In this document: in pieces, positions 1 through 64,000 of the stretch
Layout: each line of letters begins with the position of its first letter
Numbering within the stretch: position 1 is the stretch's first letter
NCBI GenBank assembly: GCA_015233115.1
Contig: JADFYJ010000001.1
Coordinates: 3,084 to 67,083, forward strand
From: Candidatus Omnitrophota bacterium
Lineage (GTDB): Bacteria; Omnitrophota; Gorgyraeia; Zapsychrales; Zapsychraceae
Length of the DNA: 64,000 nt
Reading direction: 5' to 3'
Notes under the pieces: model-generated
Databases searched by the model: none
What the model saw: the letters and a program-made list of their open reading frames with translations, nothing else
What the model was told of the DNA's origin: nothing
Position numbers and translations under genes: made by a program

Positions 1-366
1 ATTTCCTGCCAGAGTAAAAATAAGGTATAGTATAAAAAGATATTTCCATAAGCGTTTATGAACCGGCGGTTTTTGGTCGATAAAAAGCCGCAGGACGATT
101 AAATTTAAAAACATGAGAATGATTTGAATTAAGTTAATCCAATATAAGCTTAGAAAGCTATTATGATAAGCTCTCAAAAAATAAAAATAAAATTTAACGG
201 GAGAATCTTCCCAGACAAATAAGAAAAGTTTTCTAAACCAGAGAAAACCGACGATAATAAGGTATAAGTCTAAGAAAATACTTGTTTTTTTGTTCATGCG
301 GTCTATTATGACAAAAAAATAATGTTCGTCATTAAAAAATAAAAATAATTGCAGTGGGATTATAAA

Positions 367-498
367 ATCAAGTTTGGTCGTTTATGGTTGATAGTTTTTG
401 GTTTTTGGAAAAAGCAATTGATTCCGAATAATTAAAAATTAACAATCTTAACCAACAACCAACAACCAACAACCAACAACCAACAACTAAAATTTTAA
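367..498. repeat. GTTG/CAAC heptad element with perfect (aaccaac)x6 array
   Basis: ggttgatagtttttggtttttggaaaaagcaattgatt...aaccaacaaccaacaaccaacaaccaacaaccaacaac, ends ~15 nt before the ridA RBS. Confidence 0.75.
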
Positions 499-508
499 GG
501 AGTTTTAC

Positions 509-883
509 ATGGAATTTATTTCTTCTGATAAAGCGCCTAAGGCTGTCGGGCCTTATAGTCAGGCAATTTTGGTCGACGGATTTATGTTTTTATCCGGGCA
601 GATTCCACTTGATCCGGCTACAGGGCAGATTGCCGCAGGAGATATTGAAGTGCAAACTCATCAGGTCTTTAAAAATATTAGAGCTGTGTTAGCGGAAAAG
701 CAAATGACTCTTTATCATGTGTTGAAAACAACAGTTTTTATGAAAGATCTCGCGGATTATAAAAAAATGAACGCAGTTTATGATCAGCAATTTTCCGGGC
801 ACAAGCCGGCCCGTTCGACAGTGCAGGTCGCGGCCTTGCCGTTGGGTTCTTTAATTGAAATTGAATGTATCGCAAAAATTTAA
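509..883 (+). CDS. ridA: RidA/YjgF-family reactive enamine/imine deaminase
   Basis: 124 aa; conserved YjgF/RidA core (PKAVGPYSQA..., C-terminal IEIECIA); AGGAG RBS 7 nt upstream. Confidence 0.8.
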   Translation: MEFISSDKAPKAVGPYSQAILVDGFMFLSGQIPLDPATGQIAAGDIEVQTHQVFKNIRAVLAEKQMTLYHVLKTTVFMKDLADYKKMNAVYDQQFSGHKPARSTVQVAALPLGSLIEIECIAKI

Positions 884-964
884 CTTTAGGGGACATGATA
901 CTTAATTCTTGAAAATTTTTTGAATTAAGTTTCGTGTCCCCTTATAACGTGCTATATTAATTTC

Positions 965-1360
965 ATGACCGAAGAGTTTTTTAATAAAGTGGAACGGATT
1001 TGCGAGAAAGATTCCAGGTATAAACCGGAAGTGTATATTTTTGTCATGGAGTCTTTGGCCTATACCCAGAATAAATTTAAAATTCCTAAACATGTTACCA
1101 GCGAAGAGCTTTTACGGGGTATCAAAGATTTTTCAATAGAGTCATTCGGCCCTTTGGCGAAAACGGTTTTTAATCATTGGGGCGTGAAAGAAACTGCGGA
1201 TTTCGGTAATATTGTTTTTAATATGGTGAATAATAATGTTTTATCCAAAACAGAGCAGGATGACATTGATCAGTTTAAAAATCGTTTTGATTTTGAAAAA
1301 GTGTTTGGCCGAGATTATAGAGAAAGTTTAAATCAAAGAGTGAGCAAGTTAAGATTGTAA
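965..1360 (+). CDS. hypothetical protein (131 aa)
   Basis: intact ORF in a coding-dense context; no family recognised with certainty. Confidence 0.45.
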   Translation: MTEEFFNKVERICEKDSRYKPEVYIFVMESLAYTQNKFKIPKHVTSEELLRGIKDFSIESFGPLAKTVFNHWGVKETADFGNIVFNMVNNNVLSKTEQDDIDQFKNRFDFEKVFGRDYRESLNQRVSKLRL

Positions 1361-1365
1361 CGATG

Positions 1366-1478
1366 TTCGTAGGGGCGATCACCTGATCGCCCGTAACAAA
1401 ATTATCTTTTTTATTAAAAATGACGATTAGAAAAACAATTTGTTTGTGAGCGGGTGATCGGGAGATCGCCCCTACGAC
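1366..1478. repeat. palindromic TIR element, family 'taggggcgatcNcctgatcgcccgt' (copy A)
   Basis: arms gtaggggcgatcacctgatcgcccgtaac ... gggtgatcgggagatcgcccctacgac around an AT-rich core; related copies at 23667, 45551 and 63883. Confidence 0.7.
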
Positions 1479-1528
1479 ATGCTACATGCCATGTACTACA
1501 TGCGTGAATAATCGAAAGGAGTGATTCA

Positions 1529-2089
1529 ATGGCCGGTATTATTTTAGCTATTCTAGTCGGAATGTTTGTATTAGCTCTTGTCACTGTCGTATCGATTTAT
1601 AATTCTTTAATTCAAATCCGGGTTAGCGTGAAGAATGCCTGGTCGCAGATCGACGTGCAGTTAAAGCGCCGGCATGATTTGATTCCAAATTTGGTAAACG
1701 TGGCAAAGGGTTATATGGCGCATGAACGCCAGACACTTGAGGCAGTTATTAAAGCGAGACAACAAGCGATCGATGCCAGCACACTAAAAGATAAACAACA
1801 GGCTGAGAATTTTTTGAGCAGTACTTTACGTTCATTATTTGCGGTTTCTGAAAATTATCCGAATCTTAAAGCTGACCAGCAAATGAAGCAATTACAGGAA
1901 GAGCTCGTCTCAACAGAAAATAAAATTGCTTTTGCCAGACAATTTTATAATGATGAAGCTGGCCGGTATAACACGGCTATTCAAACAGTCCCCAATAATA
2001 TCATTGCTTCAACATTTCATTTTGAGGCCCAGGAATTTTTCCAAATTCAAGACGCAGCAGAAAAGCAGGCACCTGAAGTTAAATTTTAA
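1529..2089 (+). CDS. lemA: LemA family membrane protein
   Basis: N-terminal TM then LemA core (YNSLI..R..V..AWSQIDVQLKRRHDLIPNLV, NYPNLKADQQ); paired with a downstream M48 peptidase, as LemA genes usually are. Confidence 0.85.
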   Translation: MAGIILAILVGMFVLALVTVVSIYNSLIQIRVSVKNAWSQIDVQLKRRHDLIPNLVNVAKGYMAHERQTLEAVIKARQQAIDASTLKDKQQAENFLSSTLRSLFAVSENYPNLKADQQMKQLQEELVSTENKIAFARQFYNDEAGRYNTAIQTVPNNIIASTFHFEAQEFFQIQDAAEKQAPEVKF

Positions 2090-2092
2090 TCC

Positions 2093-3769
2093 ATGCCTTA
2101 TTCCTTTGTCGAAATAGAGAGACAAAAAACTCATACTATAAAATGGGTGTTGTTCTTTTTATTGCTGATTTATGTTTGCTCCTTCCTGATTATTTATCTC
2201 ATATGTAAAAATTGGTTTATGTATAAAACGGCTTCGTCTTCGTCGGAATATTATCATTGGCAATGGTTTTCCTTTAAAGAAATGCTGTGGGCATTTATGG
2301 CTGCGGCGTTGGTTGTGCTTTGGCAATGGTTGGTGGCAACTTCTGAATTAATGAATCGCTTTATTGGCATTTTGAACGCAGAACCGGCTAATAAAAATGA
2401 TGCTTACCATCATGTTTTTATGAATATCGTCGAAGAGGTGTCAGTTGCGACTGGGGGAAAAAAGATGGAGCCTTTTGTCGTGCCGACTATGGCGATGAAT
2501 GCTTTTGCTATATCTGATTTCCGGGGCCGCTCTATTATTGGAGTCACAGAAGGTTTGTTAGCGCGTCTGAATCGTCAGCAGATAGAGGCAGTGGTTGGGC
2601 ATGAAGCTGCTCATATTGCTTCTGGTGATTCAGCTCAAACAACGGTTATCAGTTCCTTATTCGAAGGATATAACGCGGCGATTGCTGGTGTGGAAGGAAT
2701 GTTTGGACGAACCAGGAGTTCAAGCTCGCGGAATTCTTTTATGGGATTGGTGATTATTATTTATATCGTCTTGATCATATCGCGATTTATGGCAACCTTG
2801 CTGAAAATGTTTATCGCGCGGGAGCGGGAATACCGCGCTGATGCGATTGCCGTTCGTCTTACTCGGGATCCTTTAAGCCTGGCTGAAGCACTTTACGCGA
2901 TTACGTATCATTGGAAATTACAAGGCATGCCGAGCGCGGAATTAGATTCTATTTTTACGGTCAGTCCTAATCTGACCCCTGATAAAGAGGGAAATAGTTT
3001 AACCGATGAATTGTTCCAGACGCATCCGCCGGTTTTGGATCGCATAAAAATTCTTTTGGACATGGCGCATACAGATCTTAAGAATTTGGTCGAGGACGTG
3101 GACGCTAAAATAGATCATGCGCGGATTGAGGCTCCCGAATTAACTAACCATACGGCACCGACTGGAACCTGGATGGTCAATCATGACAATCAGTGGGAAG
3201 GGCCGTATGGGTTGCAACAAATATCAGGATTGGTTTGGTTCAGACCAGATATGTGGGTAAAGCGCATGGGTGAGGAAACCGTCAAATTCGCGTATGATGA
3301 TCAGGATTTAATTACTATGTTTAAACAACAACATGCAACAGCAGAAGGGGCGATGTGCTGCCCCAAATGTCATGTGGGTCTTGGTGATTTAGAATATGAA
3401 GGCGTTTTAGTCCGTCGTTGTCTGGCCTGCGGCGGCACATTAGTCGGGGAAACGGATGTCCAGAGAATCATTATCCGTCCGGAAGTCGGATTCAGTGACC
3501 GTATTAAAAAAATCGGGGATCAGATTGATAAAAATTATGAAGTTTGGGCCGGACAAAAAATTGACCGCAGTCCAGCGAATTTATTTACGTGCCCCAAATG
3601 CGCCAATGACCGTTGTAAAATGAACCGCATGTTTTATACGGCCGCGTATCAAGTCGAAATAGATAAATGTTTTTATTGTGGTTTGGTGTGGTTTGATAAA
3701 GATGAGTTAGAAATTCTGCAATATATTGTTGAAAAAAGATCGTTGAGCAGCTATGACAACAAATACTGA
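2093..3769 (+). CDS. M48-family (HtpX-like) zinc metallopeptidase with two C-terminal zinc-ribbon modules
   Basis: HEAAH zinc-binding motif plus TM segments; C-terminus has CPKCx13CLACGG and CPKCx11CFYCG ribbon pairs. Confidence 0.75.
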   Translation: MPYSFVEIERQKTHTIKWVLFFLLLIYVCSFLIIYLICKNWFMYKTASSSSEYYHWQWFSFKEMLWAFMAAALVVLWQWLVATSELMNRFIGILNAEPANKNDAYHHVFMNIVEEVSVATGGKKMEPFVVPTMAMNAFAISDFRGRSIIGVTEGLLARLNRQQIEAVVGHEAAHIASGDSAQTTVISSLFEGYNAAIAGVEGMFGRTRSSSSRNSFMGLVIIIYIVLIISRFMATLLKMFIAREREYRADAIAVRLTRDPLSLAEALYAITYHWKLQGMPSAELDSIFTVSPNLTPDKEGNSLTDELFQTHPPVLDRIKILLDMAHTDLKNLVEDVDAKIDHARIEAPELTNHTAPTGTWMVNHDNQWEGPYGLQQISGLVWFRPDMWVKRMGEETVKFAYDDQDLITMFKQQHATAEGAMCCPKCHVGLGDLEYEGVLVRRCLACGGTLVGETDVQRIIIRPEVGFSDRIKKIGDQIDKNYEVWAGQKIDRSPANLFTCPKCANDRCKMNRMFYTAAYQVEIDKCFYCGLVWFDKDELEILQYIVEKRSLSSYDNKY

Positions 3770-5846
3770 TCTATCTCAAATATCGGTCCAGTTTATCAAA
3801 GGTGTGGGGCCAGCCAAAAAGAAATTGTTTTCTAATTTAGGCATTGAATCTGTCGAGGATTTGTTGTATTTTTTTCCCCGCCGTTATGAAGACCGCAGAA
3901 ATTTATGCCCGATCGCGCAGGTTTTAATTGGCGAATTTCAATCCATATGCGGAACAGTCGAATCGTGTGTTGAGCGTAGATCGTTTTACAATCGCAAATC
4001 TGTGACTGAAGTGGTCTTAGATGATAAAAGCGGAAAAATCTGGTGCGTTTGGTTTAACCAGCCGTATTTAAAATCCTATTTTAAAAAAGGCACAAAAGTT
4101 ATTTGCTATGGTCGCGCAGATACTTATAAAAATCGTATTCAAATGGTTTCCCCCGAATATGAAGTGATTGACCTTGAAGAAGCAGAGGGACAAGCTTTTA
4201 AATCTATTGTCCCGGTTTATTCTCTGACCAGGGGCATGGGCCAACGGTACATCCGTAAAACAATAAAGCAAGGCATTGATAAATTTAAAGATCAGCTTCT
4301 AGATGAACTACCTGTTTCTCTGCGCAATAAATATCATTTAGCCAATATTAAGCATTGCATTGAAGCCATACACTTTCCCCAAACGTTCGAAGAGCAAGAA
4401 ACAGCTTTACGCCGGGTTTCATTCGAAGAATTTTATTTCTTTCAAATATCAGTTATTTTGCGGCGCTTAAGCATTAAACGTAAAAAAGGCATCACCCAAC
4501 AAAGCACAGATTCGGCGGCGTTGGAATTTATCAATGGATTTCCCTTTGCTCTGACAAATGCTCAAAAAAAATCGATTAGGGATATACGCGCGGATATGGC
4601 AGGGACATCGCCTATGCTACGAATGATTCAAGGTGATGTGGGTTCTGGAAAAACTTTGGTAGCGTTATTCGGATGTTATACCGCGTATAAGAACGGCTAT
4701 CAATCCTGCATCATGGCTCCGACAGAAATTTTAGCCCGCCAGCATTATGAGAGCATATTAAAGTTCGCGGAAAAAGGGCCTTTAAAAGGTATAAGGGTTG
4801 CTTTGCTGGTCAGCGGGCTCAAGAAAAAAGAGCGGGATGATATTTATGCTGCGATTGCTGAAGGAAAAGTTGATCTGATTGTCGGTACGCATGCTTTAAT
4901 TTGCGAAGAGCTAAATTTTAAAAATCTCAGTTTAGTGGTTATTGATGAACAGCATAAATTCGGAGTCCGTCAACGCGCTTTGTTAAGCGAAAAAGGAAAA
5001 AATCCTCATGTTCTCATTATGACTGCTACTCCTATACCCAGAACATTGTGCATCACGCTTTACGGTGACTTGGACTTGTCCGTGATTGATGAAATGCCTC
5101 CGGGCAGGGGTAAAATTCACACTGTCCATAAATCGCATGAAGAAGAGAAAGCTGTATATGAAAAAGTAAAAACACTTTTGGCGAAAGGCACGCAGGCGTA
5201 TTTTGTCTATCCCATTATCGACGAGTCGGAAACTTTGGATCTAAAAGCCGCAGAAGATATGTATCAGGATTTTAAGACCAATGTTTTTAAAGACTGGCCC
5301 GTCGGTTTGATCCACGGAAAAATGAAGCAGGCAGATGTGGAACAGGTCATGCTGGATTTCAAAGCCGGAAAAATTAAAGTGTTAGTCGCGACGACAGTAC
5401 TGGAAGTCGGAATTGATGTGCCGAACGCGAATGTCATGGTCATCGAACATGCTGAACGCTTTGGATTAGCCCAGCTTCACCAGTTAAGAGGACGTATCGG
5501 CCGCAGTACCCAGGACGCGTTATGTGTTTTAGTTTCAGATCCCACAACACCTGAAGGTCAAAAACGTCTGCATGCGATTCTCTCCACTACCAATGGTTTT
5601 AAAATCGCGGAAGAAGATTTGCAGATCCGCGGCCCCGGACATTTTTTTGGACGCCATCAGCACGGTCTTAATGAATTAAAAGTAGCCAATCCTTTAAGCC
5701 AAATGGAAGTATTAGAATTAGCTCGCAAAGAAGCCTTCGCATTAACTTCACAAGATCCTGCCTTGCAGAACAAAGAACACCAGCGCATCAAAGCCATCAT
5801 CAAAAAACGCTATCCGCATTATCTAGCCATGGTCGCGGCAGGGTAA
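3753..5846 (+). CDS. recG: ATP-dependent DNA helicase RecG
   Basis: 697 aa; wedge domain, Walker A GDVGSGKT, DEQH box, helicase C motifs (QLHQLRGRIGR). Confidence 0.95.
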   Translation: MTTNTDLSQISVQFIKGVGPAKKKLFSNLGIESVEDLLYFFPRRYEDRRNLCPIAQVLIGEFQSICGTVESCVERRSFYNRKSVTEVVLDDKSGKIWCVWFNQPYLKSYFKKGTKVICYGRADTYKNRIQMVSPEYEVIDLEEAEGQAFKSIVPVYSLTRGMGQRYIRKTIKQGIDKFKDQLLDELPVSLRNKYHLANIKHCIEAIHFPQTFEEQETALRRVSFEEFYFFQISVILRRLSIKRKKGITQQSTDSAALEFINGFPFALTNAQKKSIRDIRADMAGTSPMLRMIQGDVGSGKTLVALFGCYTAYKNGYQSCIMAPTEILARQHYESILKFAEKGPLKGIRVALLVSGLKKKERDDIYAAIAEGKVDLIVGTHALICEELNFKNLSLVVIDEQHKFGVRQRALLSEKGKNPHVLIMTATPIPRTLCITLYGDLDLSVIDEMPPGRGKIHTVHKSHEEEKAVYEKVKTLLAKGTQAYFVYPIIDESETLDLKAAEDMYQDFKTNVFKDWPVGLIHGKMKQADVEQVMLDFKAGKIKVLVATTVLEVGIDVPNANVMVIEHAERFGLAQLHQLRGRIGRSTQDALCVLVSDPTTPEGQKRLHAILSTTNGFKIAEEDLQIRGPGHFFGRHQHGLNELKVANPLSQMEVLELARKEAFALTSQDPALQNKEHQRIKAIIKKRYPHYLAMVAAG

Positions 5847-5909
5847 TTTAAATTTTCTTGTAATACTTGTATAACAATGTTATACTTTTGTTGTAAAAGG
5901 AGAGAGAAT

Positions 5910-6128
5910 ATGACTTTATTAAAAGCATTTCGTTTGCCGTCTGGATTGGTTGATAGATTATCCTCATTAGCCAAAGCTACGCATCGCAGTGAAACTTTTT
6001 ATGTTACTGATGCTTTAGCGCATTATCTGGAAGACTATGCCGATGCCCAAATTGCCAAAGACCGCTTTAATGACCCAAAATCCAAGATTATTTCTGGCGC
6101 ACAATTAAGGAAACAGCTTGGTGTATAA
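5910..6128 (+). CDS. ribbon-helix-helix antitoxin (RelB/ParD-like)
   Basis: 72 aa from an internal ATG with AAAGGAGAG RBS; sits immediately upstream of and overlaps a RelE/ParE-like ORF. Confidence 0.6.
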   Translation: MTLLKAFRLPSGLVDRLSSLAKATHRSETFYVTDALAHYLEDYADAQIAKDRFNDPKSKIISGAQLRKQLGV

Positions 6129-6378
6129 AGTTGATTATCTTAATTCAGTTGATGAAGATCTTCAGAAACTCGATAAATCAACAGTTAAAAAAATCCTTAA
6201 ACGTATCGAGACTTATCTTGCTCAAGACCCAAAAGAATTAGGTAAGCCTTTAAAAGGGGAATTTCAAGGTTATTGGCGATACCGATGGGGCGATTATCGG
6301 GTGATTTATAAAATATCAGAAGAAGAAATTTTGATTATTGTTTTACGTATTAGTAACAGAAAAGATGTCTATATTTAG
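6118..6378 (+). CDS. type II toxin, RelE/ParE family
   Basis: 86 aa; conserved ...YRVIY...L.I..I..R... C-terminal signature of RelE/ParE; TTG/GTG start overlaps the antitoxin stop. Confidence 0.7.
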   Translation: MVYKVDYLNSVDEDLQKLDKSTVKKILKRIETYLAQDPKELGKPLKGEFQGYWRYRWGDYRVIYKISEEEILIIVLRISNRKDVYI

Positions 6379-6387
6379 AAAGATACT

Positions 6388-6981
6388 ATGAAAATTAGCG
6401 GTGGACAATATAGGGGTAGGAATATTTATATGCCAGGGCATATCCGGCCAACGCAGCTGGTAACCCGTAAGGCTGTGTTTGATATTATTGGGCATGATTT
6501 AACGGGTTTGACTTTTTTAGAGCTTTTTGCCGGAAGCGGGGCTATGGGGTTGGATGCTTTGTCGCGTGGAGCGGAAAGGGTGATTTTTGTGGAAAAAGAT
6601 CCTAAATGCCTGGAGGTGATCAGGGAAAATTTGGGCATGCTGCCGCTGGAATTTGATTCAAAAGCCGGTTGGCCATATGAAATTCATGAAGGGGACGCTT
6701 TATTTACTTCCAAAGAGTTTTCCCGCCAAAATCGTAAATTTGATATTGTTTTTGTGGATCCGCCATATGGGATGGCTTTGGGAAAAAAGAGCTTGAAAAC
6801 CCTGGAAGCGTATGATATATTACACCCCACTTCGGAGCTGATTATACAACACGAAGAAGGCGAGATTCTACCTGAAAGTTTAGGTAGATTTTGTCTTTAT
6901 AAGCACCGATTATACGGGAAATCAGCGATTGATATATATCATGTGAGCGAGAATCAAATAAGTGACCAAGTGACAGAGTAA
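6388..6981 (+). CDS. rsmD: 16S rRNA (guanine966-N2)-methyltransferase RsmD
   Basis: SAM motif LELFAGSGAMGLDALSRGA and DPPY catalytic motif; conserved position upstream of coaD. Confidence 0.8.
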   Translation: MKISGGQYRGRNIYMPGHIRPTQLVTRKAVFDIIGHDLTGLTFLELFAGSGAMGLDALSRGAERVIFVEKDPKCLEVIRENLGMLPLEFDSKAGWPYEIHEGDALFTSKEFSRQNRKFDIVFVDPPYGMALGKKSLKTLEAYDILHPTSELIIQHEEGEILPESLGRFCLYKHRLYGKSAIDIYHVSENQISDQVTE

Positions 6982-7200
6982 CCGAGTAACAGAGAAAAAG
7001 CGATTGCTTAAAAGCGATAGATTGGCCAAGTTCTGTTATAGAAGTTAATAAGAAAAGTCTGTTAAAAATATTATAAGATTTGTTATTTCATGTTTAGGCG
7101 TATTTTATTAATTTTTATCTTTTGAAGAATTTTTGATTTTTTAACGTTTTATTGTTTTTTACTTTGTTACTCTGTTACTAGGTTACTCGGTTACTATTAA
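6962..7200. repeat. GTNAC octamer-array cassette, inverted arrays bracketing an AT-rich spacer
   Basis: left array gtgaccaagtgacagagtaaccgagtaacagag followed by gaaaaagcgattg; right array ttactttgttactctgttactaggttactcggttact ends 15 nt before the coaD ATG; 8-bp period. Confidence 0.75.
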
Positions 7201-7214
7201 GATAGGATAACCAG

Positions 7215-7700
7215 ATGTCTAAACGAGCACTGTATCCCGGGACTTTTGATCCGATTACCTTAGGGCATTTGGACGTGATCAAACGCGCGGCTATGGTTTT
7301 TGATGAGGTTGTGGTCGGAGTAGCTAGCAATCAGCGCAAGAATACGTTATTTTCGAAGGAAGAACGCGTGGCCATGATCCGGGAAGTGGTTAAAGATATT
7401 CCCCGGGTTAAGGTTGTTGACTTTGACGGTTTGGTTATTAATTTCGCGAAAAAGAATGATTTGCATGTGTTGATACGTGGTTTGCGGGCGGTATCGGATT
7501 TTGAATATGAATTACAAATGGCTTTAACCAACCGCAGATTGGCGGAAGATATTGAAACGGTTTTTTTGATGCCATCGCAGAATTATTTATTTTTATCATC
7601 GACGACGGTGAAAGAAGCTGCGTACTTAGGCGCGGATGTTTCGTCTTTTGTCCCTGAAGTCGCGGAACGTTTTTTAAAAGAAAAATTTAAGAAGAGCTAA
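7215..7700 (+). CDS. coaD: phosphopantetheine adenylyltransferase
   Basis: N-terminal YPGTFDPITLGHLD (T/HxGH nucleotidyltransferase motif); 161 aa. Confidence 0.9.
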   Translation: MSKRALYPGTFDPITLGHLDVIKRAAMVFDEVVVGVASNQRKNTLFSKEERVAMIREVVKDIPRVKVVDFDGLVINFAKKNDLHVLIRGLRAVSDFEYELQMALTNRRLAEDIETVFLMPSQNYLFLSSTTVKEAAYLGADVSSFVPEVAERFLKEKFKKS

Positions 7701-7704
7701 GCTG

Positions 7705-8115
7705 ATGAAAGTTATTGTACGCGATCTGGGTACGGAAGAAAATGTAATGACCGGTGAAATAAAACCGGAAATCGTCGGAAATGAAGACGCGATCAGGTTT
7801 ACGAAGCCAATCAAGGTAGCGGCTAAAGTTCAGCGGGTCGATAATACTTTGGTCGTTAAAGTGAAGGTGGATTCAGGTTTTGCGTCAATTTGCAGCCGCT
7901 GTGCCGAGGACGTGGTGAGTGATTTACAAAGTGAATTCTGGCTGGATTTTGATATACCAGCAGGAGTTGAAACTATAGAATTAGATGATGATATCAGGCA
8001 GGAAATTTTAGTGGGTTTGCCGGTCAAAATTTTATGTATGGAAAATTGTCAGGGGTTATGTCCCCGGTGTGGAAAAAATTTAAATCAAGTTCAATGTCAG
8101 TGTAAAAAGGATTAA
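7705..8115 (+). CDS. yceD: YceD/DUF177 family protein (23S rRNA accumulation protein)
   Basis: CxxC...CxxC C-terminal motif; conserved position directly upstream of rpmF-plsX. Confidence 0.75.
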   Translation: MKVIVRDLGTEENVMTGEIKPEIVGNEDAIRFTKPIKVAAKVQRVDNTLVVKVKVDSGFASICSRCAEDVVSDLQSEFWLDFDIPAGVETIELDDDIRQEILVGLPVKILCMENCQGLCPRCGKNLNQVQCQCKKD

Positions 8116-8122
8116 TTAAGCT

Positions 8123-8329
8123 ATGCCAAATCCAAAACGTCAACATTCCGTTCAACGACAACGTAAAAGACGCACTCATTTTAAAATTTCTGCTCCTAAT
8201 TTGAGCGTGTGTGCAAATTGTCAAAAACCGGTTATTTCTCACCGTATTTGTCCGTTTTGCGGCCATTATAAAGGTCAGATGATCGTTGATATGACTCCGG
8301 AAGTTAAAGAAGTAGAACCTAAAAAATAA
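8123..8329 (+). CDS. rpmF: 50S ribosomal protein L32
   Basis: MPNPKRQHS..R..KRR.H start and CANC...CPFCGHYKG zinc ribbon. Confidence 0.9.
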   Translation: MPNPKRQHSVQRQRKRRTHFKISAPNLSVCANCQKPVISHRICPFCGHYKGQMIVDMTPEVKEVEPKK

Positions 8330-8396
8330 TTAATTTTTTTGATAAATAGGGCGCTGTCCCCTATTTTCGGTTACTTTTACACAATGGGGAAATAAA

Positions 8397-9386
8397 ATGA
8401 AAATAGTCGTTGATGCCATGGGGGGGGATTACGCGCCGAAAAATGTTATTGCCGGCGTTGTAGAGGCGATCAAGGAATTTGATGTTCAAATTGTTTTGAC
8501 TGGCGTTAAAGAGCAAATCGAAAATGAGCTGAAGCTGTATCATTATCCTGCCGGCCGCATTGAAATTGTGCATACGGATGAAGTCGTAGGCATGGATGAA
8601 CCAGCTACAGTAACGATCCGGAAAAAACGTAATTCTTCTATATCCGTCGGTCTGCGCCTTTTAAAAGAACAAGGGTACGATGCCTTTATCAGTGCCGGGA
8701 ATACCGGTGCTGTGGTCGCAGCCGCGACTTTTAATTTAGGCATGCTTCCCGGCGTCAGCCGCCCGGCGATTGGTTTAGTTATTCCGACGCTTAAAGGCGT
8801 TGCTTTTATTATTGATGTGGGCGCGAATGCTGATCCTAAACCCGAACATTTATGTCAATCTGGAAAAATGTCTAAAGCCTATATGAATGCGGTTTTAGGT
8901 GTTCAGAATCCTACTGTCGGACTAGTCAACATCGGCGAAGAAGAGGGCAAGGGGACGGAATTTCAAAAAGAATCTTACCGCTTAATGTCTGAATCGATCA
9001 GTACGTTTATCGGAAATATTGAACCGAATGAAATTTATAAAGGAAAAAGTGATTGCATTATCTGCGGCGGTTTTGTGGGGAATGTTATATTAAAAGTGTC
9101 TGAAGGTTTGATGGAAGCCAGCAGTATACTCATCAAACGTGAGATCAAGAAAAGTCCGGTGGCTTTGCTGGGAGCGTTCTTGATGAAGAAAAAATTAACG
9201 CATATTAAAAAACTAGCCGACTACTCCGAATACGGAGGTGCTCCGCTTCTTGGTGTCAATGGAATTGTTATGATCAGTCACGGGCGTTCCAGTCCTAAAG
9301 CGATTAAAAACGCGATCCGGGCTTCGATTCGTGAGATCGAACATAAAATTCTCGACGTGATGGCCAAGGAAGTTTCCGCGAGTTAA
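8397..9386 (+). CDS. plsX: phosphate acyltransferase PlsX
   Basis: MKIVVDAMGGDYAPK... canonical PlsX N-terminus; 329 aa; position before fabH. Confidence 0.95.
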   Translation: MKIVVDAMGGDYAPKNVIAGVVEAIKEFDVQIVLTGVKEQIENELKLYHYPAGRIEIVHTDEVVGMDEPATVTIRKKRNSSISVGLRLLKEQGYDAFISAGNTGAVVAAATFNLGMLPGVSRPAIGLVIPTLKGVAFIIDVGANADPKPEHLCQSGKMSKAYMNAVLGVQNPTVGLVNIGEEEGKGTEFQKESYRLMSESISTFIGNIEPNEIYKGKSDCIICGGFVGNVILKVSEGLMEASSILIKREIKKSPVALLGAFLMKKKLTHIKKLADYSEYGGAPLLGVNGIVMISHGRSSPKAIKNAIRASIREIEHKILDVMAKEVSAS

Positions 9387-9389
9387 TCC

Positions 9390-10370
9390 ATGAAAAGTGT
9401 TGAAATTTTATCATTGGGGCATTATGTCCCTGAACGCATATTAACTAACCAAGATCTGGAAAAAATGGTGGATACCACTGATGAGTGGATTACTACCCGC
9501 ACCGGCATCAAAGAACGTCGTATTGCCGCTGATGATGAAAAGACCAGTGACATGGCCATTAAAGCGGCAGAAGAAGCATTAGCCCGCGCAAAATTTGATC
9601 CGCAAAATATTGATTTAATTGTGGTGGCTACGACGACTGCCGACAGTTCGTTTCCGGCCATGGCGTGTTTAGTGCAAAAATCTTTGAATGCAAAAAAGGC
9701 GGCCGCTTTTGACGTGGGAGCCGCGTGTTCTGGTTTTCTTTATGCGTTGACCACCGCCAAACAATTTTTATTATCCGGCATGTATCAAAATGCGTTAGTG
9801 ATCGCTGCGGATAAAATGAGCAAGGTCATGGATTGGAACGACCGCACGACGTGTGTGTTATTTGGCGACGGAGCGGCCGCGTGTTTGATTCAGACCAGTG
9901 ATAAACCCAATGAGGGTATTTTGTCAGACTATATTTTTGGACTTGGAGAATATAGTAATTATATGCAAATCATAGCGGAAGAAATAAAGCCCTTAGAACA
10001 AAAGAATATGCTGGTCCGCAGTCCTTATGTGGTCATGCAGGGGCCGGAATTATTTAAAGTCGCGGTGAATTCCATGGCTGAGGGCGTTGAGATCGCGGCG
10101 AAAAAAGCCGGGATATCCCTCGCGGATATTTCTCTGGTAATTCCGCATCAGGCGAATGACCGGATCATTTCCGCAGTGGCTAAAAAATTAGGAACGCCGC
10201 GCGAAAAAGTTTATGTCAATATAGAAAAATACGGAAACATGTCTGCCGCGTCCGTCGCCATAGCGCTCTACGAGGCCGTCGAAAGCGGAGCGGTAAAAAA
10301 AGGCGATTACATCGCTTTGGTAGTTTTCGGCGCCGGCCTAGTCAGCGCGGCGAACATCATTAAATGGTAA
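9390..10370 (+). CDS. fabH: 3-oxoacyl-ACP synthase III
   Basis: 326 aa; active-site Cys region (AACSGF), His (PHQAN) and Asn (GNMSAAS) motifs. Confidence 0.95.
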   Translation: MKSVEILSLGHYVPERILTNQDLEKMVDTTDEWITTRTGIKERRIAADDEKTSDMAIKAAEEALARAKFDPQNIDLIVVATTTADSSFPAMACLVQKSLNAKKAAAFDVGAACSGFLYALTTAKQFLLSGMYQNALVIAADKMSKVMDWNDRTTCVLFGDGAAACLIQTSDKPNEGILSDYIFGLGEYSNYMQIIAEEIKPLEQKNMLVRSPYVVMQGPELFKVAVNSMAEGVEIAAKKAGISLADISLVIPHQANDRIISAVAKKLGTPREKVYVNIEKYGNMSAASVAIALYEAVESGAVKKGDYIALVVFGAGLVSAANIIKW

Positions 10371-10404
10371 ACCGTAGGGCGCCCCTTGGTCGACCTGAAT
10401 AAAT

Positions 10405-10452
10405 AATAATTAACAACCAAAAACCACTAACCAAAAACCATCAACCAACAAT
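10405..10452. repeat. CAAC-heptad array (aaccaNNaacca...)
   Basis: acaaccaaaaaccactaaccaaaaaccatcaaccaaca directly upstream of fabD. Confidence 0.6.
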
Positions 10453-10461
10453 AATTCTTTT

Positions 10462-11370
10462 ATGAAAAAAGTCACATATATTTTTCCCGGTCAAGGCTCA
10501 CAAACTGTTGGAATGGGGAAAGAGCTTTATGATAATTCTCCCATAGCCAAACAAATTTTTGATCAGGCAGAAACAATTGTGCCTGGTTTACTTAAAGTCA
10601 TTTTCGAGGGCCCGGAAGAATTACTTACCTCGACGAAATTTTGTCAGCCAGCCATTGTCACTGTCAGCATTGCCGCTTTAAAAGCATTTGAAGCGGGAAA
10701 TATTGTCAAGGAAATGGAACCTGTTTTTGCTTGCGGTCATAGTTTAGGCGAAATCAGCGCGCTCGTTGCCTGTGGTGCTTTGGATTTTAAAAGTGCTTTG
10801 GAACTGGTCGTTAAACGTGCCGAGTGCATGCAAAAAGCAGTTGAAAAAAATCCCGGGAAAATGGCAGCAGTTATTGGCTTTGATAAATTAGCGCTGGTTG
10901 AGGTTTGCCGATCGACGGGAGCGGAGGTGGCAAATTTTAATTCATTAGATCAAATTGTCATCACTGGAAAATCCGAGGCAGTCGAAGCGGCTTGTAAAAT
11001 TATTGAAGAAAAAGGCGCGAAACGTGTGATCGTTTTGGCTGTTGCCGGAGGATTCCATTCCAGTTTAATGAAAACCGCAGGCGAAGAATTTGCCGGATTT
11101 GTTAATCAAGTGAATTTTACGGCGCCTCACATCGCGATTATTAGCAATGTGGATGCCGCTCCGACCAAAGACGCTGCAGTTATTAAACACAATCTTCCTC
11201 AACAAATCTATTCTTCGGTCCGCTGGGTCGAAACAGTTCAATACGTTCAACAGCAAGGCATTGATACTTTTATTGAATTCGGCACTGGAGCAGTTCTCAA
11301 GGGTCTTATCAAAAAAATCGACAAAGCATTGAACGTGATTAATGTTGGAACTTGCCAAGATACTTTATAA
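10462..11370 (+). CDS. fabD: malonyl CoA-ACP transacylase
   Basis: FPGQGSQ and GHSLGE active-site motifs; 302 aa. Confidence 0.9.
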   Translation: MKKVTYIFPGQGSQTVGMGKELYDNSPIAKQIFDQAETIVPGLLKVIFEGPEELLTSTKFCQPAIVTVSIAALKAFEAGNIVKEMEPVFACGHSLGEISALVACGALDFKSALELVVKRAECMQKAVEKNPGKMAAVIGFDKLALVEVCRSTGAEVANFNSLDQIVITGKSEAVEAACKIIEEKGAKRVIVLAVAGGFHSSLMKTAGEEFAGFVNQVNFTAPHIAIISNVDAAPTKDAAVIKHNLPQQIYSSVRWVETVQYVQQQGIDTFIEFGTGAVLKGLIKKIDKALNVINVGTCQDTL

Positions 11371-11443
11371 AAAATTCATAAGATTTTTGTTAATCCTGAA
11401 CGATAACCTTATATAATTAACTATTAAAGGATGGGTTAATTTT

Positions 11444-12847
11444 ATGTTATTGTATACAGGTTATATTTTTATCATTTTAAGCGGTATCCTGCTTATTTTT
11501 ATTTTTTTAAAACGTCGTCGTAAAAGTAATCAACTCAAAGCTAAAAGGCAGTATCAGGAAGTTCTGCGTAAAGCCTCTTTGGGTATGGGCCGCATCAAGG
11601 AACTGAAGCACTTATTGAAATTAACAGTTCACGTCGTAACCCGCGCGGTCAAGGTGGACTACTGCAGTGTGTATGTGTGGCATGAAGATTCAGGCCGTTT
11701 TGTCCTGCGTGCGGTGAAGAGCATAGACCCGCAAATTCAGTTTCAGAATGGGCTTCTGGCCGATTCATCATTAATTGAACACATCAAAGGCACGCATAAT
11801 CCGGTGTATATCGGCAGCAGTGAATTTAAGAAGCACGACGATTATGCGTTGAAATTAATCAAGGATTTGCAGTTGGTTCCCGCCGTCGCAGTTTTGCCGT
11901 GTTTTATTGATCAACAGCTTATCGCGGTCATTGGGTTGGGGAATAAACTTAACCGAACCAAATATTCTCATGATGATCTGATGATGTTTTCGATTCTGGC
12001 TAATCAAATTGGCCTGGCCATTGAAAACGCGCAATTTTATGAAAAGACCAGAATGATTCAGGAACAGCTAATCCGGGCGGAAAAAATGGCAACGATCGGG
12101 ACTATGGTGGACGGCATTTCGCATCAGATGAAAAACCGGCTGCATGCGATGGGCTTTATTACCGGAGACGCGTTGGATGTTCTAAGGACCAAGAAGTGGG
12201 GAGATACTCCGGTTGACATGAAAAATTTTATCGACGAAATGGAGTACTCTCTGGTTCGTTTGCAGGATAACATTAAACGCGGCGGAGAATTGACTGAAGG
12301 GCTATTAAAATATTCACGGAAAAATACGGAAAATTATGAGCACATTGAGTTAAAGAAATTATTGGAAACCTCACTCGAGATGTTGAAGTTTAAGATTAAG
12401 TTAGACACGGTTCAAATCCGGACGCTATGGCATGAAGCCAATCCTAAAATTTACGGGAATTACACGCAATTGCAGGAAGTTTTTTTTAATGTCATGGACA
12501 ATGCTTACGACGCGATGATGCAGCGCAAAAATTTTTTAAATGAAGAGGGATTCTCGCCTAAGATTGAGATTGAGACCTCTTTTAAAGATGAGGAGACGCA
12601 TATATTTTTCCGGGATAACGGGATGGGCGTACGCAAAGAACATGCCCGCCAATTATTTACTCCATTTTTTACGACGAAATTATCATCAAGTAAAAAAGGA
12701 ACCGGCTTGGGATTATTTGTCATCCGCCAAATCATTGAACGCAATCATAAAGGGCACGTTAATTTTTCTTCGATCTATTGCGCGGGGAGCGAGATGGAAA
12801 TTGTTTTGCCCGTGTCTTTTCCGTCGGAAATATTGCCGGGTGTATAA
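11444..12847 (+). CDS. sensor histidine kinase with GAF domain
   Basis: N-terminal TM, a GAF-like region, H-box (ISHQMKNRL) and HATPase_c N/G boxes (RDNGMGV, GTGLGL). Confidence 0.8.
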   Translation: MLLYTGYIFIILSGILLIFIFLKRRRKSNQLKAKRQYQEVLRKASLGMGRIKELKHLLKLTVHVVTRAVKVDYCSVYVWHEDSGRFVLRAVKSIDPQIQFQNGLLADSSLIEHIKGTHNPVYIGSSEFKKHDDYALKLIKDLQLVPAVAVLPCFIDQQLIAVIGLGNKLNRTKYSHDDLMMFSILANQIGLAIENAQFYEKTRMIQEQLIRAEKMATIGTMVDGISHQMKNRLHAMGFITGDALDVLRTKKWGDTPVDMKNFIDEMEYSLVRLQDNIKRGGELTEGLLKYSRKNTENYEHIELKKLLETSLEMLKFKIKLDTVQIRTLWHEANPKIYGNYTQLQEVFFNVMDNAYDAMMQRKNFLNEEGFSPKIEIETSFKDEETHIFFRDNGMGVRKEHARQLFTPFFTTKLSSSKKGTGLGLFVIRQIIERNHKGHVNFSSIYCAGSEMEIVLPVSFPSEILPGV

Positions 12848-13041
12848 AATATTAAATCTTTGTTGAGTTCATATTAGGTTTGTATACAATAAAAAATGGT
12901 GACTCGGGGGAGCCTACCGCATTATTAAAAACAGATTGTTTAAAAATCTTTCACCTATGTTATTTCTTCGTGGCTAATTCAGTAATGCTGTATTTGTGGG
13001 CATTTTGAAACAGTTCCAGAAATTTATTTGAGAAAATTAAG

Positions 13042-13401
13042 ATGGCTAAATTGTTAGTGGTAGATGATGAGAGTGATATTCGTGAATTTGCCAAGCGTTT
13101 TTTTGGACGCCGAGGTGTTGATGTGGTCACGGCCCATGATGGCCGTTCGGCTTTAGACGCGATTATTTCTCACCGGCCGGATTTGGTGATGCTGGATATT
13201 CAAATGGAAGGCATGGACGGGATCAGCGCTTTGGAAGAATTACGGACTTCCGGAGATCTGACCAAGGTTATCATGGTGACTGGAAATGAAAGCCCGGACA
13301 TTATTGAGGCAGCTAACCGGAATAATATACAGGCTTATATACATAAACCATTAGTTTTGGAAGAATTAGAAAAAGTAGTATTGCGTGAATTGAACCGTTA
13401 A
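13042..13401 (+). CDS. response regulator, receiver domain only (CheY-like)
   Basis: LLVVDDE..., phospho-acceptor D in VMLDIQMEGMDG, conserved T and K. Confidence 0.85.
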   Translation: MAKLLVVDDESDIREFAKRFFGRRGVDVVTAHDGRSALDAIISHRPDLVMLDIQMEGMDGISALEELRTSGDLTKVIMVTGNESPDIIEAANRNNIQAYIHKPLVLEELEKVVLRELNR

Positions 13402-13402
13402 T

Positions 13403-14602
13403 ATGACGAGTTTAAAGATCGATTTTAAAAAAGAGCTTGAATCCGCCAGCAAGGGTATGATCATGATCCATGACCCGAAGTTGCTGATCAAGCTGATCAT
13501 CCGTATGATTGTGCGGAAATTGGGTGTGCGGCATGCGGCCATGGTTCTGCATGATTTAGAACGCGATACTTACGTGTTAAGTATATCTCGGGGCGAAACC
13601 GGCGTAAAAATTCCCACCGGGTTTACCCGATTTGACCACGACAGCCCACTCATCAAACTTTTTAACTGCAAAGAATATCAGCATTTAACCATTGACCGTA
13701 ATGCTATTGTTTCCGACGATATAAGTCGATTGATTTGGCGCGAATCGGTTTTGCCGAATGGCGGGGCATCAAATGGCGATGTCCAAAAGTTGCTTTACGA
13801 TGTTTACGATCAAATGGAAATGTTTAATACGGTGGCTTGCGTGCCAGCATATCACCGGCATAAATTGATGGCTGTTTTGCTCTTGGGTGAAAAATATGAT
13901 AACACGAAATTTGAACAGGAAGAATTGGATTTTTTTGCGGCTTTAGCATCTGACGCGGCTATGGCCATTCGCAATGCTCAATTGTTTAATCATTTAAAAA
14001 GAGAAGCAGACCGCAACCACCAACAATATTTACAAACGATTATGGTACTAACTCACTTAATTGAAGATAAGGATGCTTATACGCGCGGACATTCTGACCG
14101 CGTCACCGAGTACGCCTTAAAAATTTCTGATAGTTTGATGCACAAAGATACGTTAAAATTTTCTAAAAAATTCCGCGAAACTTTGCGTATTTCCGGGCTA
14201 TTGCATGACATCGGCAAAATTGGTATCCCTGAAGCGATCCTCAATAAAAACGGAAAATTAACAGATGAGGAATATGAGATTATTAAGGGCCATCCTACCC
14301 GCGGCGTTATGTCGCTTCAGCCTTTGGGGTTGGAAGAAGAGTGCGTGAAAGGTATTTTGCATCATCATGAACGTTATGATGGTCGGGGATATCCTACCAA
14401 GTTGGCGGGTGAGAATATACCCATGATCGCCGCCATTATCGCGGTTGCCGACAGTTATGATGCTATGACGTCTGACCGCCCTTACCGTAAAGGTCTTCCT
14501 CAGGAGACAGCCATTCAGGAGATTCGCAAAAATTTAGGATCACAGTTTAATCCCATTGCTGCCCAGGCGATGATTGAATTGTATGAAAAGGGCAAATTAT
14601 AA
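13403..14602 (+). CDS. GAF + HD-GYP domain protein (putative c-di-GMP phosphodiesterase)
   Basis: HD motif (HSDRV...LHDIGKIGIPE) and HHERYDGRGYP (HD-GYP signature) after a GAF-like N-terminal domain. Confidence 0.85.
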   Translation: MTSLKIDFKKELESASKGMIMIHDPKLLIKLIIRMIVRKLGVRHAAMVLHDLERDTYVLSISRGETGVKIPTGFTRFDHDSPLIKLFNCKEYQHLTIDRNAIVSDDISRLIWRESVLPNGGASNGDVQKLLYDVYDQMEMFNTVACVPAYHRHKLMAVLLLGEKYDNTKFEQEELDFFAALASDAAMAIRNAQLFNHLKREADRNHQQYLQTIMVLTHLIEDKDAYTRGHSDRVTEYALKISDSLMHKDTLKFSKKFRETLRISGLLHDIGKIGIPEAILNKNGKLTDEEYEIIKGHPTRGVMSLQPLGLEEECVKGILHHHERYDGRGYPTKLAGENIPMIAAIIAVADSYDAMTSDRPYRKGLPQETAIQEIRKNLGSQFNPIAAQAMIELYEKGKL

Positions 14603-14613
14603 ATATTTCATAG

Positions 14614-14734
14614 CGCGCGGTAGGGCGGTTAGCATTTAAACCAAATCCTTCGCTCAAACAACCTTGGCGAAGCGCCAAGGAAACTCGCGCGGGGATTCGG
14701 TTTTAACGCCAACCTTGAGTTGGGGCACGCGGTT
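14614..14734 (+). repeat. ~120-nt structured intergenic element, family R1, copy 1 (variant central hairpin)
   Basis: gcgcgcggtagggcgg...tttaaaccaaatccttcgctcaaa-[ccttggcgaagcgccaagg]-...ggattcggttttaacgcc...ggcacgcggtt; the central stem differs from other copies but stays self-complementary. Confidence 0.8.
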
Positions 14735-14779
14735 ATTGGTTTGATTAGATTTTTCTTATTGCGTAGTTATAACTGCGAT

Positions 14780-15136
14780 TTACAAATCGTTTTTTATAAT
14801 CTGCAGGATTTTGGTTTCATTAACGGGTTTAATCAGAGGGATAGTTTTTAGTTCCGCAACTTCTGTCTGCTGTCTGTGCTCAATCAAAGTAATAATTTTC
14901 AGCCCCGGCCGTTTTGTTCGTATATTTAAAATGTCGTCTTTAATTGGGTCAATGGTTTCGAGGGTGCTCAGATCTAAAATTAACATGGAAATTTTTGCGT
15001 CATGTTCCAGGCAGTCAAAGACCTGCAGTGTGCTGTCCGTCAAAATTAATTCATGGCGTTGAAACAATAAGCGATGAAATAGTTCTAGCGTCTTTTTGTT
15101 ACTGGAGAAAATAAGCGCGCGGGGAAATTGGTTCAT
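14780..15136 (-). CDS. receiver-like (CheY-fold) protein, possibly atypical
   Basis: 118 aa; receiver-like layout with candidate acceptor Asp in LILDLS and a conserved Lys region, but the N-terminal acidic pair is not obvious. Confidence 0.5.
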   Translation of the reverse strand: MNQFPRALIFSSNKKTLELFHRLLFQRHELILTDSTLQVFDCLEHDAKISMLILDLSTLETIDPIKDDILNIRTKRPGLKIITLIEHRQQTEVAELKTIPLIKPVNETKILQIIKNDL

Positions 15137-15675
15137 AAGGTTGACGGAGTCATAACGGAAATATATTTAGCGAGTATTGAACCGTTATTTTTTATGACAT
15201 GTTCTTTAGTGGCGTCAAGATGGATGGAATGATTCTTGGGTAGACGGATTGGCTCCCCATCAATGAGAATTTCGATCTCACCGGACAAGACAAAAATAAA
15301 TTTTTCTGAACCAATAGATCCTTTTTCTTTATCAGTATGCCCTTTAGGCTGTAGTTGCACCAGTAGGGGGAGAAGGCGTCGATTGGAAACGCTTTGTGAT
15401 AAAATTTGAAAGCTAAGTTTAGGATTGGCAGCTAAAGCCGCGGCATGCGCCTGGATTTTTTTTTCTTCGTCTTCTCGTAACGCGGCTTGATATAGATCTG
15501 TTAGCGGAACTTGGAGCGAATTGGCAATGTGTAAATGAGAATCAACCGTGCCTTGCATTTTGCAGTTTTCCATGCGGCTTAAGGTGGCGACTTGTACGCC
15601 GCTTTTCTGGGATAATTCAACCAGGGTCATATTCTGGGCTTCACGAATTTCTTTAATTTTTTTACCGACAAACAT
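15133..15675 (-). CDS. XRE-family HTH + cupin-domain transcriptional regulator
   Basis: HTH_3 (IKEIREAQNMTLVELSQKSGVQVATLSRMEN) then a cupin beta-barrel; start moved to the internal ATG at 15675, which has an AAAGGA RBS (the ORF-track start at 15735 gives a 20-aa leader). Confidence 0.75.
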   Translation of the reverse strand: MFVGKKIKEIREAQNMTLVELSQKSGVQVATLSRMENCKMQGTVDSHLHIANSLQVPLTDLYQAALREDEEKKIQAHAAALAANPKLSFQILSQSVSNRRLLPLLVQLQPKGHTDKEKGSIGSEKFIFVLSGEIEILIDGEPIRLPKNHSIHLDATKEHVIKNNGSILAKYISVMTPSTL

Positions 15676-16146
15676 AGCTGTCCTTTCGTAATTATTGAAT
15701 AATATTTTAACAAAAATTGCGGAATAATCAAACATTTTCTTGTTTTGATTTAATGCGAATAACTATTTAATCAAATAATTTGACAAAAAGACAAATTAAT
15801 GTTATATTTTGAACATCAGCAAAAGTCGTTTTGATAATTTGTATTCCGGGTGCGCGGTAACTAAGGTAAACTAGGGAATTATCTTAGGGGGTTGTGAGGG
15901 AAAGCGAGAACGCTGCGCTCCCGGAATATTAAATAAAATGGTTTATGGTTAATGGTTTTGGAATTTGAAGTATTAATTTTTAAAAGTATTGGTTTTTAAT
16001 TAATAATAAAAAAAAATTTGTCGCGGCCATTTTAGGACCTGAAAACTTCCCATCATTATAATAAATATTAAAGTTGTTTTGATTTTTTCTACCTCTCATG
16101 TTACATTATCTAATCATTAACATAATATTCGTATTCTAGGCGCGCT

Positions 16147-16185
16147 AACAACCAAAAACCATCAACCAAAAATCAACAATATCAC
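16147..16185. repeat. CAAC-heptad array
   Basis: aacaaccaaaaaccatcaaccaaaaatcaacaat immediately upstream of the 16190 CDS. Confidence 0.55.
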
Positions 16186-16189
16186 AATT

Positions 16190-16630
16190 ATGCTGAATTC
16201 GTTTTTAAATTTTTTTAAACATAAAAAAAATCATTATTGGTCAACGAAAAAAATTTTAATTGTGGATGATAATTTTTTGGACCGTAAAGTGCTTTGCGGT
16301 ATTGTTAAACGCGAAGGTCATGAATGTATTCAGGCTGAAGGCGGAGTACAAGCCTTGGCTATGGCCAAAGAATATCGTCCGGATTTAATTTTATTGGATT
16401 GTGATATGCCGGATATGCAAGGTTTGGAGGTCTGTAAAAAAATTAAAGAGATCTCTGGCATTAAAGAATGTCCAATTGTTTTTGTGACCAGCAATGTGAC
16501 TCCCAAAAATGTTATTGATTGTTTTGAAGCGGACGCGGCCAGTTACCTTTCTAAACCAGTTTCCGCTAAGGTATTGATCTCGCAAATGAGAGAATTACTT
16601 CATAAAAATGACAAAATGGAAGAATTATAA
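16190..16630 (+). CDS. response regulator receiver protein
   Basis: KILIVDDN, acceptor D in ILLDCDMPDMQG, T/K residues; 146 aa. Confidence 0.8.
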   Translation: MLNSFLNFFKHKKNHYWSTKKILIVDDNFLDRKVLCGIVKREGHECIQAEGGVQALAMAKEYRPDLILLDCDMPDMQGLEVCKKIKEISGIKECPIVFVTSNVTPKNVIDCFEADAASYLSKPVSAKVLISQMRELLHKNDKMEEL

Positions 16631-16642
16631 TAAGGAAGGCCT

Positions 16643-17920
16643 ATGTTTGATATTAAATTGATCCGTGAAAACAAAGAGTCCGTTGCTGAACGATTAAAGG
16701 CCAAGAATGCCAAGGTTGACATCAACGCGATTGTGGAAAAAGACGAGGCTCGACGACAATTTACTCTTGAACTCGATGAACTGCGTAATCTAAAGAATTT
16801 AGCGAATGATGAAGTTTCCAAATGTTTAAAAGAAAAGACGGATCCTAAGGAAAAAATCGCGGCTATGAAAGTTTGTTCTTCCCGCATTGCTGAGTTAGAA
16901 CCTCAAGTTAAAGCTTTGCAGAATGAATTGGATGATATACTTTTAAATATTCCTAATTTACCGCATGCGTCGGTTCCGGTTGGAGGGGCAGATAAAAATA
17001 CAGTCGTCCGGACCTGGGGATCGCCCCGGAAATTTGATTTTAAACCAAAAGATCACGTTGAAATCGCTGAAGCCCTGGACATTATTGACTTTAAAAGGTC
17101 CGCGAAATTATCCGGCTCAAATTTTATTCTGTTTAAACGGGATGGGGCCAGGCTGGAGAGAGCCTTATTTAATTTTATGCTGGATCTTCATACCCGGGAA
17201 CATGGGTATACGGAAATTTTTCCGCCTTTCTTGGTCAATAGCGCGACAATGACCGGAACAGGCCAATTGCCGAAGATGGCGGACGATATGTATAAAGTGG
17301 AAGGCGAAGATCTTTATTTAATCCCCACAGCCGAAGTTCCGGTGACGAATATTTTTAGAGATGAAATTATACCGGAAGAACAATTGCCGATTTATTATGC
17401 CGCTTACACCGCGTGTTTTAGAAAAGAAGCTGGTTCATACGGTAAAGATACCAAGGGTATGGTGCGGGTTCATCAGTTTGATAAGGTAGAATTGGTGAAA
17501 TTCGTCCGACCAGAGACATCATATGCCGAACATGAAAAATTAGTCGCTAACGCGGAAAAAGTTTTTCAATTATTGAATATTCCTTACCATGTGCTTTTAT
17601 TAGCCAGCGGAGATATGAGTTTCGCCGCAGCTAAATGTTATGATATTGAGGCTCATGCGCCGGGATCAGATCGTTGGTTAGAGGTGTCCAGTTGTTCCAA
17701 TTTTGAAGATTTCCAGGCTCGTCGCGCGAATATTCGTTTTAAGGGAAAAAATACTCCCAAAACTTCGTTAGTTCATACGTTGAATGGTTCAGGCGTAGCG
17801 TTAGCCAGGACGGTCGTTGCCATTTTAGAAAATTATCAAACCCCCGAAGGTGACGTGATCATTCCAGACGTAATTCGTCCGTATATGGGTGGACAGATAA
17901 AAATTGAAGGACGAAGATAG
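16643..17920 (+). CDS. serS: seryl-tRNA synthetase
   Basis: MFDIKLIREN start, N-terminal coiled coil, class II motifs (FRKEAGS..., GSGVALARTV). Confidence 0.95.
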   Translation: MFDIKLIRENKESVAERLKAKNAKVDINAIVEKDEARRQFTLELDELRNLKNLANDEVSKCLKEKTDPKEKIAAMKVCSSRIAELEPQVKALQNELDDILLNIPNLPHASVPVGGADKNTVVRTWGSPRKFDFKPKDHVEIAEALDIIDFKRSAKLSGSNFILFKRDGARLERALFNFMLDLHTREHGYTEIFPPFLVNSATMTGTGQLPKMADDMYKVEGEDLYLIPTAEVPVTNIFRDEIIPEEQLPIYYAAYTACFRKEAGSYGKDTKGMVRVHQFDKVELVKFVRPETSYAEHEKLVANAEKVFQLLNIPYHVLLLASGDMSFAAAKCYDIEAHAPGSDRWLEVSSCSNFEDFQARRANIRFKGKNTPKTSLVHTLNGSGVALARTVVAILENYQTPEGDVIIPDVIRPYMGGQIKIEGRR

Positions 17921-17924
17921 CTGA

Positions 17925-17990
17925 AAGTTTAGTTTTTTGTTTTTTCATTGTTACATTGTTACACTGTCACATTGTTACAATTAAAATTTA
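17925..17990. repeat. GTNAC octamer array
   Basis: cattgttacattgttacactgtcacattgttacaa, 8-bp period, ends ~15 nt before an AGGAGG RBS. Confidence 0.65.
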
Positions 17991-17999
17991 GGAGGCCTT

Positions 18000-18593
18000 A
18001 TGTGGGATCTTTTTAAATTTATTCTTTTTGTGCTTTTGATTCCGTTCGTGGGCGCGGCGGTGGTAAATTTTTATGATCATTTAGCTGTGTTGCCAAATGG
18101 ATTTCAACATGAATTAATTTTAGGCGCTTATATTTTTGCCTTGGTTTTTATCTTTCTTCATAAATTGGAACCGATCTATGAATTTGGGCAAAATATTGTG
18201 CTCAAATGTTTCCAATTCGCGTCGCCAGTGAATAAAGCCATATCATGTTTTTTTCCTTTTTATACGTTTTTGATTTGTATTGCTTTTGTGGTTTTGAATA
18301 GATTTTTTAAAAATGAAAATTTTAACGCTATCGGATTTTATATATTTGGGTTTACTTTGTTGATGCATGTTGTTTTAACGGCTCAGCAAGTGCAAAATGG
18401 AGAGAAGCCTATTTGGAAGCCTAATTATTATTTTTCCATGTCTTGTTATTTGATCACTCTGACCTTGGTATGCGCTCTTTTTTTGGATTTAATACTGCTT
18501 AAATTTCAATTTCCTTCATTTCTTACCCACCTTTACTTGTTAACCAAAAAATATTACATCTGGACGGTAAAAAAGATTTTATTGCTAAAATAA
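18000..18593 (+). CDS. integral membrane protein (197 aa)
   Basis: 5-6 hydrophobic segments; no family recognised. Confidence 0.5.
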   Translation: MWDLFKFILFVLLIPFVGAAVVNFYDHLAVLPNGFQHELILGAYIFALVFIFLHKLEPIYEFGQNIVLKCFQFASPVNKAISCFFPFYTFLICIAFVVLNRFFKNENFNAIGFYIFGFTLLMHVVLTAQQVQNGEKPIWKPNYYFSMSCYLITLTLVCALFLDLILLKFQFPSFLTHLYLLTKKYYIWTVKKILLLK

Positions 18594-18688
18594 TTATTTT
18601 TTTGTGATTTTTTTATAATTCTTTCTTGACATTTATTTTTAAAACCTATATAACATGTAGGTTTACTACCGGGACACGTGGAAAAATT

Positions 18689-19090
18689 ATGAAACTGACA
18701 ACTCAAAGTGAATACTCATTGTTAGCGCTTTTGTACCTTGCTCGTCATGGCAAGGACAAATATATTCCATTGGCGGATATCGCGAAAGATCAGGAATTGC
18801 CTTTTAAATATTTAGAACATTTGATGCGCACGTTGATACGGGCTGGCATCGTGAGAGGGTTAAAAGGCCAGCATGGCGGTTACCAACTCGCGCATAAGCC
18901 GGAAGAAATAAGCATCGCGCAGATTATTCGTCTTTTGGATGGGGCTTTAGCTCCGATCGGGTCTGTCAGCCGTTATTTTTATAAACCGTCTTTAATTGAA
19001 AAAGAAAAAAAATTAAGCAAAGTGATGCAAGATATTAGAGATTATGTTTCTTCTAAATTAGAGGCACTTACATTAAAAGATCTGATTTAA
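18689..19090 (+). CDS. Rrf2-family transcriptional regulator (IscR/CymR-like)
   Basis: MKLTTQSEYSLLALLYLARHG is the canonical Rrf2 wHTH start; start moved to the internal ATG at 18689. Confidence 0.8.
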   Translation: MKLTTQSEYSLLALLYLARHGKDKYIPLADIAKDQELPFKYLEHLMRTLIRAGIVRGLKGQHGGYQLAHKPEEISIAQIIRLLDGALAPIGSVSRYFYKPSLIEKEKKLSKVMQDIRDYVSSKLEALTLKDLI

Positions 19091-19118
19091 TCGTTGGGAC
19101 ATCGAAAGGATAATACCA

Positions 19119-20480
19119 ATGAAGTCTTTTGGTTATGTATTGCTGGTCGCGGTTATATTAACCGGTGGAGTCAAGCAAGTGTGGGCGGATAATGTGGCTT
19201 CTATGGAGGAACGGTTGCAAGCGTTGGAACAGGAAGTCGCGATTTTAAAACGTCAGATTGAAATTGATAAAGAAGAATCATCGAAAAAACTAGAAACTGT
19301 ACCCATTGTTACTGTCGGCATTAAAGATGGTTTACAAATCAAAACGCCGGACGAGAGCTATAAGTTGAAAATCGGCGGTTATGTACAGGCAGATGCCAGG
19401 TTTTTTGCGAATAACGGGAATACAAAAGAATTGTTGGGGACAACAGATACATTTTACGCGCGGACTGTCCGTTTAGTGTTTCAAGGAACTGTATCCAAAT
19501 ATTTTGATTTTTATATCGCTCCGGAGTTTGGTTCGAGCACGATTTCTTTACCGGATGCTTACGCGGAATGGAGAATTAACCCGGCATTTAAGATTCGCGG
19601 CGGAAAATTTAAAGCTCCTTTTGGATATGATAGATTAGAATCGACACCGGCATTAATTTTCGCGGAACCGGCTTTGGTAGAGAATTTAGCGCCTAATCGG
19701 GATCTGGGATTTCAGCTTTCAGGTGATTTGTGGAAAAGCACGTTGAGTTATGCTTTGGCAGTAACCAATGGCGTGCAGGATGCCGGCGGCACGAGTACGG
19801 TCAAGGATACCAATAATGGAAAAGAAATTGGGGGCAGGATTGTTGTTCAGCCTTTTAGCAATACTGACTTGCTGTCTTTACGTAAATTGGGTGTGGCCGG
19901 AGCATTCAGTTACGGGCATAAGGAAGAAACTTTATCTGCCAGCCCGGCTTATGTCACAGCCGGACAATCAACTTTTTATTCTTTAACCGGCACAGCCAGC
20001 GGAGCACAAAGCCGGTATTCTCCGCAGATATTTTATTATTTTAATTCTTTAGGGTTTTGGAGTGAATACATGTCGTCGCAAGAGCAATTAGTGAAGACAA
20101 CTAAGAAACAGAAGATCAGAAATGATGGCTGGCAGGTCGCGGCGTCATATGTTTTAACTGGTGAAGACGCGTCTTACAAAGGCGTCACACCTAAACATCC
20201 TTTTGATTTGTCCAAGGGCCAATGGGGTGCTTTTGAAATCGCTGGACGATATAGCTCGCTGGATATTGATAACAAAGTGTTTGATTCTAATCTGACTAGT
20301 ACGTTGATTACGACCTCAGCTGCGGCAGCGGGTGCTTGGACTGCGGGATTAAATTGGTATATCAATAATAATGTCAAATTTGTGTTAAATTATGAACAAA
20401 CCAAATTCAAAGGTGGAGCAGTTAATGGGAGCCGTCTGACTGAAAATTTAATTCTCAGTAGATTACAATTAGCTTTTTGA
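19119..20480 (+). CDS. outer-membrane porin, phosphate-selective porin O/P family, with N-terminal coiled coil
   Basis: signal peptide, coiled-coil stretch, beta-rich body ending in an aromatic C-terminal residue (F); sits upstream of the sulfate ABC transporter. Confidence 0.6.
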   Translation: MKSFGYVLLVAVILTGGVKQVWADNVASMEERLQALEQEVAILKRQIEIDKEESSKKLETVPIVTVGIKDGLQIKTPDESYKLKIGGYVQADARFFANNGNTKELLGTTDTFYARTVRLVFQGTVSKYFDFYIAPEFGSSTISLPDAYAEWRINPAFKIRGGKFKAPFGYDRLESTPALIFAEPALVENLAPNRDLGFQLSGDLWKSTLSYALAVTNGVQDAGGTSTVKDTNNGKEIGGRIVVQPFSNTDLLSLRKLGVAGAFSYGHKEETLSASPAYVTAGQSTFYSLTGTASGAQSRYSPQIFYYFNSLGFWSEYMSSQEQLVKTTKKQKIRNDGWQVAASYVLTGEDASYKGVTPKHPFDLSKGQWGAFEIAGRYSSLDIDNKVFDSNLTSTLITTSAAAAGAWTAGLNWYINNNVKFVLNYEQTKFKGGAVNGSRLTENLILSRLQLAF

Positions 20481-20525
20481 GAATTGTGACATATAAGAAT
20501 TTTTAACTATGAAAAGGGAGAAGAT

Positions 20526-21542
20526 ATGAACAAGCAAAGTATAACCAGTTTTTTAATGCCGTTCATTATCGGGTTGGCATTTATAACGTCGGCAGCTGCA
20601 GAAAATAAAGTAACATTATTGAATGTATCGTATGATCCGACACGGGAATTATATCAGGCGTTTAACCAGTCGTTCGCACAGAATTGGCTCAAACTAACTG
20701 GCACTGTTGTAGAGGTTAATCAATCCCATGGGGGAAGCGGTAAACAAGCGCGCGCAGTTATTGATGGACTTGAGGCGGATGTCGTGACTTTGGCTTTGGC
20801 CTATGACATTGATTCGATCGCGAATTTAACCAATCTCATTCCGAAAACCTGGCAAAAAAGACTCCCTAATGCCAGCGCGCCTTACACGTCGACCATTGTG
20901 TTTCTGGTACGCAAAGGGAATCCTCGTAATATCAAAGATTGGGATGATTTGGTGAAACCCGGTGTCAGCGTGATCATGCCCAATCCTAAGACCTCAGGAG
21001 GAGCACGGTGGAATTATCTTGCTGCTTGGGGTTATGCGCTTAAAAAGTGGAATAATGATGAAAATAAAGCTAAAGATTTTGTAGCCGCTCTTTATAAAAA
21101 TGTCCCGGTTCTTGATTCAGGCGCGCGTGGTTCCACAACAACGTTCGTAGAACGAAAAATCGGGGATGTGCTGATTGCTTGGGAGAATGAAGCTTATTTG
21201 GTTGCGAATCAGACGGGTAAAGGTGAGTTTGAAATTGTTATGCCGTCTTTAAGTATTTTGGCAGAACCGTCGGTTACTTTGGTCGATGGTGATGCGGATC
21301 GTCATGGAACGCGTAAAGTTGCGCAGGCGTATTTAGAGTATTTATATTCAGCGGAAGGCCAGGAAATTGCGGCAAAAAATTATTACCGGCCGCGTATGGA
21401 ATCCGTGATGGCGAAATACGCGTCTCAATTTCAAAAAGTAGAATTGTTTACTATTGATGATGTCTTTAATGGGTGGAAAGCTGCCCAAGCAAAGCATTTC
21501 GCGGATAAAGGAATTTTTGATCAGATTTTTCAAGTAAAATAA
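20526..21542 (+). CDS. sbp: sulfate/thiosulfate ABC transporter substrate-binding protein
   Basis: signal peptide; Sbp/CysP family conserved blocks ([28 protein letters not shown]); followed by cysTWA. Confidence 0.85.
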
Positions 21543-21775
21543 ACAAGGTCACAACGTCACAAAGTCACAAGGTCACAAAGGTCAATTTTGAAAAATATTG
21601 AAAAACGAATTATGTTTGTTATTAAATGTTTTAGATAAAAAATTAGCGTGTTGATTTATTGATCTTATTTTGATTATTTTTAATTTTTTTGTTACGTTTT
21701 GTTTTTTATATTTATTCCCTTGGTGACTTTGTGACTCTATGTGCAACCTTGAGTGTGCCTTGTGACCTAAAAGGA
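21543..21775. repeat. GTCAC octamer-array cassette (inverted arrays bracketing an AT-rich spacer)
   Basis: gtcacaacgtcacaaagtcacaaggtcacaaagg after the sbp stop; cccttggtgactttgtgactctatgtgc...ccttgtgacc before cysT. Confidence 0.7.
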
Positions 21776-21782
21776 TTTTTAT

Positions 21783-22619
21783 ATGCATGAGCCGTTTGTT
21801 AAAAAAAGTATTTTACCGGGATTTTCTTTATCTTTGGGGTTTACGATTTTTTATCTAAGCCTTATTGTCTTGATTCCATTGTCTATGCTTTTTTTAAAAA
21901 CATCGTCATTAAGTTTTAAAGGATTTATTGATGTGATCATGGACCCGCGGACTTTAGCTGCTTATCGTCTGAGTTTTGGAACCGCGTTCGTGAGCGCTGG
22001 CATAAATGCGGTATTTGGTTTTATAGTGGCGTGGGTTTTGGTCCGGTATACTTTTCCGGGTAAACGGATTGTGGATGCTTTGGTGGATTTTCCATTGGCT
22101 CTGCCGACGGCGGTAGCGGGGATAGCGTTAACGGAGCTTTATACTCCGACCGGCTGGGTAGGGCAATATTTAAATGTGTGGGGTATTAAAGGCGCGTTTA
22201 GCCCCTTTGGAATTACCATTGCTTTAACATTTATTGGTTTGCCTTTTGTGGTACGGACCATTCAGCCGGTTCTGGAGGACTTGGATCCGCAGATTGAAGA
22301 GGCCGCCGCGTCGTTAGGGGCTAACCGCTGGCAGACCTTAACGACGGTGATTCTTCCAATCATTTTTCCGGCCTTATTGGCTGGCGTTACTTTGGCTTTA
22401 GCCAGAGCGATTGGAGAATATGGTTCAGTTATTTTTATTGCTGGTAATATGCCGATGAAAACGGAAATTGCGCCTTTGTTGATTATGACAAAATTAGAAC
22501 AATATGATTATGCGGGAGCCACCGCGATCGCGATTGGCATGCTGTTGATTTCATTTTTACTTTTAGCCATGGCGAATTTTTTTCAGTGGAAGACATCAAA
22601 GAATTTAGGAAAAGCGTAA
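21783..22619 (+). CDS. cysT: sulfate ABC transporter permease CysT
   Basis: ABC permease EAA-like loop (EEAAASLGANRWQT); 6 TM. Confidence 0.9.
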   Translation: MHEPFVKKSILPGFSLSLGFTIFYLSLIVLIPLSMLFLKTSSLSFKGFIDVIMDPRTLAAYRLSFGTAFVSAGINAVFGFIVAWVLVRYTFPGKRIVDALVDFPLALPTAVAGIALTELYTPTGWVGQYLNVWGIKGAFSPFGITIALTFIGLPFVVRTIQPVLEDLDPQIEEAAASLGANRWQTLTTVILPIIFPALLAGVTLALARAIGEYGSVIFIAGNMPMKTEIAPLLIMTKLEQYDYAGATAIAIGMLLISFLLLAMANFFQWKTSKNLGKA

Positions 22620-22621
22620 AG

Positions 22622-22700
22622 AAGGTTTTTGGTTTTTGGAAAAAGCGATTATTTTCAACAACCGATAACCAACAACCAACAACCATCAACCATCAACCGA
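22622..22700. repeat. GTTG/CAAC heptad element
   Basis: ggtttttggtttttggaaaaagcgatt...caacaaccgataaccaacaaccaacaaccatcaaccatcaacc upstream of cysW. Confidence 0.65.
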
Positions 22701-22713
22701 ATAACTATATATT

Positions 22714-23532
22714 ATGAGCGCACGAACTGAGCCAAAAATTATTCAGTACTTTTTGATATTTATCGCGCTGGCTTTTTTTGGGCTTTTTATTGTTTTACCT
22801 TTGGTGTGTGTGTTTCATAATGCTTTAGCTAAAGGCTGGGGTATTTATTTTAAGACCCTTCAGGACCGCGACGCAATAGCCGCCATGAAAATGACTGTGG
22901 TCACGGCTTTGATTGCGGTACCCTTGAATTTAATATTTGGCGTAGTGGCGTCGTGGGCAATTGCTAAATTTGATTTTAAAGGTAAAAATTTTCTTTTAAC
23001 GCTCATTGATTTGCCGCTTTCGGTTTCGCCCGTCATCGCCGGACTGATTTTTATTTTATTATTCGGCGCGCAGGGATTGTTAGGGCCATGGCTGATTGCG
23101 CATAATATTAGAATCATTTTTGCTATGCCCGCAGTTATTTTGGTCACCATTTTTGTCACCTTTCCCATTGTTGCCCGGGAATTGATTCCGATTATGAAAT
23201 CGCAGGGGAACGAGGAGGAAGAGGCAGCTATGACCTTGGGCGCAAGCGGTTGGAAAACATTTTGGTTGGTGTCAGTACCCAATATTCGCTGGGGTATTTT
23301 GTATGGGATCATTTTATGTAATGCCCGGGCCATGGGTGAGTTTGGCGCGGTGTCAGTCGTTTCCGGACATATCCGCGGCTTGACAAATACATTGCCGTTG
23401 CACGTTGAAATTTTGTATAACGAATATCAGTCCACAGCCGCTTTTGCCGCAGCGTCGATCTTAGCCCTGCTGGCTATTTTCACGCTGATAGCAAAGAGTA
23501 TTGTAGAGGTTGCTGTTCGAAGGGGAATATAA
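22714..23532 (+). CDS. cysW: sulfate ABC transporter permease CysW
   Basis: EEEAAMTLGASGWKTF EAA loop; 6 TM. Confidence 0.9.
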   Translation: MSARTEPKIIQYFLIFIALAFFGLFIVLPLVCVFHNALAKGWGIYFKTLQDRDAIAAMKMTVVTALIAVPLNLIFGVVASWAIAKFDFKGKNFLLTLIDLPLSVSPVIAGLIFILLFGAQGLLGPWLIAHNIRIIFAMPAVILVTIFVTFPIVARELIPIMKSQGNEEEEAAMTLGASGWKTFWLVSVPNIRWGILYGIILCNARAMGEFGAVSVVSGHIRGLTNTLPLHVEILYNEYQSTAAFAAASILALLAIFTLIAKSIVEVAVRRGI

Positions 23533-23666
23533 AAGTGGTAAAGGGGGTAAAGGGGGTAAAGGAAAAAGCGATTGCTGGAAAAGCGATTGGTGGAAGAAAA
23601 ATGATTAAGGGATAAGTATTGAGCTTTTTGTTTTGTTGTTTTAATTTTTAAAAATGATTGACGCTG

Positions 23667-23772
23667 TTGTAGGGGCGATCTCCTGATCGCCCGTTACAAA
23701 ATTGTCGCTTTTAGTTATGTTGTTAATTTTAAAAAACGATTGATGCGGGCGATCAGGAGATCGCCCCTACGA
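23667..23772. repeat. palindromic TIR element (copy B)
   Basis: gttgtaggggcgatctcctgatcgcccgttacaaaattgtcgc ... gcgggcgatcaggagatcgcccctacgac. Confidence 0.7.
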
Positions 23773-23804
23773 CCCTGCGAGCAGGTTTGATTTAGGACAA
23801 ATTT

Positions 23805-24875
23805 ATGAGCATTGAAGTCAAAAATATCCACAAACAATTCGGCAATTTTCAGGCTTTGGAGAATTTAAGTTTGAAAGTTGAATCTGGCGAGTTATTGGCT
23901 TTGCTGGGCCCATCGGGCTCTGGAAAGACCACGCTTTTACGTATTGTGGCCGGCCTTGACGCGGTCGATAAGGGGCAAGTGTTGTTTGGTGATCAAGATG
24001 CCCAGAATCAAAAAGCCCGGGAACGCGGCGTCGGATTTGTTTTTCAGCATTATGCCTTGTTTCGTAATATGACTGTTTTTGATAACATCGCGTTTGGTTT
24101 AAAAGTTCAGCCACGGCATCTACGGCCTTCTAAAGTTCAGATCCGTGAAAAAGTTATGGAATTATTAAATTTGGTCCAGCTTGAATGGCTGGCAGATCGT
24201 TATCCATGGCAATTGTCCGGCGGGCAGAGACAAAGAATCGCCTTGGCCAGAGCCTTGGCGGTTCGTCCCAAAGTTCTGCTTTTGGATGAGCCTTTTGGTT
24301 CGCTGGACGCGCAAGTGCGCAAAGAATTGCGGTTGTGGCTAAGACGTTTTCATGATGAATTTCACATTACGACTCTTTTTGTGACCCATGACCAGGAAGA
24401 GGCATTGGAAGTGGCTGACCGTATTGTGGTCATGAACAAAGGCCGCATTGAACAGATTGGCACGCCGGAAGAGGTGTATCATAATCCGGCCAATCCATTT
24501 GTGCTTAGTTTTTTGGGCAACGTGAACCTGTTTCATTGCCGGTTAGCCGAGGGAAAAGCCTTTATCGGTGATACAGCTTTGGATGTTCCGGGTTTGTCTG
24601 TTGATCATCCCAAAACCGCAAAACTATACGTTCGTCCGAATCAATTTAAAATTTCCCGCGGGCCGGGCAAAGGGGACGCTTTAAAAGCTGTCGTTGAGTA
24701 TGTTAATCCGGCGGGAACAGTGGTGAAGGTCAATTTGAAGACAGAAAACGGCGAGCGGATTTATGTGGAGATATCACAGGATGAATTTAATCAACTTCGG
24801 CTTATAAAATCACAGCAAGTATACGTGAGTTTAAAAGACGTCACGTATTCGGAATATGTCCAAGACAGTATTTAA
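23805..24875 (+). CDS. cysA: sulfate/thiosulfate ABC transporter ATP-binding protein CysA
   Basis: Walker [18 protein letters not shown] signature, Walker B LLLDEPF, C-terminal TOBE domain. Confidence 0.9.
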
Positions 24876-26772
24876 AAATATTTTAGGCATTTTGATTCTT
24901 TTAGGAACCACTTATTCGCTTTTTTGTGGTTCCTATTTTCATATTTTTGAAAAGCTTGAATTGGATACTCTGGATATGCGCTTTCGTCTGCGCCCCGCCA
25001 TAGCGAAGACGGACAAAGTAGTTATTATTGAAATTGACAATGATACGATTAAAAAACTAGGCCGGTTCCCGATTGACCGGAGTTATCACGCGAGGCTGAT
25101 TAACGCTCTTTCTAAATTTGGCGCCAAAGCTGTGGTGTTTGATATATTTTTCAGCGAGCCGCAGAAAAGTGACAGTGAATTAAGAGAAGCCATGCGTTCG
25201 GCTGGCAATGTGTATCTGCCGTATGTATTTGAAGTTAATGATAAATTTGAACAGAAAATAATGGTAGCTGATAAATATTCAGCACAAAATTTAGAACCAT
25301 TATCGAGTGTGGCGAAAGGAACAGGATTTATCAATGTTTTGCCTGATCCGGATGGTAAATTTCGCAGAGCGCCATTGTATATCCGTTATAAGGATAGTTT
25401 GTATCCATCATCCGCGTTTTTGGCAGCGTCTGATTTTCTCGGCATTGACCCGGCTAATCGTTATATGATGCCAGGTGAATATTTGGCTTATGATACGTCG
25501 AACAAAATCCCCTTGGATGAAAATTCTAATATTATTATCAATTATTCGGGTAAATGGGCGCAGTCATTTCCGCATTATTCTTACGGAGAGATATTGGAAT
25601 CATATAAAGACCGGTATTCGGGGGAGAAGCCGCCATTAGATCTTAATATTTTTAAAGGCAAAGTGTGCTGGGTGGGGTATACGGCTGATGGAACAACCGA
25701 TTTGCATCCGACGCCGCTTGAGTCACTTTATCCCGCGGTCGGCATTCACGCGGAAATTTTTAATTCTTTATTAACTAAAAATTTTATTACCCGCGCGACC
25801 AAAGTGCAGAATTTGTGGGTGCTGTTTGTTTTGTTCTTTGTTGTTTTTGTTTCATCCGTAACAGCCGCGCCGCTTAGGGCATTTGTGATTCTTTTGGAGG
25901 TCAATGCGGTTTTTATTGGCGTGAGTGTTGTATTGTTTGATCTAAAAGGCTTCTGGATCGACACGTTTTATCCTTTGGTGATCACCAGTTTGGTTTATCT
26001 TTTTTGCACGGTATTTCGTTACATGGCGCAATTTAAAGAACGTGTCATTCTCGAAAATGAGTTAAAGATCGCCAAGCAGATTCAAGAAAGTTTTTTACCG
26101 GAAAATTTACCGGAGATCGATGGGTTTGATACAGCGGTCACCATGATTACGGCGCGGCAAGTGGGCGGCGATCTTTATGATGTCCTTAAATTTGATAATG
26201 AAAAAGTCGGCGTTATGATTGGTGATGTCACGGGCAAAGGAATTCCGGCCAGCCTTTTTATGGCTATGGCAGCCAGCTCATTTAAATTTTATGCTTTGCC
26301 GGAGGTCAGCCCGGAAAAAACCTTATTAAATCTGAATGAGAAAATTATTCGTGATTTTTCTTCCAATCGTTTTGTGACTGTGTTTTACTCAATTTTTGAT
26401 CTGAAGAACAAAAATATGCTGTTCGCCAACGGCGGTCATTTACCTGTATTATATTTCGCGGCCGGTCAAAAACCTGTTTCGCTCGATGTGGAACAAGGCA
26501 TGCCGTTGGGGATGATGAAAGGGGCGTATACAAATAAAAAGATAAAATTTGACCAGGGGGACATATTTATTTATTATACGGACGGCATTACGGAAGCCAT
26601 GAACGCGAAATCCGTTCAATATGGCCTGGAAAGGTTGATTTCCGTCATTGAGATTAACCGCCACTTACCCGCGCTTGATATTTGCGCGGCAGTAGAAAGT
26701 GATGTGCTGGGTTTCCGGTCTAAACGTAAACAACAAGACGATGTGACTTTAATCGTCATTAAAATCAATTAG
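24856..26772 (+). CDS. CHASE2 sensor domain + PP2C/SpoIIE serine phosphatase
   Basis: periplasmic CHASE2-like N-terminal region, TM cluster, C-terminal PP2C motifs (GGDLYD, GDVTGKG, DGITEA, DDVTLIV). Confidence 0.8.
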
Positions 26773-26784
26773 GAATATTAAAAT

Positions 26785-27198
26785 ATGATAATATTCGATC
26801 AAACTATTCCCTCAGATATGTCAGGGGTTACAGAATTTGTTTCCGCTGTCTTTGAAAAATTATCATTTCTGTCTTTTGATGAACCGACCGTGTTTAATTT
26901 AAAGCTTTGCTTGCATGAAGCGGTCGTAAATGCCATTAAGCATGGGAATAAATTAAATAGCAAATTGCGGGTTCGTGTTATAATCAAAAATGAAGAGAAT
27001 AAATTAATATTCGAAGTTGACGACCAAGGGGAAGGTTTTGATCCTCAGTCCATTCCAGATCCTACCGCGGAAGAAAATATTTTAAAGTGCAGCGGGCGGG
27101 GAGTTTTTTTAATTAAAAATATCATGGATGATGTGCAATTCCAAAATAATGGAAAAACTATAAAAATGGTTAAGCTGTTAAAAAAGGAGGAAGGTTAA
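26785..27198 (+). CDS. anti-sigma regulatory factor / Ser kinase (RsbW-like, HATPase_c)
   Basis: HEAVVNAIKHGN (N-box) and DQGEGFD (G1); partner-switch neighbourhood. Confidence 0.7.
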   Translation: MIIFDQTIPSDMSGVTEFVSAVFEKLSFLSFDEPTVFNLKLCLHEAVVNAIKHGNKLNSKLRVRVIIKNEENKLIFEVDDQGEGFDPQSIPDPTAEENILKCSGRGVFLIKNIMDDVQFQNNGKTIKMVKLLKKEEG

Positions 27199-27199
27199 C

Positions 27200-27532
27200 G
27201 TGGACATTAAACTTGACAACATAAACGGTGTTGCGATTGTCACAGTAGGAGGCAACATCAATATGGATAATTGTAATGAACTCAGAGACGCTTTCAAAAA
27301 AGTGCTCAAAGACGGCAAGACTAAAGTTTTGATTGATTTGGCTAAAGTGGTATTTATTGATAGTTCCGGCATTGCTTCGTTAATTGAAATGTTTCAAAAT
27401 TTAGAAAAAGTTGGCGGTAAAATGCGTTTATGCCATGTGAATAAGAATATTATTGGATTATTTGAGATCACCAAAGTGCATAAGCTGTTCGGTATTTTTG
27501 AGAATCGTGAAGAAGCCCTTAAGGAGTTTTAA
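27200..27532 (+). CDS. anti-sigma factor antagonist (STAS domain)
   Basis: GTG start with AAGGAGG RBS; STAS fold with conserved phosphorylatable Ser in FIDSSG. Confidence 0.8.
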   Translation: MDIKLDNINGVAIVTVGGNINMDNCNELRDAFKKVLKDGKTKVLIDLAKVVFIDSSGIASLIEMFQNLEKVGGKMRLCHVNKNIIGLFEITKVHKLFGIFENREEALKEF

Positions 27533-27534
27533 TA

Positions 27535-28305
27535 ATGGCAGAAGATATTACCGCCATAGAGCAAAAAGCTCATATATTGATTGGTGAACATAAGTATCAA
27601 GAAGCGGGTGATCTGTATTATCAAGCCGCTAAAGTTCTTCAAAAAGAAGAAAAACACAGCCGGGCCGCGATTTGTTTAGCTGCTTCGGCCAGTAGTTTAG
27701 CGCTCATATTTGGAGAACGGACATTTCACCGGATTGCCTCACTTTATGAAGAAGCTGCGGAAGAAGCGGAAACTTCGCGCGATTTCGAATATTCATCTAT
27801 GTTGTATAAACATGCCGCTATTGCGTATGAACGGGATCATGATAATAATGCGTTTTCAGAATGTTTTTATAAATCCAAAGAAGCTTACCGGAAGTTCTTA
27901 GTGTTTGATCTTTTTCAGACTCAAAAAAAAGATGATAATGTGGAAATTAAATTTAATCTCAAAATTATTAAACGCCGGATTTTGCCTTTGTTTTCGGTGA
28001 CTTTTTCATCACTTTTGTGGGGTCATGGTGAACGACCGCATCGTACCGTAGCGTTTGGTTTCGTGTTGATTTTATTATGCGCGATTTTTTATACACATGG
28101 TCATTTTTATAAGATTGACGCGGTCATTCATCCTAATTTATTTCAGGCTACGTATTTTAGTTTTACGAATTTCACTAAAGTTGGCGCCGAGAGCGTAACT
28201 CCCATTGGGTTGAATAAAGTAGTGGCGGTTATTGAGGCTTTTAGCGGACTTTTCATCATCCCCTTATTTCTTACTGGTCTTTGCCGAAAGTATTTAAGGT
28301 TTTAA
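27535..28305 (+). CDS. soluble helical N-domain fused to a 2-TM pore-loop ion-channel-like domain
   Basis: C-terminal TM1, pore-helix-like YFSFTNFTKVGAESVTP, TM2; no K+ selectivity GYG. Confidence 0.45.
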   Translation: MAEDITAIEQKAHILIGEHKYQEAGDLYYQAAKVLQKEEKHSRAAICLAASASSLALIFGERTFHRIASLYEEAAEEAETSRDFEYSSMLYKHAAIAYERDHDNNAFSECFYKSKEAYRKFLVFDLFQTQKKDDNVEIKFNLKIIKRRILPLFSVTFSSLLWGHGERPHRTVAFGFVLILLCAIFYTHGHFYKIDAVIHPNLFQATYFSFTNFTKVGAESVTPIGLNKVVAVIEAFSGLFIIPLFLTGLCRKYLRF

Positions 28306-28315
28306 ATAATATATT

Positions 28316-28430
28316 ATGTGGTTTTTGGTTTTTGGATGTTGGTTTTTGGTTGTTGAGAAAAATCGCTTTTTCCTAAAACTAAAAACTCTCAACCATTAAC
28401 GGTGAAACCAACGATTTCAACAATTTCAAC
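28316..28430. repeat. GTTG/CAAC heptad element
   Basis: gtggtttttggtttttggatgttggtttttggttgttgagaaaaatcgctttttcctaaaactaaaaactctcaaccattaacggtgaaaccaacg. Confidence 0.65.
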
Positions 28431-28453
28431 ATTTATGAAAAACAGATTTAAAA

Positions 28454-28572
28454 CGCGCGCGGTAGGGCGGGTTGCATTTAAACCAAATCATTCGCTCAAA
28501 CAGCAGCTCCTAAGCGGAGCTGAACTCGCTCGGTGATTCGGTTTCAACGCTAACCTTGGAATTGGGCACGCG
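28454..28572 (+). repeat. R1 structured element, copy 2
   Basis: cgcgcggtagggcgggttgcatttaaaccaaatcattcgctcaaacagcagctcctaagcggagctgaactcgctcggtgattcggtttcaacgctaacc...gggcacgcgc. Confidence 0.8.
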
Positions 28573-28592
28573 CATATATGATTTAATCGCTT

Positions 28593-29603
28593 ATGAAAAA
28601 TTTATTTATAGTTTGTGGATTGTTGATTGCCATATTTTTATTGCCTTGCTGTGCTCACGCTAACGACCAGGTTTTCAAAGAATACTATGAAGTTCGCAAT
28701 TATTTTGGTACTGCTGTTTCTATTCATGCCTATTATGATCCCAAAATTGACATTGCCTCAGCGGTTCGGGAATGTTGGCAAAAGGCTGATCAAATTCAAT
28801 ATAATATGAATATTTATGATGAGAAAAATCAGGGGGACCTTAATCGGCTGAATAAATCAGGACTTAATGGCGTTCAAGTGAGTGATGATGTTTTTACCAT
28901 ATTTAAACATTCGCTTGAATTTTCACGACTGACTGGTGGAGCGTTTGATGTGACTGTATTACCTTTGATCAAATTGTGGAAAAAATGCGCAAAAGAAGGG
29001 CATCTTCCAGATCGAAAAATATTAGAACAGGCTAAAGCGAAAGTTGGCTGGCAGAATATTCGTCTTAAAGAACCGAATATGGTTTTTTTGATGAAACAAG
29101 GCATGATGGTGGATTTTGGTTCGCCTTCATCCGGATATTTTTGCGATGCTTTAGCCAAAATATTGGAACAACATAATATTCATGATTTTTTAGTTGATGG
29201 CGGAGGGGAATTGTATTACAAGGGGAAAGAAAAAGGAATCATTCCCTGGCGAGTAGGCATTGAAGATCCCTTTCAAAAAGATAAAATTTTGGCTGTTATA
29301 GAATTACGGGATAGGGGGGTATCAACTTCAGGAAATTACGAGAAATTCGTGACCATTGAGGGGCAAAAATATTCGCACATTATTGATCCGGTCAGCGGTT
29401 ATCCCCAAAAAGACACAGTCAGCGTAACCGTGATCGCGGATACTGCGGAAACCGCCAATGAATTGTCTACTGGTTTATGTGTGATGGGCGGACAAAAAGG
29501 CATTGCGCTCATCCGTTCATTGAAAAATATTGAAGCATTGATTATAGAAAACAAGAATGGCATTATAACGCGCTACCAAACTGATGGCTTTTTACCAAAT
29601 TAA
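28593..29603 (+). CDS. apbE: FAD:protein FMN transferase ApbE (lipoprotein)
   Basis: lipoprotein signal (LLPCCA), ApbE conserved blocks (GGAFDVTV, STSGNYE..., HIIDP). Confidence 0.85.
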   Translation: MKNLFIVCGLLIAIFLLPCCAHANDQVFKEYYEVRNYFGTAVSIHAYYDPKIDIASAVRECWQKADQIQYNMNIYDEKNQGDLNRLNKSGLNGVQVSDDVFTIFKHSLEFSRLTGGAFDVTVLPLIKLWKKCAKEGHLPDRKILEQAKAKVGWQNIRLKEPNMVFLMKQGMMVDFGSPSSGYFCDALAKILEQHNIHDFLVDGGGELYYKGKEKGIIPWRVGIEDPFQKDKILAVIELRDRGVSTSGNYEKFVTIEGQKYSHIIDPVSGYPQKDTVSVTVIADTAETANELSTGLCVMGGQKGIALIRSLKNIEALIIENKNGIITRYQTDGFLPN

Positions 29604-29707
29604 TTTCAACAATTTTAACAATTAGCCTCAAAAATACTCCTTGACATAGATAATCCGGTTGATATAATTTACGAACAATTTAAACTTGTTATTTTAGAAA
29701 GAGATAG

Positions 29708-30067
29708 ATGATATCTGAGTATTTAACAACTTCACAAACGGCCAGACTTTTTCATGTCACCCGATTTACTGTTCTTAACTGGATTAAACAGCAAAAATTA
29801 CAGGCTGTTTCAACTTTGGGCGGACACCAAAGAATACCTCAAAAAGCTATTGAAGACCTTCTCAAGCAAAAACAACAGGGATCCAAAATACCTGTTCAAG
29901 CACATATTTCCAAACAAATTCCTGAAGTAAAAAAAACAGTTAAACCTATCAGCACAGGCAGACCAGCACAAGCTAAAGCAGCTGAATTTGCTCGTGTTAT
30001 GAGAAAAGGGTCTTTTATATCCGGGAAATTTATCGCGTCTATAAAAAGCGGATTTTCACTTTTATGA
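29708..30067 (+). CDS. excisionase/MerR-type HTH DNA-binding protein (MamR-like candidate)
   Basis: TTSQTARLFHVTRFTVLNWIKQQKL...GGHQRIP = HTH_17-type helix; paralog of the 56528 ORF (SVTRFSVINWVKKGIL..PGGHRRI). Confidence 0.55.
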   Translation: MISEYLTTSQTARLFHVTRFTVLNWIKQQKLQAVSTLGGHQRIPQKAIEDLLKQKQQGSKIPVQAHISKQIPEVKKTVKPISTGRPAQAKAAEFARVMRKGSFISGKFIASIKSGFSLL

Positions 30068-30074
30068 AGTAAAA

Positions 30075-30150
30075 ATTTTATGGTTTTTAGTTGTTGGTTG
30101 TTGAATGTAATCGCTTTTTCCAAAAACCATGAACCATCAACGATTCAAAT
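30075..30150. repeat. GTTG/CAAC heptad element
   Basis: ggtttttagttgttggttgttgaatgtaatcgctttttccaaaaaccatgaaccatcaacg. Confidence 0.65.
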
Positions 30151-30156
30151 TTATTT

Positions 30157-31470
30157 ATGAAACAATCTGATAAAATTGAAGTTATCGTGGTAGGAGCAGG
30201 GCCATCAGGCTTGGCTTGTGCTTATACTTTAGCCAAAGCGGGTGTGGAGGTTCTTGTTTTAGAGCGAGGTGAATATCCGGGCGCCAAAAATATGTTTGGC
30301 GGGATATTTTTTTCTAGTATCATGGAAAAATTTTTTCCGAATTTTTTAGAAGATGCTCCTTGGGAACGTTTTGTGGGGAAAAGAAAATTTGCTCTTTTGA
30401 CAGGTGACAGTGAGATGACGTTTGAAATGAGCCCGAGTTCGTTTAACCGATCGCCGTTCAACCATTCATTCATTGCGCGCCGCGGGCAGATGGATCAGTG
30501 GTTTGCTAAGAAGGTTGAAGAAGCGGGCGGAAATATTATCCCAAATTATTGCGTGCGGGATTTTTTGTATGAAAAAGGTAAAGTCGTAGGTATTACCAGC
30601 GGCGGAGATGATGACAGTTTTTTGGCGGATTGCATTGTGTGTTCAGAAGGCGCGAATTCGCTTTTAACGGAACGGGCAGGATTACGTGAAAAGATCGGTC
30701 CTGAATATCGTTCGATCGCGGTGAAAGAAAATATCCGTTTCTCGCAGAGTGTTCTGGAAGACCGTTTTGGAGTGACCGGACAGCAAGGGGCGGCATATGA
30801 GTATTTTGGTTCATCAGTTAAAGGGCTTTTAGGCAATGGCTTTATTTACACAAATAAAGACAGTCTTTCAGTCGGCGTAGGATTTTCATTGAGTGATTTT
30901 ATTAAAAGCGGTAATAAAAAAACACCTCATGATATTTTAGAAGAATTCAAGTCTCACCCATCTATAGCGCCTTTAGTGCGCGGCGGTGAAACTGTTGAAT
31001 ACATGGCGCATATGATTCCGTCAGATGGATACAACCGGTTACCTAAATTTTACCGTGACGGATTGCTGATTACCGGTGATGCGGCAGGATTATTGAATAC
31101 TTCGTTTTTTCATGAAGGAGTGAATTTGGCCATGCAGTCGGGTATTTTGGCAGCGGAAACAATTATCGAGGCTCGGGCCAAAAAGAATTATTCGTCAGAA
31201 AATTTATCCAAGTACGAAGAGAAGTTGAATGCGAGTTTTATTTTACAGGATTTAAAAAATTGTAAAAATTTCTTAAGTTTCCTGACCACTCATAAAGCGA
31301 TTATTAATGAATATCCCGCTCTTATGAATGATATTTTGGTCGAATATTTTACTGTTTCTGAAAAGCCAAAGACGACGATCAAAAAAGAAATTTTTAACCG
31401 GATCCGGAAGAATGTGAATATACCCCGGATGGCGAGTGATATGTGGGGAGCATGGAGGAATTTAGTATGA
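30157..31470 (+). CDS. fixC: electron-transfer-flavoprotein:quinone oxidoreductase FixC family (FAD-dependent)
   Basis: VIVVGAGPSGLACAY dinucleotide fold, ERGEYPGAKN, conserved FixC blocks; followed by the ferredoxin-like FixX. Confidence 0.8.
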   Translation: MKQSDKIEVIVVGAGPSGLACAYTLAKAGVEVLVLERGEYPGAKNMFGGIFFSSIMEKFFPNFLEDAPWERFVGKRKFALLTGDSEMTFEMSPSSFNRSPFNHSFIARRGQMDQWFAKKVEEAGGNIIPNYCVRDFLYEKGKVVGITSGGDDDSFLADCIVCSEGANSLLTERAGLREKIGPEYRSIAVKENIRFSQSVLEDRFGVTGQQGAAYEYFGSSVKGLLGNGFIYTNKDSLSVGVGFSLSDFIKSGNKKTPHDILEEFKSHPSIAPLVRGGETVEYMAHMIPSDGYNRLPKFYRDGLLITGDAAGLLNTSFFHEGVNLAMQSGILAAETIIEARAKKNYSSENLSKYEEKLNASFILQDLKNCKNFLSFLTTHKAIINEYPALMNDILVEYFTVSEKPKTTIKKEIFNRIRKNVNIPRMASDMWGAWRNLV

Positions 31471-31784
31471 CACCGGAAACAATCATCCACGCTGCTCCTC
31501 ATGGAAAGAAAAAATTGACATTGGAAGATAAGCTTTATTTGGTTAAAACCAAAAAAGATAACATCAGCCATATTACGATTGAACATAAAAAGTGCACGCG
31601 GTGTCAGAATAAAGTTTGTTTGCGGGTGTGTCCGGCGAATACCTATGAAGAACGCGACGGAAAAATTGAAGCTGCTTATGAAAATTGTTTGGAATGCGGC
31701 AGTTGTAAAGTAGCATGTCCTGAAGGCGCAATTAAATGGGAAAATCCCCGCGGAGGTTTTGGGGTGACATTTTTGAATGGATGA
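31467..31784 (+). CDS. fixX: ferredoxin-like protein FixX
   Basis: CTRCQNKVCLRVCP ... CLECGSCKVACP ... WENPRGGFGV; start set to the ATG at 31467 behind a GGAGG RBS. Confidence 0.75.
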   Translation: MTPETIIHAAPHGKKKLTLEDKLYLVKTKKDNISHITIEHKKCTRCQNKVCLRVCPANTYEERDGKIEAAYENCLECGSCKVACPEGAIKWENPRGGFGVTFLNG

Positions 31785-31787
31785 AAT

Positions 31788-31870
31788 AAGGGTTTTTGGT
31801 TGTTAGTTTTTGGTTGTTGGTTGACTAGACTAATTATTTTTTCCAAAAACCATCAACTATCAACAGTAAA
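31788..31870. repeat. GTTG/CAAC heptad element
   Basis: gggtttttggttgttagtttttggttgttggttgactagactaattattttttccaaaaaccatcaactatcaacag. Confidence 0.65.
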
Positions 31871-31881
31871 AAGGAGAGGTT

Positions 31882-32052
31882 ATGGCACATGTAATTGGCG
31901 GGGCTATCGCAGTGGTTTTAGGTGTGGCAGGAATTATCGGCTGGTGGGATAATTTTGGTGATTTTTTACGCGGTGGTATTCCTTTGGCTCTTTTCCTCGG
32001 TGGTTTAATTGCCGTGAATACGGGAATCAAATTTTTAAAGGAAAAGAAATAA
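31882..32052 (+). CDS. 56-aa two-TM membrane protein, MamI-like candidate (absent from the ORF track because <60 aa)
   Basis: AAGGAGAGG RBS 5 nt upstream; MAHVIGGAIAVVLGVAGIIGWWDNFGDFLRGGIPLALFLGGLIAVNTGIKFLKEKK. The G..GWW..FLRG..P.AL..LGL.A pattern matches my recollection of MamI. Confidence 0.5.
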   Translation: MAHVIGGAIAVVLGVAGIIGWWDNFGDFLRGGIPLALFLGGLIAVNTGIKFLKEKK

Positions 32053-32055
32053 TTT

Positions 32056-32301
32056 ATGCGTAATGCGTATAAAGTGAAGAAAGAAACCTGTTTTAGCCCT
32101 TGGCTAGGATTTATGGTTATTGTGGCGGTGTGTATTATTATTGCCGGCGGGATTTTTATTGAATCCAAAACGCATCCGCGTAAGCATCGAAGGACACATT
32201 TAAAACCAGTGCCGCAAGCAGCTCCAGCACAGCAGGTGGCTTTTCCTAATCCGGCCGACACGGGCGTCGTACCAGATAGGGATAGTAGGATTGTATTTTA
32301 A
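32056..32301 (+). CDS. small single-TM membrane protein with basic tail (81 aa)
   Basis: ATG 4 nt after the mamI-like stop; TM (FMVIVAVCIIIAGGIFI) then an R/K/H-rich segment. Confidence 0.4.
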   Translation: MRNAYKVKKETCFSPWLGFMVIVAVCIIIAGGIFIESKTHPRKHRRTHLKPVPQAAPAQQVAFPNPADTGVVPDRDSRIVF

Positions 32302-32394
32302 TTTTTTTGAGAAGATCGAAGTTAGACAATAGAAGATAGAAAAAGCGGTTGATTAAAGAAATAATTTTTATTTTTTTGGTTTTTAGTTTTTGCA

Positions 32395-32460
32395 TTGTCA
32401 CGTTGTTACGTTGTCACGTTGTTACGTTGTCACGTTGTCACGTTGTCACGTTGTTACTAT
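32395..32460. repeat. tandem 16-bp repeat (ttgtcacgttgttacg)x~4, GTNAC octamer type
   Basis: tgtcacgttgttacgttgtcacgttgttacgttgtcacgttgtcacgttgtcacgttgttac immediately upstream of the protease gene. Confidence 0.8.
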
Positions 32461-32478
32461 AAAAATTTAGGATAATAT

Positions 32479-33870
32479 ATGTCAGAAGACAATAGAGAAG
32501 ATTTTTGTAATCAGCCGATCGGGCCCTGGATCGTTGGCGTAATCGTGATATCGATTATGCTGGTGATTTGGATCGTGATGAAACGGGAAGACATTATTCA
32601 TAGCGTTGAAATGGAACAACCTGTGCTTCCTAAAATCAAAATGTCCACAGCTGGAGAACCATCTTTTCCGACAGCAGTAACGCCAGCGGCCTTTAACAAA
32701 CAGACTCCGGTGGATACAAATTATCGGGTTGCGGCGATTACCAAGGCTACTCCTAATGGCGGTATGCAGTTGGTCGCGAATCAAACAAATGGCAATGGCG
32801 GCGGTTTTCAAAATTCTTTAAAAGACGCGGTGAATTCTATTATTCCTACGGTGTGTGATGTGCATGCCCGACGGGCAGCTACGGCTCCAAATGTCAAGAA
32901 AAATGTGGACGCTCAGAATTTAAAATTTGTTCCGCCTTTTAGCGGCGCTATTGATAAATTTGTTGAAAATAAAGGATTTGAAAATATCGGAGCGGGGATG
33001 TTGGTTGATCAGCGTGGTTATGTATTGACGAATTATCATGTAACGCAGGATGCGACGGATATCGTGGTAACAGTGTTTGGGCCGCCATCTCAGGATTATC
33101 ACGCGGATATTGTTGCCAGTGATCCGGCCAATGATTTGGCTCTCATTAAAATTAAAGCAGCCGGTACGTTTCCGGAAGCCAAGATAGGTGATTCCAGTTT
33201 TACTCAGATAGGCGATTATGTCATAGCTGTAGGCAGTCCTTTTGGCATTGAGCAGACAGTGACGAGCGGCATCATCAGCGGTATTCGTAAATCTATTGTG
33301 ATTGAAGGCGTCCGTTATCAAAATCTTTTTCAGACGGATACGCCAATCAACCGTGGTTCATCAGGCGGTCCATTGGTTAATTTAAGAGGAGAGGTGATTG
33401 GGATTAATTCGGCTATTTATGCCCCTACCGGCGTTTTTAGCGGGACTGGGTTTGCGATACCGATCAATGATTGTAAAGATTTTTTGGCCGTGAATTTGGG
33501 AAGAAATTATTCAATACCGGTTGATCAAAAAGGCATGTTAGCGCCGAACGTGGCGGATTTAAATAAAACCCAAAAAGGTCCTATTCCCATTCATTTTGGT
33601 ATCGAAGTAATGCCGGTCAATGATATCATTGCTAAACAGTTTGGGATTAGCGAGCATGGTGGAGTTTTGGTTAACCGCGTTTTGGATGTATCGCCAGCCA
33701 GTTTTGCGGGAATTCAACGCGGAGACATTGTGGTTTCTGTCGCGGGTGTTCCAGTTAAGGGGATGGATGATATTCCCAAAATTGTCGCGCATTTTAAAAC
33801 CGGTGATAACGTGAATGTCCGGATTCTTCGCAATGGAAAAATCGATGAGGTTCTGGTAAAGTTACAATGA
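32479..33870 (+). CDS. trypsin-like (HtrA/DegP family) serine protease with PDZ domain, MamE-Nter / MamO-like
   Basis: N-terminal TM; catalytic His (TNYHV), Asp (DLALIKI), Ser (GSSGGPLVN); C-terminal PDZ (GDIVVSVAGVPVKGMDD); no CxxCH, so the magnetochrome part would be a separate gene. Confidence 0.7.
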   Translation: MSEDNREDFCNQPIGPWIVGVIVISIMLVIWIVMKREDIIHSVEMEQPVLPKIKMSTAGEPSFPTAVTPAAFNKQTPVDTNYRVAAITKATPNGGMQLVANQTNGNGGGFQNSLKDAVNSIIPTVCDVHARRAATAPNVKKNVDAQNLKFVPPFSGAIDKFVENKGFENIGAGMLVDQRGYVLTNYHVTQDATDIVVTVFGPPSQDYHADIVASDPANDLALIKIKAAGTFPEAKIGDSSFTQIGDYVIAVGSPFGIEQTVTSGIISGIRKSIVIEGVRYQNLFQTDTPINRGSSGGPLVNLRGEVIGINSAIYAPTGVFSGTGFAIPINDCKDFLAVNLGRNYSIPVDQKGMLAPNVADLNKTQKGPIPIHFGIEVMPVNDIIAKQFGISEHGGVLVNRVLDVSPASFAGIQRGDIVVSVAGVPVKGMDDIPKIVAHFKTGDNVNVRILRNGKIDEVLVKLQ

Positions 33871-34463
33871 AAATAAAACCGAAATCAAAATTTACGATTT
33901 TAAATATTCAAAAGCAAATTATGGAATTTGCCAAAGAAAAGCCTTGGCATTTGGCGGGCATTGCGGTGGCCGTGGTTATTGTGGTACAGTTTGTTTGGTC
34001 TTATTTAACCGCTATAGAATTTCTTCCTGAACCTCAGCGTGCCCCGGTGCACAGGGCTATGGTGATTGATAAAGGGGATAGTTTAATTTGGGTTGATATG
34101 GAAGTGACGGCTGTTTCAAGAAGTATAAGAAAATCATTTAAGATTCCTTCTAATATAAAGGGAATGTTCGTGATTGATGAAGGGAAACAATCCGCCCAGC
34201 AATACGGAGTTAAAACTGGCGATGTTATTGTTTCTATCGGGCGCAGGCCGGTACCAACTGCTTCTGCTTTTGTTAAGATTGCCAATAACGTTAAATACTC
34301 GGATGGAATTCTTTTAGACATTTACCGGGATGGAAATCAGTTATATATTACCATTCCTTTTGCGTATCAATATGGCCCCGTTATGGGCCCCAATAAAGGA
34401 AGTTGGCAGCTTGGTTCACCGGCGGTCGGACAAGCCATTCAATATGGTCCAATAGTCAGGTAA
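33867..34463 (+). CDS. membrane-anchored PDZ-domain protein
   Basis: TM then PDZ (GVKTGDVIVSIGRRPVP...); ATGA overlap with the upstream protease gene. Confidence 0.6.
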   Translation: MKIKPKSKFTILNIQKQIMEFAKEKPWHLAGIAVAVVIVVQFVWSYLTAIEFLPEPQRAPVHRAMVIDKGDSLIWVDMEVTAVSRSIRKSFKIPSNIKGMFVIDEGKQSAQQYGVKTGDVIVSIGRRPVPTASAFVKIANNVKYSDGILLDIYRDGNQLYITIPFAYQYGPVMGPNKGSWQLGSPAVGQAIQYGPIVR

Positions 34464-34472
34464 AGGGAAAAT

Positions 34473-36164
34473 ATGGTAACACGTACTCATGTAAAAAAGC
34501 ACAACCCCTCATTAGAAGAAATTTCCGCAAAGATTAAAAATGCGGATTTGAACACCTATTTTATTTTTGGCGCTATCCTCATCGTTTTGATTGCGGGTGT
34601 TTATGCTTTGTTCGCTCCTGAAACGACCAATGAGCCGGTCGGAAATCCTGCCTGCGGAAAAATTGTGGTTGCAACGGATGGGTCAACGCTAGCGTCGAAA
34701 GTTTCGTCCACTTTACCGGAAGCGCGGTATTTTCTGGTTGTCAATCCTTTGACTAAGAGATTGGTTGAATCAATCAAAAATCCTTATCAGGGTAAAGTGC
34801 CGAATCCTCAGATTGCTTATTTAATCGCCGGTAAGGGTGAAGAAGCAGTTATTGTCGGAAGCATTGATCAAGAGAGTTATAATATTTTTAATCAATTTAG
34901 CATTCGGGTGTTTGGCGGGTATCGAGGCCAGGCTAAACAAGTTATTAGTTTGTACCGCAAAGCGAGAATAGGACAGATGGCGCGTCCGACCATGAGCGCT
35001 CCTCAAAATGTTAAGGGACATGCGCAAGTAGCTTTTCAAGGTTTGACAAATTTTGTTTGTCCGCGATGCGGTCAGACGGCTAATGGACAAAATTATAGAG
35101 GCGCAGGTTGTCCGATTTGTCCTAATTGCGCGATCCAGATGATGCAGCAAAATACTTTGCCGCAAAGACCCATGTTGGGACGACAGAATGCCCTGGGTAT
35201 GCGTATTAATCAGCCGTATTGTCCTATTCCCAATGCGCAAAATTCTCAGAATGTTCCTATGCAGAATCAAGTGGGTACTCAGAGTGGAGTACAGGCTGGC
35301 GCAGTTATTCAGGATATATACAGCAAAGGTGTTATGGATGGCTTAAGCATGAAAAATAATTTTGCCGGCGGATTACAGGCCGCGTTTGGTTTTGGCCAGC
35401 AAGCTTTTGTATGTCCGGTTTGTAATTGGCGGATGAAAGCTTCTAAACAAGGGAATAATTTTCCGGCTTGCCCGAATTGCGGTTCGCCTATGGCTTTGGA
35501 TATGTCGAAACAAAATCAAGAACCACAAGGGCCGTTTGCGGAAGGGGTATTTGCCGCTAACACTGTTCCTGCGGTTCAACCCGCTTATCCGATGAATAAT
35601 CAGGCGAATAATCAAATGAATATAAATCAAGGTAATGAATTAACCCAAGCTTTTCAATGTCCGAATTGTAATTGGCGGATGTATGCGAAGCAAGGTGCTA
35701 ATGAATTTCCACAATGTCCCAATTGCGGTCAGATTATGGCACGGGCAGGCAATGCATTCCAAAAACAAAATACTCAAAACGGTGCTTTTGCCAATAACGG
35801 AAATTTTGCGGCACAAATCGCGCTTCCACAAAATAATCAAGCTGCGGCAGGAACGACCACTGTGGCTCCACCGATTTTTCGTAACGCGGTTATGCCTCAT
35901 GAATATCGGGGAGTTTGCGAGAATTGTCATATTATTCGGGCTGATATCGCGATACCGGCGAATGCGCAAATGCCGCATCCATACCGCGGGATTTGTTCCA
36001 ATTGCCATCAGATTTTAGGAACTGGGGCTGGAGTACAAAATAACAATCAAATCGCGGTTCAGCCAAATGATCCGGCTATGATGCAGAATGATCCAACAAC
36101 GCAAAATCAATTTCAAAATAATACGGCCCCGGATCAGGGTGTCGCGCATGTGGGAATAAAATAG
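34473..36164 (+). CDS. NifX/NifB-like domain + repeated zinc ribbons + tandem magnetochrome protein
   Basis: TM; residues ~60-160 resemble the dinitrogenase FeMo-cofactor-binding fold (KIVVATDGSTLASKVS...ARYFLVVNP...IAGKGEEAVIVGSID); three CPxC-x12-16-CPNC ribbons in Q/N-rich linkers; C-terminal MPHEYRGVCENCH and MPHPYRGICSNCH. Confidence 0.7.
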   Translation: MVTRTHVKKHNPSLEEISAKIKNADLNTYFIFGAILIVLIAGVYALFAPETTNEPVGNPACGKIVVATDGSTLASKVSSTLPEARYFLVVNPLTKRLVESIKNPYQGKVPNPQIAYLIAGKGEEAVIVGSIDQESYNIFNQFSIRVFGGYRGQAKQVISLYRKARIGQMARPTMSAPQNVKGHAQVAFQGLTNFVCPRCGQTANGQNYRGAGCPICPNCAIQMMQQNTLPQRPMLGRQNALGMRINQPYCPIPNAQNSQNVPMQNQVGTQSGVQAGAVIQDIYSKGVMDGLSMKNNFAGGLQAAFGFGQQAFVCPVCNWRMKASKQGNNFPACPNCGSPMALDMSKQNQEPQGPFAEGVFAANTVPAVQPAYPMNNQANNQMNINQGNELTQAFQCPNCNWRMYAKQGANEFPQCPNCGQIMARAGNAFQKQNTQNGAFANNGNFAAQIALPQNNQAAAGTTTVAPPIFRNAVMPHEYRGVCENCHIIRADIAIPANAQMPHPYRGICSNCHQILGTGAGVQNNNQIAVQPNDPAMMQNDPTTQNQFQNNTAPDQGVAHVGIK

Positions 36165-36172
36165 GAGAGCAT

Positions 36173-36412
36173 ATGGAACCATTTTCAATGTTCGGTGTTA
36201 TCTTGTTATCCGTGGCAGCTGGTGCGGTGTTGTCGATGGTTTCCAAAAAACCGCAAGCTCCAGTTAATAATAAAATTCAGTCTGCTGCGACGGAAAAGCC
36301 GGTTGTCCAGCAACAGGAATTAGTTTCTGAATATACAGAAGAAAAAGTACCAGGAATCATCGATGCTGAAAAAGAAAAAGCCATTGATGATTTGATTGAG
36401 AAAAGGAGTTAA
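36173..36412 (+). CDS. small membrane protein (79 aa)
   Basis: single TM then an acidic/coiled segment; tightly packed between MGC genes. Confidence 0.4.
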   Translation: MEPFSMFGVILLSVAAGAVLSMVSKKPQAPVNNKIQSAATEKPVVQQQELVSEYTEEKVPGIIDAEKEKAIDDLIEKRS

Positions 36413-36414
36413 TC

Positions 36415-36672
36415 ATGGCAACAACGAAACCTATTATTTGTACATTATGTAATGGTGAAATGCAGCTTTATACCGGGCCCCGCTATAATAAAAAATTCAG
36501 CGGTGGTTTAATTATCGGCGGTATTTTTGCGACTTGCTTTTGGATCGGCGCGGTTTTAGGAATTCCGCTTATCGTGATGGGCCTATATATGACTGGTTCT
36601 AAACGTCATTTGTGGGTGTGCAAAGATTGTAATACAGCAATTGAACGTGTTGAAATTAACACTAAAGGATAA
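36415..36672 (+). CDS. small membrane protein with split zinc ribbon (CTLC...CKDC)
   Basis: CxxC - TM hairpin - CxxC; 85 aa. Confidence 0.45.
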   Translation: MATTKPIICTLCNGEMQLYTGPRYNKKFSGGLIIGGIFATCFWIGAVLGIPLIVMGLYMTGSKRHLWVCKDCNTAIERVEINTKG

Positions 36673-36845
36673 TTTATTTTGGTTTTTGGTTGATAGTTTT
36701 TGGTTGATGGTTATGAAATGATTCTCCAAAAATTAAAAACCTTTTACAACAACATATTTTATTTAATTGGTTATTGGTTTCGGTTATTTAAATATTTCGT
36801 TTTTTCCAAAAACCACTAACCATCAACAATCAACCAGCAAAATTA
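36672..36845. repeat. GTTG/CAAC heptad element (two modules)
   Basis: ttttggtttttggttgatagtttttggttgatggtt...ctccaaaaattaaaaacc and ggttattggtttcggtt...cgttttttccaaaaaccactaaccatcaacaatcaaccagc. Confidence 0.65.
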
Positions 36846-36854
36846 ATATTTATC

Positions 36855-38063
36855 ATGCCCAATCAAATTAAAGAATATCATCGTAAGCGAATGCAGAGAT
36901 TTTGGCTTGTGGTAATGATTGTTATCATTGGCATTTTCCTTCTGGCCGCGCTTATGCATATCGGCGCGGGCGACGCGGAGTGGGGCGGGATGTCTGTTTC
37001 TAACGCGACGCCTATGATGATGATGGAACATAATATTCCGAAAGATGAACAAGGGGTCGTCGTTGATTGGTGCGAAGATCCAGCCTATGCGGCAGGGGTG
37101 CGGGCTGGAGATCTACTCAAAGCCATTAACAATCAAAGGATCAAAAATTTATCGGATTTTTTGAAAGTGACAAAGAAGACCAGTTTGGCTCCGGGCGCTT
37201 TATTAGACATTTTACGTAATGGCCAACCGCTTTATATTACGATGGAAAATAAGATTGGCATTCACGATCAGCTTAAAAAATCGCTTAACATTGATCCGGG
37301 CACTACTGGAACAACGGCAGGAAATACTAGTACGACTGATGTTCCGTTATCCGCAGGTGTAGGCAAATCAGTACATATTCCGGTTGCGGTTAATAATACT
37401 CAGGCGATTATTCCGGCAGCTTTTGCCAATCGTTCTCCGGCGGAAACAGCGGAGGCAGGGGTTAATGTTGCCCCAAAGGGTATTCCTAATATGAGTTTAC
37501 CTACGCCTAAAGAACAAGGCGCGGCTCATAAAGAATTAGTGGAAGGACATTGGCTGGGCTTAGAACTTATTCCTTTGACTGTCGAGTTAGCCACGGAATA
37601 CCGTGTTCCTCCGGATATTAAAGGGGTTCTGGTTGATGAAATATGTCTTGAGGCTGCTGAATCCGGAATTCTCGCCGGTGATATGGTGGTGGCGATTGAG
37701 GATGAATCAACGCCCGATTTAACCGCTTTTTCAGAAGCAACCAGAAATGTTAAAAATAGGTCTAAAGCGAAAGTACTTGTTTCACGCCGTGGAAAATTAA
37801 TGACCTTTATTATTACCTCTGATAGAACTTTAGGCTTTTCACAGAATGAGGCAGCTCAACCTATCACGCCAGGTGCGCTCAGTCCTCACCGCAGCAGGAA
37901 TAAACCATGTACAACTTGTCATATTATCATGCTGACCGGCGGTCAGCTTCCAACAGACGCGGGTGATATATTACCTAATCCGCCGCCGATCGCCAAAGGC
38001 GCGGTTGCGCCCCATGAATACCGGGGTAAATGCAAAACGTGTCATATTATTTTGAAAAAGTAG
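36855..38063 (+). CDS. PDZ-PDZ-magnetochrome protein (MamP / MamE-Cter-like)
   Basis: N-terminal TM; two PDZ-like regions (GVRAGDLLKAINNQRI; ILAGDMVVAIEDE); C-terminal CTTCHII and APHEYRGKCKTCHII c-heme sites. Confidence 0.7.
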   Translation: MPNQIKEYHRKRMQRFWLVVMIVIIGIFLLAALMHIGAGDAEWGGMSVSNATPMMMMEHNIPKDEQGVVVDWCEDPAYAAGVRAGDLLKAINNQRIKNLSDFLKVTKKTSLAPGALLDILRNGQPLYITMENKIGIHDQLKKSLNIDPGTTGTTAGNTSTTDVPLSAGVGKSVHIPVAVNNTQAIIPAAFANRSPAETAEAGVNVAPKGIPNMSLPTPKEQGAAHKELVEGHWLGLELIPLTVELATEYRVPPDIKGVLVDEICLEAAESGILAGDMVVAIEDESTPDLTAFSEATRNVKNRSKAKVLVSRRGKLMTFIITSDRTLGFSQNEAAQPITPGALSPHRSRNKPCTTCHIIMLTGGQLPTDAGDILPNPPPIAKGAVAPHEYRGKCKTCHIILKK

Positions 38064-38065
38064 TC

Positions 38066-38542
38066 ATGGCTTCAAAAATAAATATGAATGATAATGCCGG
38101 ATATTTGCCGATTTGTTTTTATATTGAAAGAAAAGCGTGCTTAGTTGTCGGCGGCGGCAAAGTGGCATTTCGCAAAATTACCATACTCAAAAAATTTGGG
38201 GCTGTCATAACTTGCTTGAGCCCGATTTTTGTTAAACCGCTGGAACGACTTCACGCAACGGCAAAAATTAAATGCGTCAAACGCGGTTATCCGCAGACTT
38301 TGTCTTTAAAAAAATATGCTTTGGTCATTGCCGCGACGAATGATCCGGTTGTTAATAAACGCGTGGCTTCCGACGCTAAACGAGATAATGTTTTGTTTAA
38401 TGTGGTTGATAAAAGTGCAGCTGGTTCGGTAATAATGCCGGCTATTTTGAAACATAAAGGGATGCTTATTAGTGTATCTACCGGCGGCCGCAGTCCAAGC
38501 CAAGCAAAGAAAACACGAGATATTTTAAAAGGTGTGATATGA
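38066..38542 (+). CDS. sirC: precorrin-2 dehydrogenase / sirohydrochlorin ferrochelatase (SirC/Met8/CysG-N type)
   Basis: Rossmann CLVVGGGKVAFRKI..., 159 aa; start set to the ATG at 38066 just after the upstream stop. Confidence 0.75.
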   Translation: MASKINMNDNAGYLPICFYIERKACLVVGGGKVAFRKITILKKFGAVITCLSPIFVKPLERLHATAKIKCVKRGYPQTLSLKKYALVIAATNDPVVNKRVASDAKRDNVLFNVVDKSAAGSVIMPAILKHKGMLISVSTGGRSPSQAKKTRDILKGVI

Positions 38543-39531
38543 AATTAGTGCTGATTGGAACAAGTCATAAAAGAGCGCCTTTGGCGATGCGGGAAAAATT
38601 TAGTTTTTCGGGCGAGAAGTTGGGGCAGTATTATGCTCGTCTTAAGAGCTATCCTGACGTGCGTGAGGCGTTTATTTTGTCGACTTGCAATCGGGTTGAA
38701 ATATATGGAGTTGGGCAGGATGCTGTTGTTGTCGCTGATCAGTTAAAGAAATTTTTGCGTGAAGTGCATGGGATGAATTCGGCTTCATGGGAAGAACATT
38801 TTTATAATAAGACAAATAAAGATGCGCTCGAACATCTTTTACGAGTAGCTAGCGGCCTTGATTCTATGGTAATCGGTGAGCCGGAGATTATTGGACAAAT
38901 TAGAAAAGCCTATGATCAAGCTTGTATGGCCGGCGTGATTGGCTCGTATCTTCATAAAGCTTTGCAAGATTGCCTACAAGTCGGGAAAAAAGTGCGCAGT
39001 TCTACCGGCATATCTCGCGGAGTAACGTCAGTTTCAGGTGTAGTTGTTGAATTATTGAAAAAACAATCTAATCTTAAAGATAAAAAAGTTTTGGTCATCG
39101 GCGCGGGTAAAATCGGCGCTATGACTGTGGTGAAATTAGCAGATCTTCTTATTGGTGAAATTATAGTGATGAACCGTGACATGACTAGGATGGCAGATTT
39201 CGAGCATATTACGAATATGCGGCCGGCAGAATTTTGCGCGCTTAAAGATGAAATTTTAATCGCGGATATTGTCATTGCCGCGACAGCTTCAATGAAATAT
39301 CTTTTGGATCGCGACTTAATTAAAGAGGCGTTTTTGACCCGGAAAAATGATTTGCTTTTGGTTGATTTAGGCGTGCCCCGCAATATTGATGAAACCACCC
39401 GGCAAATCACTGGCGTGACGCTTTATAACATTGATGATTTAGCCCCGATTGTGGATGAGACCATGCGGTACCGGACTCAAGAAGCCGAAAAAGCCGAAGA
39501 AATTATTCAAGGTAAATTGGCATTTATGTAG
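38539..39531 (+). CDS. hemA: glutamyl-tRNA reductase
   Basis: LIGTSHK.APLA.RE, active-site STCNRVEIY, NADPH fold VLVIGAGKIG. Confidence 0.9.
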   Translation: MKLVLIGTSHKRAPLAMREKFSFSGEKLGQYYARLKSYPDVREAFILSTCNRVEIYGVGQDAVVVADQLKKFLREVHGMNSASWEEHFYNKTNKDALEHLLRVASGLDSMVIGEPEIIGQIRKAYDQACMAGVIGSYLHKALQDCLQVGKKVRSSTGISRGVTSVSGVVVELLKKQSNLKDKKVLVIGAGKIGAMTVVKLADLLIGEIIVMNRDMTRMADFEHITNMRPAEFCALKDEILIADIVIAATASMKYLLDRDLIKEAFLTRKNDLLLVDLGVPRNIDETTRQITGVTLYNIDDLAPIVDETMRYRTQEAEKAEEIIQGKLAFM

Positions 39532-39539
39532 AACATAAA

Positions 39540-39660
39540 GCGCGCGGTTGGGCGGTTTGCATTTAAACCGAATCCTTCGCTCAAACAGCAGCTCCTAAGC
39601 GGAGCTGAACTCGCTCGGTGATTCGGTTTCAACGCCAACCTTGTATTTTGGCACGCGGTT
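39540..39660 (+). repeat. R1 structured element, copy 3
   Basis: gcgcgcggttgggcggtttgcatttaaaccgaatccttcgctcaaacagcagctcctaagcggagctgaactcgctcggtgattcggtttcaacgccaacc...ggcacgcggtt. Confidence 0.85.
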
Positions 39661-39667
39661 AGAAATT

Positions 39668-40558
39668 ATGAGATCAATTACTTTTGGAATACGAAAAAGT
39701 GTTTTAGCTCGCCGGCAAATGGACGAGTTTATCGCGTATTTGGGAAAGAATAATATTACGTTTGATTATTCGGTCAAAATTATTCAGACGGCAGGTGATC
39801 AGGATCAGAAGTCGCCGGTTTCGCAAATGGGGCAGGGAATTTTTACGAAAGAAATTGAGCGCGCGATTCTGAACAAGGAAATTGATTGCGCGGTACATAG
39901 CCTTAAAGATATGCCGGTTAAAACGGAAAAAGGGACTTTGCTGACTTTTTGTGGTGGTCGAGAAGATGTTCGTGATTGTCTGGTAGTTCGAGCAGGTATA
40001 TCGGCTGATCATTTAAATAATTTGCGTATAGGAACAGGCAGTCCGCGGCGGATCGCTTTTTTAAAAGAGTTAGATCCATCCGTTAATATATTGCCCATTC
40101 GAGGGAATGTTGACACTCGTTTACGGAAATTGGATTTAGGCGAATACGACGCCATTGTTTTGGCTGCGTGCGGTTTGAAACGTTTAGGATATGGAAACCG
40201 GATCAATCGCTATTTTGACCCGGACACTTTTGTTCCTGCTGCTGGTCAGGGTGTTGTTTGCGGTCAGACGCGGGAAGATGATGTAGAATTAATCAAGGTA
40301 TTGAAAAAATGTGTTTCGCCTGTAACGGAACAAATAGTCAAAGCGGAACGAAAAGTATTGGAAGCTTTAGGCGTCGGATGTCAAACTCCGTTCGGCGTCT
40401 ATGCTCGTTTTGAAGGTGAGACATTTATTATATCTGCCAAGTTGTATGCAGAACATAACCAAACTTTTATGACAGAACGTAAAACGGGAAATAAAGATGA
40501 TTTTGAAAAAGCTACGGATGAATTGATTGAAAATCTTAAACGAAAAATAAAGGATTAA
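39668..40558 (+). CDS. hemC: porphobilinogen deaminase (hydroxymethylbilane synthase)
   Basis: start moved to ATG 39668 (MRSITFGIRKSVLA) because the ORF-track start lies inside the R1 repeat; cofactor-binding Cys in GVGCQTP. Confidence 0.9.
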   Translation: MRSITFGIRKSVLARRQMDEFIAYLGKNNITFDYSVKIIQTAGDQDQKSPVSQMGQGIFTKEIERAILNKEIDCAVHSLKDMPVKTEKGTLLTFCGGREDVRDCLVVRAGISADHLNNLRIGTGSPRRIAFLKELDPSVNILPIRGNVDTRLRKLDLGEYDAIVLAACGLKRLGYGNRINRYFDPDTFVPAAGQGVVCGQTREDDVELIKVLKKCVSPVTEQIVKAERKVLEALGVGCQTPFGVYARFEGETFIISAKLYAEHNQTFMTERKTGNKDDFEKATDELIENLKRKIKD

Positions 40559-40560
40559 AA

Positions 40561-40697
40561 GGTAGGGATGTGTGCAATGGGCGTCGTTTCAACCAAGTCC
40601 TTCGCTCAAACAGCAGCTCCTAAGCGGAGCTGAACTCGCTCGGGGACTTGGTTTTCACTCTGCCTGAGCAAGCGCAAGGTTTGTGGCATGCAAACTA
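40561..40697 (+). repeat. R1 structured element, copy 4 (divergent flanks, conserved central hairpin)
   Basis: ...tttcaaccaagtccttcgctcaaacagcagctcctaagcggagctgaactcgctcggggacttggttttcac... Confidence 0.7.
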
Positions 40698-40716
40698 AAA
40701 TTTAGAAAATAAAGCT

Positions 40717-42222
40717 ATGAATAAAGTAATTAAATTAGGAAAGGTTTATCTCGTCGGTGCTGGTCCTGGTGACCCTGGTCTTATCACTGTTAAGGCACTC
40801 GCCTGCGTTCAGACTGCTGACGTGATTTTGTATGATAAATTGATTGACACCAGCATATTAAAATATTGTAAAACTGGCGCGGTCATCAAATATGTCGGTA
40901 AAGAAAAAGGGAAGATCTTACAGCAAGAAGCGATCAATGAGTTGTTGCTAGGGTATGCTCGTGAAGGTAAAACTGTAGCGCGGCTTAAAGGCGGAGACCC
41001 GTTTATTTTTGGCCGCGGGCAGGAAGAAATGATTTTTCTGAAAAGTTATGGTATTGACTGTGAAGTGATACCGGGTGTGAGTTCATTTTATGCTGTTCCT
41101 GAAGTGTGTGGCATCCCGCTCACCCATCGGGACATTTCCAGCGGATTTATGGTATTAACCGGGCATGAAAAGCCGGGTAAAAATGTTGAAAATGTTGAAT
41201 GGAAGCATGCGGCTAAATTTCAAGGCACGATTGTAATAATGATGGGATTGTCAAATCTGGCTGAGCTTACGGCTAAATTGCTTAAATATGGGAAAGACGG
41301 TAGAACTTTGGCAGCGGTTATTGCGCATGGATCCACCCCCCAACAGGAAGTTGTAGTTGGGACGCTGGCAGATATTGCGTATAAATCCCGGAATTTCAGT
41401 TCTCCGGCTATTTGTGTCATTGGCTCTGTGGTGAAAGTTGGTTTCGCCTTAAATCCGGATTTAAAACCGCTTTTGAATAAACGCTATTTATCTACGGCGA
41501 GTGAAGATCTTAACCGGGATTTGTCAGCTATTTTAGAACGATGGGGCGCTAAAGTGGAATGTTTGCCTATGATTCGAATTGAAGAAAATTCTGATACTGT
41601 TTTGATGGATCAAATTATTGCGGATCCTAAAAAGTTTGACTGGCTGGTTTTTACATCGCGACATGGCGTTCAGTATTTTTTTAAAAGATTTTATGTGTTA
41701 AAAGGGAAAATAGGAAGTTTGAAGGGACGAGTGGCATGCGTCGGGACAGGTACAGCCAAAGAATTCTCTAAATGTGGAATACAACCGGATTTGATGCCTG
41801 CCATATTTACAACCAAAGACTTGGGTTTGGCTTTATTGGAAAAAGGCGTTAAAGGGAAAAAATTAGCTTTAATCCGCACGCAGATGGACAAGGATCCTTT
41901 AAAGAAAATGTTGAAGAAAGCCGGTGCTGATATCACAGATTGTTTTGCTTACAACGTCGCGGATACCAATGATAAAACAGCATTAAAAAACGCGGTTATG
42001 CAAAAACCCGACGGTATTTTCTTTTTAAGCCCTAGATCTGTGCGGGTATTTTTTGAACTGCTGTCAACTAAAGATCTTGAACCAGTTAAAAAATCGAGTT
42101 TATTTTTTTCAATCGGTACAGTCACAACTCAGGCATTAAAAAAACAGGGTGTTAAAAATGTTATACCTGCTAAAGAACATACAGTACAGGGGTTGGTAGA
42201 ACTCTGTTTAGGAGGAAACTAA
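40717..42222 (+). CDS. cobA/hemD: bifunctional uroporphyrinogen-III C-methyltransferase / uroporphyrinogen-III synthase
   Basis: N-terminal SUMT (VYLVGAGPGDPGLITVKA, RLKGGDPFIFGRG), C-terminal HemD fold. Confidence 0.9.
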   Translation: MNKVIKLGKVYLVGAGPGDPGLITVKALACVQTADVILYDKLIDTSILKYCKTGAVIKYVGKEKGKILQQEAINELLLGYAREGKTVARLKGGDPFIFGRGQEEMIFLKSYGIDCEVIPGVSSFYAVPEVCGIPLTHRDISSGFMVLTGHEKPGKNVENVEWKHAAKFQGTIVIMMGLSNLAELTAKLLKYGKDGRTLAAVIAHGSTPQQEVVVGTLADIAYKSRNFSSPAICVIGSVVKVGFALNPDLKPLLNKRYLSTASEDLNRDLSAILERWGAKVECLPMIRIEENSDTVLMDQIIADPKKFDWLVFTSRHGVQYFFKRFYVLKGKIGSLKGRVACVGTGTAKEFSKCGIQPDLMPAIFTTKDLGLALLEKGVKGKKLALIRTQMDKDPLKKMLKKAGADITDCFAYNVADTNDKTALKNAVMQKPDGIFFLSPRSVRVFFELLSTKDLEPVKKSSLFFSIGTVTTQALKKQGVKNVIPAKEHTVQGLVELCLGGN

Positions 42223-43328
42223 TGATTCCATGTAGTAAAATCATGCGCGGTGAGCGTAGTGTTCATAATGAACGGAAAACCGGGCCGCTTTTTGTTTGGA
42301 ACGTGATTAGCCGATGTAACCTTTTGTGCAGTCATTGTTATCGTGATTCACAGGCCGGTATGGAAGCGCCTGATCTGTCTGATGAAAAATGTTTAGAATT
42401 AGTCAGCCAGATTAAAGCTGTCAATCCGCCGATCGTGCTTTTGACCGGAGGGGAACCGCTTTTAAGAAAAAATATTTTTGATTTGATCAAAGAATGCAAG
42501 AATCAAGGTTTACGGGTCGGGCTTTCCACCAATGGCACCTTAATAGACAAAAGTATGGCACAAAAAATCAGCCAAGCCGGAGTTGATTATGTAGGGATCA
42601 GTATTGACGGGAAAAAAGAACATCATGATGTGTTCCGCGGATCAAAAGGTGCGTATGATGCCAGCTGGGCAGGGCTCAAGATATTAAATGAGTTAGGCGT
42701 TAAAACCGGTGTGCGTTTTACTTTGACTGCTGCTAACAGTGGCGATCTTATGGACATTCTGGAAAAAACCGTAGCTAGCGGATGTAAACGTTTTTGCCTG
42801 TATCATTTGGTCTATGCCGGCCGCGCGTCTAAAGATTTGGATATGACTGTCAAAGCGAAGCGGGACATTTTAAAAATATTTTTTACAAAAGTAAAAGAGT
42901 TATCCGCGAAAGATCCGAGTTTTGATGTGTTGACCACAGATAATCCGGCAGATGGAATTTTTATGTCAAAGATTATTGATGATGGCGAAGCGGCCATGTC
43001 CTGCATAATGGCGCACGGTGGCTGTTCAGCCGGTGACCGGGTGGTATATCTGGATTCAACCGGTGATGTTTATCCTTGCCAGTTTTTGCGCGATCATTCG
43101 TTGGGTAATGTGAAAGATCAGACATTTTTAGAAATATGGGAAAATCATAGCAATGAATTTTTACAGCAGTTAAGGAATAAAAAAGGATTGTTGCAAGGTG
43201 TTTGCGGTGAATGTGCGCACAAAGGCATTTGCGGCGGATGCCGCGCCCGTGCCAAAGCTTTTCACGGTTCCCTATGGGCAGAAGATCCGGCATGCTATTT
43301 GAATGAAAATGAAAAAAATGGTGTCTGA
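42222..43328 (+). CDS. radical SAM / SPASM protein of the alternative heme pathway (AhbC/AhbD/NirJ family)
   Basis: CNLLCSHCY radical SAM cluster motif; C-terminal CGEC..C..GC SPASM cysteines; position inside the heme operon. Confidence 0.75.
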   Translation: MIPCSKIMRGERSVHNERKTGPLFVWNVISRCNLLCSHCYRDSQAGMEAPDLSDEKCLELVSQIKAVNPPIVLLTGGEPLLRKNIFDLIKECKNQGLRVGLSTNGTLIDKSMAQKISQAGVDYVGISIDGKKEHHDVFRGSKGAYDASWAGLKILNELGVKTGVRFTLTAANSGDLMDILEKTVASGCKRFCLYHLVYAGRASKDLDMTVKAKRDILKIFFTKVKELSAKDPSFDVLTTDNPADGIFMSKIIDDGEAAMSCIMAHGGCSAGDRVVYLDSTGDVYPCQFLRDHSLGNVKDQTFLEIWENHSNEFLQQLRNKKGLLQGVCGECAHKGICGGCRARAKAFHGSLWAEDPACYLNENEKNGV

Positions 43329-43421
43329 TCTCGATTGGAAATTGACGCCAAGCATTTAACCGGCGATAATTTTTTCTTTCGAGCAATTTGTTTCAAGTCG
43401 AGATCTGACACCATTTTTTAT
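43313..43421 (+). terminator. large hairpin element (arms ~22 nt) followed by a T-run, terminator-like, copy 1
   Basis: aaaaaatggtgtctgatctcga ... tcgagatctgacaccatttttta; the first arm overlaps the last codons of the radical SAM gene. Confidence 0.5.
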
Positions 43422-43424
43422 AAA

Positions 43425-43545
43425 GCGCGCGGTAGGGCGGTTTGCATTTAAACCAAATCATTCGCTCAAACAGCAGCTCCGAAGCGGAGCTGAACTCGCT
43501 CGGTGATTTGGTTTCAACGCTAACCTTGGATTTGGGCACGCGGTT
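43425..43545 (+). repeat. R1 structured element, copy 5
   Basis: gcgcgcggtagggcggtttgcatttaaaccaaatcattcgctcaaacagcagctccgaagcggagctgaactcgctcggtgatttggtttcaacgctaacc...ggcacgcggtt. Confidence 0.85.
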
Positions 43546-43580
43546 AATGAAATGTTTTTAAAAATTTATGAGAATTAATT

Positions 43581-44549
43581 ATGACTAATCATATGCCTAC
43601 CCGATTAAGACGTTCAGTCTCCATTCGGAATCTTGTCCGTGAGACTCGATTGGCTAAAGAAAATTTGGTCATGCCTTTGTTTTTTAAAGAAGGGAAGGGC
43701 GTTGAACCGATTGAGTCTATGCCGGGCATTGGTAAAATGTCACAGGACGCGCTTTTAAAAGAAGTTGAAAAACTGCAAAAGGCTGGGATCAAATCTATTT
43801 TGTTGTTTGGGTCAACCTCTTGCAAGGATGCGGATGGCACTTTAAGTTATGATGAAAAAAGTCCTTTTCATACGACGTTGCGCGCGATTAGAAAAGCCAG
43901 TGATATGGTGATTATCGCGGATGTTTGTTTGTGCGCGTACACGGATCACGGACATTGCGGTGTTTTGACGGCAGGTCCTAAAAATCGACGGATTGATAAT
44001 GCGAAAACTTTAGAGACTTTTGCGAAAGTGGCGGTATCTTATGCGAAGGCCGGTGTTGACATGGTGGCACCGTCAGCTATGGCAGATGGGCAAGTGAAAG
44101 CGCTCCGTACGGCATTAGATAAAAATGGATGTTCTCAAACTTTGATTATGAGCTATGCCGTTAAATATGCGTCGAGCTTTTATGGGCCGTTCCGGGATAT
44201 TTATGATTCCTCTCCTGAATTTGGTGACAGGAAAACCTATCAAATGGATCCGGGCAATAAACGTGAAGCTTTGCGGGAAGCATTGTTGGATGTGAAAGAA
44301 GGCGCGGATATTATCATGGTTAAACCGGCTTTGACATATTTGGACATAATCAGCGCGGTGCGTGAAAAGGTGAATGTCCCGGTCGCCGCGTACAATGTGA
44401 GCGGGGAATATTCCATGATCAAAGCGGCAGGTTTAAAAGGCTGGCTGGATGAGAAATCCGCAGCTTTGGAAATTTTGACGTCTATCAAACGCGCAGGCGC
44501 GGATATGATTATTACGTATTGGGCCAAGGAGGCAGCCGCGTGGATTTAA
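43581..44549 (+). CDS. hemB: porphobilinogen synthase (ALA dehydratase)
   Basis: RLRR...R N-terminus, metal-site Cys cluster (CLCAYTDHGHCG), active-site Lys regions. Confidence 0.95.
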   Translation: MTNHMPTRLRRSVSIRNLVRETRLAKENLVMPLFFKEGKGVEPIESMPGIGKMSQDALLKEVEKLQKAGIKSILLFGSTSCKDADGTLSYDEKSPFHTTLRAIRKASDMVIIADVCLCAYTDHGHCGVLTAGPKNRRIDNAKTLETFAKVAVSYAKAGVDMVAPSAMADGQVKALRTALDKNGCSQTLIMSYAVKYASSFYGPFRDIYDSSPEFGDRKTYQMDPGNKREALREALLDVKEGADIIMVKPALTYLDIISAVREKVNVPVAAYNVSGEYSMIKAAGLKGWLDEKSAALEILTSIKRAGADMIITYWAKEAAAWI

Positions 44550-45544
44550 AACCCAGAATTATTTTTTGGGAAACAACAAATCAATGCAATTTGCAATGCT
44601 GTCATTGCCGGATGTCAAAAAACAAATCCGGTATAGAGCTGAATACGGCTGAAGCGTTTAAATTTATTAAAGAGCTGAAAGATAACTTTGGGCCGGTTAT
44701 TTTAGTGCTGAGCGGAGGGGAACCGCTATTGCGGACAGATATTTTTGATATCATTGCCTTTGCTAAAGAACAGGGAATAACGACTGCGTTGGCAACGAAT
44801 GGGACCCTTCTGGGCCTTGAACAAGCATTGAAATTAAAAGCATTGGGGATCAATCGGGTGAGTTTGAGCCTTGATTCTGTCATAGAAAAAATACATGACG
44901 CGGCTCGTGGGTGTTTAGGGGCTTTTAAAAAGACTAACGATGCTGCTGATATTTTGCACCAACAGGGCATTCCGTTTCAAATTAATTATACGGTGACTAA
45001 GGCGAATAAAAACGATCTGCGTGCTGTTGCTGAATTGGCTTTGTCCATTGGCGCGTGTGCTGTGCATTATTTTATTTTGGTTCCGGTGGGCTGCGGCAAA
45101 GAAATTGAAAAAGAAGCTATGCTGGACGCGGAAGATAATGAGCAAGTATTAGGCATAATCAAAGGTCTGGCCGAAGAATTTTCAATTGAGATCCGCCCAA
45201 CTTGTGCGCCTCAATACGCACGTCTGGTTCGACGCGCTTCGCTTGCTCACCATAGTATGGCGAGCGGATGTTTGGCAGGCACAGGGACGTTTTTTATTTC
45301 ATCGTATGGTGACATTTATCCGTGCGGATATTTACCGGTTAAGGCTGGATCAATTCGCGAAAGTTCCATAGCAGAAATTTGGCAAAATTCGCTAGTATTT
45401 AATAATTTACGAACCAATGATCTTAAAGGCGGTTGTTCAACTTGCGGTGTAAAAGAAAAGTGCAGAGGATGCAGAGCCAGAGCCTATGGCGTGACCGGAG
45501 ATTATATGGCCGGTGATGTGACGTGCGTTTTATCAAAGCGTTAA
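44519..45544 (+). CDS. radical SAM / SPASM protein of the alternative heme pathway (AhbD/AhbC/NirJ family)
   Basis: CNLQCCHC cluster motif, SGGEPLLR, C-terminal CSTCG..C.GC SPASM; the exact start is uncertain (31-nt overlap with hemB; GTG at 44539 is an alternative). Confidence 0.75.
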   Translation: MGQGGSRVDLKPRIIFWETTNQCNLQCCHCRMSKNKSGIELNTAEAFKFIKELKDNFGPVILVLSGGEPLLRTDIFDIIAFAKEQGITTALATNGTLLGLEQALKLKALGINRVSLSLDSVIEKIHDAARGCLGAFKKTNDAADILHQQGIPFQINYTVTKANKNDLRAVAELALSIGACAVHYFILVPVGCGKEIEKEAMLDAEDNEQVLGIIKGLAEEFSIEIRPTCAPQYARLVRRASLAHHSMASGCLAGTGTFFISSYGDIYPCGYLPVKAGSIRESSIAEIWQNSLVFNNLRTNDLKGGCSTCGVKEKCRGCRARAYGVTGDYMAGDVTCVLSKR

Positions 45545-45550
45545 TTTTGA

Positions 45551-45650
45551 CGCAGGCGATCAGGAGATCGCCCCTACGAAAAATGCGTTGTTTTAATAAT
45601 ATCATCGCGGTTGTACGGGCGATCTCCCGATCGCCCGTAACAAAAGTATC
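45551..45650. repeat. palindromic TIR element (copy C)
   Basis: gcaggcgatcaggagatcgcccctacga ... gtacgggcgatctcccgatcgcccgtaacaaaagtatcg. Confidence 0.7.
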
Positions 45651-45673
45651 GTTTTTGTTTTATTATAAAATTT

Positions 45674-46147
45674 ATGAGAAGCCTTTGTATGGACCCAAAA
45701 ACGACAGAAATTTTATCTGCTTTGCAGAATGGATTGCCTATATGTGCTCAACCTTTTCAAGCTTTAGCAGACCAAGTCGGGTTAACAGAACAGGATGTTA
45801 TTTCGCGGATTGAATGGCTGTGTAAAAATAAATATCTAAAACGGGTCGGTTTTAGCTTTAATACTCATAAACTCGGGTTGGTGAGTACGTTAGCGGCTTG
45901 TCAGATACCTAAAAACGATCTTAACCGCTGCCAAAAGGTTATCGCGGCATGCGGCAATATTACTCATAATTATTTGCGTAAACATAGTCTTAATATGTGG
46001 TTTACTGTTACAGCGCCATCGAAGAGCAAATTAGCGGTTATTTTAGATAAACTCAAACATGATTTAAAAATTGAGGAAATTATCAGTCTGCCTACAGAAA
46101 AATTATATAAACTGCGGTTCAAATTAAATGTTGAAAATGTTGAATAA
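45674..46147 (+). CDS. ahbA: siroheme decarboxylase subunit (AhbA/NirD-L-like, AsnC-type fold)
   Basis: N-terminal wHTH (ILSALQNGLPICAQPFQALADQVGLTEQDVISRI) + RAM-like domain; paired with a paralog. Confidence 0.7.
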   Translation: MRSLCMDPKTTEILSALQNGLPICAQPFQALADQVGLTEQDVISRIEWLCKNKYLKRVGFSFNTHKLGLVSTLAACQIPKNDLNRCQKVIAACGNITHNYLRKHSLNMWFTVTAPSKSKLAVILDKLKHDLKIEEIISLPTEKLYKLRFKLNVENVE

Positions 46148-46622
46148 AAAAGAAAAGCAAATTATCGCGTATTTTTCCGTTCATGATCTTGAATTTTCTT
46201 CAAATCCGTTCGCGAAAGCGGCCAAGACTTTGGACTTGACCGAAGTTGAGCTTATTGATATACTTACGAACCTGCAAAAAAGCGGATTTATTAAGCATTT
46301 GAGCGGGGTGTTGAACCATCGAAAAAATGGTTATAAAGCTAACGCGTTAATCGCTTGGCGATTATATTTATCGTCTAAGAACGTGAAAAATAGTCAATTT
46401 ATTGACTTGATTATGGGTGACGATCGTATTTCTCATTTTTACCAGCGGACACCGGACAAGCTTTTTAAATATAATATATATTCTATGATGCACGCGAAGG
46501 CCAAAAAAGAAATTACTGATTTTGTTAAGAAAACATCCCGAGAATTTGACCTTGATTATGAGATTTTATTCACTGAAAAAGAACTTAAAAAAGAAAAACT
46601 TAACTTGGGGGAAATGCTATGA
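46128..46622 (+). CDS. ahbB: siroheme decarboxylase subunit (AhbB/NirG-H-like)
   Basis: paralog of the preceding ORF (IIAYFSVHDLEFSSNPFAKAAKTLDLTEVELIDIL). Confidence 0.7.
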   Translation: MLKMLNKKEKQIIAYFSVHDLEFSSNPFAKAAKTLDLTEVELIDILTNLQKSGFIKHLSGVLNHRKNGYKANALIAWRLYLSSKNVKNSQFIDLIMGDDRISHFYQRTPDKLFKYNIYSMMHAKAKKEITDFVKKTSREFDLDYEILFTEKELKKEKLNLGEML

Positions 46623-47911
46623 TCGCGCTTAAGCATTCCAACAGGTTATTAAAACGCGGCGCGCAAAGTCTTATCGGCAGTGTGAATTCTCCGGTTCGCA
46701 GTTTTAAAGCTGTGAATACAGATATGCTATTTGCCCAAAAAGCTTATGGTCCATTTATTTGCGATATAGATGGCAATAAATATATTGATTATATTATGAG
46801 CTGGGGCGCGGCTATTTTAGGACATGCTTTTAAGCCTGTTGTTGATGAGGCAATTCTGGCTGTTAAAAATGGTTCGAGTTTTGGTTTAGCTACTGAACAG
46901 GAAATCCAACTAGCTGAAATTATCAAACGAAATTATTCTAGCATAGATAAAATTCGTTTTACTGCTTCTGGCACCGAAGCTTGCATGACCGCTGTGCGTT
47001 TAGCCCGCGCGTTTACCGGCAAAACGAAAATTATAAAATTCGACGGTTGTTATCATGGACACTTTGACAGTCTTTTAGTCAAAAGCGGTTCCGGAAATTT
47101 GACTTTGGGTATTCCGTCTGGCGAGGGGATTTTACCGGCCTATAGCCGCGATACTGTTTCAATTTCTTTTAATGATATTGAGCTTTTTAAAAAAGCTGTT
47201 GAAGTTAATAAAAAAGATTTGGCTTGCGTGATTGTTGAACCTGTTCCGTGTAATACCGGCGTCATTCTTCCGCAAACGGGATTTTTAAAAGCTTTAGCAA
47301 AGATTTGTAAAGATAATCAAGTTGTTTTGATATTTGATGAGGTGGTGACGGGTTTCCGGTTATCACTCAAAGGCGCCCAAGGATTGTTCGGGGTGAAGCC
47401 TGACTTAACGTGTTTTGGTAAAATTATCGGCGGTGGTTTTCCGATTGGCGCTGTTGCCGGACGAAAAGAAATTATGGATCTTTTAGCGCCGGTTGGCGGC
47501 GTTTATCAAGCCGGTACTTTTTCCGGGAATCCGGTGTCGATTTCAGCCGGGATCAAAGCGTTAGAATGTTTGGAAAAAAATAAAAAAATTTACATAGATC
47601 TTGAGCAGAAAACCGCTGCCTTGGTTTCGGTCATTAAACATGAAGCCGAAGCGAATGGTATTAAAGTGACGATCAACACCATAGGCTCGGTTTTTTCGAT
47701 TTTTTTTACTGATCACGAAGTAAGGTCATACGCGGATACGCTGGACGTGGACAAAGCATTTTACGCTGATTTTTTCGCGCAACTTTGTCAGGAAGGCGTG
47801 CTGTTTCCGCCGTCAGCATTTGAGGCCTGTTTTCTGTCACAAGCGCATAGTGACGCGGTGATTGGACAAACCGCTAAAGCTGTTAAAAAGATTTTTCGCA
47901 TGAGGAGATAG
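46619..47911 (+). CDS. hemL: glutamate-1-semialdehyde 2,1-aminomutase
   Basis: GSVNSPVRSF, PLP-lysine region FGKIIGGGFPIGA, 430 aa. Confidence 0.95.
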   Translation: MIALKHSNRLLKRGAQSLIGSVNSPVRSFKAVNTDMLFAQKAYGPFICDIDGNKYIDYIMSWGAAILGHAFKPVVDEAILAVKNGSSFGLATEQEIQLAEIIKRNYSSIDKIRFTASGTEACMTAVRLARAFTGKTKIIKFDGCYHGHFDSLLVKSGSGNLTLGIPSGEGILPAYSRDTVSISFNDIELFKKAVEVNKKDLACVIVEPVPCNTGVILPQTGFLKALAKICKDNQVVLIFDEVVTGFRLSLKGAQGLFGVKPDLTCFGKIIGGGFPIGAVAGRKEIMDLLAPVGGVYQAGTFSGNPVSISAGIKALECLEKNKKIYIDLEQKTAALVSVIKHEAEANGIKVTINTIGSVFSIFFTDHEVRSYADTLDVDKAFYADFFAQLCQEGVLFPPSAFEACFLSQAHSDAVIGQTAKAVKKIFRMRR

Positions 47912-47913
47912 GT

Positions 47914-48189
47914 ATGAAAGCGTCAAGTGTATTTAAGATCATCGCGATATTTTTTGTGGTAATGCTAGCCGGTATGTTTATTTTTGAAAATATTGATCCT
48001 GTACCGATTTGGATTCCATTTTTTAAAGGCCGTCGTTTCGGGCTGATTTTTATTATTTTGGCTTCTTATATTTTGGGAGTGCTTACCGCAGTTTGGGTTA
48101 TGAAACGAATTGGCGCGAATATGAAAAAACAAATAAAATTGCGCGAATTGGCTGAAGAAGAAGAGGAGTTGTTTGAAGATGAAGCATAA
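47914..48189 (+). CDS. small membrane protein (LapA/DUF1049-like) with acidic tail
   Basis: two TM, C-terminal EEEEELFEDEA; GAGGAG RBS. Confidence 0.45.
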   Translation: MKASSVFKIIAIFFVVMLAGMFIFENIDPVPIWIPFFKGRRFGLIFIILASYILGVLTAVWVMKRIGANMKKQIKLRELAEEEEELFEDEA

Positions 48190-49069
48190 GGGACCTAAAA
48201 CTCCACAAAAATGTGAGTCATGCGCGCGGAATACTATTTTAGCCGGTCTTTTAGCAAATTTTTTTCTTGCGGCTTTTAAGCTTTTTGTTGGTTTTTTGGG
48301 ACGCAGCCGCGCTTTGATCGGAAGCGGTTTATGCAACTTGAGCGATGTGGGTTCGTCGTTTGTGGTTATCATTGGTATCAAATTTTCCAAGAAGCCGGCA
48401 GACCATCGTTATCCATATGGATATGGTAAAGTCGAGTTTATCGCTCAAGTCGTCATGAGCGTTACCATGATTTTGGGTACAGTTGCGCTTATTTTAAGCT
48501 CGTTCATTGTCATTGCTAAACGGACGCTGGTGGTTCAGCATATGGTGGTATTTTTTGTGGCTATTTTGAGCGCCATCATTAATGCTTTGCTTTTTAAATT
48601 TTCACATTGCGGCAGTAAAGAGCTTAATAGCCCGTCGTTAAAGGCGCATGCTGAACATAACAAGATTGACGTTATTTCTTCTTTACTGGTTGCGATCGGG
48701 GTTATTGTGACCCGTAAAGGTATGCATTGGGTTGATCCAGCAATTGCTATTTTCGAGTGCGCCCATGTTTTGCATGGCAGTATGGGTATTTTAAAAGAGG
48801 GGCTTAAAGGGATTATGGATACCAATCTTCCTGACAGCTATCTGGAAAACGTAAAAAATACTGTTTTACGGGTTAAAGGGGTTAACAAAGTAAATCTGGT
48901 TAAAGGCCGCCAGTCTGGACGGCATATTGTGTTAAACATTATCATGCAATTGAACCCTGATATTACGGTTCTGGACGCTAAGAAGATTAATCAGTCAGTA
49001 AAAGCCTATTTACGCGGTGAAGATAAACATATTGGTAACATTTCAATACAGGTCGTTCCAGCAGAGTAA
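48179..49069 (+). CDS. cation diffusion facilitator (CDF) transporter, MamB/MamM-like
   Basis: 6 TM with a CDF metal site (H/D in TM2/TM5: ...NLSDVGSS..., ...SLLVAIGV...), C-terminal cytoplasmic domain; ATG 48179 chosen (TTG 48173 possible). Confidence 0.75.
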   Translation: MKHKGPKTPQKCESCARNTILAGLLANFFLAAFKLFVGFLGRSRALIGSGLCNLSDVGSSFVVIIGIKFSKKPADHRYPYGYGKVEFIAQVVMSVTMILGTVALILSSFIVIAKRTLVVQHMVVFFVAILSAIINALLFKFSHCGSKELNSPSLKAHAEHNKIDVISSLLVAIGVIVTRKGMHWVDPAIAIFECAHVLHGSMGILKEGLKGIMDTNLPDSYLENVKNTVLRVKGVNKVNLVKGRQSGRHIVLNIIMQLNPDITVLDAKKINQSVKAYLRGEDKHIGNISIQVVPAE

Positions 49070-49320
49070 CAAAGTAACCGAGTAACAGAGTAACAGAGAA
49101 AAAGCGGTTATAGGGATAGGCGATGATTAGAAAAGCGATTGGTTTGAAGTAAAACGATAAATAAATAAGGTGAAAATTGCTTTATTTTAATTTATAAATT
49201 GTGAAATTGAATTTATGAGATTTCTTGTTTGATAATTTTTGTCGATAGTTTTTGCTTTTTTGTTTTTTTACTCGGTTACTAGGTTACCCGGTTACTTTGT
49301 TACTTTTAAGTTAGGATAAG
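49066..49320. repeat. GTNAC octamer-array cassette bracketing an AT-rich spacer
   Basis: gtaacaaagtaaccgagtaacagagtaacagag+gaaaaagcggtt ... ttttactcggttactaggttacccggttactttgttact; right array ends ~15 nt before the ATG. Confidence 0.75.
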
Positions 49321-49322
49321 CC

Positions 49323-50237
49323 ATGGAAGATAAATGTGTCAGATGCGCGAAGACGGTTCCCTGGATGGTTTTAATGGGGAATTTGACGCTGTCTATTTTT
49401 CAGATTTATATTGGATACGCGGCTAAGTCAAAAGGTTTGGTCGCTGACGGGATCCATTCTGGAACAGACGTGGTCACGACCATCATGGTTATTATCACCG
49501 TCGCGCTTTCGAGTCACAAAGATGATAAAAAATACCCTTGGGGTTTAGGAAAATCTGAATTTCTGGGTGCAGTTTTTGCTTATATTTTATTATTAGGTAT
49601 CGCATTAATGATTTTGATTGACGCGATCCATGTGATCATGAGCGGGGTGATTAATCCGCCGCACATGGCCGCTTTTTTTGCGGCTTTGGTGGCCATCATC
49701 TCGAATTATATTTTATCGTCGTATGGATTTTGCGCTGGGAAGAAAATGAATTCGCCGGCTTTAATTGCTAACGCTCAGGAAAACCGCTCTGATATGTTAT
49801 CGAGTATCGCGGTTTTAGTTGGGGTTTTTGCCGCCAACATTGGCTTTCCGATTGTCGACGCGTTAGCTGCTGTTCTGGTTGGTTTAATGATTGCCAAGTC
49901 TGCGGTGACTTTAGGCTTGCAGGCTTACAAAAATTTAATTGACGAATCTTTGCCCGGAGATAAAGAAAAAATTCTTGAGAAAGCAGTTATGCAGTATAAA
50001 GAGGTTAAGGGCGTTAATTATATTCACGTCCGCCGTGTTGGGCAAAAAGCGTGGATTGACATGGAGATTATTATTGATCACAAACGGACAGTAAAGGAAG
50101 GCCACGCGATCGCCCGAGAAATACGTCAGGCACTTATGCGGAAGTACAGTCAGATAAAAGACGTCACGATTTCTTTTACATGCAAAGAAGTTCAAGGAGT
50201 AAAAGGGATTAGAAAAGAAATAGTCATCGCGAAATAA
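49323..50237 (+). CDS. cation diffusion facilitator (CDF) transporter, MamM/MamB-like
   Basis: paralog of the preceding CDF (HSGTDVVTT..., ...DMLSSIAVLVGV...); 304 aa. Confidence 0.75.
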   Translation: MEDKCVRCAKTVPWMVLMGNLTLSIFQIYIGYAAKSKGLVADGIHSGTDVVTTIMVIITVALSSHKDDKKYPWGLGKSEFLGAVFAYILLLGIALMILIDAIHVIMSGVINPPHMAAFFAALVAIISNYILSSYGFCAGKKMNSPALIANAQENRSDMLSSIAVLVGVFAANIGFPIVDALAAVLVGLMIAKSAVTLGLQAYKNLIDESLPGDKEKILEKAVMQYKEVKGVNYIHVRRVGQKAWIDMEIIIDHKRTVKEGHAIAREIRQALMRKYSQIKDVTISFTCKEVQGVKGIRKEIVIAK

Positions 50238-50288
50238 AGTAGCAGAGCAAAAGCGAATGATTAAAGAATGAAAAAGCGATCAGGAAAA

Positions 50289-50411
50289 GCGCGCGGTTGG
50301 GGCGGTTTGCATTTAAACCAAATCCTTCGCTCAAACAGCAGCTCCTAAGCGGAGCTGAACTCGCTCGGGGATTCGGTTTCAACGCAAACCTTGTGTATGG
50401 GGCACGCGATT
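50289..50411 (+). repeat. R1 structured element, copy 6
   Basis: gcgcgcggttggggcggtttgcatttaaaccaaatccttcgctcaaacagcagctcctaagcggagctgaactcgctcggggattcggtttcaacgcaaacc...ggcacgcgatt. Confidence 0.85.
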
Positions 50412-50491
50412 GAGGATGTACGTGAAGATATCGACATTTTATTACTTGGTTACTTTGTCACTATCAAAATTAATATATAAACGGAGGCAAT

Positions 50492-51373
50492 ATGGAAGAA
50501 TTTAAGAAGCATAAAAAGATCGAATCAAAAGAAAAGCAAGACGATATTTTTGAAAAAGCCGAAGAAATCGATGAGGCTGATGAAATTGAAGAAGAGGAAG
50601 AAGTCGAAGAAAATGACGACGAAGAAGTTGTAGTGAAAAAGGCTAAGAAATCCGGAAAATCTAAGAAGTCTAAAAAAGTCAATGTTAATGACACGATCAA
50701 ACATAAGATTCGATTGACAGCGCACGCCTCTCTTTCCGTCGCGGAACGAATTATCAATGGCCTTACGAATGCGTATCAAAATGTGTTTGTGCCGCCTAAA
50801 GAAACTGAATCCAGTTTTAATAAAGATCAGGGCAATAAATATTTTGATAAAGCTGAGTACGAAAAGGCGAAAGACTATTTTTTGCTTTATATCGACGATG
50901 GCCATGAGCAGGACGCGGAAATTTTGTTTATGATCGGCGTTTGTTTTAAAAATATTCAGCAGTACAAAGAAGCTATGGTGTATTTAAAAAAGGCTGAAAA
51001 AATAAATAAAGATGACGCGGATATTATTGCTGAGTTAAGCGATTGTCTTATTCAGTTAGAAAATTACGCGGAAGCGATTGGTTATCTGACTAAGGTCATC
51101 GATGTTCATTCGGATGACAGCTATCTCTATTATAATTTAGGGACGTGTTACGAAAAAACCGAACAGCTGGAAGAAGCAAAAAAGTCTTATAAGAAAGCCA
51201 TTGACCTTGACCCGCGTGAAGTTGTATATTATCAGGCTCTGGGTTTTATTTATGAGAATTCCGGCAATCATAAAGACGCCATCGCGTGTTTCAAAAAAGC
51301 CATGGATATAGAAAAAAGCACCCAAAGATCGTCGACGGGGGGGGGCACTAAAAAAGAATCACAAAAGGCTTGA
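50492..51373 (+). CDS. TPR-repeat protein with acidic N-terminal extension (MamA-like candidate)
   Basis: ~5 TPR units (YFDKAEYEKAKDYF..., GVCFKNIQQYKEAMVYLKKA..., YNLGTCYEKTEQLEEAKKSYKKAIDLDP...); N-terminal EEIDEADEIEEEEEVEENDDEE. Confidence 0.6.
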   Translation: MEEFKKHKKIESKEKQDDIFEKAEEIDEADEIEEEEEVEENDDEEVVVKKAKKSGKSKKSKKVNVNDTIKHKIRLTAHASLSVAERIINGLTNAYQNVFVPPKETESSFNKDQGNKYFDKAEYEKAKDYFLLYIDDGHEQDAEILFMIGVCFKNIQQYKEAMVYLKKAEKINKDDADIIAELSDCLIQLENYAEAIGYLTKVIDVHSDDSYLYYNLGTCYEKTEQLEEAKKSYKKAIDLDPREVVYYQALGFIYENSGNHKDAIACFKKAMDIEKSTQRSSTGGGTKKESQKA

Positions 51374-51493
51374 ACAAGCTGACAAAAAAAGTGATACTGT
51401 GACAACGCAATAAAGATGTTTTTTGTGGATCCCCGATTCAAGCATTCGGGGATGACATATTTAATTTTAATTTATTTTTTGTTTTTACTACAT

Positions 51494-51533
51494 ACGACAT
51501 GCTACATACTACATGCTAGTCGAAAGGTAATTT
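51494..51533 (+). promoter_or_regulatory. conserved upstream motif shared by both lemA-family genes (cgacatgctacat..ctacatgc..tcgaaagg)
   Basis: compare 1475-1528 upstream of lemA: cgacatgctacatgccatgtactacatgcgtgaataatcgaaaggag. Confidence 0.4.
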
Positions 51534-52325
51534 ATGGTTAATAGAATGTCTGCGAATTTGAAGCGGCTTTTTCCGAAAGATTTGGAAGAGCTTAAGCCGG
51601 TTAAAATACATTGGTGGAGTAAAATCGATTTTAGCAATTTACAAAAAAAAGAAGGCCAGTGGATGATCATTGCGGCTTTGATCATTATCCTTCCGGGGAT
51701 TTATTACTACAATAAATTCATCGGGCTGTCCCGCTTTACAGAAATGGAACAGCATCAGATCGAAGTCCAATTACAGAGAAGAAGAAATCTTTCTGTTAAT
51801 TTAGCAAAAATGGTGCTTGCGTACGCCGAGCATGAACGGGTGATGTATGAATACATGGCTGACAAGCGGGCCGCGACTTTGCAAAAAACTGACACTCTGC
51901 TTGATTCACTTAAAAAGAGCGGGTTGGGTGATTTGTCAAAAATAAAGCCTAGCGATATGGAAGGCGCTTTATCTAAATTTATGGCATTGGCTGAAGCTTA
52001 CCCGGACCTTAAATTAAGCACAAATTTTCAGGATTTGATGAATGCGTTAGTGATCAGCGAAAACCGCATCGCAGATAGTCGCATGGAATATAATAAAGCC
52101 GCCAGCCTTTTTCATGCCGCTGTTCGTGAAATTCCCGCGTGTGTGTACGCGTTTATTTTCGGATATCATGAGAAACAGTTTCATTACGCGTCAGTTGATA
52201 AAGATCTTGATAAACCGAATTTAATAGATTATGAAGTGCCGAAAACACCGAATGAAGTACCAGCGCAGATTGATTTACTAAAAGTAGGGACTGAAGCACC
52301 GAAAATACCGTATGTAGTGAAGTGA
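51534..52325 (+). CDS. LemA-family membrane protein, MamQ-like
   Basis: TM then LemA core (FTEMEQHQIEVQLQRRRNLSVNL...YPDLK); 263 aa; second LemA paralog, inside the MGC. Confidence 0.7.
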   Translation: MVNRMSANLKRLFPKDLEELKPVKIHWWSKIDFSNLQKKEGQWMIIAALIIILPGIYYYNKFIGLSRFTEMEQHQIEVQLQRRRNLSVNLAKMVLAYAEHERVMYEYMADKRAATLQKTDTLLDSLKKSGLGDLSKIKPSDMEGALSKFMALAEAYPDLKLSTNFQDLMNALVISENRIADSRMEYNKAASLFHAAVREIPACVYAFIFGYHEKQFHYASVDKDLDKPNLIDYEVPKTPNEVPAQIDLLKVGTEAPKIPYVVK

Positions 52326-52330
52326 TAAAA

Positions 52331-52365
52331 AATTATAATGTTGGTTTTTGGTTGATGGTTTTTGG
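52331..52365. repeat. GTTG heptad array
   Basis: atgttggtttttggttgatggtttttggataaag. Confidence 0.55.
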
Positions 52366-52435
52366 ATAAAGAATAAATGTTATTTCAAAAAATAAAGAAA
52401 CTATGAACTATTAACCGTGAAACTTGGAGAACCCA

Positions 52436-54238
52436 ATGGCGATAAATATCCGAAAATCTTTGCAAGAAGATAAGCTGGCACGAGTCAAAAGCTTTCCGTT
52501 TTTGGAAACAGCTATTGTCTTGGTCGTCATCGTGATTCTGACCGCGCTTTTTCTGGATACCCGCAATGCGCCGCAACCCGGAGCGCCGCGTTTCGCGCAA
52601 GCAGGGGGTACCAACGCCATTGAATTTGATATCATCACAGTTAATACGATTATCGCGAAAGATTTTAATCTGCCGACTGTTTCTGGAGTATTGGTGAACA
52701 ATGTTCCGACCGGTTCTGCCCGCCGGCTGATTGATATCCGCCGCGGAGATGTGATTTTGAAATACAATAATGTTGATGTCCAGTCCGCGAATCATTTAGC
52801 GTATTTGATGTCTCAGAATAAATCCGGCGATACCATCAGTTTTGTTGTGTCGCGAAATGGCAGAGTACTAAATATGTCTTATAAAATTCCCGCGAATGCC
52901 GGTATTGATCTTTTCGGTGAGAGCGGCAGGAATATTCTCGTGGTGCTGGTGATCGTGATTGTTACCTTTACCATGCTTTTTCTCAATCTTTTTAACCGGA
53001 CGGTATGTGTGACGTTGGGCGCGGTTTTGATGTTGGTTGCGGGTTCAGTCTTTGGTTTTTATAATCAGAGCGAAGCGTTTGATTCTATCCGCATGAGCCC
53101 GATATTTATTTTTATGGGCATGAGTATTTTTGCTATTTTTCTTGAAGATCTGCGGTTCTTTGAATATGTGGCTAAAAAGATTGTCGTGGTTTCAAAAGCT
53201 GACGCGATCAAGGTTGTTTTTTCAATGTGTATTTTTACATTTATCGCTTCGGCTTTAGTCAATAATATTTCGGTTATTTTGGTTATAGTCCCAATCACCA
53301 TTTACGTCGCACGGGGCATGAGTTTTGATCCTATTCCGGTCGTTATCGCGGAAGTTATGTCGTCGGTCATTGGTGGCAATATGACGCCGATTGGCGATTT
53401 TTCGAACATGTTAATGGCCTCCAGCGCCGGCTTGACATTCCTGAATTTTTTGGTAGTGATGGGCCCTATCTGCATTATATTTCTAGCTGTGTTTCTCTGG
53501 TATCTTTGGTATTTTGAGTTGCGGAATATGAAAAAGGTCAAATCTTTAAAGATGGAAAAAGAATTTTTGACCAAATTCGAGAATGAGCTTAAAGCTATGC
53601 ATATGGATTGGCTTAATATCAAAAAAGTCCTTCTGATTCTGGGAGGGGTTTTGGTAGCTTTTATCGTATTACCGTTTTTTAAAGTGCATCTAGCACCAAT
53701 CGCTTTAGGCGGGGGCTTCCTTTTATTAGCCATTGAAAATCATAAGGCGAAAGAAGTTTTAAAAAAGATCAGCTTGACCGATATTTTATTTTTTGTCGCG
53801 CTTTTTTTGATCGTCGGAGGTGCTTTATACGCAGGCCTTTTGAAAGTTATTTCTGATGCGTTAATTTCCATGTCTATGGGCAATAAACTTTTATATCCTA
53901 TCCTGTTAATGATCGCCACTGCTGTGTTTACTGCGCTTTTAAATTCTGGACCAGCGACCGCGTTTTTAGTCCCGATTGTTTTAGCGTCTGGTTTCGCGGA
54001 TTTTTCTGATGTGGTGTGGTGGGCTCTGAATTTGGGATCTATCGCCGGAGCATGCGCGTGTATTTCCGGAGCCAGCGCTGGTATTATTGCGCAAACCTTG
54101 GTCGAGGAGCAGGTGACTGATTTTAAAAATAAAGAAGGTTTGACTTTTAAAAGTTATAGCCGCCGGGGAATTCCGGTTGCTATTATTATTCTCGTCATTT
54201 CAAGTCTTTATTTAGCTTTATTAAGCATTATCCCCTAG
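52436..54238 (+). CDS. PDZ domain fused to an ArsB/NhaD-type ion permease (MamN-like candidate)
   Basis: ATG 52436 with GGAGA RBS; N-terminal TM + PDZ (VSGVLVNNVPTGSARRLIDIRRGDVI), then ~11 TM with GPATAFLVPIV and SGASAGIIAQ anion-permease-like loops. Confidence 0.55.
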   Translation: MAINIRKSLQEDKLARVKSFPFLETAIVLVVIVILTALFLDTRNAPQPGAPRFAQAGGTNAIEFDIITVNTIIAKDFNLPTVSGVLVNNVPTGSARRLIDIRRGDVILKYNNVDVQSANHLAYLMSQNKSGDTISFVVSRNGRVLNMSYKIPANAGIDLFGESGRNILVVLVIVIVTFTMLFLNLFNRTVCVTLGAVLMLVAGSVFGFYNQSEAFDSIRMSPIFIFMGMSIFAIFLEDLRFFEYVAKKIVVVSKADAIKVVFSMCIFTFIASALVNNISVILVIVPITIYVARGMSFDPIPVVIAEVMSSVIGGNMTPIGDFSNMLMASSAGLTFLNFLVVMGPICIIFLAVFLWYLWYFELRNMKKVKSLKMEKEFLTKFENELKAMHMDWLNIKKVLLILGGVLVAFIVLPFFKVHLAPIALGGGFLLLAIENHKAKEVLKKISLTDILFFVALFLIVGGALYAGLLKVISDALISMSMGNKLLYPILLMIATAVFTALLNSGPATAFLVPIVLASGFADFSDVVWWALNLGSIAGACACISGASAGIIAQTLVEEQVTDFKNKEGLTFKSYSRRGIPVAIIILVISSLYLALLSIIP

Positions 54239-54247
54239 GAGGATTAG

Positions 54248-55267
54248 ATGAGCAGTGAAAGCAATGAATTTAAAGATAATTGGGTAGCTTACGCGAAAAT
54301 AGGCGGGGCTATCTTAATCATAATTATTGGGTTGATCGCGATGTTCAGTTCGTCAACACCGAAAGGGCCAGTGGCCGCACAGACGATGCAAGTCGCAGCG
54401 GTCGGCGCAGCACCAGGTGCAGTTGCAGGCACTGCGGTTGATTTGCCAGCTTGGTGGATATTGCTTTTGTCCGGTTTTGCGATTGGATGTTACGGGACTA
54501 TCGTAGGTATTGGCGGCGGGCCGATTATTCTGCCATTGTTAGTTTTCTTTTATGGGTGGGAAAATGAACTTTTAGTCGCGACCTCACTTTTTATTGTATT
54601 GTTAAATGCCGGCTCAGGCTGTGCCGGGTACGCGTCTCAAAAACGTATTGATTATAAAGGTGGTATCAAATTTACCTTGGCAGCCATGCCCGGAGCATTG
54701 ATATCGAGTTTTACGCATCATTTGGTTAACCTGACTTTTTTTAATGTTATTTTCGGTATCTTTTTGATCTTCCTGGCTGTTTATACAATTTTCAGCATTG
54801 GCAAATTAAAGAAAGATGAGACCCAGGATCCGGAATATGTGAAAGAAGCAAAAGCTTCTGGATTTCGCCGTGTTAAATTTATGGATAATTTCGGAGTTAA
54901 GTATGATTTTTACGCGAATGATGGTTTAGGTATCGCGATGAATCTTTTGCTGGGTTTTTTCTGCGGGTTTCTAGGCATTGGCGGCGGGGTGTTTCAAGTT
55001 CCGATTCTGATATTTTTGTTAAGATATCCGTCGCATATCGCGACCGCAACCAGCCACTTTGTAACTCTGTTGACTTGCGCGATCGCGCTGTTACCGCACG
55101 TATTTTTAGGTAATGTCTGTTACGCGGAAGCCATATGGATGGGCATTGGCGTTATTGTAGGCGCTCAAGCCGGAGCGCGCATAGCACCGAAGTTGAACAC
55201 GAAAATCACTTTGTATTTATTCGTGATCATTTTAGTGGTGCTGGCAATAAAATTATTCTTGGTGTAG
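54248..55267 (+). CDS. TauE/SafE-family permease (MamO-Cter-like)
   Basis: duplicated GIGGGPIILPLL / GIGGGVFQVPIL motifs typical of TauE/SafE; GGAGG RBS. Confidence 0.7.
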   Translation: MSSESNEFKDNWVAYAKIGGAILIIIIGLIAMFSSSTPKGPVAAQTMQVAAVGAAPGAVAGTAVDLPAWWILLLSGFAIGCYGTIVGIGGGPIILPLLVFFYGWENELLVATSLFIVLLNAGSGCAGYASQKRIDYKGGIKFTLAAMPGALISSFTHHLVNLTFFNVIFGIFLIFLAVYTIFSIGKLKKDETQDPEYVKEAKASGFRRVKFMDNFGVKYDFYANDGLGIAMNLLLGFFCGFLGIGGGVFQVPILIFLLRYPSHIATATSHFVTLLTCAIALLPHVFLGNVCYAEAIWMGIGVIVGAQAGARIAPKLNTKITLYLFVIILVVLAIKLFLV

Positions 55268-55288
55268 CCAATAACAGGAGGAACAGTT

Positions 55289-55471
55289 ATGGAATCAATT
55301 TTATTTATTTTAATTGCTCTTTTAGACATTATTGCCATTGTGGATGTGCTGCGAGGTGGTTTATCGGGAGCTAAAAAAATTTTATGGATCGTTTTTATCG
55401 TCATAACTTTTGGATTAGGAATGTTTCTGTATTTTTTGTTAGGCCGTCCGGATCAGGTGCAAAATAATTAA
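55289..55471 (+). CDS. small membrane protein (PLDc_N-like, 60 aa)
   Basis: two TM, KKILWIVFIV...GLGMFLYFLLGR pattern; AGGAGG RBS. Confidence 0.4.
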   Translation: MESILFILIALLDIIAIVDVLRGGLSGAKKILWIVFIVITFGLGMFLYFLLGRPDQVQNN

Positions 55472-55472
55472 T

Positions 55473-55770
55473 ATTGAGTGACCGAGTAACCGAGTAACCG
55501 AGTAACAATGTGACAGAGTAAAAGCGATTGGCAAAACCTAGCTATTTGAAGAATTATTGCAAAAAAAATGCAGGCAGCTCAGAATTTGAAAGAAGAACGG
55601 CGAAAATAAATCGCATGGCTCAATGCGGGTAAATATTTTAAGCTTTGGTTTACAGTATTTGTTAAGTTTTTTTTATTGTTATTTTTACTTTAAGTTTTTT
55701 TAATTGAAGCTTTTTCGAATTATTTTACTTTGTTACTTGGTTACTCGGTTACTCGGTTACTTTTTCAAAG
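55473..55770. repeat. GTNAC octamer-array cassette bracketing an AT-rich spacer
   Basis: gtgaccgagtaaccgagtaaccgagtaacaatgtgacagagtaaaagcgattgg ... ttttactttgttacttggttactcggttactcggttact then an AGGAG RBS. Confidence 0.75.
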
Positions 55771-55778
55771 GAGTCAAG

Positions 55779-56345
55779 ATGAAGAAAGAAGTTTTTATCA
55801 GCATTTGCGGCGTGGCTTTTTTAATTATGCTTTTGGTCGCTATTTTTAATAATCGAACAGTCCAGGACGTGAGTAATGATGCTTTGCACGAAGTCACGAC
55901 CGCGGATATGTTTAAACAAAGCGCTTATACGCCTGGCGCGAATTGCCCGGTGGGAAGTCAACAGTATTACGCTAATCAAGGCGGAGCTGGACAGCAAATC
56001 GCTATGACGACGACACAAGGTCCTGCTATCGGAGCAGGGCAGGATGCGCCGGTGTTGATCAAAATTATGGGTGTTGAAGCCATACAGGTTGGCGGTGGCA
56101 AAGTCAAAATTACCGGCGTTATGGGAAGTTCATGGGCTGAAAAAGCTCAACTTAAGACGGGCGATATTTTGTTGACATTTAATACAAAAGAAATTACTAG
56201 CTTAGAACAATTCCAAACTTTGTTGACTAAAGCGCCTCCCGAAAAAGACGCCAAAATTACATATATGCGCGGCGCAAGAAAAAAGAAGGGCATAATTTTT
56301 ATAGGCGAAGGCGAAATGGAAGGCTTTACACCAATACCGAAATAA
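55779..56345 (+). CDS. membrane-anchored PDZ-domain protein
   Basis: start at ATG 55779 (MKKEVF, AAGGAG RBS; the ORF-track start lies in the repeat); TM + PDZ (VKITGVMGSSWAEKAQLKTGDILLTFNTKEI). Confidence 0.6.
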   Translation: MKKEVFISICGVAFLIMLLVAIFNNRTVQDVSNDALHEVTTADMFKQSAYTPGANCPVGSQQYYANQGGAGQQIAMTTTQGPAIGAGQDAPVLIKIMGVEAIQVGGGKVKITGVMGSSWAEKAQLKTGDILLTFNTKEITSLEQFQTLLTKAPPEKDAKITYMRGARKKKGIIFIGEGEMEGFTPIPK

Positions 56346-56451
56346 AAAATGGTGTCTGTTCTCGGCTGAGCTTTGGCGTTCGGAAGCTAGCTGGCGATCC
56401 GTTTTCATTTCGAACCAATTGTTTCAGGTCGAGATCTGACACCATTTTTTT
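56345..56451 (+). terminator. large hairpin element, copy 2 (terminator-like, followed by a T-run)
   Basis: aaaaaatggtgtctgttctcgg ... gtcgagatctgacaccattttttt; homologous to 43313-43421, including the loop sequence. Confidence 0.45.
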
Positions 56452-56527
56452 ATTTTTAATTTTTTTTACCCTAAAATGTTGAATAAGTAGAATAAGTATA
56501 ATACGTTGAATTTATATTGGAGACATT

Positions 56528-56932
56528 ATGAAAGAATATTTTTCCACAGTTGAAGCAGCCAAGATCTGCAGTGTCACTAGATTTTCCGTAATCAATTGGG
56601 TCAAAAAAGGCATTCTAAAAAGCACGGCAACTCCCGGCGGCCATCGTCGTATTCACCGGGCTGATCTGCTGGCGTTCATAAAAACTTATAAGATTGGCCT
56701 TAATGTATTTAAATCGGAAGAATTGGTCGGCATGCAAGCGGACTTCATCCGCTGTTGGGAATTTCATCAGGCTGACAAAAAAACCGGAGCGCACAATTGT
56801 AAGTTGTGTGTGGTTTTTTTGTCTGACACGAAAAAATGTTATACCCTCCGGACGCATGTGAGCCATCAAAAAATATTCTGTAAAACCTCATGTTTGGAAT
56901 GTGGTTACTATAAAAAAATTCATATTGATTAA
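56528..56932 (+). CDS. excisionase/MerR-type HTH protein with C-terminal Cys/His-rich region (MamR-like candidate)
   Basis: FSTVEAAKICSVTRFSVINWVKKGIL...PGGHRRI; paralog of the 29708 ORF; C-terminus has CKLC...C..C. Confidence 0.55.
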   Translation: MKEYFSTVEAAKICSVTRFSVINWVKKGILKSTATPGGHRRIHRADLLAFIKTYKIGLNVFKSEELVGMQADFIRCWEFHQADKKTGAHNCKLCVVFLSDTKKCYTLRTHVSHQKIFCKTSCLECGYYKKIHID

Positions 56933-56966
56933 TGTGTGAAATTTTTTTCAATGAAAGGTTAAATAC

Positions 56967-57533
56967 ATGAAAAACGAATCAAAAAAAGTGTCTTGTAAAT
57001 CGGGGTCTTGTTCAGATTCAATTGCTAAAAAAGTATGGCTTGTCGTAGGCGCAGTTGTTGTGTTGGCGGTTTTGTTTTGCGCTGCCATGTTTAAAACAAA
57101 AAACTTTTTGCCTCCTGGTGCCGTAGCATCAACGCGCAGTGCGCAGCAGGCAGCATATGTACCATTTTGCGGGGTACGCGGCGGTCAGCAAGCTGCTTTT
57201 CAACAAAATAACGGGATAATTCATTGCCCTCGATGCAATTTTGATTATAACGATTCAACTGCGGTTAACCGTGGTTTTTCGCGTTGTCCGCGTTGTCAGG
57301 GATATATTTCATGTAGGAATCAGAATGGCGGGGGATTTAGAAATGTTGCCTTAACGCAGCCGGTATCCGCGCCGCCAATTTTTAGGGATGCTCTCATGCC
57401 GCATGAATTTCGCGGAGTTTGTGAAAATTGCCATGTGGTTAATCCGGATATTACGATACCCATTTCATCAACACAAATGCCGCATGAATATCGTGGTGTT
57501 TGTTCTAATTGCCATACCATATTGGGCGGGTAA
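56967..57533 (+). CDS. double-magnetochrome protein with zinc ribbon (MamT/MamX-like)
   Basis: TM; CPRCNFDYND...CPRCQGY ribbon; MPHEFRGVCENCH and MPHEYRGVCSNCH. Confidence 0.65.
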   Translation: MKNESKKVSCKSGSCSDSIAKKVWLVVGAVVVLAVLFCAAMFKTKNFLPPGAVASTRSAQQAAYVPFCGVRGGQQAAFQQNNGIIHCPRCNFDYNDSTAVNRGFSRCPRCQGYISCRNQNGGGFRNVALTQPVSAPPIFRDALMPHEFRGVCENCHVVNPDITIPISSTQMPHEYRGVCSNCHTILGG

Positions 57534-57544
57534 GAAAGGTAACT

Positions 57545-58471
57545 ATGCATTTTGGACAAAAAGCAAAAATGCTTCATGAATTAAAAGGTTTGGAAGATTC
57601 CAAAGAGAATATTTGCGGTCACAAAACGCTTTTGAATCCAAATATAAACAGCAAAAAGAACGAGCATAAAAATAGTTTTTTGGATTTTTTGTCTTCAAAA
57701 GTTAAAGCCTTTAGTGAATTTGAAGATATGGCATCTTTTGCCGCCAGTATTTTGCGGGCCTCTAGTTATCCATTTTTTGTCGTCGATAAAAATATGAAAA
57801 TTCAATATATGAATCCGTCCTGTTTGGATTTTACCGGATTGAAACTGAATGACGTGATTGGAAAAATTAATTGCATGAGTGTTTTCAATAGCAATTTATG
57901 TGAAAAAAATTGCGCTATAAAACAGGCCATGTCGACAAAGAAATCTGTGATTGGCAAAAGAGTGCGGGTACAAGATAAATTAGGAAGAGAACATACAATT
58001 ATTGTTTCAGCTGGACCGCTTATTGACAATAAAGGAAAAGTTTTAGGCGGATTTGAGGTGTGGCGAGATGCCATGGCCGAAGAAGAAGTGTCTTTGCGTA
58101 TTAACCGTTTTCTGGAAATGTTGAAAGAGTATTACCGGAACATGGATGGGTTTCTTGAAAAGATTGAAAAAAGACCATTTTCGAAAGAATTGGAAAGCAA
58201 AGAACATTGGAACAGTTTGATCTGTGATATGAAGAAGCAGACCAAGGACTTACAAAATTATAGCCGTAATTTTTTAAAATCCAGCTGCTGGGACATATTG
58301 AATTGTCCGCCAGAGCGGCAAATTCAATGCCCGTCTTTTCCCAATCGTGGAACTAAATGTTGGGAAGTAAATTATACTTGGTGCGACGGACAGATGCAGG
58401 GTCTCGCATCCGATAAAAAAAATAAATGTAAAAAGTGTATGGTTTTTATCAGGGAAAAGACTTTGCGGTAA
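57545..58471 (+). CDS. PAS-domain protein with C-terminal cysteine/tryptophan-rich putative metal- or redox-sensing domain
   Basis: PAS core (FFVVDKNMKIQYMNPSCLDFTGLKLNDVIGK...); C-terminal CWDILNCP..C...C..W...W.C...CKKC; start set at ATG 57545 (GAAAGG RBS). Confidence 0.55.
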   Translation: MHFGQKAKMLHELKGLEDSKENICGHKTLLNPNINSKKNEHKNSFLDFLSSKVKAFSEFEDMASFAASILRASSYPFFVVDKNMKIQYMNPSCLDFTGLKLNDVIGKINCMSVFNSNLCEKNCAIKQAMSTKKSVIGKRVRVQDKLGREHTIIVSAGPLIDNKGKVLGGFEVWRDAMAEEEVSLRINRFLEMLKEYYRNMDGFLEKIEKRPFSKELESKEHWNSLICDMKKQTKDLQNYSRNFLKSSCWDILNCPPERQIQCPSFPNRGTKCWEVNYTWCDGQMQGLASDKKNKCKKCMVFIREKTLR

Positions 58472-58528
58472 GGAATAGCAGGTCGTAAATAAAACGACAA
58501 ATATTGAAAATACTACAAGGGAAATAAC

Positions 58529-59650
58529 ATGTCAGTTGAAAATGCAAAATCATATTATTTAGGAAAAGATGGCTGCAAAAAATCGAATTGCGCGGAAGCT
58601 GTGGCTCATGCCTTTAAAGATAAATTTAACATGACGGACGAGGAAATTGCGTTATTCGCTCGCTGGGGCGGCGGACAGTCGCCAGAGGGGCAGTGCGGCT
58701 CATTATACGCGGCAAAGGTGATGTTGGAAAAAAAGTATCCAGAGCAAATCAAGGTCTGCGAAAGTGTTTTTTTATCAACCGCTGGTTCGCTTAAATGTAA
58801 AGACATCCGTTCCTTAAAGAAGTTGTCATGTTTAGGATGTGTCGAAAAAGCGGGAGAATTTTTAGATCAAATTGATGATTCCGGAGGCCAGATTATAAAA
58901 GATAAAAGTGATTTATCGGGAGGGGATAAGAAAATAATCGATGCGTGTGGATTGCAGTGTCCGGGTCCGATTATGCTCATCAAGCAGGCCATTGACCAAA
59001 TTCAGTTTGGTGAAACGATTGAAATCGCGGCTACAGATCCCGCCTTTCCGGCTGATGTGCGGGCATGGTGTCAGAGCACTGGAAATGAATTGGTCAATTT
59101 AAAATTGGAACACGGTCGTACTATAGCTATTATACGAAAAAAGGAAAAATTAGCCGTTGCGGGAACGCCGGTTAACGGAGTTCTGTCAAAAACAATTGTG
59201 GTTTTTAGCAGTGATTTTGATAAAGTTATTGCTTCTTTTGTTATTGCTACCGGCGCAGCGGCTATGGGAAGTAAAGTGACAATGTTTTTCACGTTTTGGG
59301 GTTTGAATGTTCTGCGCAGGTCAGAATCTGTTCCGGTGAAAAAGAATTTAGTTGAGCAGATGTTTGGCTGGATGATGCCCAGAGGCGCTGACAAGCTTTC
59401 GCTTTCTAAAATGAACATGTCCGGAGCCGGGACATGGATGATTAAGGAAATCATGAAGAAAAAAAATATTTCTTCTTTGCCGGAATTTATGCTGAGCGCC
59501 AAGCAATCAGGAGTAAGGCTGGTAGCTTGTACTATGTCTATGGATCTCATGGGTATCAAACCAGAAGAGCTGATTGAGGGCGTAGAATTCGGCGGTGTAG
59601 CTACTTATCTGGAGCAGGCGGATCAGGGGAATGTGAATTTATTTATTTAA
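58529..59650 (+). CDS. three-domain fusion: C_GCAxxG_C_C-type redox module + TusA-like + DsrE/DsrF-like
   Basis: N-terminus CKKSNCAEAVAHAF...QCGSLYAA...LSCLGC; middle CGLQCPGPIMLIKQAI (CPxP TusA motif); C-terminus DsrE-like with ACTMS cysteine. Confidence 0.6.
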   Translation: MSVENAKSYYLGKDGCKKSNCAEAVAHAFKDKFNMTDEEIALFARWGGGQSPEGQCGSLYAAKVMLEKKYPEQIKVCESVFLSTAGSLKCKDIRSLKKLSCLGCVEKAGEFLDQIDDSGGQIIKDKSDLSGGDKKIIDACGLQCPGPIMLIKQAIDQIQFGETIEIAATDPAFPADVRAWCQSTGNELVNLKLEHGRTIAIIRKKEKLAVAGTPVNGVLSKTIVVFSSDFDKVIASFVIATGAAAMGSKVTMFFTFWGLNVLRRSESVPVKKNLVEQMFGWMMPRGADKLSLSKMNMSGAGTWMIKEIMKKKNISSLPEFMLSAKQSGVRLVACTMSMDLMGIKPEELIEGVEFGGVATYLEQADQGNVNLFI

Positions 59651-59738
59651 AATTAATTTGTACAAAGGGCTGAATCCGTTTTGCTCTTGACGAATACAAA
59701 AGAATATATTATATTCAAAATAGAAATGAGGTGATCAT

Positions 59739-59981
59739 ATGTCCAAGACAATAACCATGAGACTTTCCGATGAGGATTATAAGGTGATTTCCAGCGCGGC
59801 TCATCATGAACGACGGCCGATTTCAAATTTTATTACGCATAGGGTCATGGAGGCAATTGCCAATATGAATACTGTTGATGATGCGGAGATGAAGGAAATT
59901 GTTTCTGATGCCAAGGTAATGAAAAGTATCGGAAGAGGTCAAAAGCTATTTGCGCAAGGGAAGGGCCGGCTCGTTGTTTAA
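59739..59981 (+). CDS. ribbon-helix-helix antitoxin (CopG/DUF1778-like)
   Basis: 80 aa; KTITMRLSDEDYKVISSAAHHERRPISNFI = RHH strand-helix. Confidence 0.55.
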   Translation: MSKTITMRLSDEDYKVISSAAHHERRPISNFITHRVMEAIANMNTVDDAEMKEIVSDAKVMKSIGRGQKLFAQGKGRLVV

Positions 59982-60261
59982 TTTTCAAATTTTTGAAACA
60001 CAAGACTACCTTGACCATCTTGAAGAACTGCTAGGGAAAAAACAAGAAACTTTTAATAAAAAACTTCAGGAATATGTTTACCCGCAGCTTAGGAACCAAC
60101 CATATTTTGGAAAAAATATTAAAAAATTAAAAGCCTGTTCTTATCCGACCTGGCGTTATCGTGTTGGAGATATTCGTCTTTTCTACCAAATTGATTCCCT
60201 TGGAAACATTGTTCTTTTGACCGCCGCCATGCTTCGTAAAGACGCGTACCGCAATATTTGA
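59950..60261 (+). CDS. type II toxin, RelE/ParE family
   Basis: C-terminal YRVGDIRLFYQID..IVLLTAA...KD signature; overlaps the antitoxin; start codon uncertain. Confidence 0.6.
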   Translation: MRKGRAGSLFNFQIFETQDYLDHLEELLGKKQETFNKKLQEYVYPQLRNQPYFGKNIKKLKACSYPTWRYRVGDIRLFYQIDSLGNIVLLTAAMLRKDAYRNI

Positions 60262-60480
60262 TAGAGAGATTGCTTATTTCCGTAAAGTCGGTACTCACGA
60301 TCTTTTAAGAAATCCATAAATAATCACATTATTTGCTGTTTTGTTACGCTAAAAACATTTTAAAACTTTTTATTTATTAATTATATATATATAGTATACT
60401 ACTTCAGATCATCCAAAAATGAATTCATTCTAAGCCGCAAACTTCAAAAAATAATTTACGTAAAAGGGTTTATCTATATA

Positions 60481-60822
60481 ATGTTTTCGCCCATTAAGAA
60501 TCAAATGGTCTCTTTTTTGACCGAACAGGCTCGCGCGGGAATCAAAAAACTTGATAAAAATTCTTTAGCTGCGCAGGAATTAAGCGAACTGGATGTGGAT
60601 ACAGTATTAAAAGAAGATATTCAGCAATTCTGCGATGTGATGACCTTTCCTGAGATGGTCAAGATTATGTCTTTAGGCGCGACTATAAAATTAAATGCTG
60701 ATTCAGAAAACGCGAAAGCGGACATTAAAAAGATCGCTAAAACTTTGGTGGAACGGGTAGAAAAGAAACAGGTAAAAATTAAAACTCCGGAATCGTGCCG
60801 CGAGTTGCTTTTTAATCTTTAA
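60481..60822 (+). CDS. hypothetical protein (113 aa)
   Basis: intact ORF, lysine-rich C-terminus, no recognisable family. Confidence 0.4.
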   Translation: MFSPIKNQMVSFLTEQARAGIKKLDKNSLAAQELSELDVDTVLKEDIQQFCDVMTFPEMVKIMSLGATIKLNADSENAKADIKKIAKTLVERVEKKQVKIKTPESCRELLFNL

Positions 60823-60837
60823 AGGGGACGGTATTTT

Positions 60838-60935
60838 TAATATGATGGTTGTTGGTTGTTAGTTTTTGGTTGATGGTCGAAGAAATTAATCGTTTTTTCC
60901 AAAAACCAAAAACCATCATCCATCAACGGGAAATT
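60838..60935. repeat. GTTG/CAAC heptad element
   Basis: gatggttgttggttgttagtttttggttgatggtcgaagaaattaatcgttttttccaaaaaccaaaaaccatcatccatcaacgg. Confidence 0.65.
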
Positions 60936-60970
60936 AAATAACCGTTTTCTGATTTTAAGAAGGGAATATA

Positions 60971-61834
60971 ATGAAATCGTTTTTTATTAAAATATTTATG
61001 GTCATTGCGGCCGCTTTTTGTTTGGCAGAAGGGCTGGTTTTGGTCGCTGTTGGATTGGGCCGTCTTACTCCGGAAAAATTACAGCAGTTATACGCCGCTT
61101 TACTCGCCGCGCCGAAAGCTTTGTCTATTATTTTAGGCGTAGGTTTATTCTTTGTTATTTTGGGTTTCATCCTTTTGATTTTGTCATCAAGAACTAAACC
61201 TGTGCCGCCCACAATTCAGGTCGAAAAAGATGGACGGACATTAAATATTCCTCAATTGGCGGTCAAAGATTTTATTATGCAGATTCTGGAACAAAATCCT
61301 TATACCAGCGATTTTACAGTCGCGTTTGAACGTAAAGGCAAAGGACCTGAGCTGGATATTATGATCACCTTAGCGCTGAATGGTGTATCTTCGATATATG
61401 AAGAATTAAATAAAATTGAAGATGTGGTTAAAACTGAATTGGAACGTGTTTTTGATTTAAAAGATTTCAAATTTGTGTTTCTTTTAAGAGGTGTCGCTGG
61501 AGATCCCAAGAAAAAATATTTTGCGTCTCCTGAATCTGAAGAACAGCCTGCCGCTGAGCAAAATTTATCTGTCCCGGAAATGATCGCTGTCAAAGCCAGT
61601 GATAAAGCCGCGACAAAGGTTGCTAGTGACGATGATCTTTTCAGGAAAATTTCTGATGATGATGCCAGCGAAGCGTCGGATGAATCTGCTGAAGTAATTG
61701 AACCGGCAGAAGAGATTGAAGAGGTTGAAGAAGCCGAGGAAGACGACGAAGTGCCGGTTATGAAACGTAAAGTTATGAAGAAGAATAAATCTAAAGATGC
61801 TTCTTTGCTTTCAAAGATGTTATGGGGAAAATAA
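60971..61834 (+). CDS. membrane protein with Asp23-like middle region and strongly acidic C-terminal tail
   Basis: 2 TM; C-terminal DDASEASDESAEVIEPAEEIEEVEEAEEDDEV; 13-nt overlap with feoB suggests co-translation. Confidence 0.5.
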   Translation: MKSFFIKIFMVIAAAFCLAEGLVLVAVGLGRLTPEKLQQLYAALLAAPKALSIILGVGLFFVILGFILLILSSRTKPVPPTIQVEKDGRTLNIPQLAVKDFIMQILEQNPYTSDFTVAFERKGKGPELDIMITLALNGVSSIYEELNKIEDVVKTELERVFDLKDFKFVFLLRGVAGDPKKKYFASPESEEQPAAEQNLSVPEMIAVKASDKAATKVASDDDLFRKISDDDASEASDESAEVIEPAEEIEEVEEAEEDDEVPVMKRKVMKKNKSKDASLLSKMLWGK

Positions 61835-63846
61835 TGTCCAATTGTCACGCGGGAATTCAGCCCACAAAAAACTCTTCTGAAGCGCAGGAGAAAGTCGTTT
61901 CTCCTCAGAGTATTCCCGACATGAATAATCTTAAAAAAGTCGCTATTATCGGCCTTCCCAATACGGGTAAAACTCAAATCTTTAATAATTTAACCGGCGA
62001 ATACAATATTGTCGCGAATTATCCGGGAACGACCATTGAAATGAAGCGTTCGGTCGCGCGGATTAATGATCAATATTATGAGATCATCGATACTCCGGGA
62101 CTGCATTGCTTGTATATCCATTCGGAAGAAGAGATCGCGGTCCGGGATATGATTTTTTCAGAACGGCCGGACATTATTGTGCAGTGCATTGACGCCAGCC
62201 AGTATAAACAATCCTTTTTATTGACAGCGGAACTTTTGGAATTAGAAACGCCGATGGTGGTCGTCCTTAATTCCATGGACGAAACAGCCCGTAAAGGGAT
62301 ATGGATTGATTCTGTTGAATTGGAAAAGCGGTTGGGTATTCCGGTCGTTGAATGTATAGCTTTGCGCGGATTAGGGAAAGAAGAACTGAAGAAAGCCATT
62401 GCTAAAGCGCGGACTGGTTCTTTAGATGTAAAATACGGCTTTCAAATTGAAAACTGCATTAATGAGTTAACGTCTGTTCTGCCTTTTGATCTGGATTTTA
62501 AATATAAAATTGCTTCGCTCTATTTACTTAATGATCCATTTGTAGAAAAATATTTGGAGAGTAAATTCGGGGCAGAAAAAATTTTATCCGTGCGGGTGGC
62601 GTTTAATAAATTTCGCCGTCAGCTTAAAGGGAATGTCCGGCAGGTGATTACTGACAAACGCAGCCAATGGGTCAATAATTTAACTGAAACTGTAGTCAAA
62701 CAACAGAAGATGATCTATCAGGGGTTTTCCCATCATTTTACTCAAGCGAGCCGCCATCCTGTCTTAGGTATCCCGATATTTTTATTTTTTATGGCCATTG
62801 TTTACTTGGCTGTGGTGTATGTGTCTGGAGCTATTGATAAATTTATTACCTTCGCGGCTGTCACACCGGTGACGGGTTTTATTAATTCATGGCCTTTGCC
62901 GGTATTTTGGAAAGACTTGTTGATCGGGCCGCACGGGATATTAACTCTCGGTGTTTTTAACGCGATCTGCACTGTGCTTCCGATACTTACGGTTTTCTTT
63001 TTTATATTTGGCTGTTTTGAAGACAGCGGCTATATTACCAATTTTACGGTTCTTTCTAAACGGATATTCGCTAAAATCGGTATTCCTGGGAACGCCATTA
63101 CGTCTTTGGTTTTAGGATTTGGATGCAAGACCATGGCGACGTTGAGTACCAGATCTTTGACGATTCCTAAGGAAAAATTTATTGCGGTTTTTTTGATAGC
63201 GTTTGCAATTCCTTGTTCTGCACAATTGAGCATATCAATGGCCATTTTAGCCAGAGTAGGCTTGAGCGCGTTTTTAATTGTTTTGGGCGCATTGGTGGTT
63301 AGTGAAATGGGAGCGGGAATTATTTTGAATAAAATCATTAAGGGGAAAACGGAAAGTTGCTTTATTCAGGTGATACCGCCTATGCGTTTTCCCAGTTTGC
63401 GCGCTGTTTTTATTAAAACTTATTATCGGATTGTTTCATTTTTAAAAGAAGCTCTGCCGATTTTTATTCTGTCTGCCGCTGGACTTTTTATTTTTGATAA
63501 AACTGGTTTATTAGCCATGACCAAGCAGGCTTTGACGCCAATGGTGGTTGGCTGGATGGGGTTACCAAAAGATATTATTGATGTTTTTCTTTTAGCATTG
63601 GCACGACGGGAAGCAGCCGCAGGCCTGATTTTGAAAATGGTGGATTCGCACGCGTTAAATTATATTCAATCGATTGTCGCTGTCGTGGTTACAACTATTT
63701 CTTTTCCCTGTGTCGCAAACGTCATCGCGATTGGCAAAGAAATGGGTTGGAAAACCGCGGTCGCCATGACTGTCATGATTTTTGCGACATCTTTTTTGTT
63801 GATTGGAATGTTGAATGGGCTATTAAAAGTAGTATGTGGCGTCTAG
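61822..63846 (+). CDS. feoB: ferrous iron transport protein B
   Basis: G-domain GLPNTGKTQIFNNLTG, DTPG, NxxD; C-terminal gate/permease TM domains; the true start may be a downstream ATG. Confidence 0.9.
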   Translation: MGKIMSNCHAGIQPTKNSSEAQEKVVSPQSIPDMNNLKKVAIIGLPNTGKTQIFNNLTGEYNIVANYPGTTIEMKRSVARINDQYYEIIDTPGLHCLYIHSEEEIAVRDMIFSERPDIIVQCIDASQYKQSFLLTAELLELETPMVVVLNSMDETARKGIWIDSVELEKRLGIPVVECIALRGLGKEELKKAIAKARTGSLDVKYGFQIENCINELTSVLPFDLDFKYKIASLYLLNDPFVEKYLESKFGAEKILSVRVAFNKFRRQLKGNVRQVITDKRSQWVNNLTETVVKQQKMIYQGFSHHFTQASRHPVLGIPIFLFFMAIVYLAVVYVSGAIDKFITFAAVTPVTGFINSWPLPVFWKDLLIGPHGILTLGVFNAICTVLPILTVFFFIFGCFEDSGYITNFTVLSKRIFAKIGIPGNAITSLVLGFGCKTMATLSTRSLTIPKEKFIAVFLIAFAIPCSAQLSISMAILARVGLSAFLIVLGALVVSEMGAGIILNKIIKGKTESCFIQVIPPMRFPSLRAVFIKTYYRIVSFLKEALPIFILSAAGLFIFDKTGLLAMTKQALTPMVVGWMGLPKDIIDVFLLALARREAAAGLILKMVDSHALNYIQSIVAVVVTTISFPCVANVIAIGKEMGWKTAVAMTVMIFATSFLLIGMLNGLLKVVCGV

Positions 63847-63882
63847 TAGATACGTTTTGTGGTTGTTTGTAATTGTAAGTCT

Positions 63883-64000
63883 TGTTGTAGGGGCGATCAC
63901 CTGATCGCCCGTGACAAAATTGTCGCATTTGTGTCAATTGTATATGTGACAAAATTGTGCTTTTTGTTAATTGATTTTTTAATGTTAAAAAGCGATTGAT
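63883..64000. repeat. palindromic TIR element (copy D, truncated by window end)
   Basis: gttgtaggggcgatcacctgatcgcccgtgacaaaattgtcgc...aaaagcgattgat. Confidence 0.6.

Follow-up and report, generated by a model that had tools for sequence, protein, structure and literature searches.

Magnetosome gene clusters with the gene order considered here have been reported from the candidate phylum Omnitrophota (Lin et al. 2018, PMC5955933), and 20 Omnitrophota genomes have been recovered from magnetically enriched cells (Lin et al. 2020, PMC7602337). We analyzed a 64,000-nt stretch of an Omnitrophota metagenome-assembled genome (MAG), referred to as the window herein, in which a magnetosome gene cluster extends from ∼29.7 to 63.8 kb with all genes on the + strand (Table 1). 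Comparison of gene order showed the arrangement to be present in 15 genome loci and ∼20 metagenome contigs (given L numbers below), and over 30 Omnitrophota contigs besides this one have it. An earlier note on this DNA had suggested a possibly undescribed magnetotactic lineage. This did not hold, as the MamB, HemL, and FeoB proteins are 100% identical to proteins of a Ca. Omnitrophota MAG (MBF0477904.1, MBF0477901.1, and an NCBI protein, respectively), the contig in question being 269,155 bp long. Its close relatives bear the names nDJH, nHGR, and nXX given to bins by Lin et al. 2020, and these relatives, together with the accession series, point to the window's MAG being among the magnetically enriched MAGs of that study. 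Judged by its sequence, the region is a genuine magnetosome gene cluster of a type already published for Omnitrophota, and probably represents the first, biomineralization half of such a cluster. Its one feature that apparently has not been discussed so far is an embedded heme operon.

Gene content of the cluster

An ApbE gene borders the window's cluster on the left. L017 and L019 also have it immediately 5′ of their clusters, L031 has it at its 5′ edge, and L025 lacks it. The left flank (SpoIIE-RsbW-STAS-channel) is syntenic in L017, L019, and L025. The putative promoter is the sole 12/12 consensus match between 29000 and 48900, and the position of the putative regulator that follows is held by HTH genes in L017, L019, L025, and L031. 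All cluster genes in the window are intact and tightly packed. The term AT-rich in the earlier note corresponds to a GC content of ∼40%.

Mam models were the top NCBIfam match for MamI, P, M, B, A, Q, and N, each with a score below the equivalog cut-off. We presume that these models were trained mainly on Pseudomonadota sequences. The MamM and MamB models scored far above FieF for the two CDF transporters, with the window MamB being 37% identical to one annotated Nitrospirota MamB. Exactly six CxxCH motifs occur in the region, two in each of the three magnetochrome proteins and all in a P-H-x-x-R-G-x-C-x-x-C-H context, and the Pfam MCR profile (PF18509, cut-off 30.4 bits) matches all three proteins. 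Conversely, a motif scan of the MamE-type protease found no CxxCH heme site, while its catalytic triad (H188, D219, and S295) is retained, the motifs NYHV, DLALIK, and GSSGGP aligning in register with a solved DegP. The earlier note had proposed a magnetosome cluster with three tandem-magnetochrome proteins, a MamB/MamM-like pair, and a protease free of heme sites. Each was borne out, and every item it listed lies where it was placed. It had also named three findings that would speak against this reading, namely no MCR match, grouping of the CDF pair with generic transporters, and a lack of other mam homologues; we found the opposite of each. The window encodes homologues of MamI, a split MamE, MamP, MamM, MamB, MamA, MamQ, PDZ-MamN, the MamO C-terminal part (TauE), and FeoB.

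By family annotation, no actin-like, MFS, or MamJ-like gene is found within the window, as had been noted. The lack of mamK is solely an effect of the window ending with feoB. Relatives have HEAT-repeat, ParA-like, and actin-like genes 3′ of feoB, which suggests that a chain-assembly half (FecR, DtxR-FeoA, HEAT-repeat Mad23-like, ParA-like, and actin-like) would lie just past the window. The earlier note took everything from 29.7 kb to the window end as magnetosome-like, but of these 34 kb some 15 kb hold other genes. This portion comprises the heme operon (38030–47911), which the note overlooked and which is the most unusual feature of the cluster, the FixC/FixX pair (30157–31784), the TusA-DsrE fusion, and a toxin-antitoxin pair. 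The FixC/FixX insert and the 58529–60261 insert are window-specific, with no homologue in any related locus compared. The variable module at 56528–58471 is limited to the window, L001, L003, and L011, with its HTH gene also present in L012.

Table 1. Features of the magnetosome gene cluster and its left border
Position	Strand	Feature	Evidence
28593–29603	+	ApbE (FAD:protein FMN transferase), left-border gene	Pfam ApbE 252 bits
29641–29668	+	Promoter-like site, TTGACA-16 nt-TATAAT with TG	40 nt 5′ of first cluster gene
29708–30067	+	HTH_17/BldC-excisionase-type DNA-binding protein, putative regulator	Pfam HTH_17 37.8 bits; NCBIfam BldC-family 41 bits
30157–31470	+	FixC-like FAD oxidoreductase	NCBIfam FixC-type 322/302 bits
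31443–31784	+	FixX-like 4Fe-4S ferredoxin	NCBIfam FixX 47 bits
31882–32052	+	MamI-like, 56 aa, two TM segments	NCBIfam MamI 50 bits (cut-off 80), E=1.7e-13; 71–75% identity to L017, L019, L025, L031 counterparts
32056–32301	+	Small TM protein, 81 aa, conserved	Syntenic homologues in L017, L019, L025, L031; no Pfam or NCBIfam profile match
32479–33870	+	MamE N-terminal-type HtrA protease, one PDZ, triad intact	Trypsin_2 109 bits, PDZ_2; NCBIfam generic DegP/HtrA TIGR02037 293 bits first, MamE 258 second
33867–34463	+	Membrane-anchored PDZ protein, 198 aa	PDZ_2 26.6 bits, slightly below 27-bit cut-off; position kept in all related loci
34473–36164	+	Magnetochrome protein, TM, MTH1175/NifX-like domain, three CPxC Zn-ribbon pairs, two MCR	MCR 59.7 bits; profile of 13 homologues vs PDB 1EO1, E=1.1e-9
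36173–36672	+	Two conserved small proteins: 79 aa; 85 aa with CxxC...CxxC and TM	Pair syntenic in nearly all related loci; 85-aa protein 51–72% identical
36855–38063	+	MamP-like, TM, extra PDZ, PDZ, two MCR	MCR 54.2 bits; NCBIfam MamP 223 bits; PDB MamP 4JJ0, E=8.6e-40, residues 225–400
38030–38542	+	sirC-like precorrin-2 dehydrogenase	NAD_binding_7 86.6 bits; CysG N-terminal module E=4e-19
38539–39531	+	hemA, glutamyl-tRNA reductase	GlutR_N 171.6 bits; TCNR active-site motif
39641–40558	+	hemC, porphobilinogen deaminase	Porphobil_deam 216.6 bits
40717–42222	+	cobA-hemD fusion, uroporphyrinogen-III methyltransferase + synthase	TP_methylase 178 bits; HEM4 150 bits; TIGR01469 287 bits
42222–43328	+	ahbC-like radical SAM/SPASM enzyme, NirJ1 type	NCBIfam NirJ1 323, NirJ 321, AhbC 298 bits, each below cut-off
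43581–44549	+	hemB, porphobilinogen synthase	ALAD 455.8 bits
44519–45544	+	ahbD-like radical SAM heme b synthase, NirJ2 type	NCBIfam AhbD 323, NirJ2 317 bits, both below cut-off
45674–46147	+	ahbA, siroheme decarboxylase subunit	NCBIfam AhbA 137.2 bits (cut-off 140); Pfam NirdL-like_HTH, AsnC_trans_reg2
46128–46622	+	ahbB, siroheme decarboxylase subunit	NCBIfam AhbB 103.7 bits (cut-off 125); Pfam NirdL-like_HTH, AsnC_trans_reg2
46619–47911	+	hemL, glutamate-1-semialdehyde aminomutase, last heme-block gene	Aminotran_3 226.5 bits
47914–48189	+	Two-TM protein, 91 aa, conserved	Weak LapA_dom match
48173–49069	+	MamM-like CDF transporter	NCBIfam MamM 243 > MamB 186 > FieF 109 bits
49323–50237	+	MamB-like CDF transporter	NCBIfam MamB 238 > MamM 216 > FieF 110 bits
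50492–51373	+	MamA-like TPR protein, acidic N-terminal extension	NCBIfam MamA 142 bits (next-best TPR family 62); top natural PDB matches MamA 5LFM, 4XI0, E about 2e-19
51534–52325	+	MamQ-like LemA protein	Pfam LemA 105.8 bits; sole NCBIfam match MamQ, 106 bits
52424–54238	+	PDZ-MamN-like permease, CitMHS/ArsB fold, extra N-terminal PDZ	NCBIfam MamN 264 bits, then ArsB 38; Pfam CitMHS 189 bits, PDZ_2
54248–55267	+	Stand-alone TauE permease, MamO C-terminal type	TauE 151.8 bits; aligns to MamO profile positions 373–648 (C-terminal half)
55289–55471	+	PLDc_N membrane protein, 60 aa	Pfam; order after TauE kept in related loci
55704–56345	+	PDZ protein, 213 aa	Pfam; order after TauE kept in related loci
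56528–56932	+	HTH_17 with Cys-rich tail, variable module	Family matches
56967–57533	+	Third magnetochrome protein, two MCR, Zn ribbon	MCR 50.1 bits
57509–58471	+	PAS + two-CW protein, variable module	Family matches
58529–59650	+	C_GCAxxG-TusA-DsrE2 fusion	Pfam DrsE_2 213 bits, TusA 68.6 bits
59739–60261	+	RHH antitoxin/ParE-like toxin pair	Pfam ParE_toxin 23.5 bits
60481–61834	+	Two family-less cluster proteins: 113 aa; 287 aa with TM segments, acidic tail	No Pfam match; always directly 5′ of feoB in related loci
61822–63846	+	Cluster-associated FeoB	FeoB_N 163.7 bits; 54–87% identity to same-position FeoB of related clusters

The embedded heme operon

Between mamP and mamM lies a full siroheme-route heme operon of ten genes spanning 10 kb, in the order sirC, hemA, hemC, cobA-hemD, ahbC, hemB, ahbD, ahbA, ahbB, and hemL, to which all steps from glutamyl-tRNA to heme b by the siroheme (Ahb) route could be assigned. 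No sirohydrochlorin ferrochelatase or cytochrome c maturation gene was seen in the window. The true start of sirC is probably 38066, 2 nt past the mamP stop, and the hemL stop is 2 nt ahead of the 91-aa gene, giving 2-nt junctions on both sides. A Shine-Dalgarno-like AGGAGA is found within the hemL 3′ end, and a consensus scan returned no convincing terminator at either junction. The GC content of the block equals that of its surroundings, and ORF and family annotation revealed no mobile-element gene beside it. The 91-aa gene is immediately 5′ of mamM in essentially every related locus, and its own 5′ neighbor is hemL or mamP depending on the locus.

A single co-directional array begins 3′ of the consensus promoter and encodes three sets of proteins: a membrane and sorting set (MamI, MamQ, MamA, the MamE-type protease, and several PDZ proteins), an iron and ion transport set (the MamM/MamB pair, PDZ-MamN, the MamO C-terminal TauE permease, and FeoB), and a redox set of three single-pass proteins, each with two magnetochrome c-heme domains. 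Gene spacing and weak consensus scans suggest a transcript shared by the heme operon and the mam genes; the operon may thereby feed the magnetochromes, matching heme b supply to their six c-heme sites. The magnetochromes would oxidize Fe(II) in the magnetosome lumen toward a mixed-valence mineral, and FixCX and ApbE may serve as sources or sinks of electrons.

Distribution of the heme block

The heme block is nested at the mamP/mamM site in 11 distinct loci, comprising the window and L005, L007, L026, L096, L097, L099/L100, L101, L102, L105, and L106; two further MAGs, in which the HemL and MamB accessions are spaced by +3, probably bring this to 13. It is lacking from 21 related loci. Two unbiased scans found it in only 3 of 24 distinct related clusters, which indicates that the embedding is dispensable. 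Close HemL homologues sit in such clusters in eight of the nine cases whose context was read (window copy excluded). In L098, the operon with the same 10-gene order lies outside any mam cluster, and the L013 cluster holds a separate lone hemA, an independent insertion.

In a neighbor-joining, midpoint-rooted tree of two proteins (MamM+MamB), heme-bearing loci form the deepest branches and are sisters of heme-less clades with bootstraps of 87 to 100, and the heme proteins and MamM give matching topologies wherever nodes are supported. Among loci whose DNA was compared, HemL identity is 58 to 74% and parallels Mam divergence. The nesting site is constant across lineages with Mam proteins just 52 to 57% identical, while the junction at heme-less clades varies (4-nt overlap, 14 nt, or 94 nt). 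Since heme-bearing loci are deepest and the heme and Mam trees agree, the simplest reading of these comparisons is that the nesting is ancestral to the cluster family and that at least five losses followed. Recombination among variants of the cluster could produce the same pattern as repeated loss. We found no mention of a heme operon within a magnetosome cluster in the searchable literature, and the word "heme" is absent from the main texts of PMC5955933, PMC7602337, and Uzun et al. 2020.

Alternative explanations

It is quite possible, if short of probable, that the operon is an ordinary housekeeping heme pathway carried as a neutral passenger in a long co-directional array. Any cytochrome needs heme b, the block has the GC content of its surroundings, L098 keeps the same genes away from mam genes, and 21 of the 24 clusters of the unbiased scans do without it. 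A passenger, however, would not be expected to occupy one identical intra-cluster site with tight junctions in such divergent clusters. The concentration of close HemL homologues in these clusters, the separate hemA insertion in L013, and the location of the block directly 3′ of two magnetochrome genes also argue against it. Repeated independent insertion or horizontal spread of the block, in place of ancestry, would fit its patchy occurrence over the MamM+MamB tree and the other lineage-specific inserts of the window (FixCX, TusA-DsrE, and the toxin-antitoxin pair). Nevertheless, we regard this as improbable, given that at least five insertions would be needed at one inter-gene site and in one gene order, that the trees are congruent and HemL diverges in parallel with Mam proteins, and that the block shows neither a compositional anomaly nor an annotated adjacent mobile-element gene.

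Two further readings concern the cluster itself. We consider it very unlikely that it is a non-functional relic or serves a role other than magnetosome formation. The window genome is known here from genes alone, mamK lies outside the window, and the Mam profile scores all fall below curated cut-offs; on the other hand, none of the densely packed genes is disrupted, the protease keeps its triad and the magnetochromes all six CxxCH motifs, related MAGs derive from magnetically enriched cells (PMC7602337), and relatives have actin-like and HEAT-repeat genes 3′ of feoB. Although the window was taken from a metagenome-assembled genome, the chance that an assembly or binning chimera brought the mam and heme genes together is negligible in our estimation, as both junctions recur in the 10 further distinct loci, which differ in assembler and in sample (NCBI MAGs, JGI, and Logan). 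Taken together, an ancestral heme operon nested in a genuine Omnitrophota-type cluster remains our preferred, sequence-based reading.

Comparison with known systems

The window shares with published Omnitrophota clusters (PMC5955933, PMC7602337) the succession of mamI, a mamE-type protease, PDZ, magnetochrome, mamP, a small gene, mamM, mamB, mamA, mamQ, PDZ-mamN, TauE, PDZ, two unknowns, and feoB, with 55 to 89% protein identity and the same chromosomal flank. Unlike most of them, it has the 10-gene heme operon at the mamP/mamM site, a trait of a minority of the family, and it differs from its relatives in the FixCX, TusA-DsrE, and toxin-antitoxin inserts. As in the mamAB-like clusters of Desulfobacterota and Nitrospirota, which include mad/man genes, and as the earlier note had recognized for deep-branching magnetotactic bacteria, the protease, magnetochrome, and TauE domains reside on separate genes. 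The relatives' HEAT-repeat (Mad23-like, a label set by the Mad descriptions in PMC9840458), ATPase, and second actin-like genes are a further likeness. In contrast to those clusters, identity to Nitrospirota is low (MamB 36–38%), no man genes were recognized in the window, and the NifX-like/Zn-ribbon magnetochrome protein and the PDZ-MamN fusion set the window apart. The Magnetospirillum mamAB operon has MamI, E, P, M, B, A, Q, N, the MamO C-terminal half, and magnetochrome domains in common with the window, whereas the window has no fused multi-domain MamE or MamO and lacks MamH, J, L, R, S, T-proper, X, Y, Z, and mms genes.

The Bacillus-type heme operon is hemAXCDBL. Four related heme-in-cluster loci resemble it in having a gene for a PF01578 CcsA/HemX-like membrane protein beside hemA, but the window lacks this gene, its sirC and hemA overlap, and the steps past uroporphyrinogen differ. 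Siroheme-dependent (Ahb) heme b synthesis reportedly operates in sulfate reducers and methanogens. The window matches this pathway in its AhbA/AhbB pair, NirJ1-type AhbC, and NirJ2-type AhbD, preceded by the HemA, L, B, C, D, CobA, and SirC steps. It departs from it in that no separate sirohydrochlorin ferrochelatase was found, that none of AhbA-D reaches its curated cut-off, some by a small margin, and that the pathway forms a single 10-gene operon within an organelle gene cluster.

A heme biosynthesis operon nested in the magnetosome gene cluster

Ten genes that the earlier note had overlooked lie inside the magnetosome gene cluster (MGC) that it placed at 29708-63846, between the stop codon of mamP (38063) and a small conserved gene encoding 91 aa (47914) that precedes mamM. 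As annotated from profile matches, the block would make heme b out of glutamyl-tRNA via the siroheme route, with all steps covered save a recognizable sirohydrochlorin ferrochelatase, for which no gene was identified. The N-terminal module of CysG, which the sirC-like product matches, is bifunctional. Only 2 nt separate the block from mamP on one side and from the 91-aa gene on the other, an AGGAGA motif lies within the 3′ end of hemL, and neither junction contains a convincing terminator. The sole perfect match to the sigma-70 consensus in 20 kb is found at 29641-29668, before the first cluster gene.

Features of the magnetosome gene cluster, its nested heme block, and the heme blocks of related loci (L numbers). 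Scores are in bits; Mam matches are to NCBIfam models
Feature	Position	Strand	Evidence
MamI match	31882-32052	+	50
MamE match (protease)	32479-33870	+	258, ranked behind generic DegP 293
Magnetochrome protein	34473-36164	+	PF18509 59.7
Magnetochrome protein, MamP-like	36855-38063	+	PF18509 54.2; MamP 223
sirC-like	from 38066 (probable true start)	+	CysG residues 3-145, its N-terminal module
hemA	from 38539	+	
hemC	from 39641	+	
cobA-hemD fusion	from 40717	+	CobA score above cut-off
NirJ1/AhbC-like radical SAM	from 42222	+	AhbC-like 298 (cut-off 650)
hemB	from 43581	+	
AhbD-like radical SAM	from 44519	+	AhbD 323 (cut-off 500)
ahbA	from 45674	+	AhbA 137.2 (cut-off 140)
ahbB	from 46128	+	AhbB 103.7 (cut-off 125)
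hemL	from 46619	+	
MamM match	48173-49069	+	243 (MamB 186, FieF 109)
MamB match	49323-50237	+	238 (MamM 216, FieF 110)
MamA match	50492-51373	+	142 (next TPR family 62)
MamQ match	51534-52325	+	106
MamN match	52424-54238	+	264 (ArsB 38)
MamO match, C-terminal half only	54248-55267	+	31; TauE domain
Magnetochrome protein	56967-57533	+	PF18509 50.1
PF01578 gene	L096 1845-2558		
PF01578 gene	L099 1584-2369		
PF01578 gene	L101 1802-2587		
PF01578 gene	L102 1878-2582		
AhbB-HemL fusion	L099 10001-11779		
AhbB-HemL fusion	L026 3205-4956		
AhbD-AhbA fusion	L102 8081-9523		

The surrounding cluster is of a published Omnitrophota type

From 28.6 kb to the end of the window, the ORFs of note are tightly packed on the + strand, and the GC content stays at 0.37-0.44 with no step at any boundary. 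A motif scan of this region found exactly six CxxCH sites, all within a P-H-x-x-R-G-x-C-x-x-C-H context and distributed two each over the three proteins that match the magnetochrome domain (MCR, PF18509) at 50-60 bits against a Pfam cut-off of 30.4. A Mam model ranked first in NCBIfam for every Mam-like protein in the table except the protease. Every Mam score falls below its equivalog cut-off (350 bits for MamM and MamB), as would be expected of distant lineages. The MamP-like protein matched the solved MamP structure 4JJ0 (E=8.6e-40) across its PDZ domain and both magnetochromes, MamA structures were the top natural PDB matches of the TPR protein, and by profile score the pair of CDF transporters is closer to MamM and MamB than to FieF. 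Nearly all Mam-like and magnetochrome proteins of the region carry a single N-terminal TM segment. These matches bear out the earlier note, which from the sequence had called a magnetosome cluster with three magnetochrome proteins, a MamB/MamM-like pair, and MamA-, MamQ-, MamN-, and MamI-like proteins. It had named CxxCH proteins without magnetochrome matches, generic CDF transporters, and a lack of other mam homologues as signs against that reading, and none of the three was observed.

Nine mam genes (mamA, B, M, K, P, Q, E, O, and I) are said to be common to all MGCs (PMC7449369), and eight of them are seen in the window. The absentee is mamK, as the earlier note had remarked, and the window ends 154 nt beyond feoB. 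In relatives (L005, L009, and L103/L104), the genes past feoB encode FecR-like and DtxR-FeoA proteins, several HEAT-repeat proteins, small ORFs, a ParA/MinD-like ATPase, and an actin-like protein (PF25216), the last of these ∼9 kb beyond feoB in L103. HEAT-repeat Mad23, ATPase-type Mad proteins, and actin-like Mad28 make up the chain-assembly set of deep-branching magnetotactic bacteria (PMC9840458). Judging by this gene order in relatives, the window probably covers no more than the first half of the cluster.

The suggestion of a possibly undescribed lineage did not hold up. The window's MamB (MBF0477904.1), HemL (MBF0477901.1), and FeoB are each 100% identical to deposited proteins that share one contig labeled Ca. 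Omnitrophica/Omnitrophota. Scanning one genome per species gave 15 loci, 14 of them titled Ca. Omnitrophota and many bearing bin names of Lin et al. 2020 (e.g., nDJH15bin6, nHGRbin18, and nXXbin4), a study in which 20 of 168 genomes from magnetically enriched cells were Omnitrophota (PMC7602337). Given the common MBF accession series, the window's own MAG most probably belongs to that set. The magnetic enrichment behind this related series speaks indirectly for magnetosome formation by the organism. Omnitrophica clusters have been described as very similar to one another in content and order and unlike those of other phyla (Lin et al. 2018, PMC5955933). The window is likewise collinear with L001-L011, L014-L034, and L096-L106 (related genome loci and metagenome contigs), showing Omnitrophota-type gene order and content. 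The common order runs mamI, an 81-aa gene, the mamE-type protease, a PDZ protein, a NifX-like magnetochrome protein, small genes, mamP, the 91-aa gene, mamM, mamB, mamA, mamQ, PDZ-mamN, TauE, a 60-aa gene, a PDZ protein, two unknowns, and feoB. The left flank (CHASE2/SpoIIE phosphatase, RsbW, STAS, ion channel, and usually ApbE) is kept in L017, L019, and L025, which speaks for vertical inheritance at a single chromosomal site. The cluster type is already published and adds nothing new by itself.

Distribution of the nested block among relatives

Related clusters were collected without selection on heme genes, by querying genomes with TauE and metagenomes with a MamM profile, and near-identical contigs were merged. 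Directly upstream of the 91-aa gene lies hemL in three of these clusters (L005, L007, and L026) and mamP in 21. A search for HemL homologues set 23 clusters at 57-100% identity sharply apart from a plateau near 50%. We read the genomic context of nine of the 23, beyond the window's own copy, and eight showed the block in the same place inside magnetosome clusters (L005, L007, L096, L097, L099/L100, L101, L102, and L106). The ninth, L098, has the identical ten-gene order without any mam gene and adjoins feoB-fur-feoA. We considered L098 as the tail of a magnetosome cluster; its FeoB is missing from the best 120 relatives of the cluster FeoB and hence is not of the cluster type, so we treated L098 as lying outside. 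A further short contig (L105) carries hemL and then the 91-aa gene, and in two more MAGs the HemL and MamB accessions are exactly three apart, as they are for the window (MBF0479891/894 and MBF0494523/526). The block therefore occurs at 11 distinct loci with DNA (13 including two inferred ones) against 21 without it. Because the same nesting recurs in different assemblies, an assembly chimera is ruled out.

The block itself varies among relatives. Four heme-in-cluster loci carry a CcsA/HemX-like membrane protein (PF01578, cytochrome c assembly) between sirC and hemA; this gene is absent from L098 and from the window, where sirC and hemA overlap. Fusions of AhbB with HemL (583-592 aa) and of AhbD with AhbA (480 aa) also occur. 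In another Omnitrophota cluster (L013, nDJH2_bin13), a lone divergent hemA at 1037-2089, encoding 350 aa with a TCNR motif and 34% identical to the window HemA, is placed between the TauE gene and a PDZ gene. This is a second, independent tie of heme genes to magnetosome clusters.

History of the heme block

We built a neighbor-joining tree of MamM+MamB from 26 loci (200 bootstraps, midpoint root). Its deepest branches are heme-bearing: L101 with L102 (bootstrap 100), and L099. In the crown, heme-bearing L097 is sister to heme-less L008 (bootstrap 100), the heme-bearing window is sister to heme-less L002/L025 (bootstrap 93), and heme-bearing L005 and L007 stand beside a large heme-less clade (bootstrap 100). 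Where the block is missing, the junction varies by clade: the two genes overlap by 4 nt or are separated by 14 or 94 nt. The simplest reading is that the nested operon is ancestral and has since been deleted or relocated at least five times independently. We consider repeated insertion at the same site unlikely; recombination between cluster variants may have contributed. At supported nodes, the MamM tree is matched by one built from HemB+AhbD+HemL, and the divergence of the heme proteins parallels that of the Mam proteins. Since these trees are congruent and no GC step is present, a recent horizontal acquisition of the block was rejected. We regard it as very likely that the block belongs to the cluster and is old.

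Possible role of the block

In Magnetospirillum, MamI, MamQ, MamA, and MamE help to form the membrane and sort proteins, MamM and MamB together with FeoB deliver iron, and magnetochrome proteins oxidize Fe(II) in the lumen. In the proposed working of the nested operon, the heme genes would be read through from the mam promoter(s), and heme b synthesis would go up with the demand of the six c-heme sites. We put such functional coupling through read-through at just short of an even chance. It is also quite possible, if somewhat below even, that the block is a neutral passenger operon; the 11-13 clusters with the block and the 21 without it form a natural presence/absence series for testing whether coupling matters. 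More tentatively, the siroheme-route operon could be an ancestral, co-transcribed functional module of the cluster that loads the magnetochromes and is maybe the sole heme pathway in these lineages, in which case relatives that have lost it would need another heme source.

The main texts of Lin 2018 (PMC5955933), Lin 2020 (PMC7602337), and Uzun 2020 do not mention an embedded heme operon or contain the word "heme," nor does a 2022 review mention such an operon. Full-text searches combining magnetosome with heme biosynthesis or siroheme returned nothing relevant, with subscription-only papers (e.g., Kolinko et al. 2016) outside their scope. Within the searchable literature, the operon is thus an apparently unreported element of a published cluster type. 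With it, the cluster would be an example of an organelle gene cluster that encodes the full biosynthesis of the cofactor for its redox proteins, and the operon suggests in concrete terms how the supply of heme could be matched to magnetochrome production. Deep-branching clusters moved into foreign hosts may need a matching supply of heme and cytochrome c maturation.

Other features of the region

The magnetochrome protein at 34473-36164 contains an MTH1175/NifX-like domain (profile versus PDB 1EO1, E=1.1e-9) and three CPxC...CPxC zinc-ribbon pairs, all presumably lumenal since they follow the single N-terminal TM segment. L003 also has NifX-like domains, one on its own and one in a fusion with a CDF transporter. 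Our literature searches found nothing on such a protein. Two inserts were seen in no related locus. One encodes a FixC-like flavoprotein and a FixX-like ferredoxin (30157-31784) between an HTH regulator and mamI; with ApbE just upstream (28593-29603), this hints at a putative flavin-based electron route. The other (58529-60261) follows a PAS gene, precedes the conserved gene pair ahead of feoB, and encodes a sulfur-carrier fusion (C_GCAxxG-TusA-DsrE2) together with a toxin-antitoxin pair of the RHH/ParE-like type. Since it is debated which mineral Omnitrophota magnetosomes contain (PMC7449369), this sulfur-trafficking gene may be of interest.

A variable module at 56528-58471, common only to the window, L001, L003, and L011, holds an HTH_17 regulator with a Cys-rich tail and the third magnetochrome protein; it also holds a PAS protein whose end is formed by a Cys/Trp-rich "two-CW" domain (NF045718, 34.1 bits; cut-off 35). 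In L003 (12452-19445), this region is expanded by a polyferredoxin-like membrane protein, Zn-ribbon proteins, a NifX-like protein, one more PDZ protein, two or three additional CDF transporters, and the CDF-NifX fusion, and it may represent another, partial set of transporter and redox genes. Another LemA (186 aa) and, directly after it, a zinc-ribbon M48-type peptidase (1529-3769) are encoded 27 kb upstream in a stretch of housekeeping genes (recG, plsX, fabH, fabD, serS, and a sulfate ABC transporter) and are unrelated to the cluster. Nearly every gene of the window is on the + strand, the GC skew is positive throughout, and tRNA and Rfam scans found no tRNA genes or Rfam families above threshold in the whole 64 kb.

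Comparison with Magnetospirillum MamE and MamO

The earlier note was also right that protease, magnetochrome, and TauE functions sit on separate genes. Magnetospirillum MamE combines a trypsin-like domain with two magnetochromes and two PDZ domains in a single polypeptide, whereas the protein at 32479-33870 has a protease and one PDZ domain only. Its HtrA triad is kept, in register with solved DegP, and it contains no CxxCH; PDZ and magnetochrome functions are carried by the next two genes. By its domain content, it resembles a split MamE in working and is not a full-length MamE. Similarly, Magnetospirillum MamO joins a degenerate protease domain to a TauE domain, whereas the permease at 54248-55267 is TauE alone, matching MamO profile positions 373-648, and is MamO-Cter-like rather than a MamO in the Magnetospirillum sense.

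Follow-up and report, generated by a model that had tools for sequence, protein, structure and literature searches.

A mamI gene at the head of an Omnitrophota magnetosome gene cluster and a conserved small neighbor with a putative docking tail

Introduction

Is a reading frame of only 56 codons, overlapped by a longer frame on the opposite strand, a genuine mamI gene, and what is the second small frame that begins immediately behind it? Both questions are raised by a 64,000-nt stretch of DNA from a Candidatus Omnitrophota bacterium (GCA_015233115.1, JADFYJ010000001.1:3084-67083; hereafter the window). A preliminary description of this stretch had noted a resemblance between the first frame (ORF1) and MamI and had proposed the second (ORF2) as a possible MamL-like partner.

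Virtually all magnetosome clusters, including those of Omnitrophota, contain mamI as a core gene (PMC7602337, PMC7449369, PMC9840458). The magnetosome localization of its product and the need for it in membrane and crystal formation are known only for Magnetospirillum, in which loss of mamI abolishes magnetosome membranes in M. magneticum, whereas the gene is not strictly essential in M. gryphiswaldense (PMC7017999, PMC3905215).

In this study, we analyzed the two frames, their relatives and the surrounding genes. We consider it very probable that ORF1 is the mamI gene heading an Omnitrophota magnetosome cluster, and that ORF2 is a real gene, distinct from mamL and seen in this lineage only, whose C-terminal tail may serve for docking.

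Results

Layout of the mamI-ORF2 locus

The 56-codon frame was found where the preliminary description had placed it (Table 1), and its translation is MAHVIGGAIAVVLGVAGIIGWWDNFGDFLRGGIPLALFLGGLIAVNTGIKFLKEKK. The Shine-Dalgarno site in front of it is strong, and an AAGGAG-type site at equal spacing lies upstream of the mamI homologue in nearly all of 21 loci; the reported distance of 5 nt to the start codon, however, applies to the AAGGAG core only, the complete 9-mer AAGGAGAGG being separated from the ATG by 2 nt. ORF2 starts after a gap of 3 nt behind the stop codon of ORF1 and agrees with its earlier description as an 81-aa protein with one hydrophobic helix and a basic stretch. ORF1 had been called unannotated, which is true of the ORF track used at that time but not of GenBank. 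Exact-sequence look-up retrieved ORF1 as HQL26_00210 (MBF0477884.1) and ORF2 as HQL26_00215 (MBF0477885.1), each labeled "hypothetical protein", and the protease downstream of ORF2 as MBF0477886.1, all three on a single contig of 269 kb belonging to a Candidatus Omnitrophica metagenome-assembled genome. The HQL tags and the isolate names of relatives (e.g., nDJH6_bin14) are in line with Lin et al., 2020 (PMC7602337), who studied 168 genomes of magnetotactic bacteria.

Comparison with 18 relatives revealed 221, 84 and 614 differences at codon positions 1, 2 and 3, respectively, and median dN/dS values of 0.07 for ORF1 and 0.23 for ORF2. At the level of sequence comparison, the conservation of both frames is more than chance. 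No RNA families were found in an Rfam scan of the window, and the number of sites returned by a promoter and terminator scan was not above the chance expectation.

Table 1. Features of the window around mamI and the magnetosome gene cluster (coordinates counted from the first letter of the window)
Feature	Position	Strand	Remarks
Partner-switching module	24856-30067		immediately before mamI in relatives
fixC/fixX-like pair	30157-31784		between the HTH gene and mamI
Antisense ORF, 133 aa	31860..32261	-	judged non-coding
Shine-Dalgarno site AAGGAGAGG	31871..31879	+	direct reading
ORF1 = mamI, 56 aa	31882-32052	+	ATG 31882, TAA 32050-32052
ORF2, 81 aa	32056-32301	+	ATG at 32056, in frame with ORF1
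8-bp tandem repeat TTGTCACG/TTGTTACG, ~7.5 copies	32395..32457	.	ORF2 to mamE spacer; TRF score 106-119
Other 7-8-bp tandem repeats	31791-31823, 450-487, 21543-21584, 49062-49098		intergenic spacers
mamE-like HtrA protease	32479..33870	+	N-terminal helix, trypsin domain, one PDZ, no magnetochrome; Pfam Trypsin_2 4.5e-31, PDZ_2 1.3e-11; NCBIfam MamE 2.6e-76
Membrane-anchored PDZ protein, 198 aa	33867..34463	+	NCBIfam MamP/DegP PDZ matches; one N-terminal hydrophobic helix
Magnetochrome (MamT/MamP-like) protein, 563 aa	34473..36164	+	NCBIfam MamT 8.5e-12, MamP 3.9e-9; PF18509 MCR present on homologues
Two small ORFs	36173-36672	+	
mamP (PDZ + magnetochrome)	36855..38063	+	NCBIfam MamP 4.9e-66
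Siroheme-route heme b synthesis block, complete	38030-47911	+	between mamP and mamM
Remaining core cluster (mamM to mamO-Cter)	48173..55267	+	NCBIfam matches
mamM	48173-49069	+	NCBIfam MamM 2.8e-72
mamB	49323-50237	+	NCBIfam MamB 9.8e-71
mamA (TPR domain)	50492-51373	+	NCBIfam MamA 1.8e-41
mamQ	51534-52325	+	NCBIfam MamQ 1.9e-30
PDZ-mamN fusion	52424-54238	+	NCBIfam MamN 2.3e-78
mamO-Cter (TauE-like)	54248-55267	+	NCBIfam MamO 8.9e-8
Further PDZ + magnetochrome proteins, HTH gene between	55704-57533	+	
feoB	61822-63846	+	

ORF1 is a member of the MamI family

The NCBIfam MamI model NF040963 matched ORF1 with E=1.7e-13 and 50.2 bits, residues 1-54 corresponding to positions 1-54 of the 69 in the model. 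Since this score is below the equivalog cut-off of the model (80 bits), which weighs against the assignment, the match denotes homology rather than an automatic name; a score under the cut-off fits a distant phylum. A search of 5.8 billion proteins yielded 34 relatives, almost all of the named ones from Omnitrophica, and the family PF26391 (labeled MamI) had been precomputed on every one of them, including the 95%-identical representative of the 90% cluster to which ORF1 belongs. Among 512 ORFs of the window, ORF1 was the sole match of the MamI profile. Gap-free alignment with ORF1 was obtained for 27 homologues, in which the segment GWWDNFGDFLRG is almost invariant. ORF1 shares 44% identity with a MamI from Deltaproteobacteria, whose own score against the MamI model is 61.5 bits and which adjoins MamA.

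Judged by these family matches, ORF1 is a genuine mamI gene. The resemblance suggested in the preliminary description, for which comparison with MamI models had been recommended, is thus borne out by NF040963, by PF26391 on 34 of 34 homologues and by the position of the gene at the head of a magnetosome cluster; the small ORF is also kept in related genomes. The motif on which that suggestion was based reads GWW-x5-FLRG-x2-P-x-AL, with two residues between G and P where one had been written. The identification is correct and already known for Omnitrophota magnetosome clusters, and its value is one of annotation only, namely that a GenBank "hypothetical protein" is the MamI of a published Omnitrophota cluster, and that mamI can be hidden by short-ORF filters and a longer antisense ORF.

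Two further loci were observed in the course of the MamI comparison. First, in a groundwater metagenome-assembled genome of Deltaproteobacteria (JACRCY010000494.1, 4665-5985; locus L026), two MamI repeats in tandem make up a protein of 108 aa, which scores 84.2 bits and exceeds the NCBIfam cut-off. Behind this internally duplicated MamI lie a second MamI, of 65 aa, and then MamA. Second, a contig titled 'uncultured Planctomycetales bacterium' (CAZASA010000011.1; locus L020) carries an Omnitrophota-type trio of mamI, ORF2 and mamE, with 71% identity in MamI. Either this contig was mis-binned or mis-classified, or the trio was transferred between phyla.

With regard to topology, two membrane-spanning segments had been claimed previously. 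In a hydropathy scan, residues 1-19 and 31-49 are hydrophobic, with WWDNFGDFLRG between them and KFLKEKK after the second. AlphaFold2, which was run with no membrane context, instead predicted a single continuous helix (residues 2-55, pLDDT 90.8). Because this model contained no hairpin, the hairpin considered here is based on hydropathy and the literature. MamI would be a 56-residue membrane protein with two hydrophobic segments, an aromatic and acidic loop (GWWDNFGDFLRG) between them and a basic tail. If it resembles the MamI of Magnetospirillum, it probably forms a hairpin with both ends in the cytoplasm, and it may act at the earliest step, the formation of the magnetosome membrane and the assembly of its proteins.

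The magnetosome gene cluster and its surroundings

The mamI gene opens a complete plus-strand magnetosome cluster. Homologues of MamE, MamP, MamM, MamB, MamA, MamQ, MamN and MamO-Cter are encoded on the same strand within 24 kb (Table 1), in an order common to at least 20 related genomes. The heme block inside the cluster comprises a precorrin-2 dehydrogenase domain, hemA, hemC, a cobA-hemD fusion, an ahbC/NirJ1-like gene, hemB, ahbD, ahbA, ahbB and hemL, and may be the source of heme for the many magnetochrome proteins of the cluster.

In relatives (loci L002 and L003, 1-3950), mamI is immediately preceded by a conserved partner-switching module, which is also present in the window. Its components are a SpoIIE-family phosphatase, which in the relative L002 has a CHASE2 domain, an RsbW-like kinase and a STAS antagonist; an ion-channel-like protein, ApbE and an HTH_17 regulator come next. 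This module may regulate the magnetosome cluster. The fixC/fixX-like pair was present between the HTH gene and mamI only in the window and in its closest relative.

The spacer between ORF2 and the mamE-like gene contains a tandem repeat with seven matches of the TTGTCACG/TTGTTACG pattern, compared with 0.04 expected by chance. The spacer is widened by this repeat to 177 nt, compared with about 10-125 nt in relatives. Other intergenic spacers of the window also contain short tandem repeats (Table 1). Such repeats could be a protein-binding array or a product of replication slippage.

ORF2 defines a small protein family of this lineage

A word-indexed homology search with the single ORF2 sequence returned only the query. 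The view of ORF2 as an orphan gene was nevertheless rejected, as relatives were found through syntenic ORFs and then by alignment search. The single-sequence search had missed relatives that share a stretch of 12 identical residues, and an orphan verdict from such a search is therefore unreliable for short membrane proteins. On contigs with MamI relatives, a gene of 70-81 codons lies between mamI and the mamE-like gene. We collected 22 Omnitrophota-type loci from species-representative genomes, and ORF2 was found in all 20 with sufficient sequence downstream of mamI; the order MamI-ORF2-MamE is kept in about 20 species. Thus, every Omnitrophota-type cluster examined here has a gene for a small protein at this place.

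With the alignment as query, we retrieved 32 proteins of the ORF2 family, all unnamed and without Pfam domains except for one lone PF23714 match. When 1.84 billion cluster representatives were searched exhaustively with HMMER, only 32 matched, all of 41-88 aa and of the same layout. A weak match to the ORF2 profile (E=5.8e-6), a divergent member, is encoded directly after a PF26391 MamI gene, and another is encoded between the C-terminus of a MamI and the N-terminus of a MamE-like protein. Among the ORFs of the window, the ORF2 profile matched ORF2 only. Taken at the level of these comparisons, ORF2 is a real gene of a family seen so far in this lineage only, for which a literature search returned neither a name nor a description.

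The hydropathy of ORF2 shows one hydrophobic segment (residues 17-35) with a basic stretch behind it, and AlphaFold2 predicted a single helix (residues 15-38) in an otherwise low-confidence, disordered protein. In the family alignment, C12, P15, W16, G18, C26 and F34 are invariant, accompanied by a conserved basic stretch, a frequent VQAAFP element and a conserved C-terminus. Motif statistics were calculated for 58 non-redundant members. The last residue is Phe in all of them, and position -3 is aliphatic (I, L, V, F and M being counted) in 57, whereas Lys or Arg occupies position -4 in 41 (of 58). The motif C-x-x-[PA]-W-x-G was present in 57 of the 58. The median dN/dS of ORF2 differs between its parts, 0.17 for the N-terminal part with the helix and 0.43 for the tail.

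A Cys-x(2-5)-Pro-Trp motif directly precedes the membrane helix in both ORF2 (K-C-F-S-P-W-L-G) and the MamE-like protease (F-C-N-Q-P-I-G-P-W-I-V-G), and is conserved at both N-termini in about 20 species. It could be an interaction, sorting or redox motif. Descent of ORF2 from a duplicated MamE N-terminus was rejected; the shared motif is real, but hhalign gave a probability of 2.3%, and homology is unsupported. A relationship between ORF2 and MamI was likewise rejected (hhalign 0.3% against the MamI profile).

A putative docking peptide at the C-terminus of ORF2

We infer the topology, the function and any binding partner of the two small proteins from the features above. ORF2 would be co-transcribed and would yield a small, bitopic membrane protein. 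The conserved parts of this protein are a juxtamembrane C-x-x-P-W-x-G, a transmembrane helix that contains another invariant Cys, a basic stretch behind the helix and, where the disordered tail ends, the invariant [K/R]-aliphatic-x-Phe. Such a free aliphatic-x-Phe end on a disordered tail could, on a speculative reading, be the hallmark of a short docking peptide. The helix would then serve as an anchor in the magnetosome membrane, and the free peptide would be bound by one of the peptide-binding modules of the cluster, most likely a PDZ domain, either of the MamE-type HtrA protease next to it or of the PDZ proteins, or alternatively the TPR protein MamA.

Several observations are consistent with a PDZ partner. 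PDZ domains are abundant in the cluster, in which at least five proteins contain one. C-termini of the Tyr-x-Phe type are ligands of HtrA PDZ domains (e.g., in DegS and DegP), and HtrA proteases are switched on when such C-terminal peptides of outer-membrane proteins are bound. The C-terminus of ORF2 shows the pattern of HtrA-PDZ ligands, an aromatic end and a hydrophobic residue at -3. The MamE-like protease has an apparent His-Asp-Ser catalytic triad, and its PDZ domain has kept, at its start, the hydrophobic-Gly-hydrophobic (FGI) loop that is the site of ligand-carboxylate binding in HtrA PDZ domains. Peptide binding to MamE PDZ domains activates MamE in vitro (bioRxiv 10.1101/047555). Against a PDZ partner speaks that the PDZ domains of M. 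magneticum MamE showed no preference for C-terminal peptides.

We put forward only tentatively, and as a rather unlikely reading when taken whole, that ORF2 founds an undescribed Omnitrophota-specific family of magnetosome proteins whose aliphatic-x-Phe end is a tethered PDZ ligand for the MamE-type HtrA protease. If true, ORF2 would recruit or switch on this protease, a built-in version of the switch formed by outer-membrane-protein peptides and DegS, and would be the missing physiological activator of MamE. The C-terminal motif offers a concrete and cheap experimental entry to the recruitment and regulation of MamE-type proteases, or of another peptide-binding protein, in deep-branching magnetotactic bacteria.

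The side of the membrane on which the tail lies bears on this proposal. The mean number of Lys and Arg residues in the ORF2 family is 2.05 before the helix and 4.8 in the 15 residues after it, and by the positive-inside rule the tail would thus be cytoplasmic. By comparison with MamE and MamP, a lumenal location would be expected for the HtrA-type PDZ domains of the cluster; the PDZ proteins of the cluster have one N-terminal anchor each. The predicted cytoplasmic tail therefore counts against docking of ORF2 to a lumenal PDZ domain. On the other hand, the Cys-x(2-5)-Pro-Trp shared before the helix would suggest the same orientation for ORF2 and MamE.

A cytoplasmic tail could instead find its partner in the cytoplasm, either the TPR protein MamA or a different factor, and would then tether a coat or cytoskeleton to the magnetosome membrane, the C-terminus binding no lumenal PDZ domain. 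This alternative, which we regard as improbable, is favored by the charge distribution and by the presence in the cluster of MamA with its TPR domain. TPR domains elsewhere bind free C-terminal peptides (Hop with EEVD, PEX5 with SKL), which also speaks for MamA. However, an aliphatic-x-Phe ending is of the HtrA PDZ ligand type, whereas TPR clamps favor acidic or SKL-type ends, and ORF2 adjoins the mamE-like and PDZ genes, with mamA about 18 kb downstream.

ORF2 is not a homologue of MamL

The MamL-like partner proposed in the preliminary description was not supported as a homologue. The NCBIfam MamL model NF040988 gave no match at E<=10 to any of 21 members of the ORF2 family and none at E<=1 to three divergent members. 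A MamL control sequence reached 158.3 bits on the same model, matching along its entire length, indicating that the control sequence was valid and the model was working. hhalign of the ORF2 profile against MamL returned a probability of 0.7%, and ORF2 has a single helix, compared with the two described for MamL (PMC3905215). Homology of ORF2 with MamL was thus rejected.

As regards its role, ORF2 could be the functional counterpart of MamL and replace a lost mamL, with its basic segment bending or seeding the magnetosome membrane together with MamI. None of the window proteins scanned matches the MamL model, which favors such a replacement, as does the fact that ORF2 is small, membrane-anchored and strongly basic in one stretch and adjoins mamI; in addition, a non-homologous substitute for MamL, Man2, has been proposed in Nitrospirota (PMC9840458). 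We nevertheless consider this role doubtful. Besides the lack of a sequence relationship and the presence of one helix instead of two, it leaves unexplained the hydrophobic-x-Phe C-terminus, the most conserved feature of ORF2.

The antisense reading frame

The 133-aa frame on the minus strand overlaps both ORF1 and ORF2. It had previously been described as spurious, and our results agree: the frame is present at the coordinates reported (Table 1), its product has no family match, and its open length is not conserved, varying from 59 to 134 codons in relatives. According to the coordinates, the antisense frame and the sense genes share their third (wobble) codon positions, which explains why this frame tends to remain open. 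For the same reason, codon-position bias alone was rejected as a discriminator between the strands, which were judged by family matches and length conservation. That the two small ORFs are chance frames and the antisense frame is the real gene, as a naive length rule would favor and its largely open state in several relatives might suggest, is hardly credible, since the sense ORFs have MamI-model matches, conserved Shine-Dalgarno sites, low dN/dS and conserved length, whereas the antisense frame matches no family, shrinks to 59-82 codons in several relatives and is surrounded by neighbors of ORF1 and ORF2 that all lie on the plus strand.

Comparison with known systems

ORF1 resembles the known MamI proteins of Magnetospirillum, Desulfovibrio magneticus and further magnetotactic bacteria in its nearly full-length HMM match, its small size with two hydrophobic segments, its location next to mamE within a magnetosome cluster and its single copy at the head of this cluster. 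It differs in length, with 56 aa compared with 69-77 aa for known MamI (NF040963 model length; PMC3905215), and in its loop, the near-invariant GWWDNFGDFLRG of Omnitrophota being longer than the 3-residue loop of M. gryphiswaldense MamI (PMC3905215).

Like MamL, ORF2 is small and membrane-bound, contains a basic segment and shares an operon-like unit with mamI. However, it has no detectable homology to MamL, one helix rather than two, and a hydrophobic-x-Phe end on a disordered tail.

The comparison with outer-membrane-protein peptides and DegS concerns the candidate docking tail. ORF2 shares with these peptides a terminal Phe, invariant in its family, a hydrophobic residue at -3 and a flexible tail, and its gene directly precedes that of a PDZ-containing HtrA protease. 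In contrast, ORF2 would be a protein of the inner or magnetosome membrane and not a beta-barrel, and its tail may, according to the predicted topology, lie on the wrong membrane face. The MamE PDZ domains of strain AMB-1 did not favor C-terminal ligands.

Finally, the cluster differs from that of Magnetospirillum in its domain arrangement. The mamE-like protease is devoid of magnetochrome motifs, which are found here in the separate 563-aa protein together with zinc-ribbon-like matches, and the MamN-type transporter carries an N-terminal PDZ domain, both of which represent domain shuffling.

Follow-up and report, generated by a model that had tools for sequence, protein, structure and literature searches.

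The gene examined here is a real, conserved magnetosome-cluster gene of uncultured Omnitrophota, and its product has a membrane-anchored, beads-on-a-string build in which one NifX-like domain, three Cys4 ribbons and two magnetochromes are lined up along a flexible Q/N-rich chain. We read it, with a probability of roughly 0.6, as an Omnitrophota-specific, lumen-facing magnetosome protein for iron redox and iron handling, that is, as a functional counterpart of FmpB that was put together independently out of modules of like kinds. The features of the protein and of its neighborhood within the window (the whole stretch of 64,000 nucleotides that was analyzed) are compiled in Table 1.

Table 1. 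Coordinates of the target gene, its domains, its paralog and its conserved neighbors in the window
Feature	Residues	Positions	Strand	Basis and remarks
Whole gene		34473..36164	+	563 aa: transmembrane helix, NifX-like domain, 3 Cys4 ribbons, 2 magnetochromes (ORF list)
Single N-terminal transmembrane helix / signal anchor	~26-48	34548..34616	+	Hydrophobicity; AF2 helix 26-47
N-P-A-C-G motif with family-specific Cys61, just before beta-1	N58-G62	34644..34661	+	Invariant in family alignments
NifX-like (Nitro_FeMo-Co fold) domain	~60-168	34650..34976	+	Pfam, family profile vs PDB, AF2 and Foldseek
Ribbon module 1, CPRC...CPICPNC	~191-228	35043..35156	+	Divergent type, only in a subset of orthologs
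Ribbon module 2, FVCPVCNWRM...FPACPNCGSPMA	~308-348	35394..35516	+	Conservation, AF2, ribbon profile
Ribbon module 3, FQCPNCNWRM...FPQCPNCGQIMA	~390-426	35640..35750	+	AF2, ribbon profile
Two magnetochrome (MCR) heme-c units, MPHEYRGVCENCH and MPHPYRGICSNCH	~465-516	35865..36020	+	PF18509
188-aa paralog of the target's C-terminal third		56967..57533	+	Transmembrane helix, one ribbon and two magnetochromes, no NifX domain; Pfam MCR 2e-13
MamE-Nter-like serine protease (trypsin + PDZ)		32479..33870	+	Conserved neighbor; NF040960 MamE 257.6 bits; Pfam Trypsin_2, PDZ
Transmembrane + PDZ protein, 198 aa, MamE-Cter/FmpA-like without NifX domain		33867..34463	+	Adjoining upstream; conserved neighbor; Pfam, NCBIfam, synteny L001/L002
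MamP (2 PDZ + 2 magnetochromes)		36855..38063	+	Downstream conserved neighbor; NF040965 MamP 223 bits; Pfam MCR, PDZ

The open reading frame starts with ATG behind a Shine-Dalgarno-like site (AAGGGA), and its product is 100% identical to MBF0477888.1 (P0001), a 'magnetochrome domain-containing protein' of a Candidatus Omnitrophica MAG. A preliminary description of the sequence had proposed an N-terminal transmembrane helix followed, further on, by a Q/N/P-rich region of about 300 residues, and both were recovered. None of the 45 family members examined had a hydrophobic segment besides this helix, which showed a modest positive-inside bias, and residues 171-470 contained 13% Q, 13% N and 9% P, while also being rich in A (13%) and G (9%). 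Within this linker, AF2 spaced the ribbon modules by disordered stretches of 40-80 residues, and a Q/N-rich tail of 43 aa follows the magnetochromes. A lipoprotein or cleaved-signal reading of the motif as NPAC-G was rejected, the Cys lying 13 residues past the hydrophobic segment and positions -3/-2 not being lipobox-like. The ortholog search that had been suggested returned about 50 proteins with the same gene order, nearly all of them from Candidatus Omnitrophota MAGs. The transmembrane helix, Cys61, the NifX-like core and at least one CXXCH were family-wide features; most members had one or two magnetochromes, and a few, which may be truncated, yielded none.

A fold of the NifX/NafY/NifB C-terminal type had been put forward for residues ~60-160, and the family profile, an AF2 model and Foldseek all agreed with it. 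PF02579 matched the protein over profile positions 3-93 of 94 with an E-value of 2.4e-5, a significant match even though its 25.0 bits narrowly missed the gathering score of 26.3; orthologs exceeded this cutoff (P0061 with 39.4 and P0078 with 65.1 bits). Against PDB, the family profile found MTH1175 (2.4e-10) and TM1290 (1.7e-9), and ORP only at 0.033 by sequence. The domain was modeled with a pLDDT of 85 and a pTM of 0.80, the best 14 Foldseek matches in PDB all had the Nitro_FeMo-Co fold, and the Foldseek matches include ORP (TM-scores 0.79/0.82), NifX (9ian_F, 1.3e-4) and NafY (1p90, 1.3e-3), which points to a fold shared with NifX and NafY. At TM-scores of 0.7-0.8, this three-layer alpha/beta fold is common to MTH1175, TM1290, TM1816, PH0822 and ORP and, more distantly, to NifX, NafY and the C-terminal domain of NifB. 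By these comparisons the closest solved relatives are stand-alone proteins of the MTH1175, TM1290 and ORP type and not bona fide NifX, NafY or NifB, an assignment supported by the absence of nif genes among the window genes scanned and by the placement of the domain on the same side of the membrane as the c-type hemes. NifX and NafY take part in assembling the nitrogenase cofactor, in contrast to the mam-gene context of the target. The stand-alone relatives, for their part, are cytoplasmic single-domain proteins, whereas the target domain is tethered to a membrane, predicted to be extracytoplasmic, encoded in a magnetosome cluster and altered in its motifs.

Conservation along the protein was highest in the NifX-like domain, with C61, N103, Y105, Y116, K121, E123 and E124 as family-specific invariants, the last three forming KGEE (K121-G-E123-E124). 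In a column census, 58 of 65 target-like domains had Cys61, which generic, FmpA-like and FmpB-like domains practically never have, and no other conserved Cys or His was found in the target-like domain. Where the nearest generic relatives have RFGR(C/A)P, the target has TLPEAR, and since no conserved Cys or His other than C61 remains, canonical cluster ligation is doubtful. Judged from these columns, the domain is a distinct, derived subfamily whose private invariants (C61, Y105, Y116 and KGEE) also set it apart from FmpB-like domains. Its best matches outside the family were Fmp-like (64.7, 62.0 and 61.6 bits), followed by generic cytoplasmic NifX-DUF5320 proteins at ~56 bits. A clean magnetosome-specific NifX clade was considered and dropped, given that domain-wise BLAST favored Fmp-like domains only marginally over the generic ones; such a clade appeared in the whole-protein profile ranking because scores were inflated by summing over multiple domains. 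A word-indexed search with the domain alignment brought in no distant relatives, only a small number of close fragments.

The loss of the generic RFGR(C/A)P motif and the lack of conserved His or Cys inside the fold would also suit a domain that binds no cofactor and serves as a structural, oligomerization or docking module in the position held by PDZ in FmpB, MamP and MamE, the protein as a whole then being a MamT-like electron-transfer protein on an odd scaffold. In line with this, the target has no PDZ and FmpB-like proteins have one, its best NCBIfam matches (MamT and MamP) are reached through the magnetochromes alone, and the closest solved relatives are of unknown function. We nevertheless consider a purely structural role rather unlikely, as the domain is the best conserved of the protein, its invariant polar set is typical of a ligand site, and defects are seen in RS-1 with alleles from which the Fe-Mo domains are predicted to be missing. 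A far-reaching version of a binding role, in which hard ligands (Tyr105, Tyr116, Glu123, Glu124 and Lys121) and Cys61 would have retooled the domain, independently of FmpA/FmpB, into an extracytoplasmic carrier of an iron cluster or mineral precursor that hands its load to the crystal while the hemes tune the redox state, is likewise regarded as doubtful. Its load could be Fe-O or, should the mineral of Omnitrophota be greigite (left unsettled in PMC7449369), Fe-S, and the domain would in that case be a biomineralization cluster chaperone derived from the fold of the nitrogenase-cofactor carriers.

With regard to the linker, three near-identical zinc ribbons had been claimed. Three modules are indeed present, with CPxC...CPxC spans at residues 196-217, 314-336 and 396-418, but they are not near-identical, the agreement being 53% between modules 2 and 3 and only 31-38% for module 1. 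Each was predicted as a folded beta-hairpin unit (pLDDT 65-91; 85-91 for module 2). In the ribbon profile, C5, P6, C8, C24 and C27 were invariant across 58 modules, and the module 2 cysteines C314, C317, C333 and C336 were at least 90% conserved in the orthologs, so that the CxxC pairs are not unconserved low-complexity artefacts, a caveat raised in the preliminary description. Several Zn-ribbon models matched the modules weakly, all below their own cutoffs. The modules are best described as Cys4 ribbons with two CxxC knuckles, for which zinc and iron are indistinguishable by sequence.

CPxC...CPxCG knuckles are common to rubredoxins and zinc ribbons. This shared pattern, a weak NCBIfam match to the rubredoxin-like end of nigerythrin (E=8.6e-4), the iron-rich compartment and the redox type of the remaining modules would be compatible with rubredoxin-like Fe(Cys)4 centres that form, together with the hemes, a multi-centre electron wire from the NifX-like domain to the mineral. 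Such a wire is very unlikely: the ribbon profile retrieved from PDB only Zn-ribbon and knuckle proteins and no rubredoxin, the modules are held apart by the long disordered linkers, and a module count that ranges from 0 to 6 among orthologs is at odds with a fixed wire. The ribbons must also be dispensable for the core function, as a few members have none at all.

The double magnetochrome was confirmed by PF18509 (MCR), which scored 59.7 bits against a cutoff of 30.4 over two stretches with the PHxxxGxCxxCH motif, the heme motifs being CENCH at 482-486 and CSNCH at 508-512. H476, C508, C511 and H512 were invariant in the orthologs, and AF2 confidence over this region was low. Heme attachment to magnetochromes takes place outside the cytoplasm. 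Given the single transmembrane helix, all domains should thus lie on one side of the membrane, and the requirement of c-type hemes leads us to place the NifX-like domain, the ribbons and the magnetochromes in the magnetosome lumen or periplasm. The magnetochrome domain is described as restricted to magnetotactic bacteria (Siponen 2012, as quoted in a citing paper), and an iron redox role is ascribed to magnetochrome proteins (Siponen 2013, also as quoted in a citing paper). The paired heme-c units are shared with MamP, MamT, MamX and MamE, which face the magnetosome lumen; unlike the target, all four lack a NifX-like domain and Cys4 ribbons. Identity with MamP (NF040965, 36.6 against a cutoff of 300) and with MamT (NF040992, 45.7 against 200) was rejected, these matches being confined to the magnetochromes, and a canonical MamP is encoded separately. 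Regarding the origin of the protein, the 188-aa paralog aligned to target residues 395-516 with 46% identity (E=2e-29), collinearly with module 3 and the magnetochromes, and P0058, P0061 and P0071 are NifX-plus-ribbon proteins in which no CXXCH motif was found. Both observations suggest that the target probably arose by fusion of a NifX-plus-ribbon protein with a ribbon-plus-magnetochrome protein.

The gene had been assigned to a biomineralization system, and its surroundings bear this out. The order is MamI, MamE-Nter, PDZ protein, target, two small ORFs, MamP, MamM, MamB, MamA and MamQ; up to MamM/MamB it was repeated in a divergent locus (L025), and in every contig examined, divergent lineages included, the target sits between MamE-Nter/PDZ and MamP. 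The PDZ of the 198-aa neighbor is weakly similar to that of the FmpA-like P0063. The magnetosome cluster of this genome is interrupted by housekeeping heme-biosynthesis genes and flanked by FixC/FixX, ApbE and transport genes.

The MamE-Nter protein encoded here has no magnetochromes and, jointly with the PDZ protein and the target, carries trypsin, PDZ, PDZ and two MCR units, as would be expected if the target were the magnetochrome part of a split MamE whose trypsin, PDZ and magnetochrome portions are spread over three adjacent genes. We hold this to be highly improbable, since the target magnetochromes scored best against the MamT and MamP models of NCBIfam, with MamE not listed, and share 46% identity with the units of the separate 188-aa paralog, and the NifX-like domain and the ribbons would be left unexplained. 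The species-level genomes with the gene numbered 20, all of them MAGs and 18 of them Candidatus Omnitrophota, and at least 15 bear bin names in a style that we take to be that of the Lin et al. surveys of magnetotactic bacteria. That the target is a general periplasmic electron-transfer or metal-homeostasis protein and a mere neighbor of magnetosome genes, with no role in biomineralization, would agree with the interrupting heme-biosynthesis genes and the FixC/FixX, ApbE and transport genes at the flanks, but is scarcely credible in view of the constant position of the gene, the reported restriction of PF18509 to magnetotactic bacteria and the presumed source of these genomes.

The preliminary description had not recognized the combination of domains from characterized Mam proteins, which proved to be wrong: FmpB of Desulfovibrio magneticus RS-1 (DMR_41100; formerly MamT, MamP-like or MamP*) contains a magnetochrome, a PDZ and a NifX/NifB domain (PMC4287615), and dinitrogenase Fe-Mo domains have been reported in both FmpA and FmpB (PMC12748827). 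The target is therefore an unusual, rearranged relative in kind of FmpB and not a wholly new invention. In RS-1, fmpA, fmpB and mamB are adjacent and fmpB mutants have fewer particles (PMC4287615); early-stage magnetosomes are enriched in FmpA and FmpB, and crystals were fewer, smaller and misshapen in mutants predicted to lack the Fe-Mo domains of these proteins (PMC12748827).

As in FmpB (for RS-1 by the published description, for P0070 and P0076 by their sequences), magnetochromes and a NifX-like domain are combined in one magnetosome-cluster protein predicted to be extracytoplasmic; a PDZ-protein gene adjoins the target, and a role in iron redox and early biomineralization would be expected by analogy. 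However, the target does not fit the FmpB-like architecture of P0070 and P0076, which consists of a signal peptide, N-terminal magnetochromes, PDZ and C-terminal NifX-like domain(s). Its order is reversed, with the NifX-like domain first and the magnetochromes last, it has no PDZ (no Pfam match), one NifX-like domain instead of the two of P0070 and P0076 and a transmembrane anchor instead of a signal peptide, and three Cys4 ribbons and long Q/N-rich linkers have been added. P0070, which is located in a magnetosome cluster, aligned to the NifX-like domain of the target (33% identity, E=2e-15) and, in reversed order, to the magnetochromes of the target. Proteins of the FmpA/MamE-Cter type from magnetotactic Desulfobacterota (for example P0063, P0065 and P0066 of Desulfamplus MAGs) resemble the target in being transmembrane-anchored, magnetosome-cluster proteins with NifX-like domains and interspersed Cys-rich ribbons, but they are giants of ~730-1500 aa with 2-4 NifX-like domains, no magnetochrome and, in those scanned against Pfam, two PDZ, and their ribbons belong to another subtype (CPxCG...HxxG(V/I)PC...CPxCG). 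The reversed order, the missing PDZ, the Omnitrophota-type ribbons and the derived NifX-like signature are what differs here, and the pairing of magnetochrome and NifX-like domain was already known from FmpB. No earlier description of this architecture in Omnitrophica was found in the literature searched (Kolinko et al. 2016 not covered).

A putative function as iron- or Fe-S-handling redox protein is plausible and fits the published phenotypes of the RS-1 fmpA and fmpB mutants (PMC4287615, PMC12748827). For the preferred reading as a lumen-facing iron redox and iron-handling protein, we infer the following course. One N-terminal helix would anchor the protein in the magnetosome or inner membrane, leaving the rest in the lumen or periplasm, where the magnetochrome hemes may exchange electrons with iron, oxidizing Fe(II) or reducing Fe(III) as in MamP, and so adjust the Fe(II)/Fe(III) balance on which nucleation and growth of the crystal depend. 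Near the hemes, the NifX-like domain would bind and retain either a partner protein or inorganic iron, be it an Fe-S cluster, an Fe-O cluster or a precursor of the mineral, and the ribbons may act as additive, metal-stabilized beads for interaction or metal capture.

NifX-like domains have been genetically implicated in magnetosome formation of deep-branching magnetotactic bacteria, and NifX-like, Cys4 ribbon and magnetochrome modules recur across phyla in differing arrangements, which argues that a cluster-carrier fold and heme-based iron redox are functional partners in the magnetosome lumen. The Omnitrophota version is compact, with a single NifX-like domain and the sharply defined invariant set C61/Y105/Y116/KGEE, and so lends itself well to expression, metal analysis and mutagenesis. 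Should its NifX-like domain bind an iron cluster or a precursor of the mineral, it would be the first case known in which the nitrogenase-cofactor-carrier fold works outside the cytoplasm, and it would provide a handle on the delivery of iron to the crystal.

The target gene lies within a magnetosome gene cluster, amid genes for MamI, a MamE-Nter-like protease, a PDZ protein and MamP, in line with the biomineralisation system to which the preliminary description had assigned it. The position proposed for it proved exact in the ORF list; its ATG is preceded within a few bases by a Shine-Dalgarno-like AAGGGA, and 9 nt separate it from the preceding gene. The encoded protein matches MBF0477888.1, from a 269-kb Candidatus Omnitrophica MAG contig, at 100% identity; the gene was already deposited, annotated only generically ('magnetochrome domain-containing protein'). 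The window opens with 23 kb of housekeeping genes. A siroheme-dependent (Ahb) cluster with genes for precorrin-2 dehydrogenase-like, HemA, HemC, CobA/HemD fusion, AhbC-/AhbD-like radical SAM, HemB, AhbA, AhbB and HemL proteins is followed by genes for MamM, MamB, MamA, MamQ, PDZ-CitMHS, TauE, a PDZ protein and a 188-aa protein; the position of the Ahb cluster between mamP and mamM suggests that genes for heme supply and magnetochrome genes are located together. The comparison contig L001 shares this insertion, which there comes with a CcsA-like gene for cytochrome c assembly; the mam genes of the Omnitrophota-type contig L002 are contiguous.

Features of the magnetosome gene cluster and its flanks in the window
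Feature	Coordinates	Strand	Remarks
Block 5' of the cluster	24856-31784	+	CHASE2-SpoIIE phosphatase, RsbW-like kinase, STAS antagonist, Ion_trans_2 protein, ApbE, HTH_17 regulator
MamI	31882-32052		
81-aa ORF	32056-32301		
MamE-Nter-like protease	32479-33870		trypsin + PDZ
TM + PDZ protein	33867-34463		
Target	34473-36164	+	563 aa
Small ORF	36173-36412	+	79 aa, TM protein
Small ORF	36415-36672	+	85 aa; CxxC, hydrophobic hairpin, CxxC
MamP	36855-38063		
Ahb heme-biosynthesis cluster	38030-47911		complete; between mamP and mamM
PDZ + CitMHS/ArsB-type transporter fusion	52424-54238	+	604 aa; inside the magnetosome cluster
188-aa ribbon + 2xMCR protein	56967-57533	+	TM, QQAA(Y/F) motifs, one CPRC...CPRC ribbon, two magnetochromes
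C_GCAxxG_C_C + TusA + DsrE-like fusion	58529-59650	+	sulfur-relay type; directly after magnetosome genes

The block 5' of the cluster is conserved in the window, L001 and L002, and FixC/FixX-like ETF-QO genes immediately before mamI were seen in the window and L001 only. Both L001 and L002 have, at the corresponding position, counterparts (77 aa and 87-88 aa) of the two small ORFs directly 3' of the target; the Omnitrophota-type contig L025 has a single small ORF of 63 aa there. The 85-aa product in the window is LITAF-like, with a weak Pfam hint (E=0.06). Both ORFs may encode partners of the target. The PDZ-transporter fusion, which may be a magnetosome ion transporter, also occurs in L002, and the Desulfobacterota-type cluster L004 holds a CitMHS gene. 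Since the mineral formed by Omnitrophota is unresolved (PMC7449369), the sulfur-relay-type fusion is of possible interest.

The N-terminal domain had been assigned to the NifX/NafY/NifB-C fold. Pfam Nitro_FeMo-Co (PF02579) matched residues 75-162 over profile positions 3-93 of 94 (E=2.4e-5), although its 25.0 bits fell slightly short of the gathering score (26.3). An alignment built from 41 orthologous domains, used both as a profile against solved structures and as AlphaFold2 input, matched the Nitro_FeMo-Co proteins MTH1175 (2.4e-10), TM1290 (1.7e-9) and TM1816 (1.4e-6), as well as PH0822 and ORP, and gave a model (pLDDT 85, pTM 0.80) with the expected order of strands and helices. All 14 best Foldseek matches in the PDB had the Nitro_FeMo-Co fold, TM1290 (2.5e-8) and ORP (TM 0.79/0.82) included; NifX in the NifEN complex gave 1.3e-4 and the NafY core 1.3e-3. 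With both profile and fold matches obtained, the NifX-like domain is real as judged from sequence profiles and a predicted structure. The fold assignment thus stood. Among solved structures, the nearest relatives are not NifX, NafY or NifB proper but stand-alone proteins whose function is unknown or unrelated to nitrogenase.

The double magnetochrome was borne out by Pfam (MCR, PF18509; 59.7 bits, two units), and NCBIfam MamT and MamP matched the magnetochromes only, far under their cutoffs. Residues 171-470 (Q, N and A 13% each, G and P 9% each) hold 14 of the 19 cysteines and three CPxC...CPxC modules (196-217, 314-336 and 396-418). Several Pfam zinc-ribbon models gave sub-threshold matches at residues 310-346 and 389-425, and in the full-length AlphaFold2 model each module folded on its own as a beta-hairpin unit (pLDDT 65-91) between disordered linkers; the magnetochromes were of low confidence, as expected because heme is absent from the model. 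Modules 2 and 3 share 53% identity, module 1 being divergent (31-38%). All 58 family modules compared have the four knuckle cysteines and P6, with conservation of at least 90% at W10, P22, P25 and N26; given this invariance and the folded hairpins, the CxxC pairs are conserved features and not the low-complexity artefacts that the preliminary description had considered. A ribbon profile returned only weak Zn-ribbon/knuckle matches from the PDB (HVO_2753-like, DUF1610, S27ae, L32, TiaS, HypA), with no rubredoxin among them. A QQ(V/A)AF(G) motif recurs directly before ribbons and in several small magnetosome-cluster proteins; it was noted in the target, the 81-aa ORF, the 188-aa protein and the database proteins P0048 and P0050, the last of which the 188-aa protein resembles. 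Each ortholog of the target also has between 0 and 3 Cys-Pro motifs CP[LI]P (at C250 in the target).

Around 50 homologs were found, almost all from Candidatus Omnitrophota MAGs, and 20 species-representative genomes carry the gene (18 Omnitrophota and two labelled Planctomycetota). Gene order is kept in L001 and L002, and also around the divergent ortholog P0078 (L025). Invariant across the family are a single TM, the NPxCG motif that includes Cys61, a NifX-like core containing KGEE and, apart from a few, possibly truncated, members in which none was found, one or more C-terminal CXXCH motifs. Ribbon number varies from 0 to 4 (up to 6 in NifX-ribbon proteins that yielded no CXXCH), and most members have one magnetochrome, not two. 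The core unit thus comprises a TM, a NifX-like domain, a linker and a magnetochrome, the ribbons being accessory and dosage-like. An extra small stand-alone Nitro_FeMo-Co protein is encoded in L002 (21393-21614, 235 aa) and in L025 (4676-5239, 187 aa); no second NifX-like domain was found in the present window.

The combination had been described as unknown among characterised magnetosome proteins, which does not hold, since FmpB of Desulfovibrio magneticus RS-1 (DMR_41100, formerly MamT or MamP-like) already joins a magnetochrome at its N-terminus to a PDZ domain and, at the C-terminus, a NifX/NifB domain, and fmpB mutants form fewer particles (PMC4287615). A 2025 study reported a TM in FmpA, a signal peptide in FmpB, dinitrogenase Fe-Mo domains in both, their enrichment on early-stage magnetosomes, and fewer, smaller, misshapen crystals with fmpA/fmpB alleles predicted to delete these domains (PMC12748827). 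An exhaustive profile search yielded 954 representatives at E<1e-3, the best 150 of which included about 16 FmpB-like proteins (2-4 CXXCH, PDZ, 1-2 NifX-like domains) and about 15 FmpA-like proteins (about 730-1500 aa, several from Desulfamplus MAGs) with 2-4 NifX-like domains, Cys ribbons of a subtype other than the target's, and PDZ domains confirmed only in those scanned against Pfam. The FmpB-like P0070, located in a magnetosome cluster, matches the target in the NifX-like domain (33% identity, E=2e-15) and the magnetochromes (E=7e-6), in reversed order. The pairing is known; the arrangement, ribbons and domain subfamily of the target are new. Magnetosome clusters of Omnitrophota are known as conserved and distinctive (PMC5955933), and no prior description of this architecture was found in the accessible literature.

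The target is more than a rearranged FmpB. When single domains are compared, its NifX-like domain has its best matches outside the family among Fmp-like proteins (64.7-58.5 bits); next come generic NifX-DUF5320 proteins (~56 bits), whose genes lie in non-magnetosome, Fe-S-related neighbourhoods. In a column census of 239 NifX-like domains split by architecture, C61, Y105, Y116 and K121-G-E123-E124 were private invariants of target-like domains, which are without the RFGR(C/A)P motif of their nearest generic relatives; the columns of Y116 and E123/E124 are generic-like in both FmpA-like and FmpB-like domains, as is, for the most part, the RFGR(C/A)P motif in FmpA-like domains. The 188-aa protein is collinear with target residues 395-516 (ribbon 3 and both magnetochromes; 46% identity, E=2e-29) and, by this alignment, is a NifX-less paralog of the C-terminal third; other proteins combine a NifX-like domain with ribbons, and no CXXCH motif was found in them. 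Given these proteins and the private invariants, an independent fusion of a NifX-ribbon protein and a ribbon-magnetochrome protein would be the most economical history.

Heme attachment to magnetochromes is extracytoplasmic only. Exactly one hydrophobic segment was present in each of the 45 family members checked (in the full-length model of the target, a sole TM helix at residues 26-47), the positive-inside bias of the family being modest. A position in the magnetosome lumen or periplasm thus follows for the NifX-like domain and ribbons too, the side to which FmpB is reported to be directed by its signal peptide. A fixed electron wire through ribbons and hemes is hard to reconcile with a ribbon number that varies and with linkers that are long and disordered. 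The target would be a tethered protein of the magnetosome lumen, whose hemes would exchange electrons with iron, as in MamP, whose NifX-like domain would keep an inorganic iron species or a partner near the hemes, and whose ribbons would supply extra metal-stabilised sites for interaction or capture. That Tyr, Glu and Cys residues are among the private invariants of the NifX-like domain suggests that its ligand site was remodelled, and we give a probability of roughly one in five to the tentative reading that this domain may serve as an extracytoplasmic iron-cluster or mineral-precursor carrier, derived from a nitrogenase-cofactor-carrier fold.
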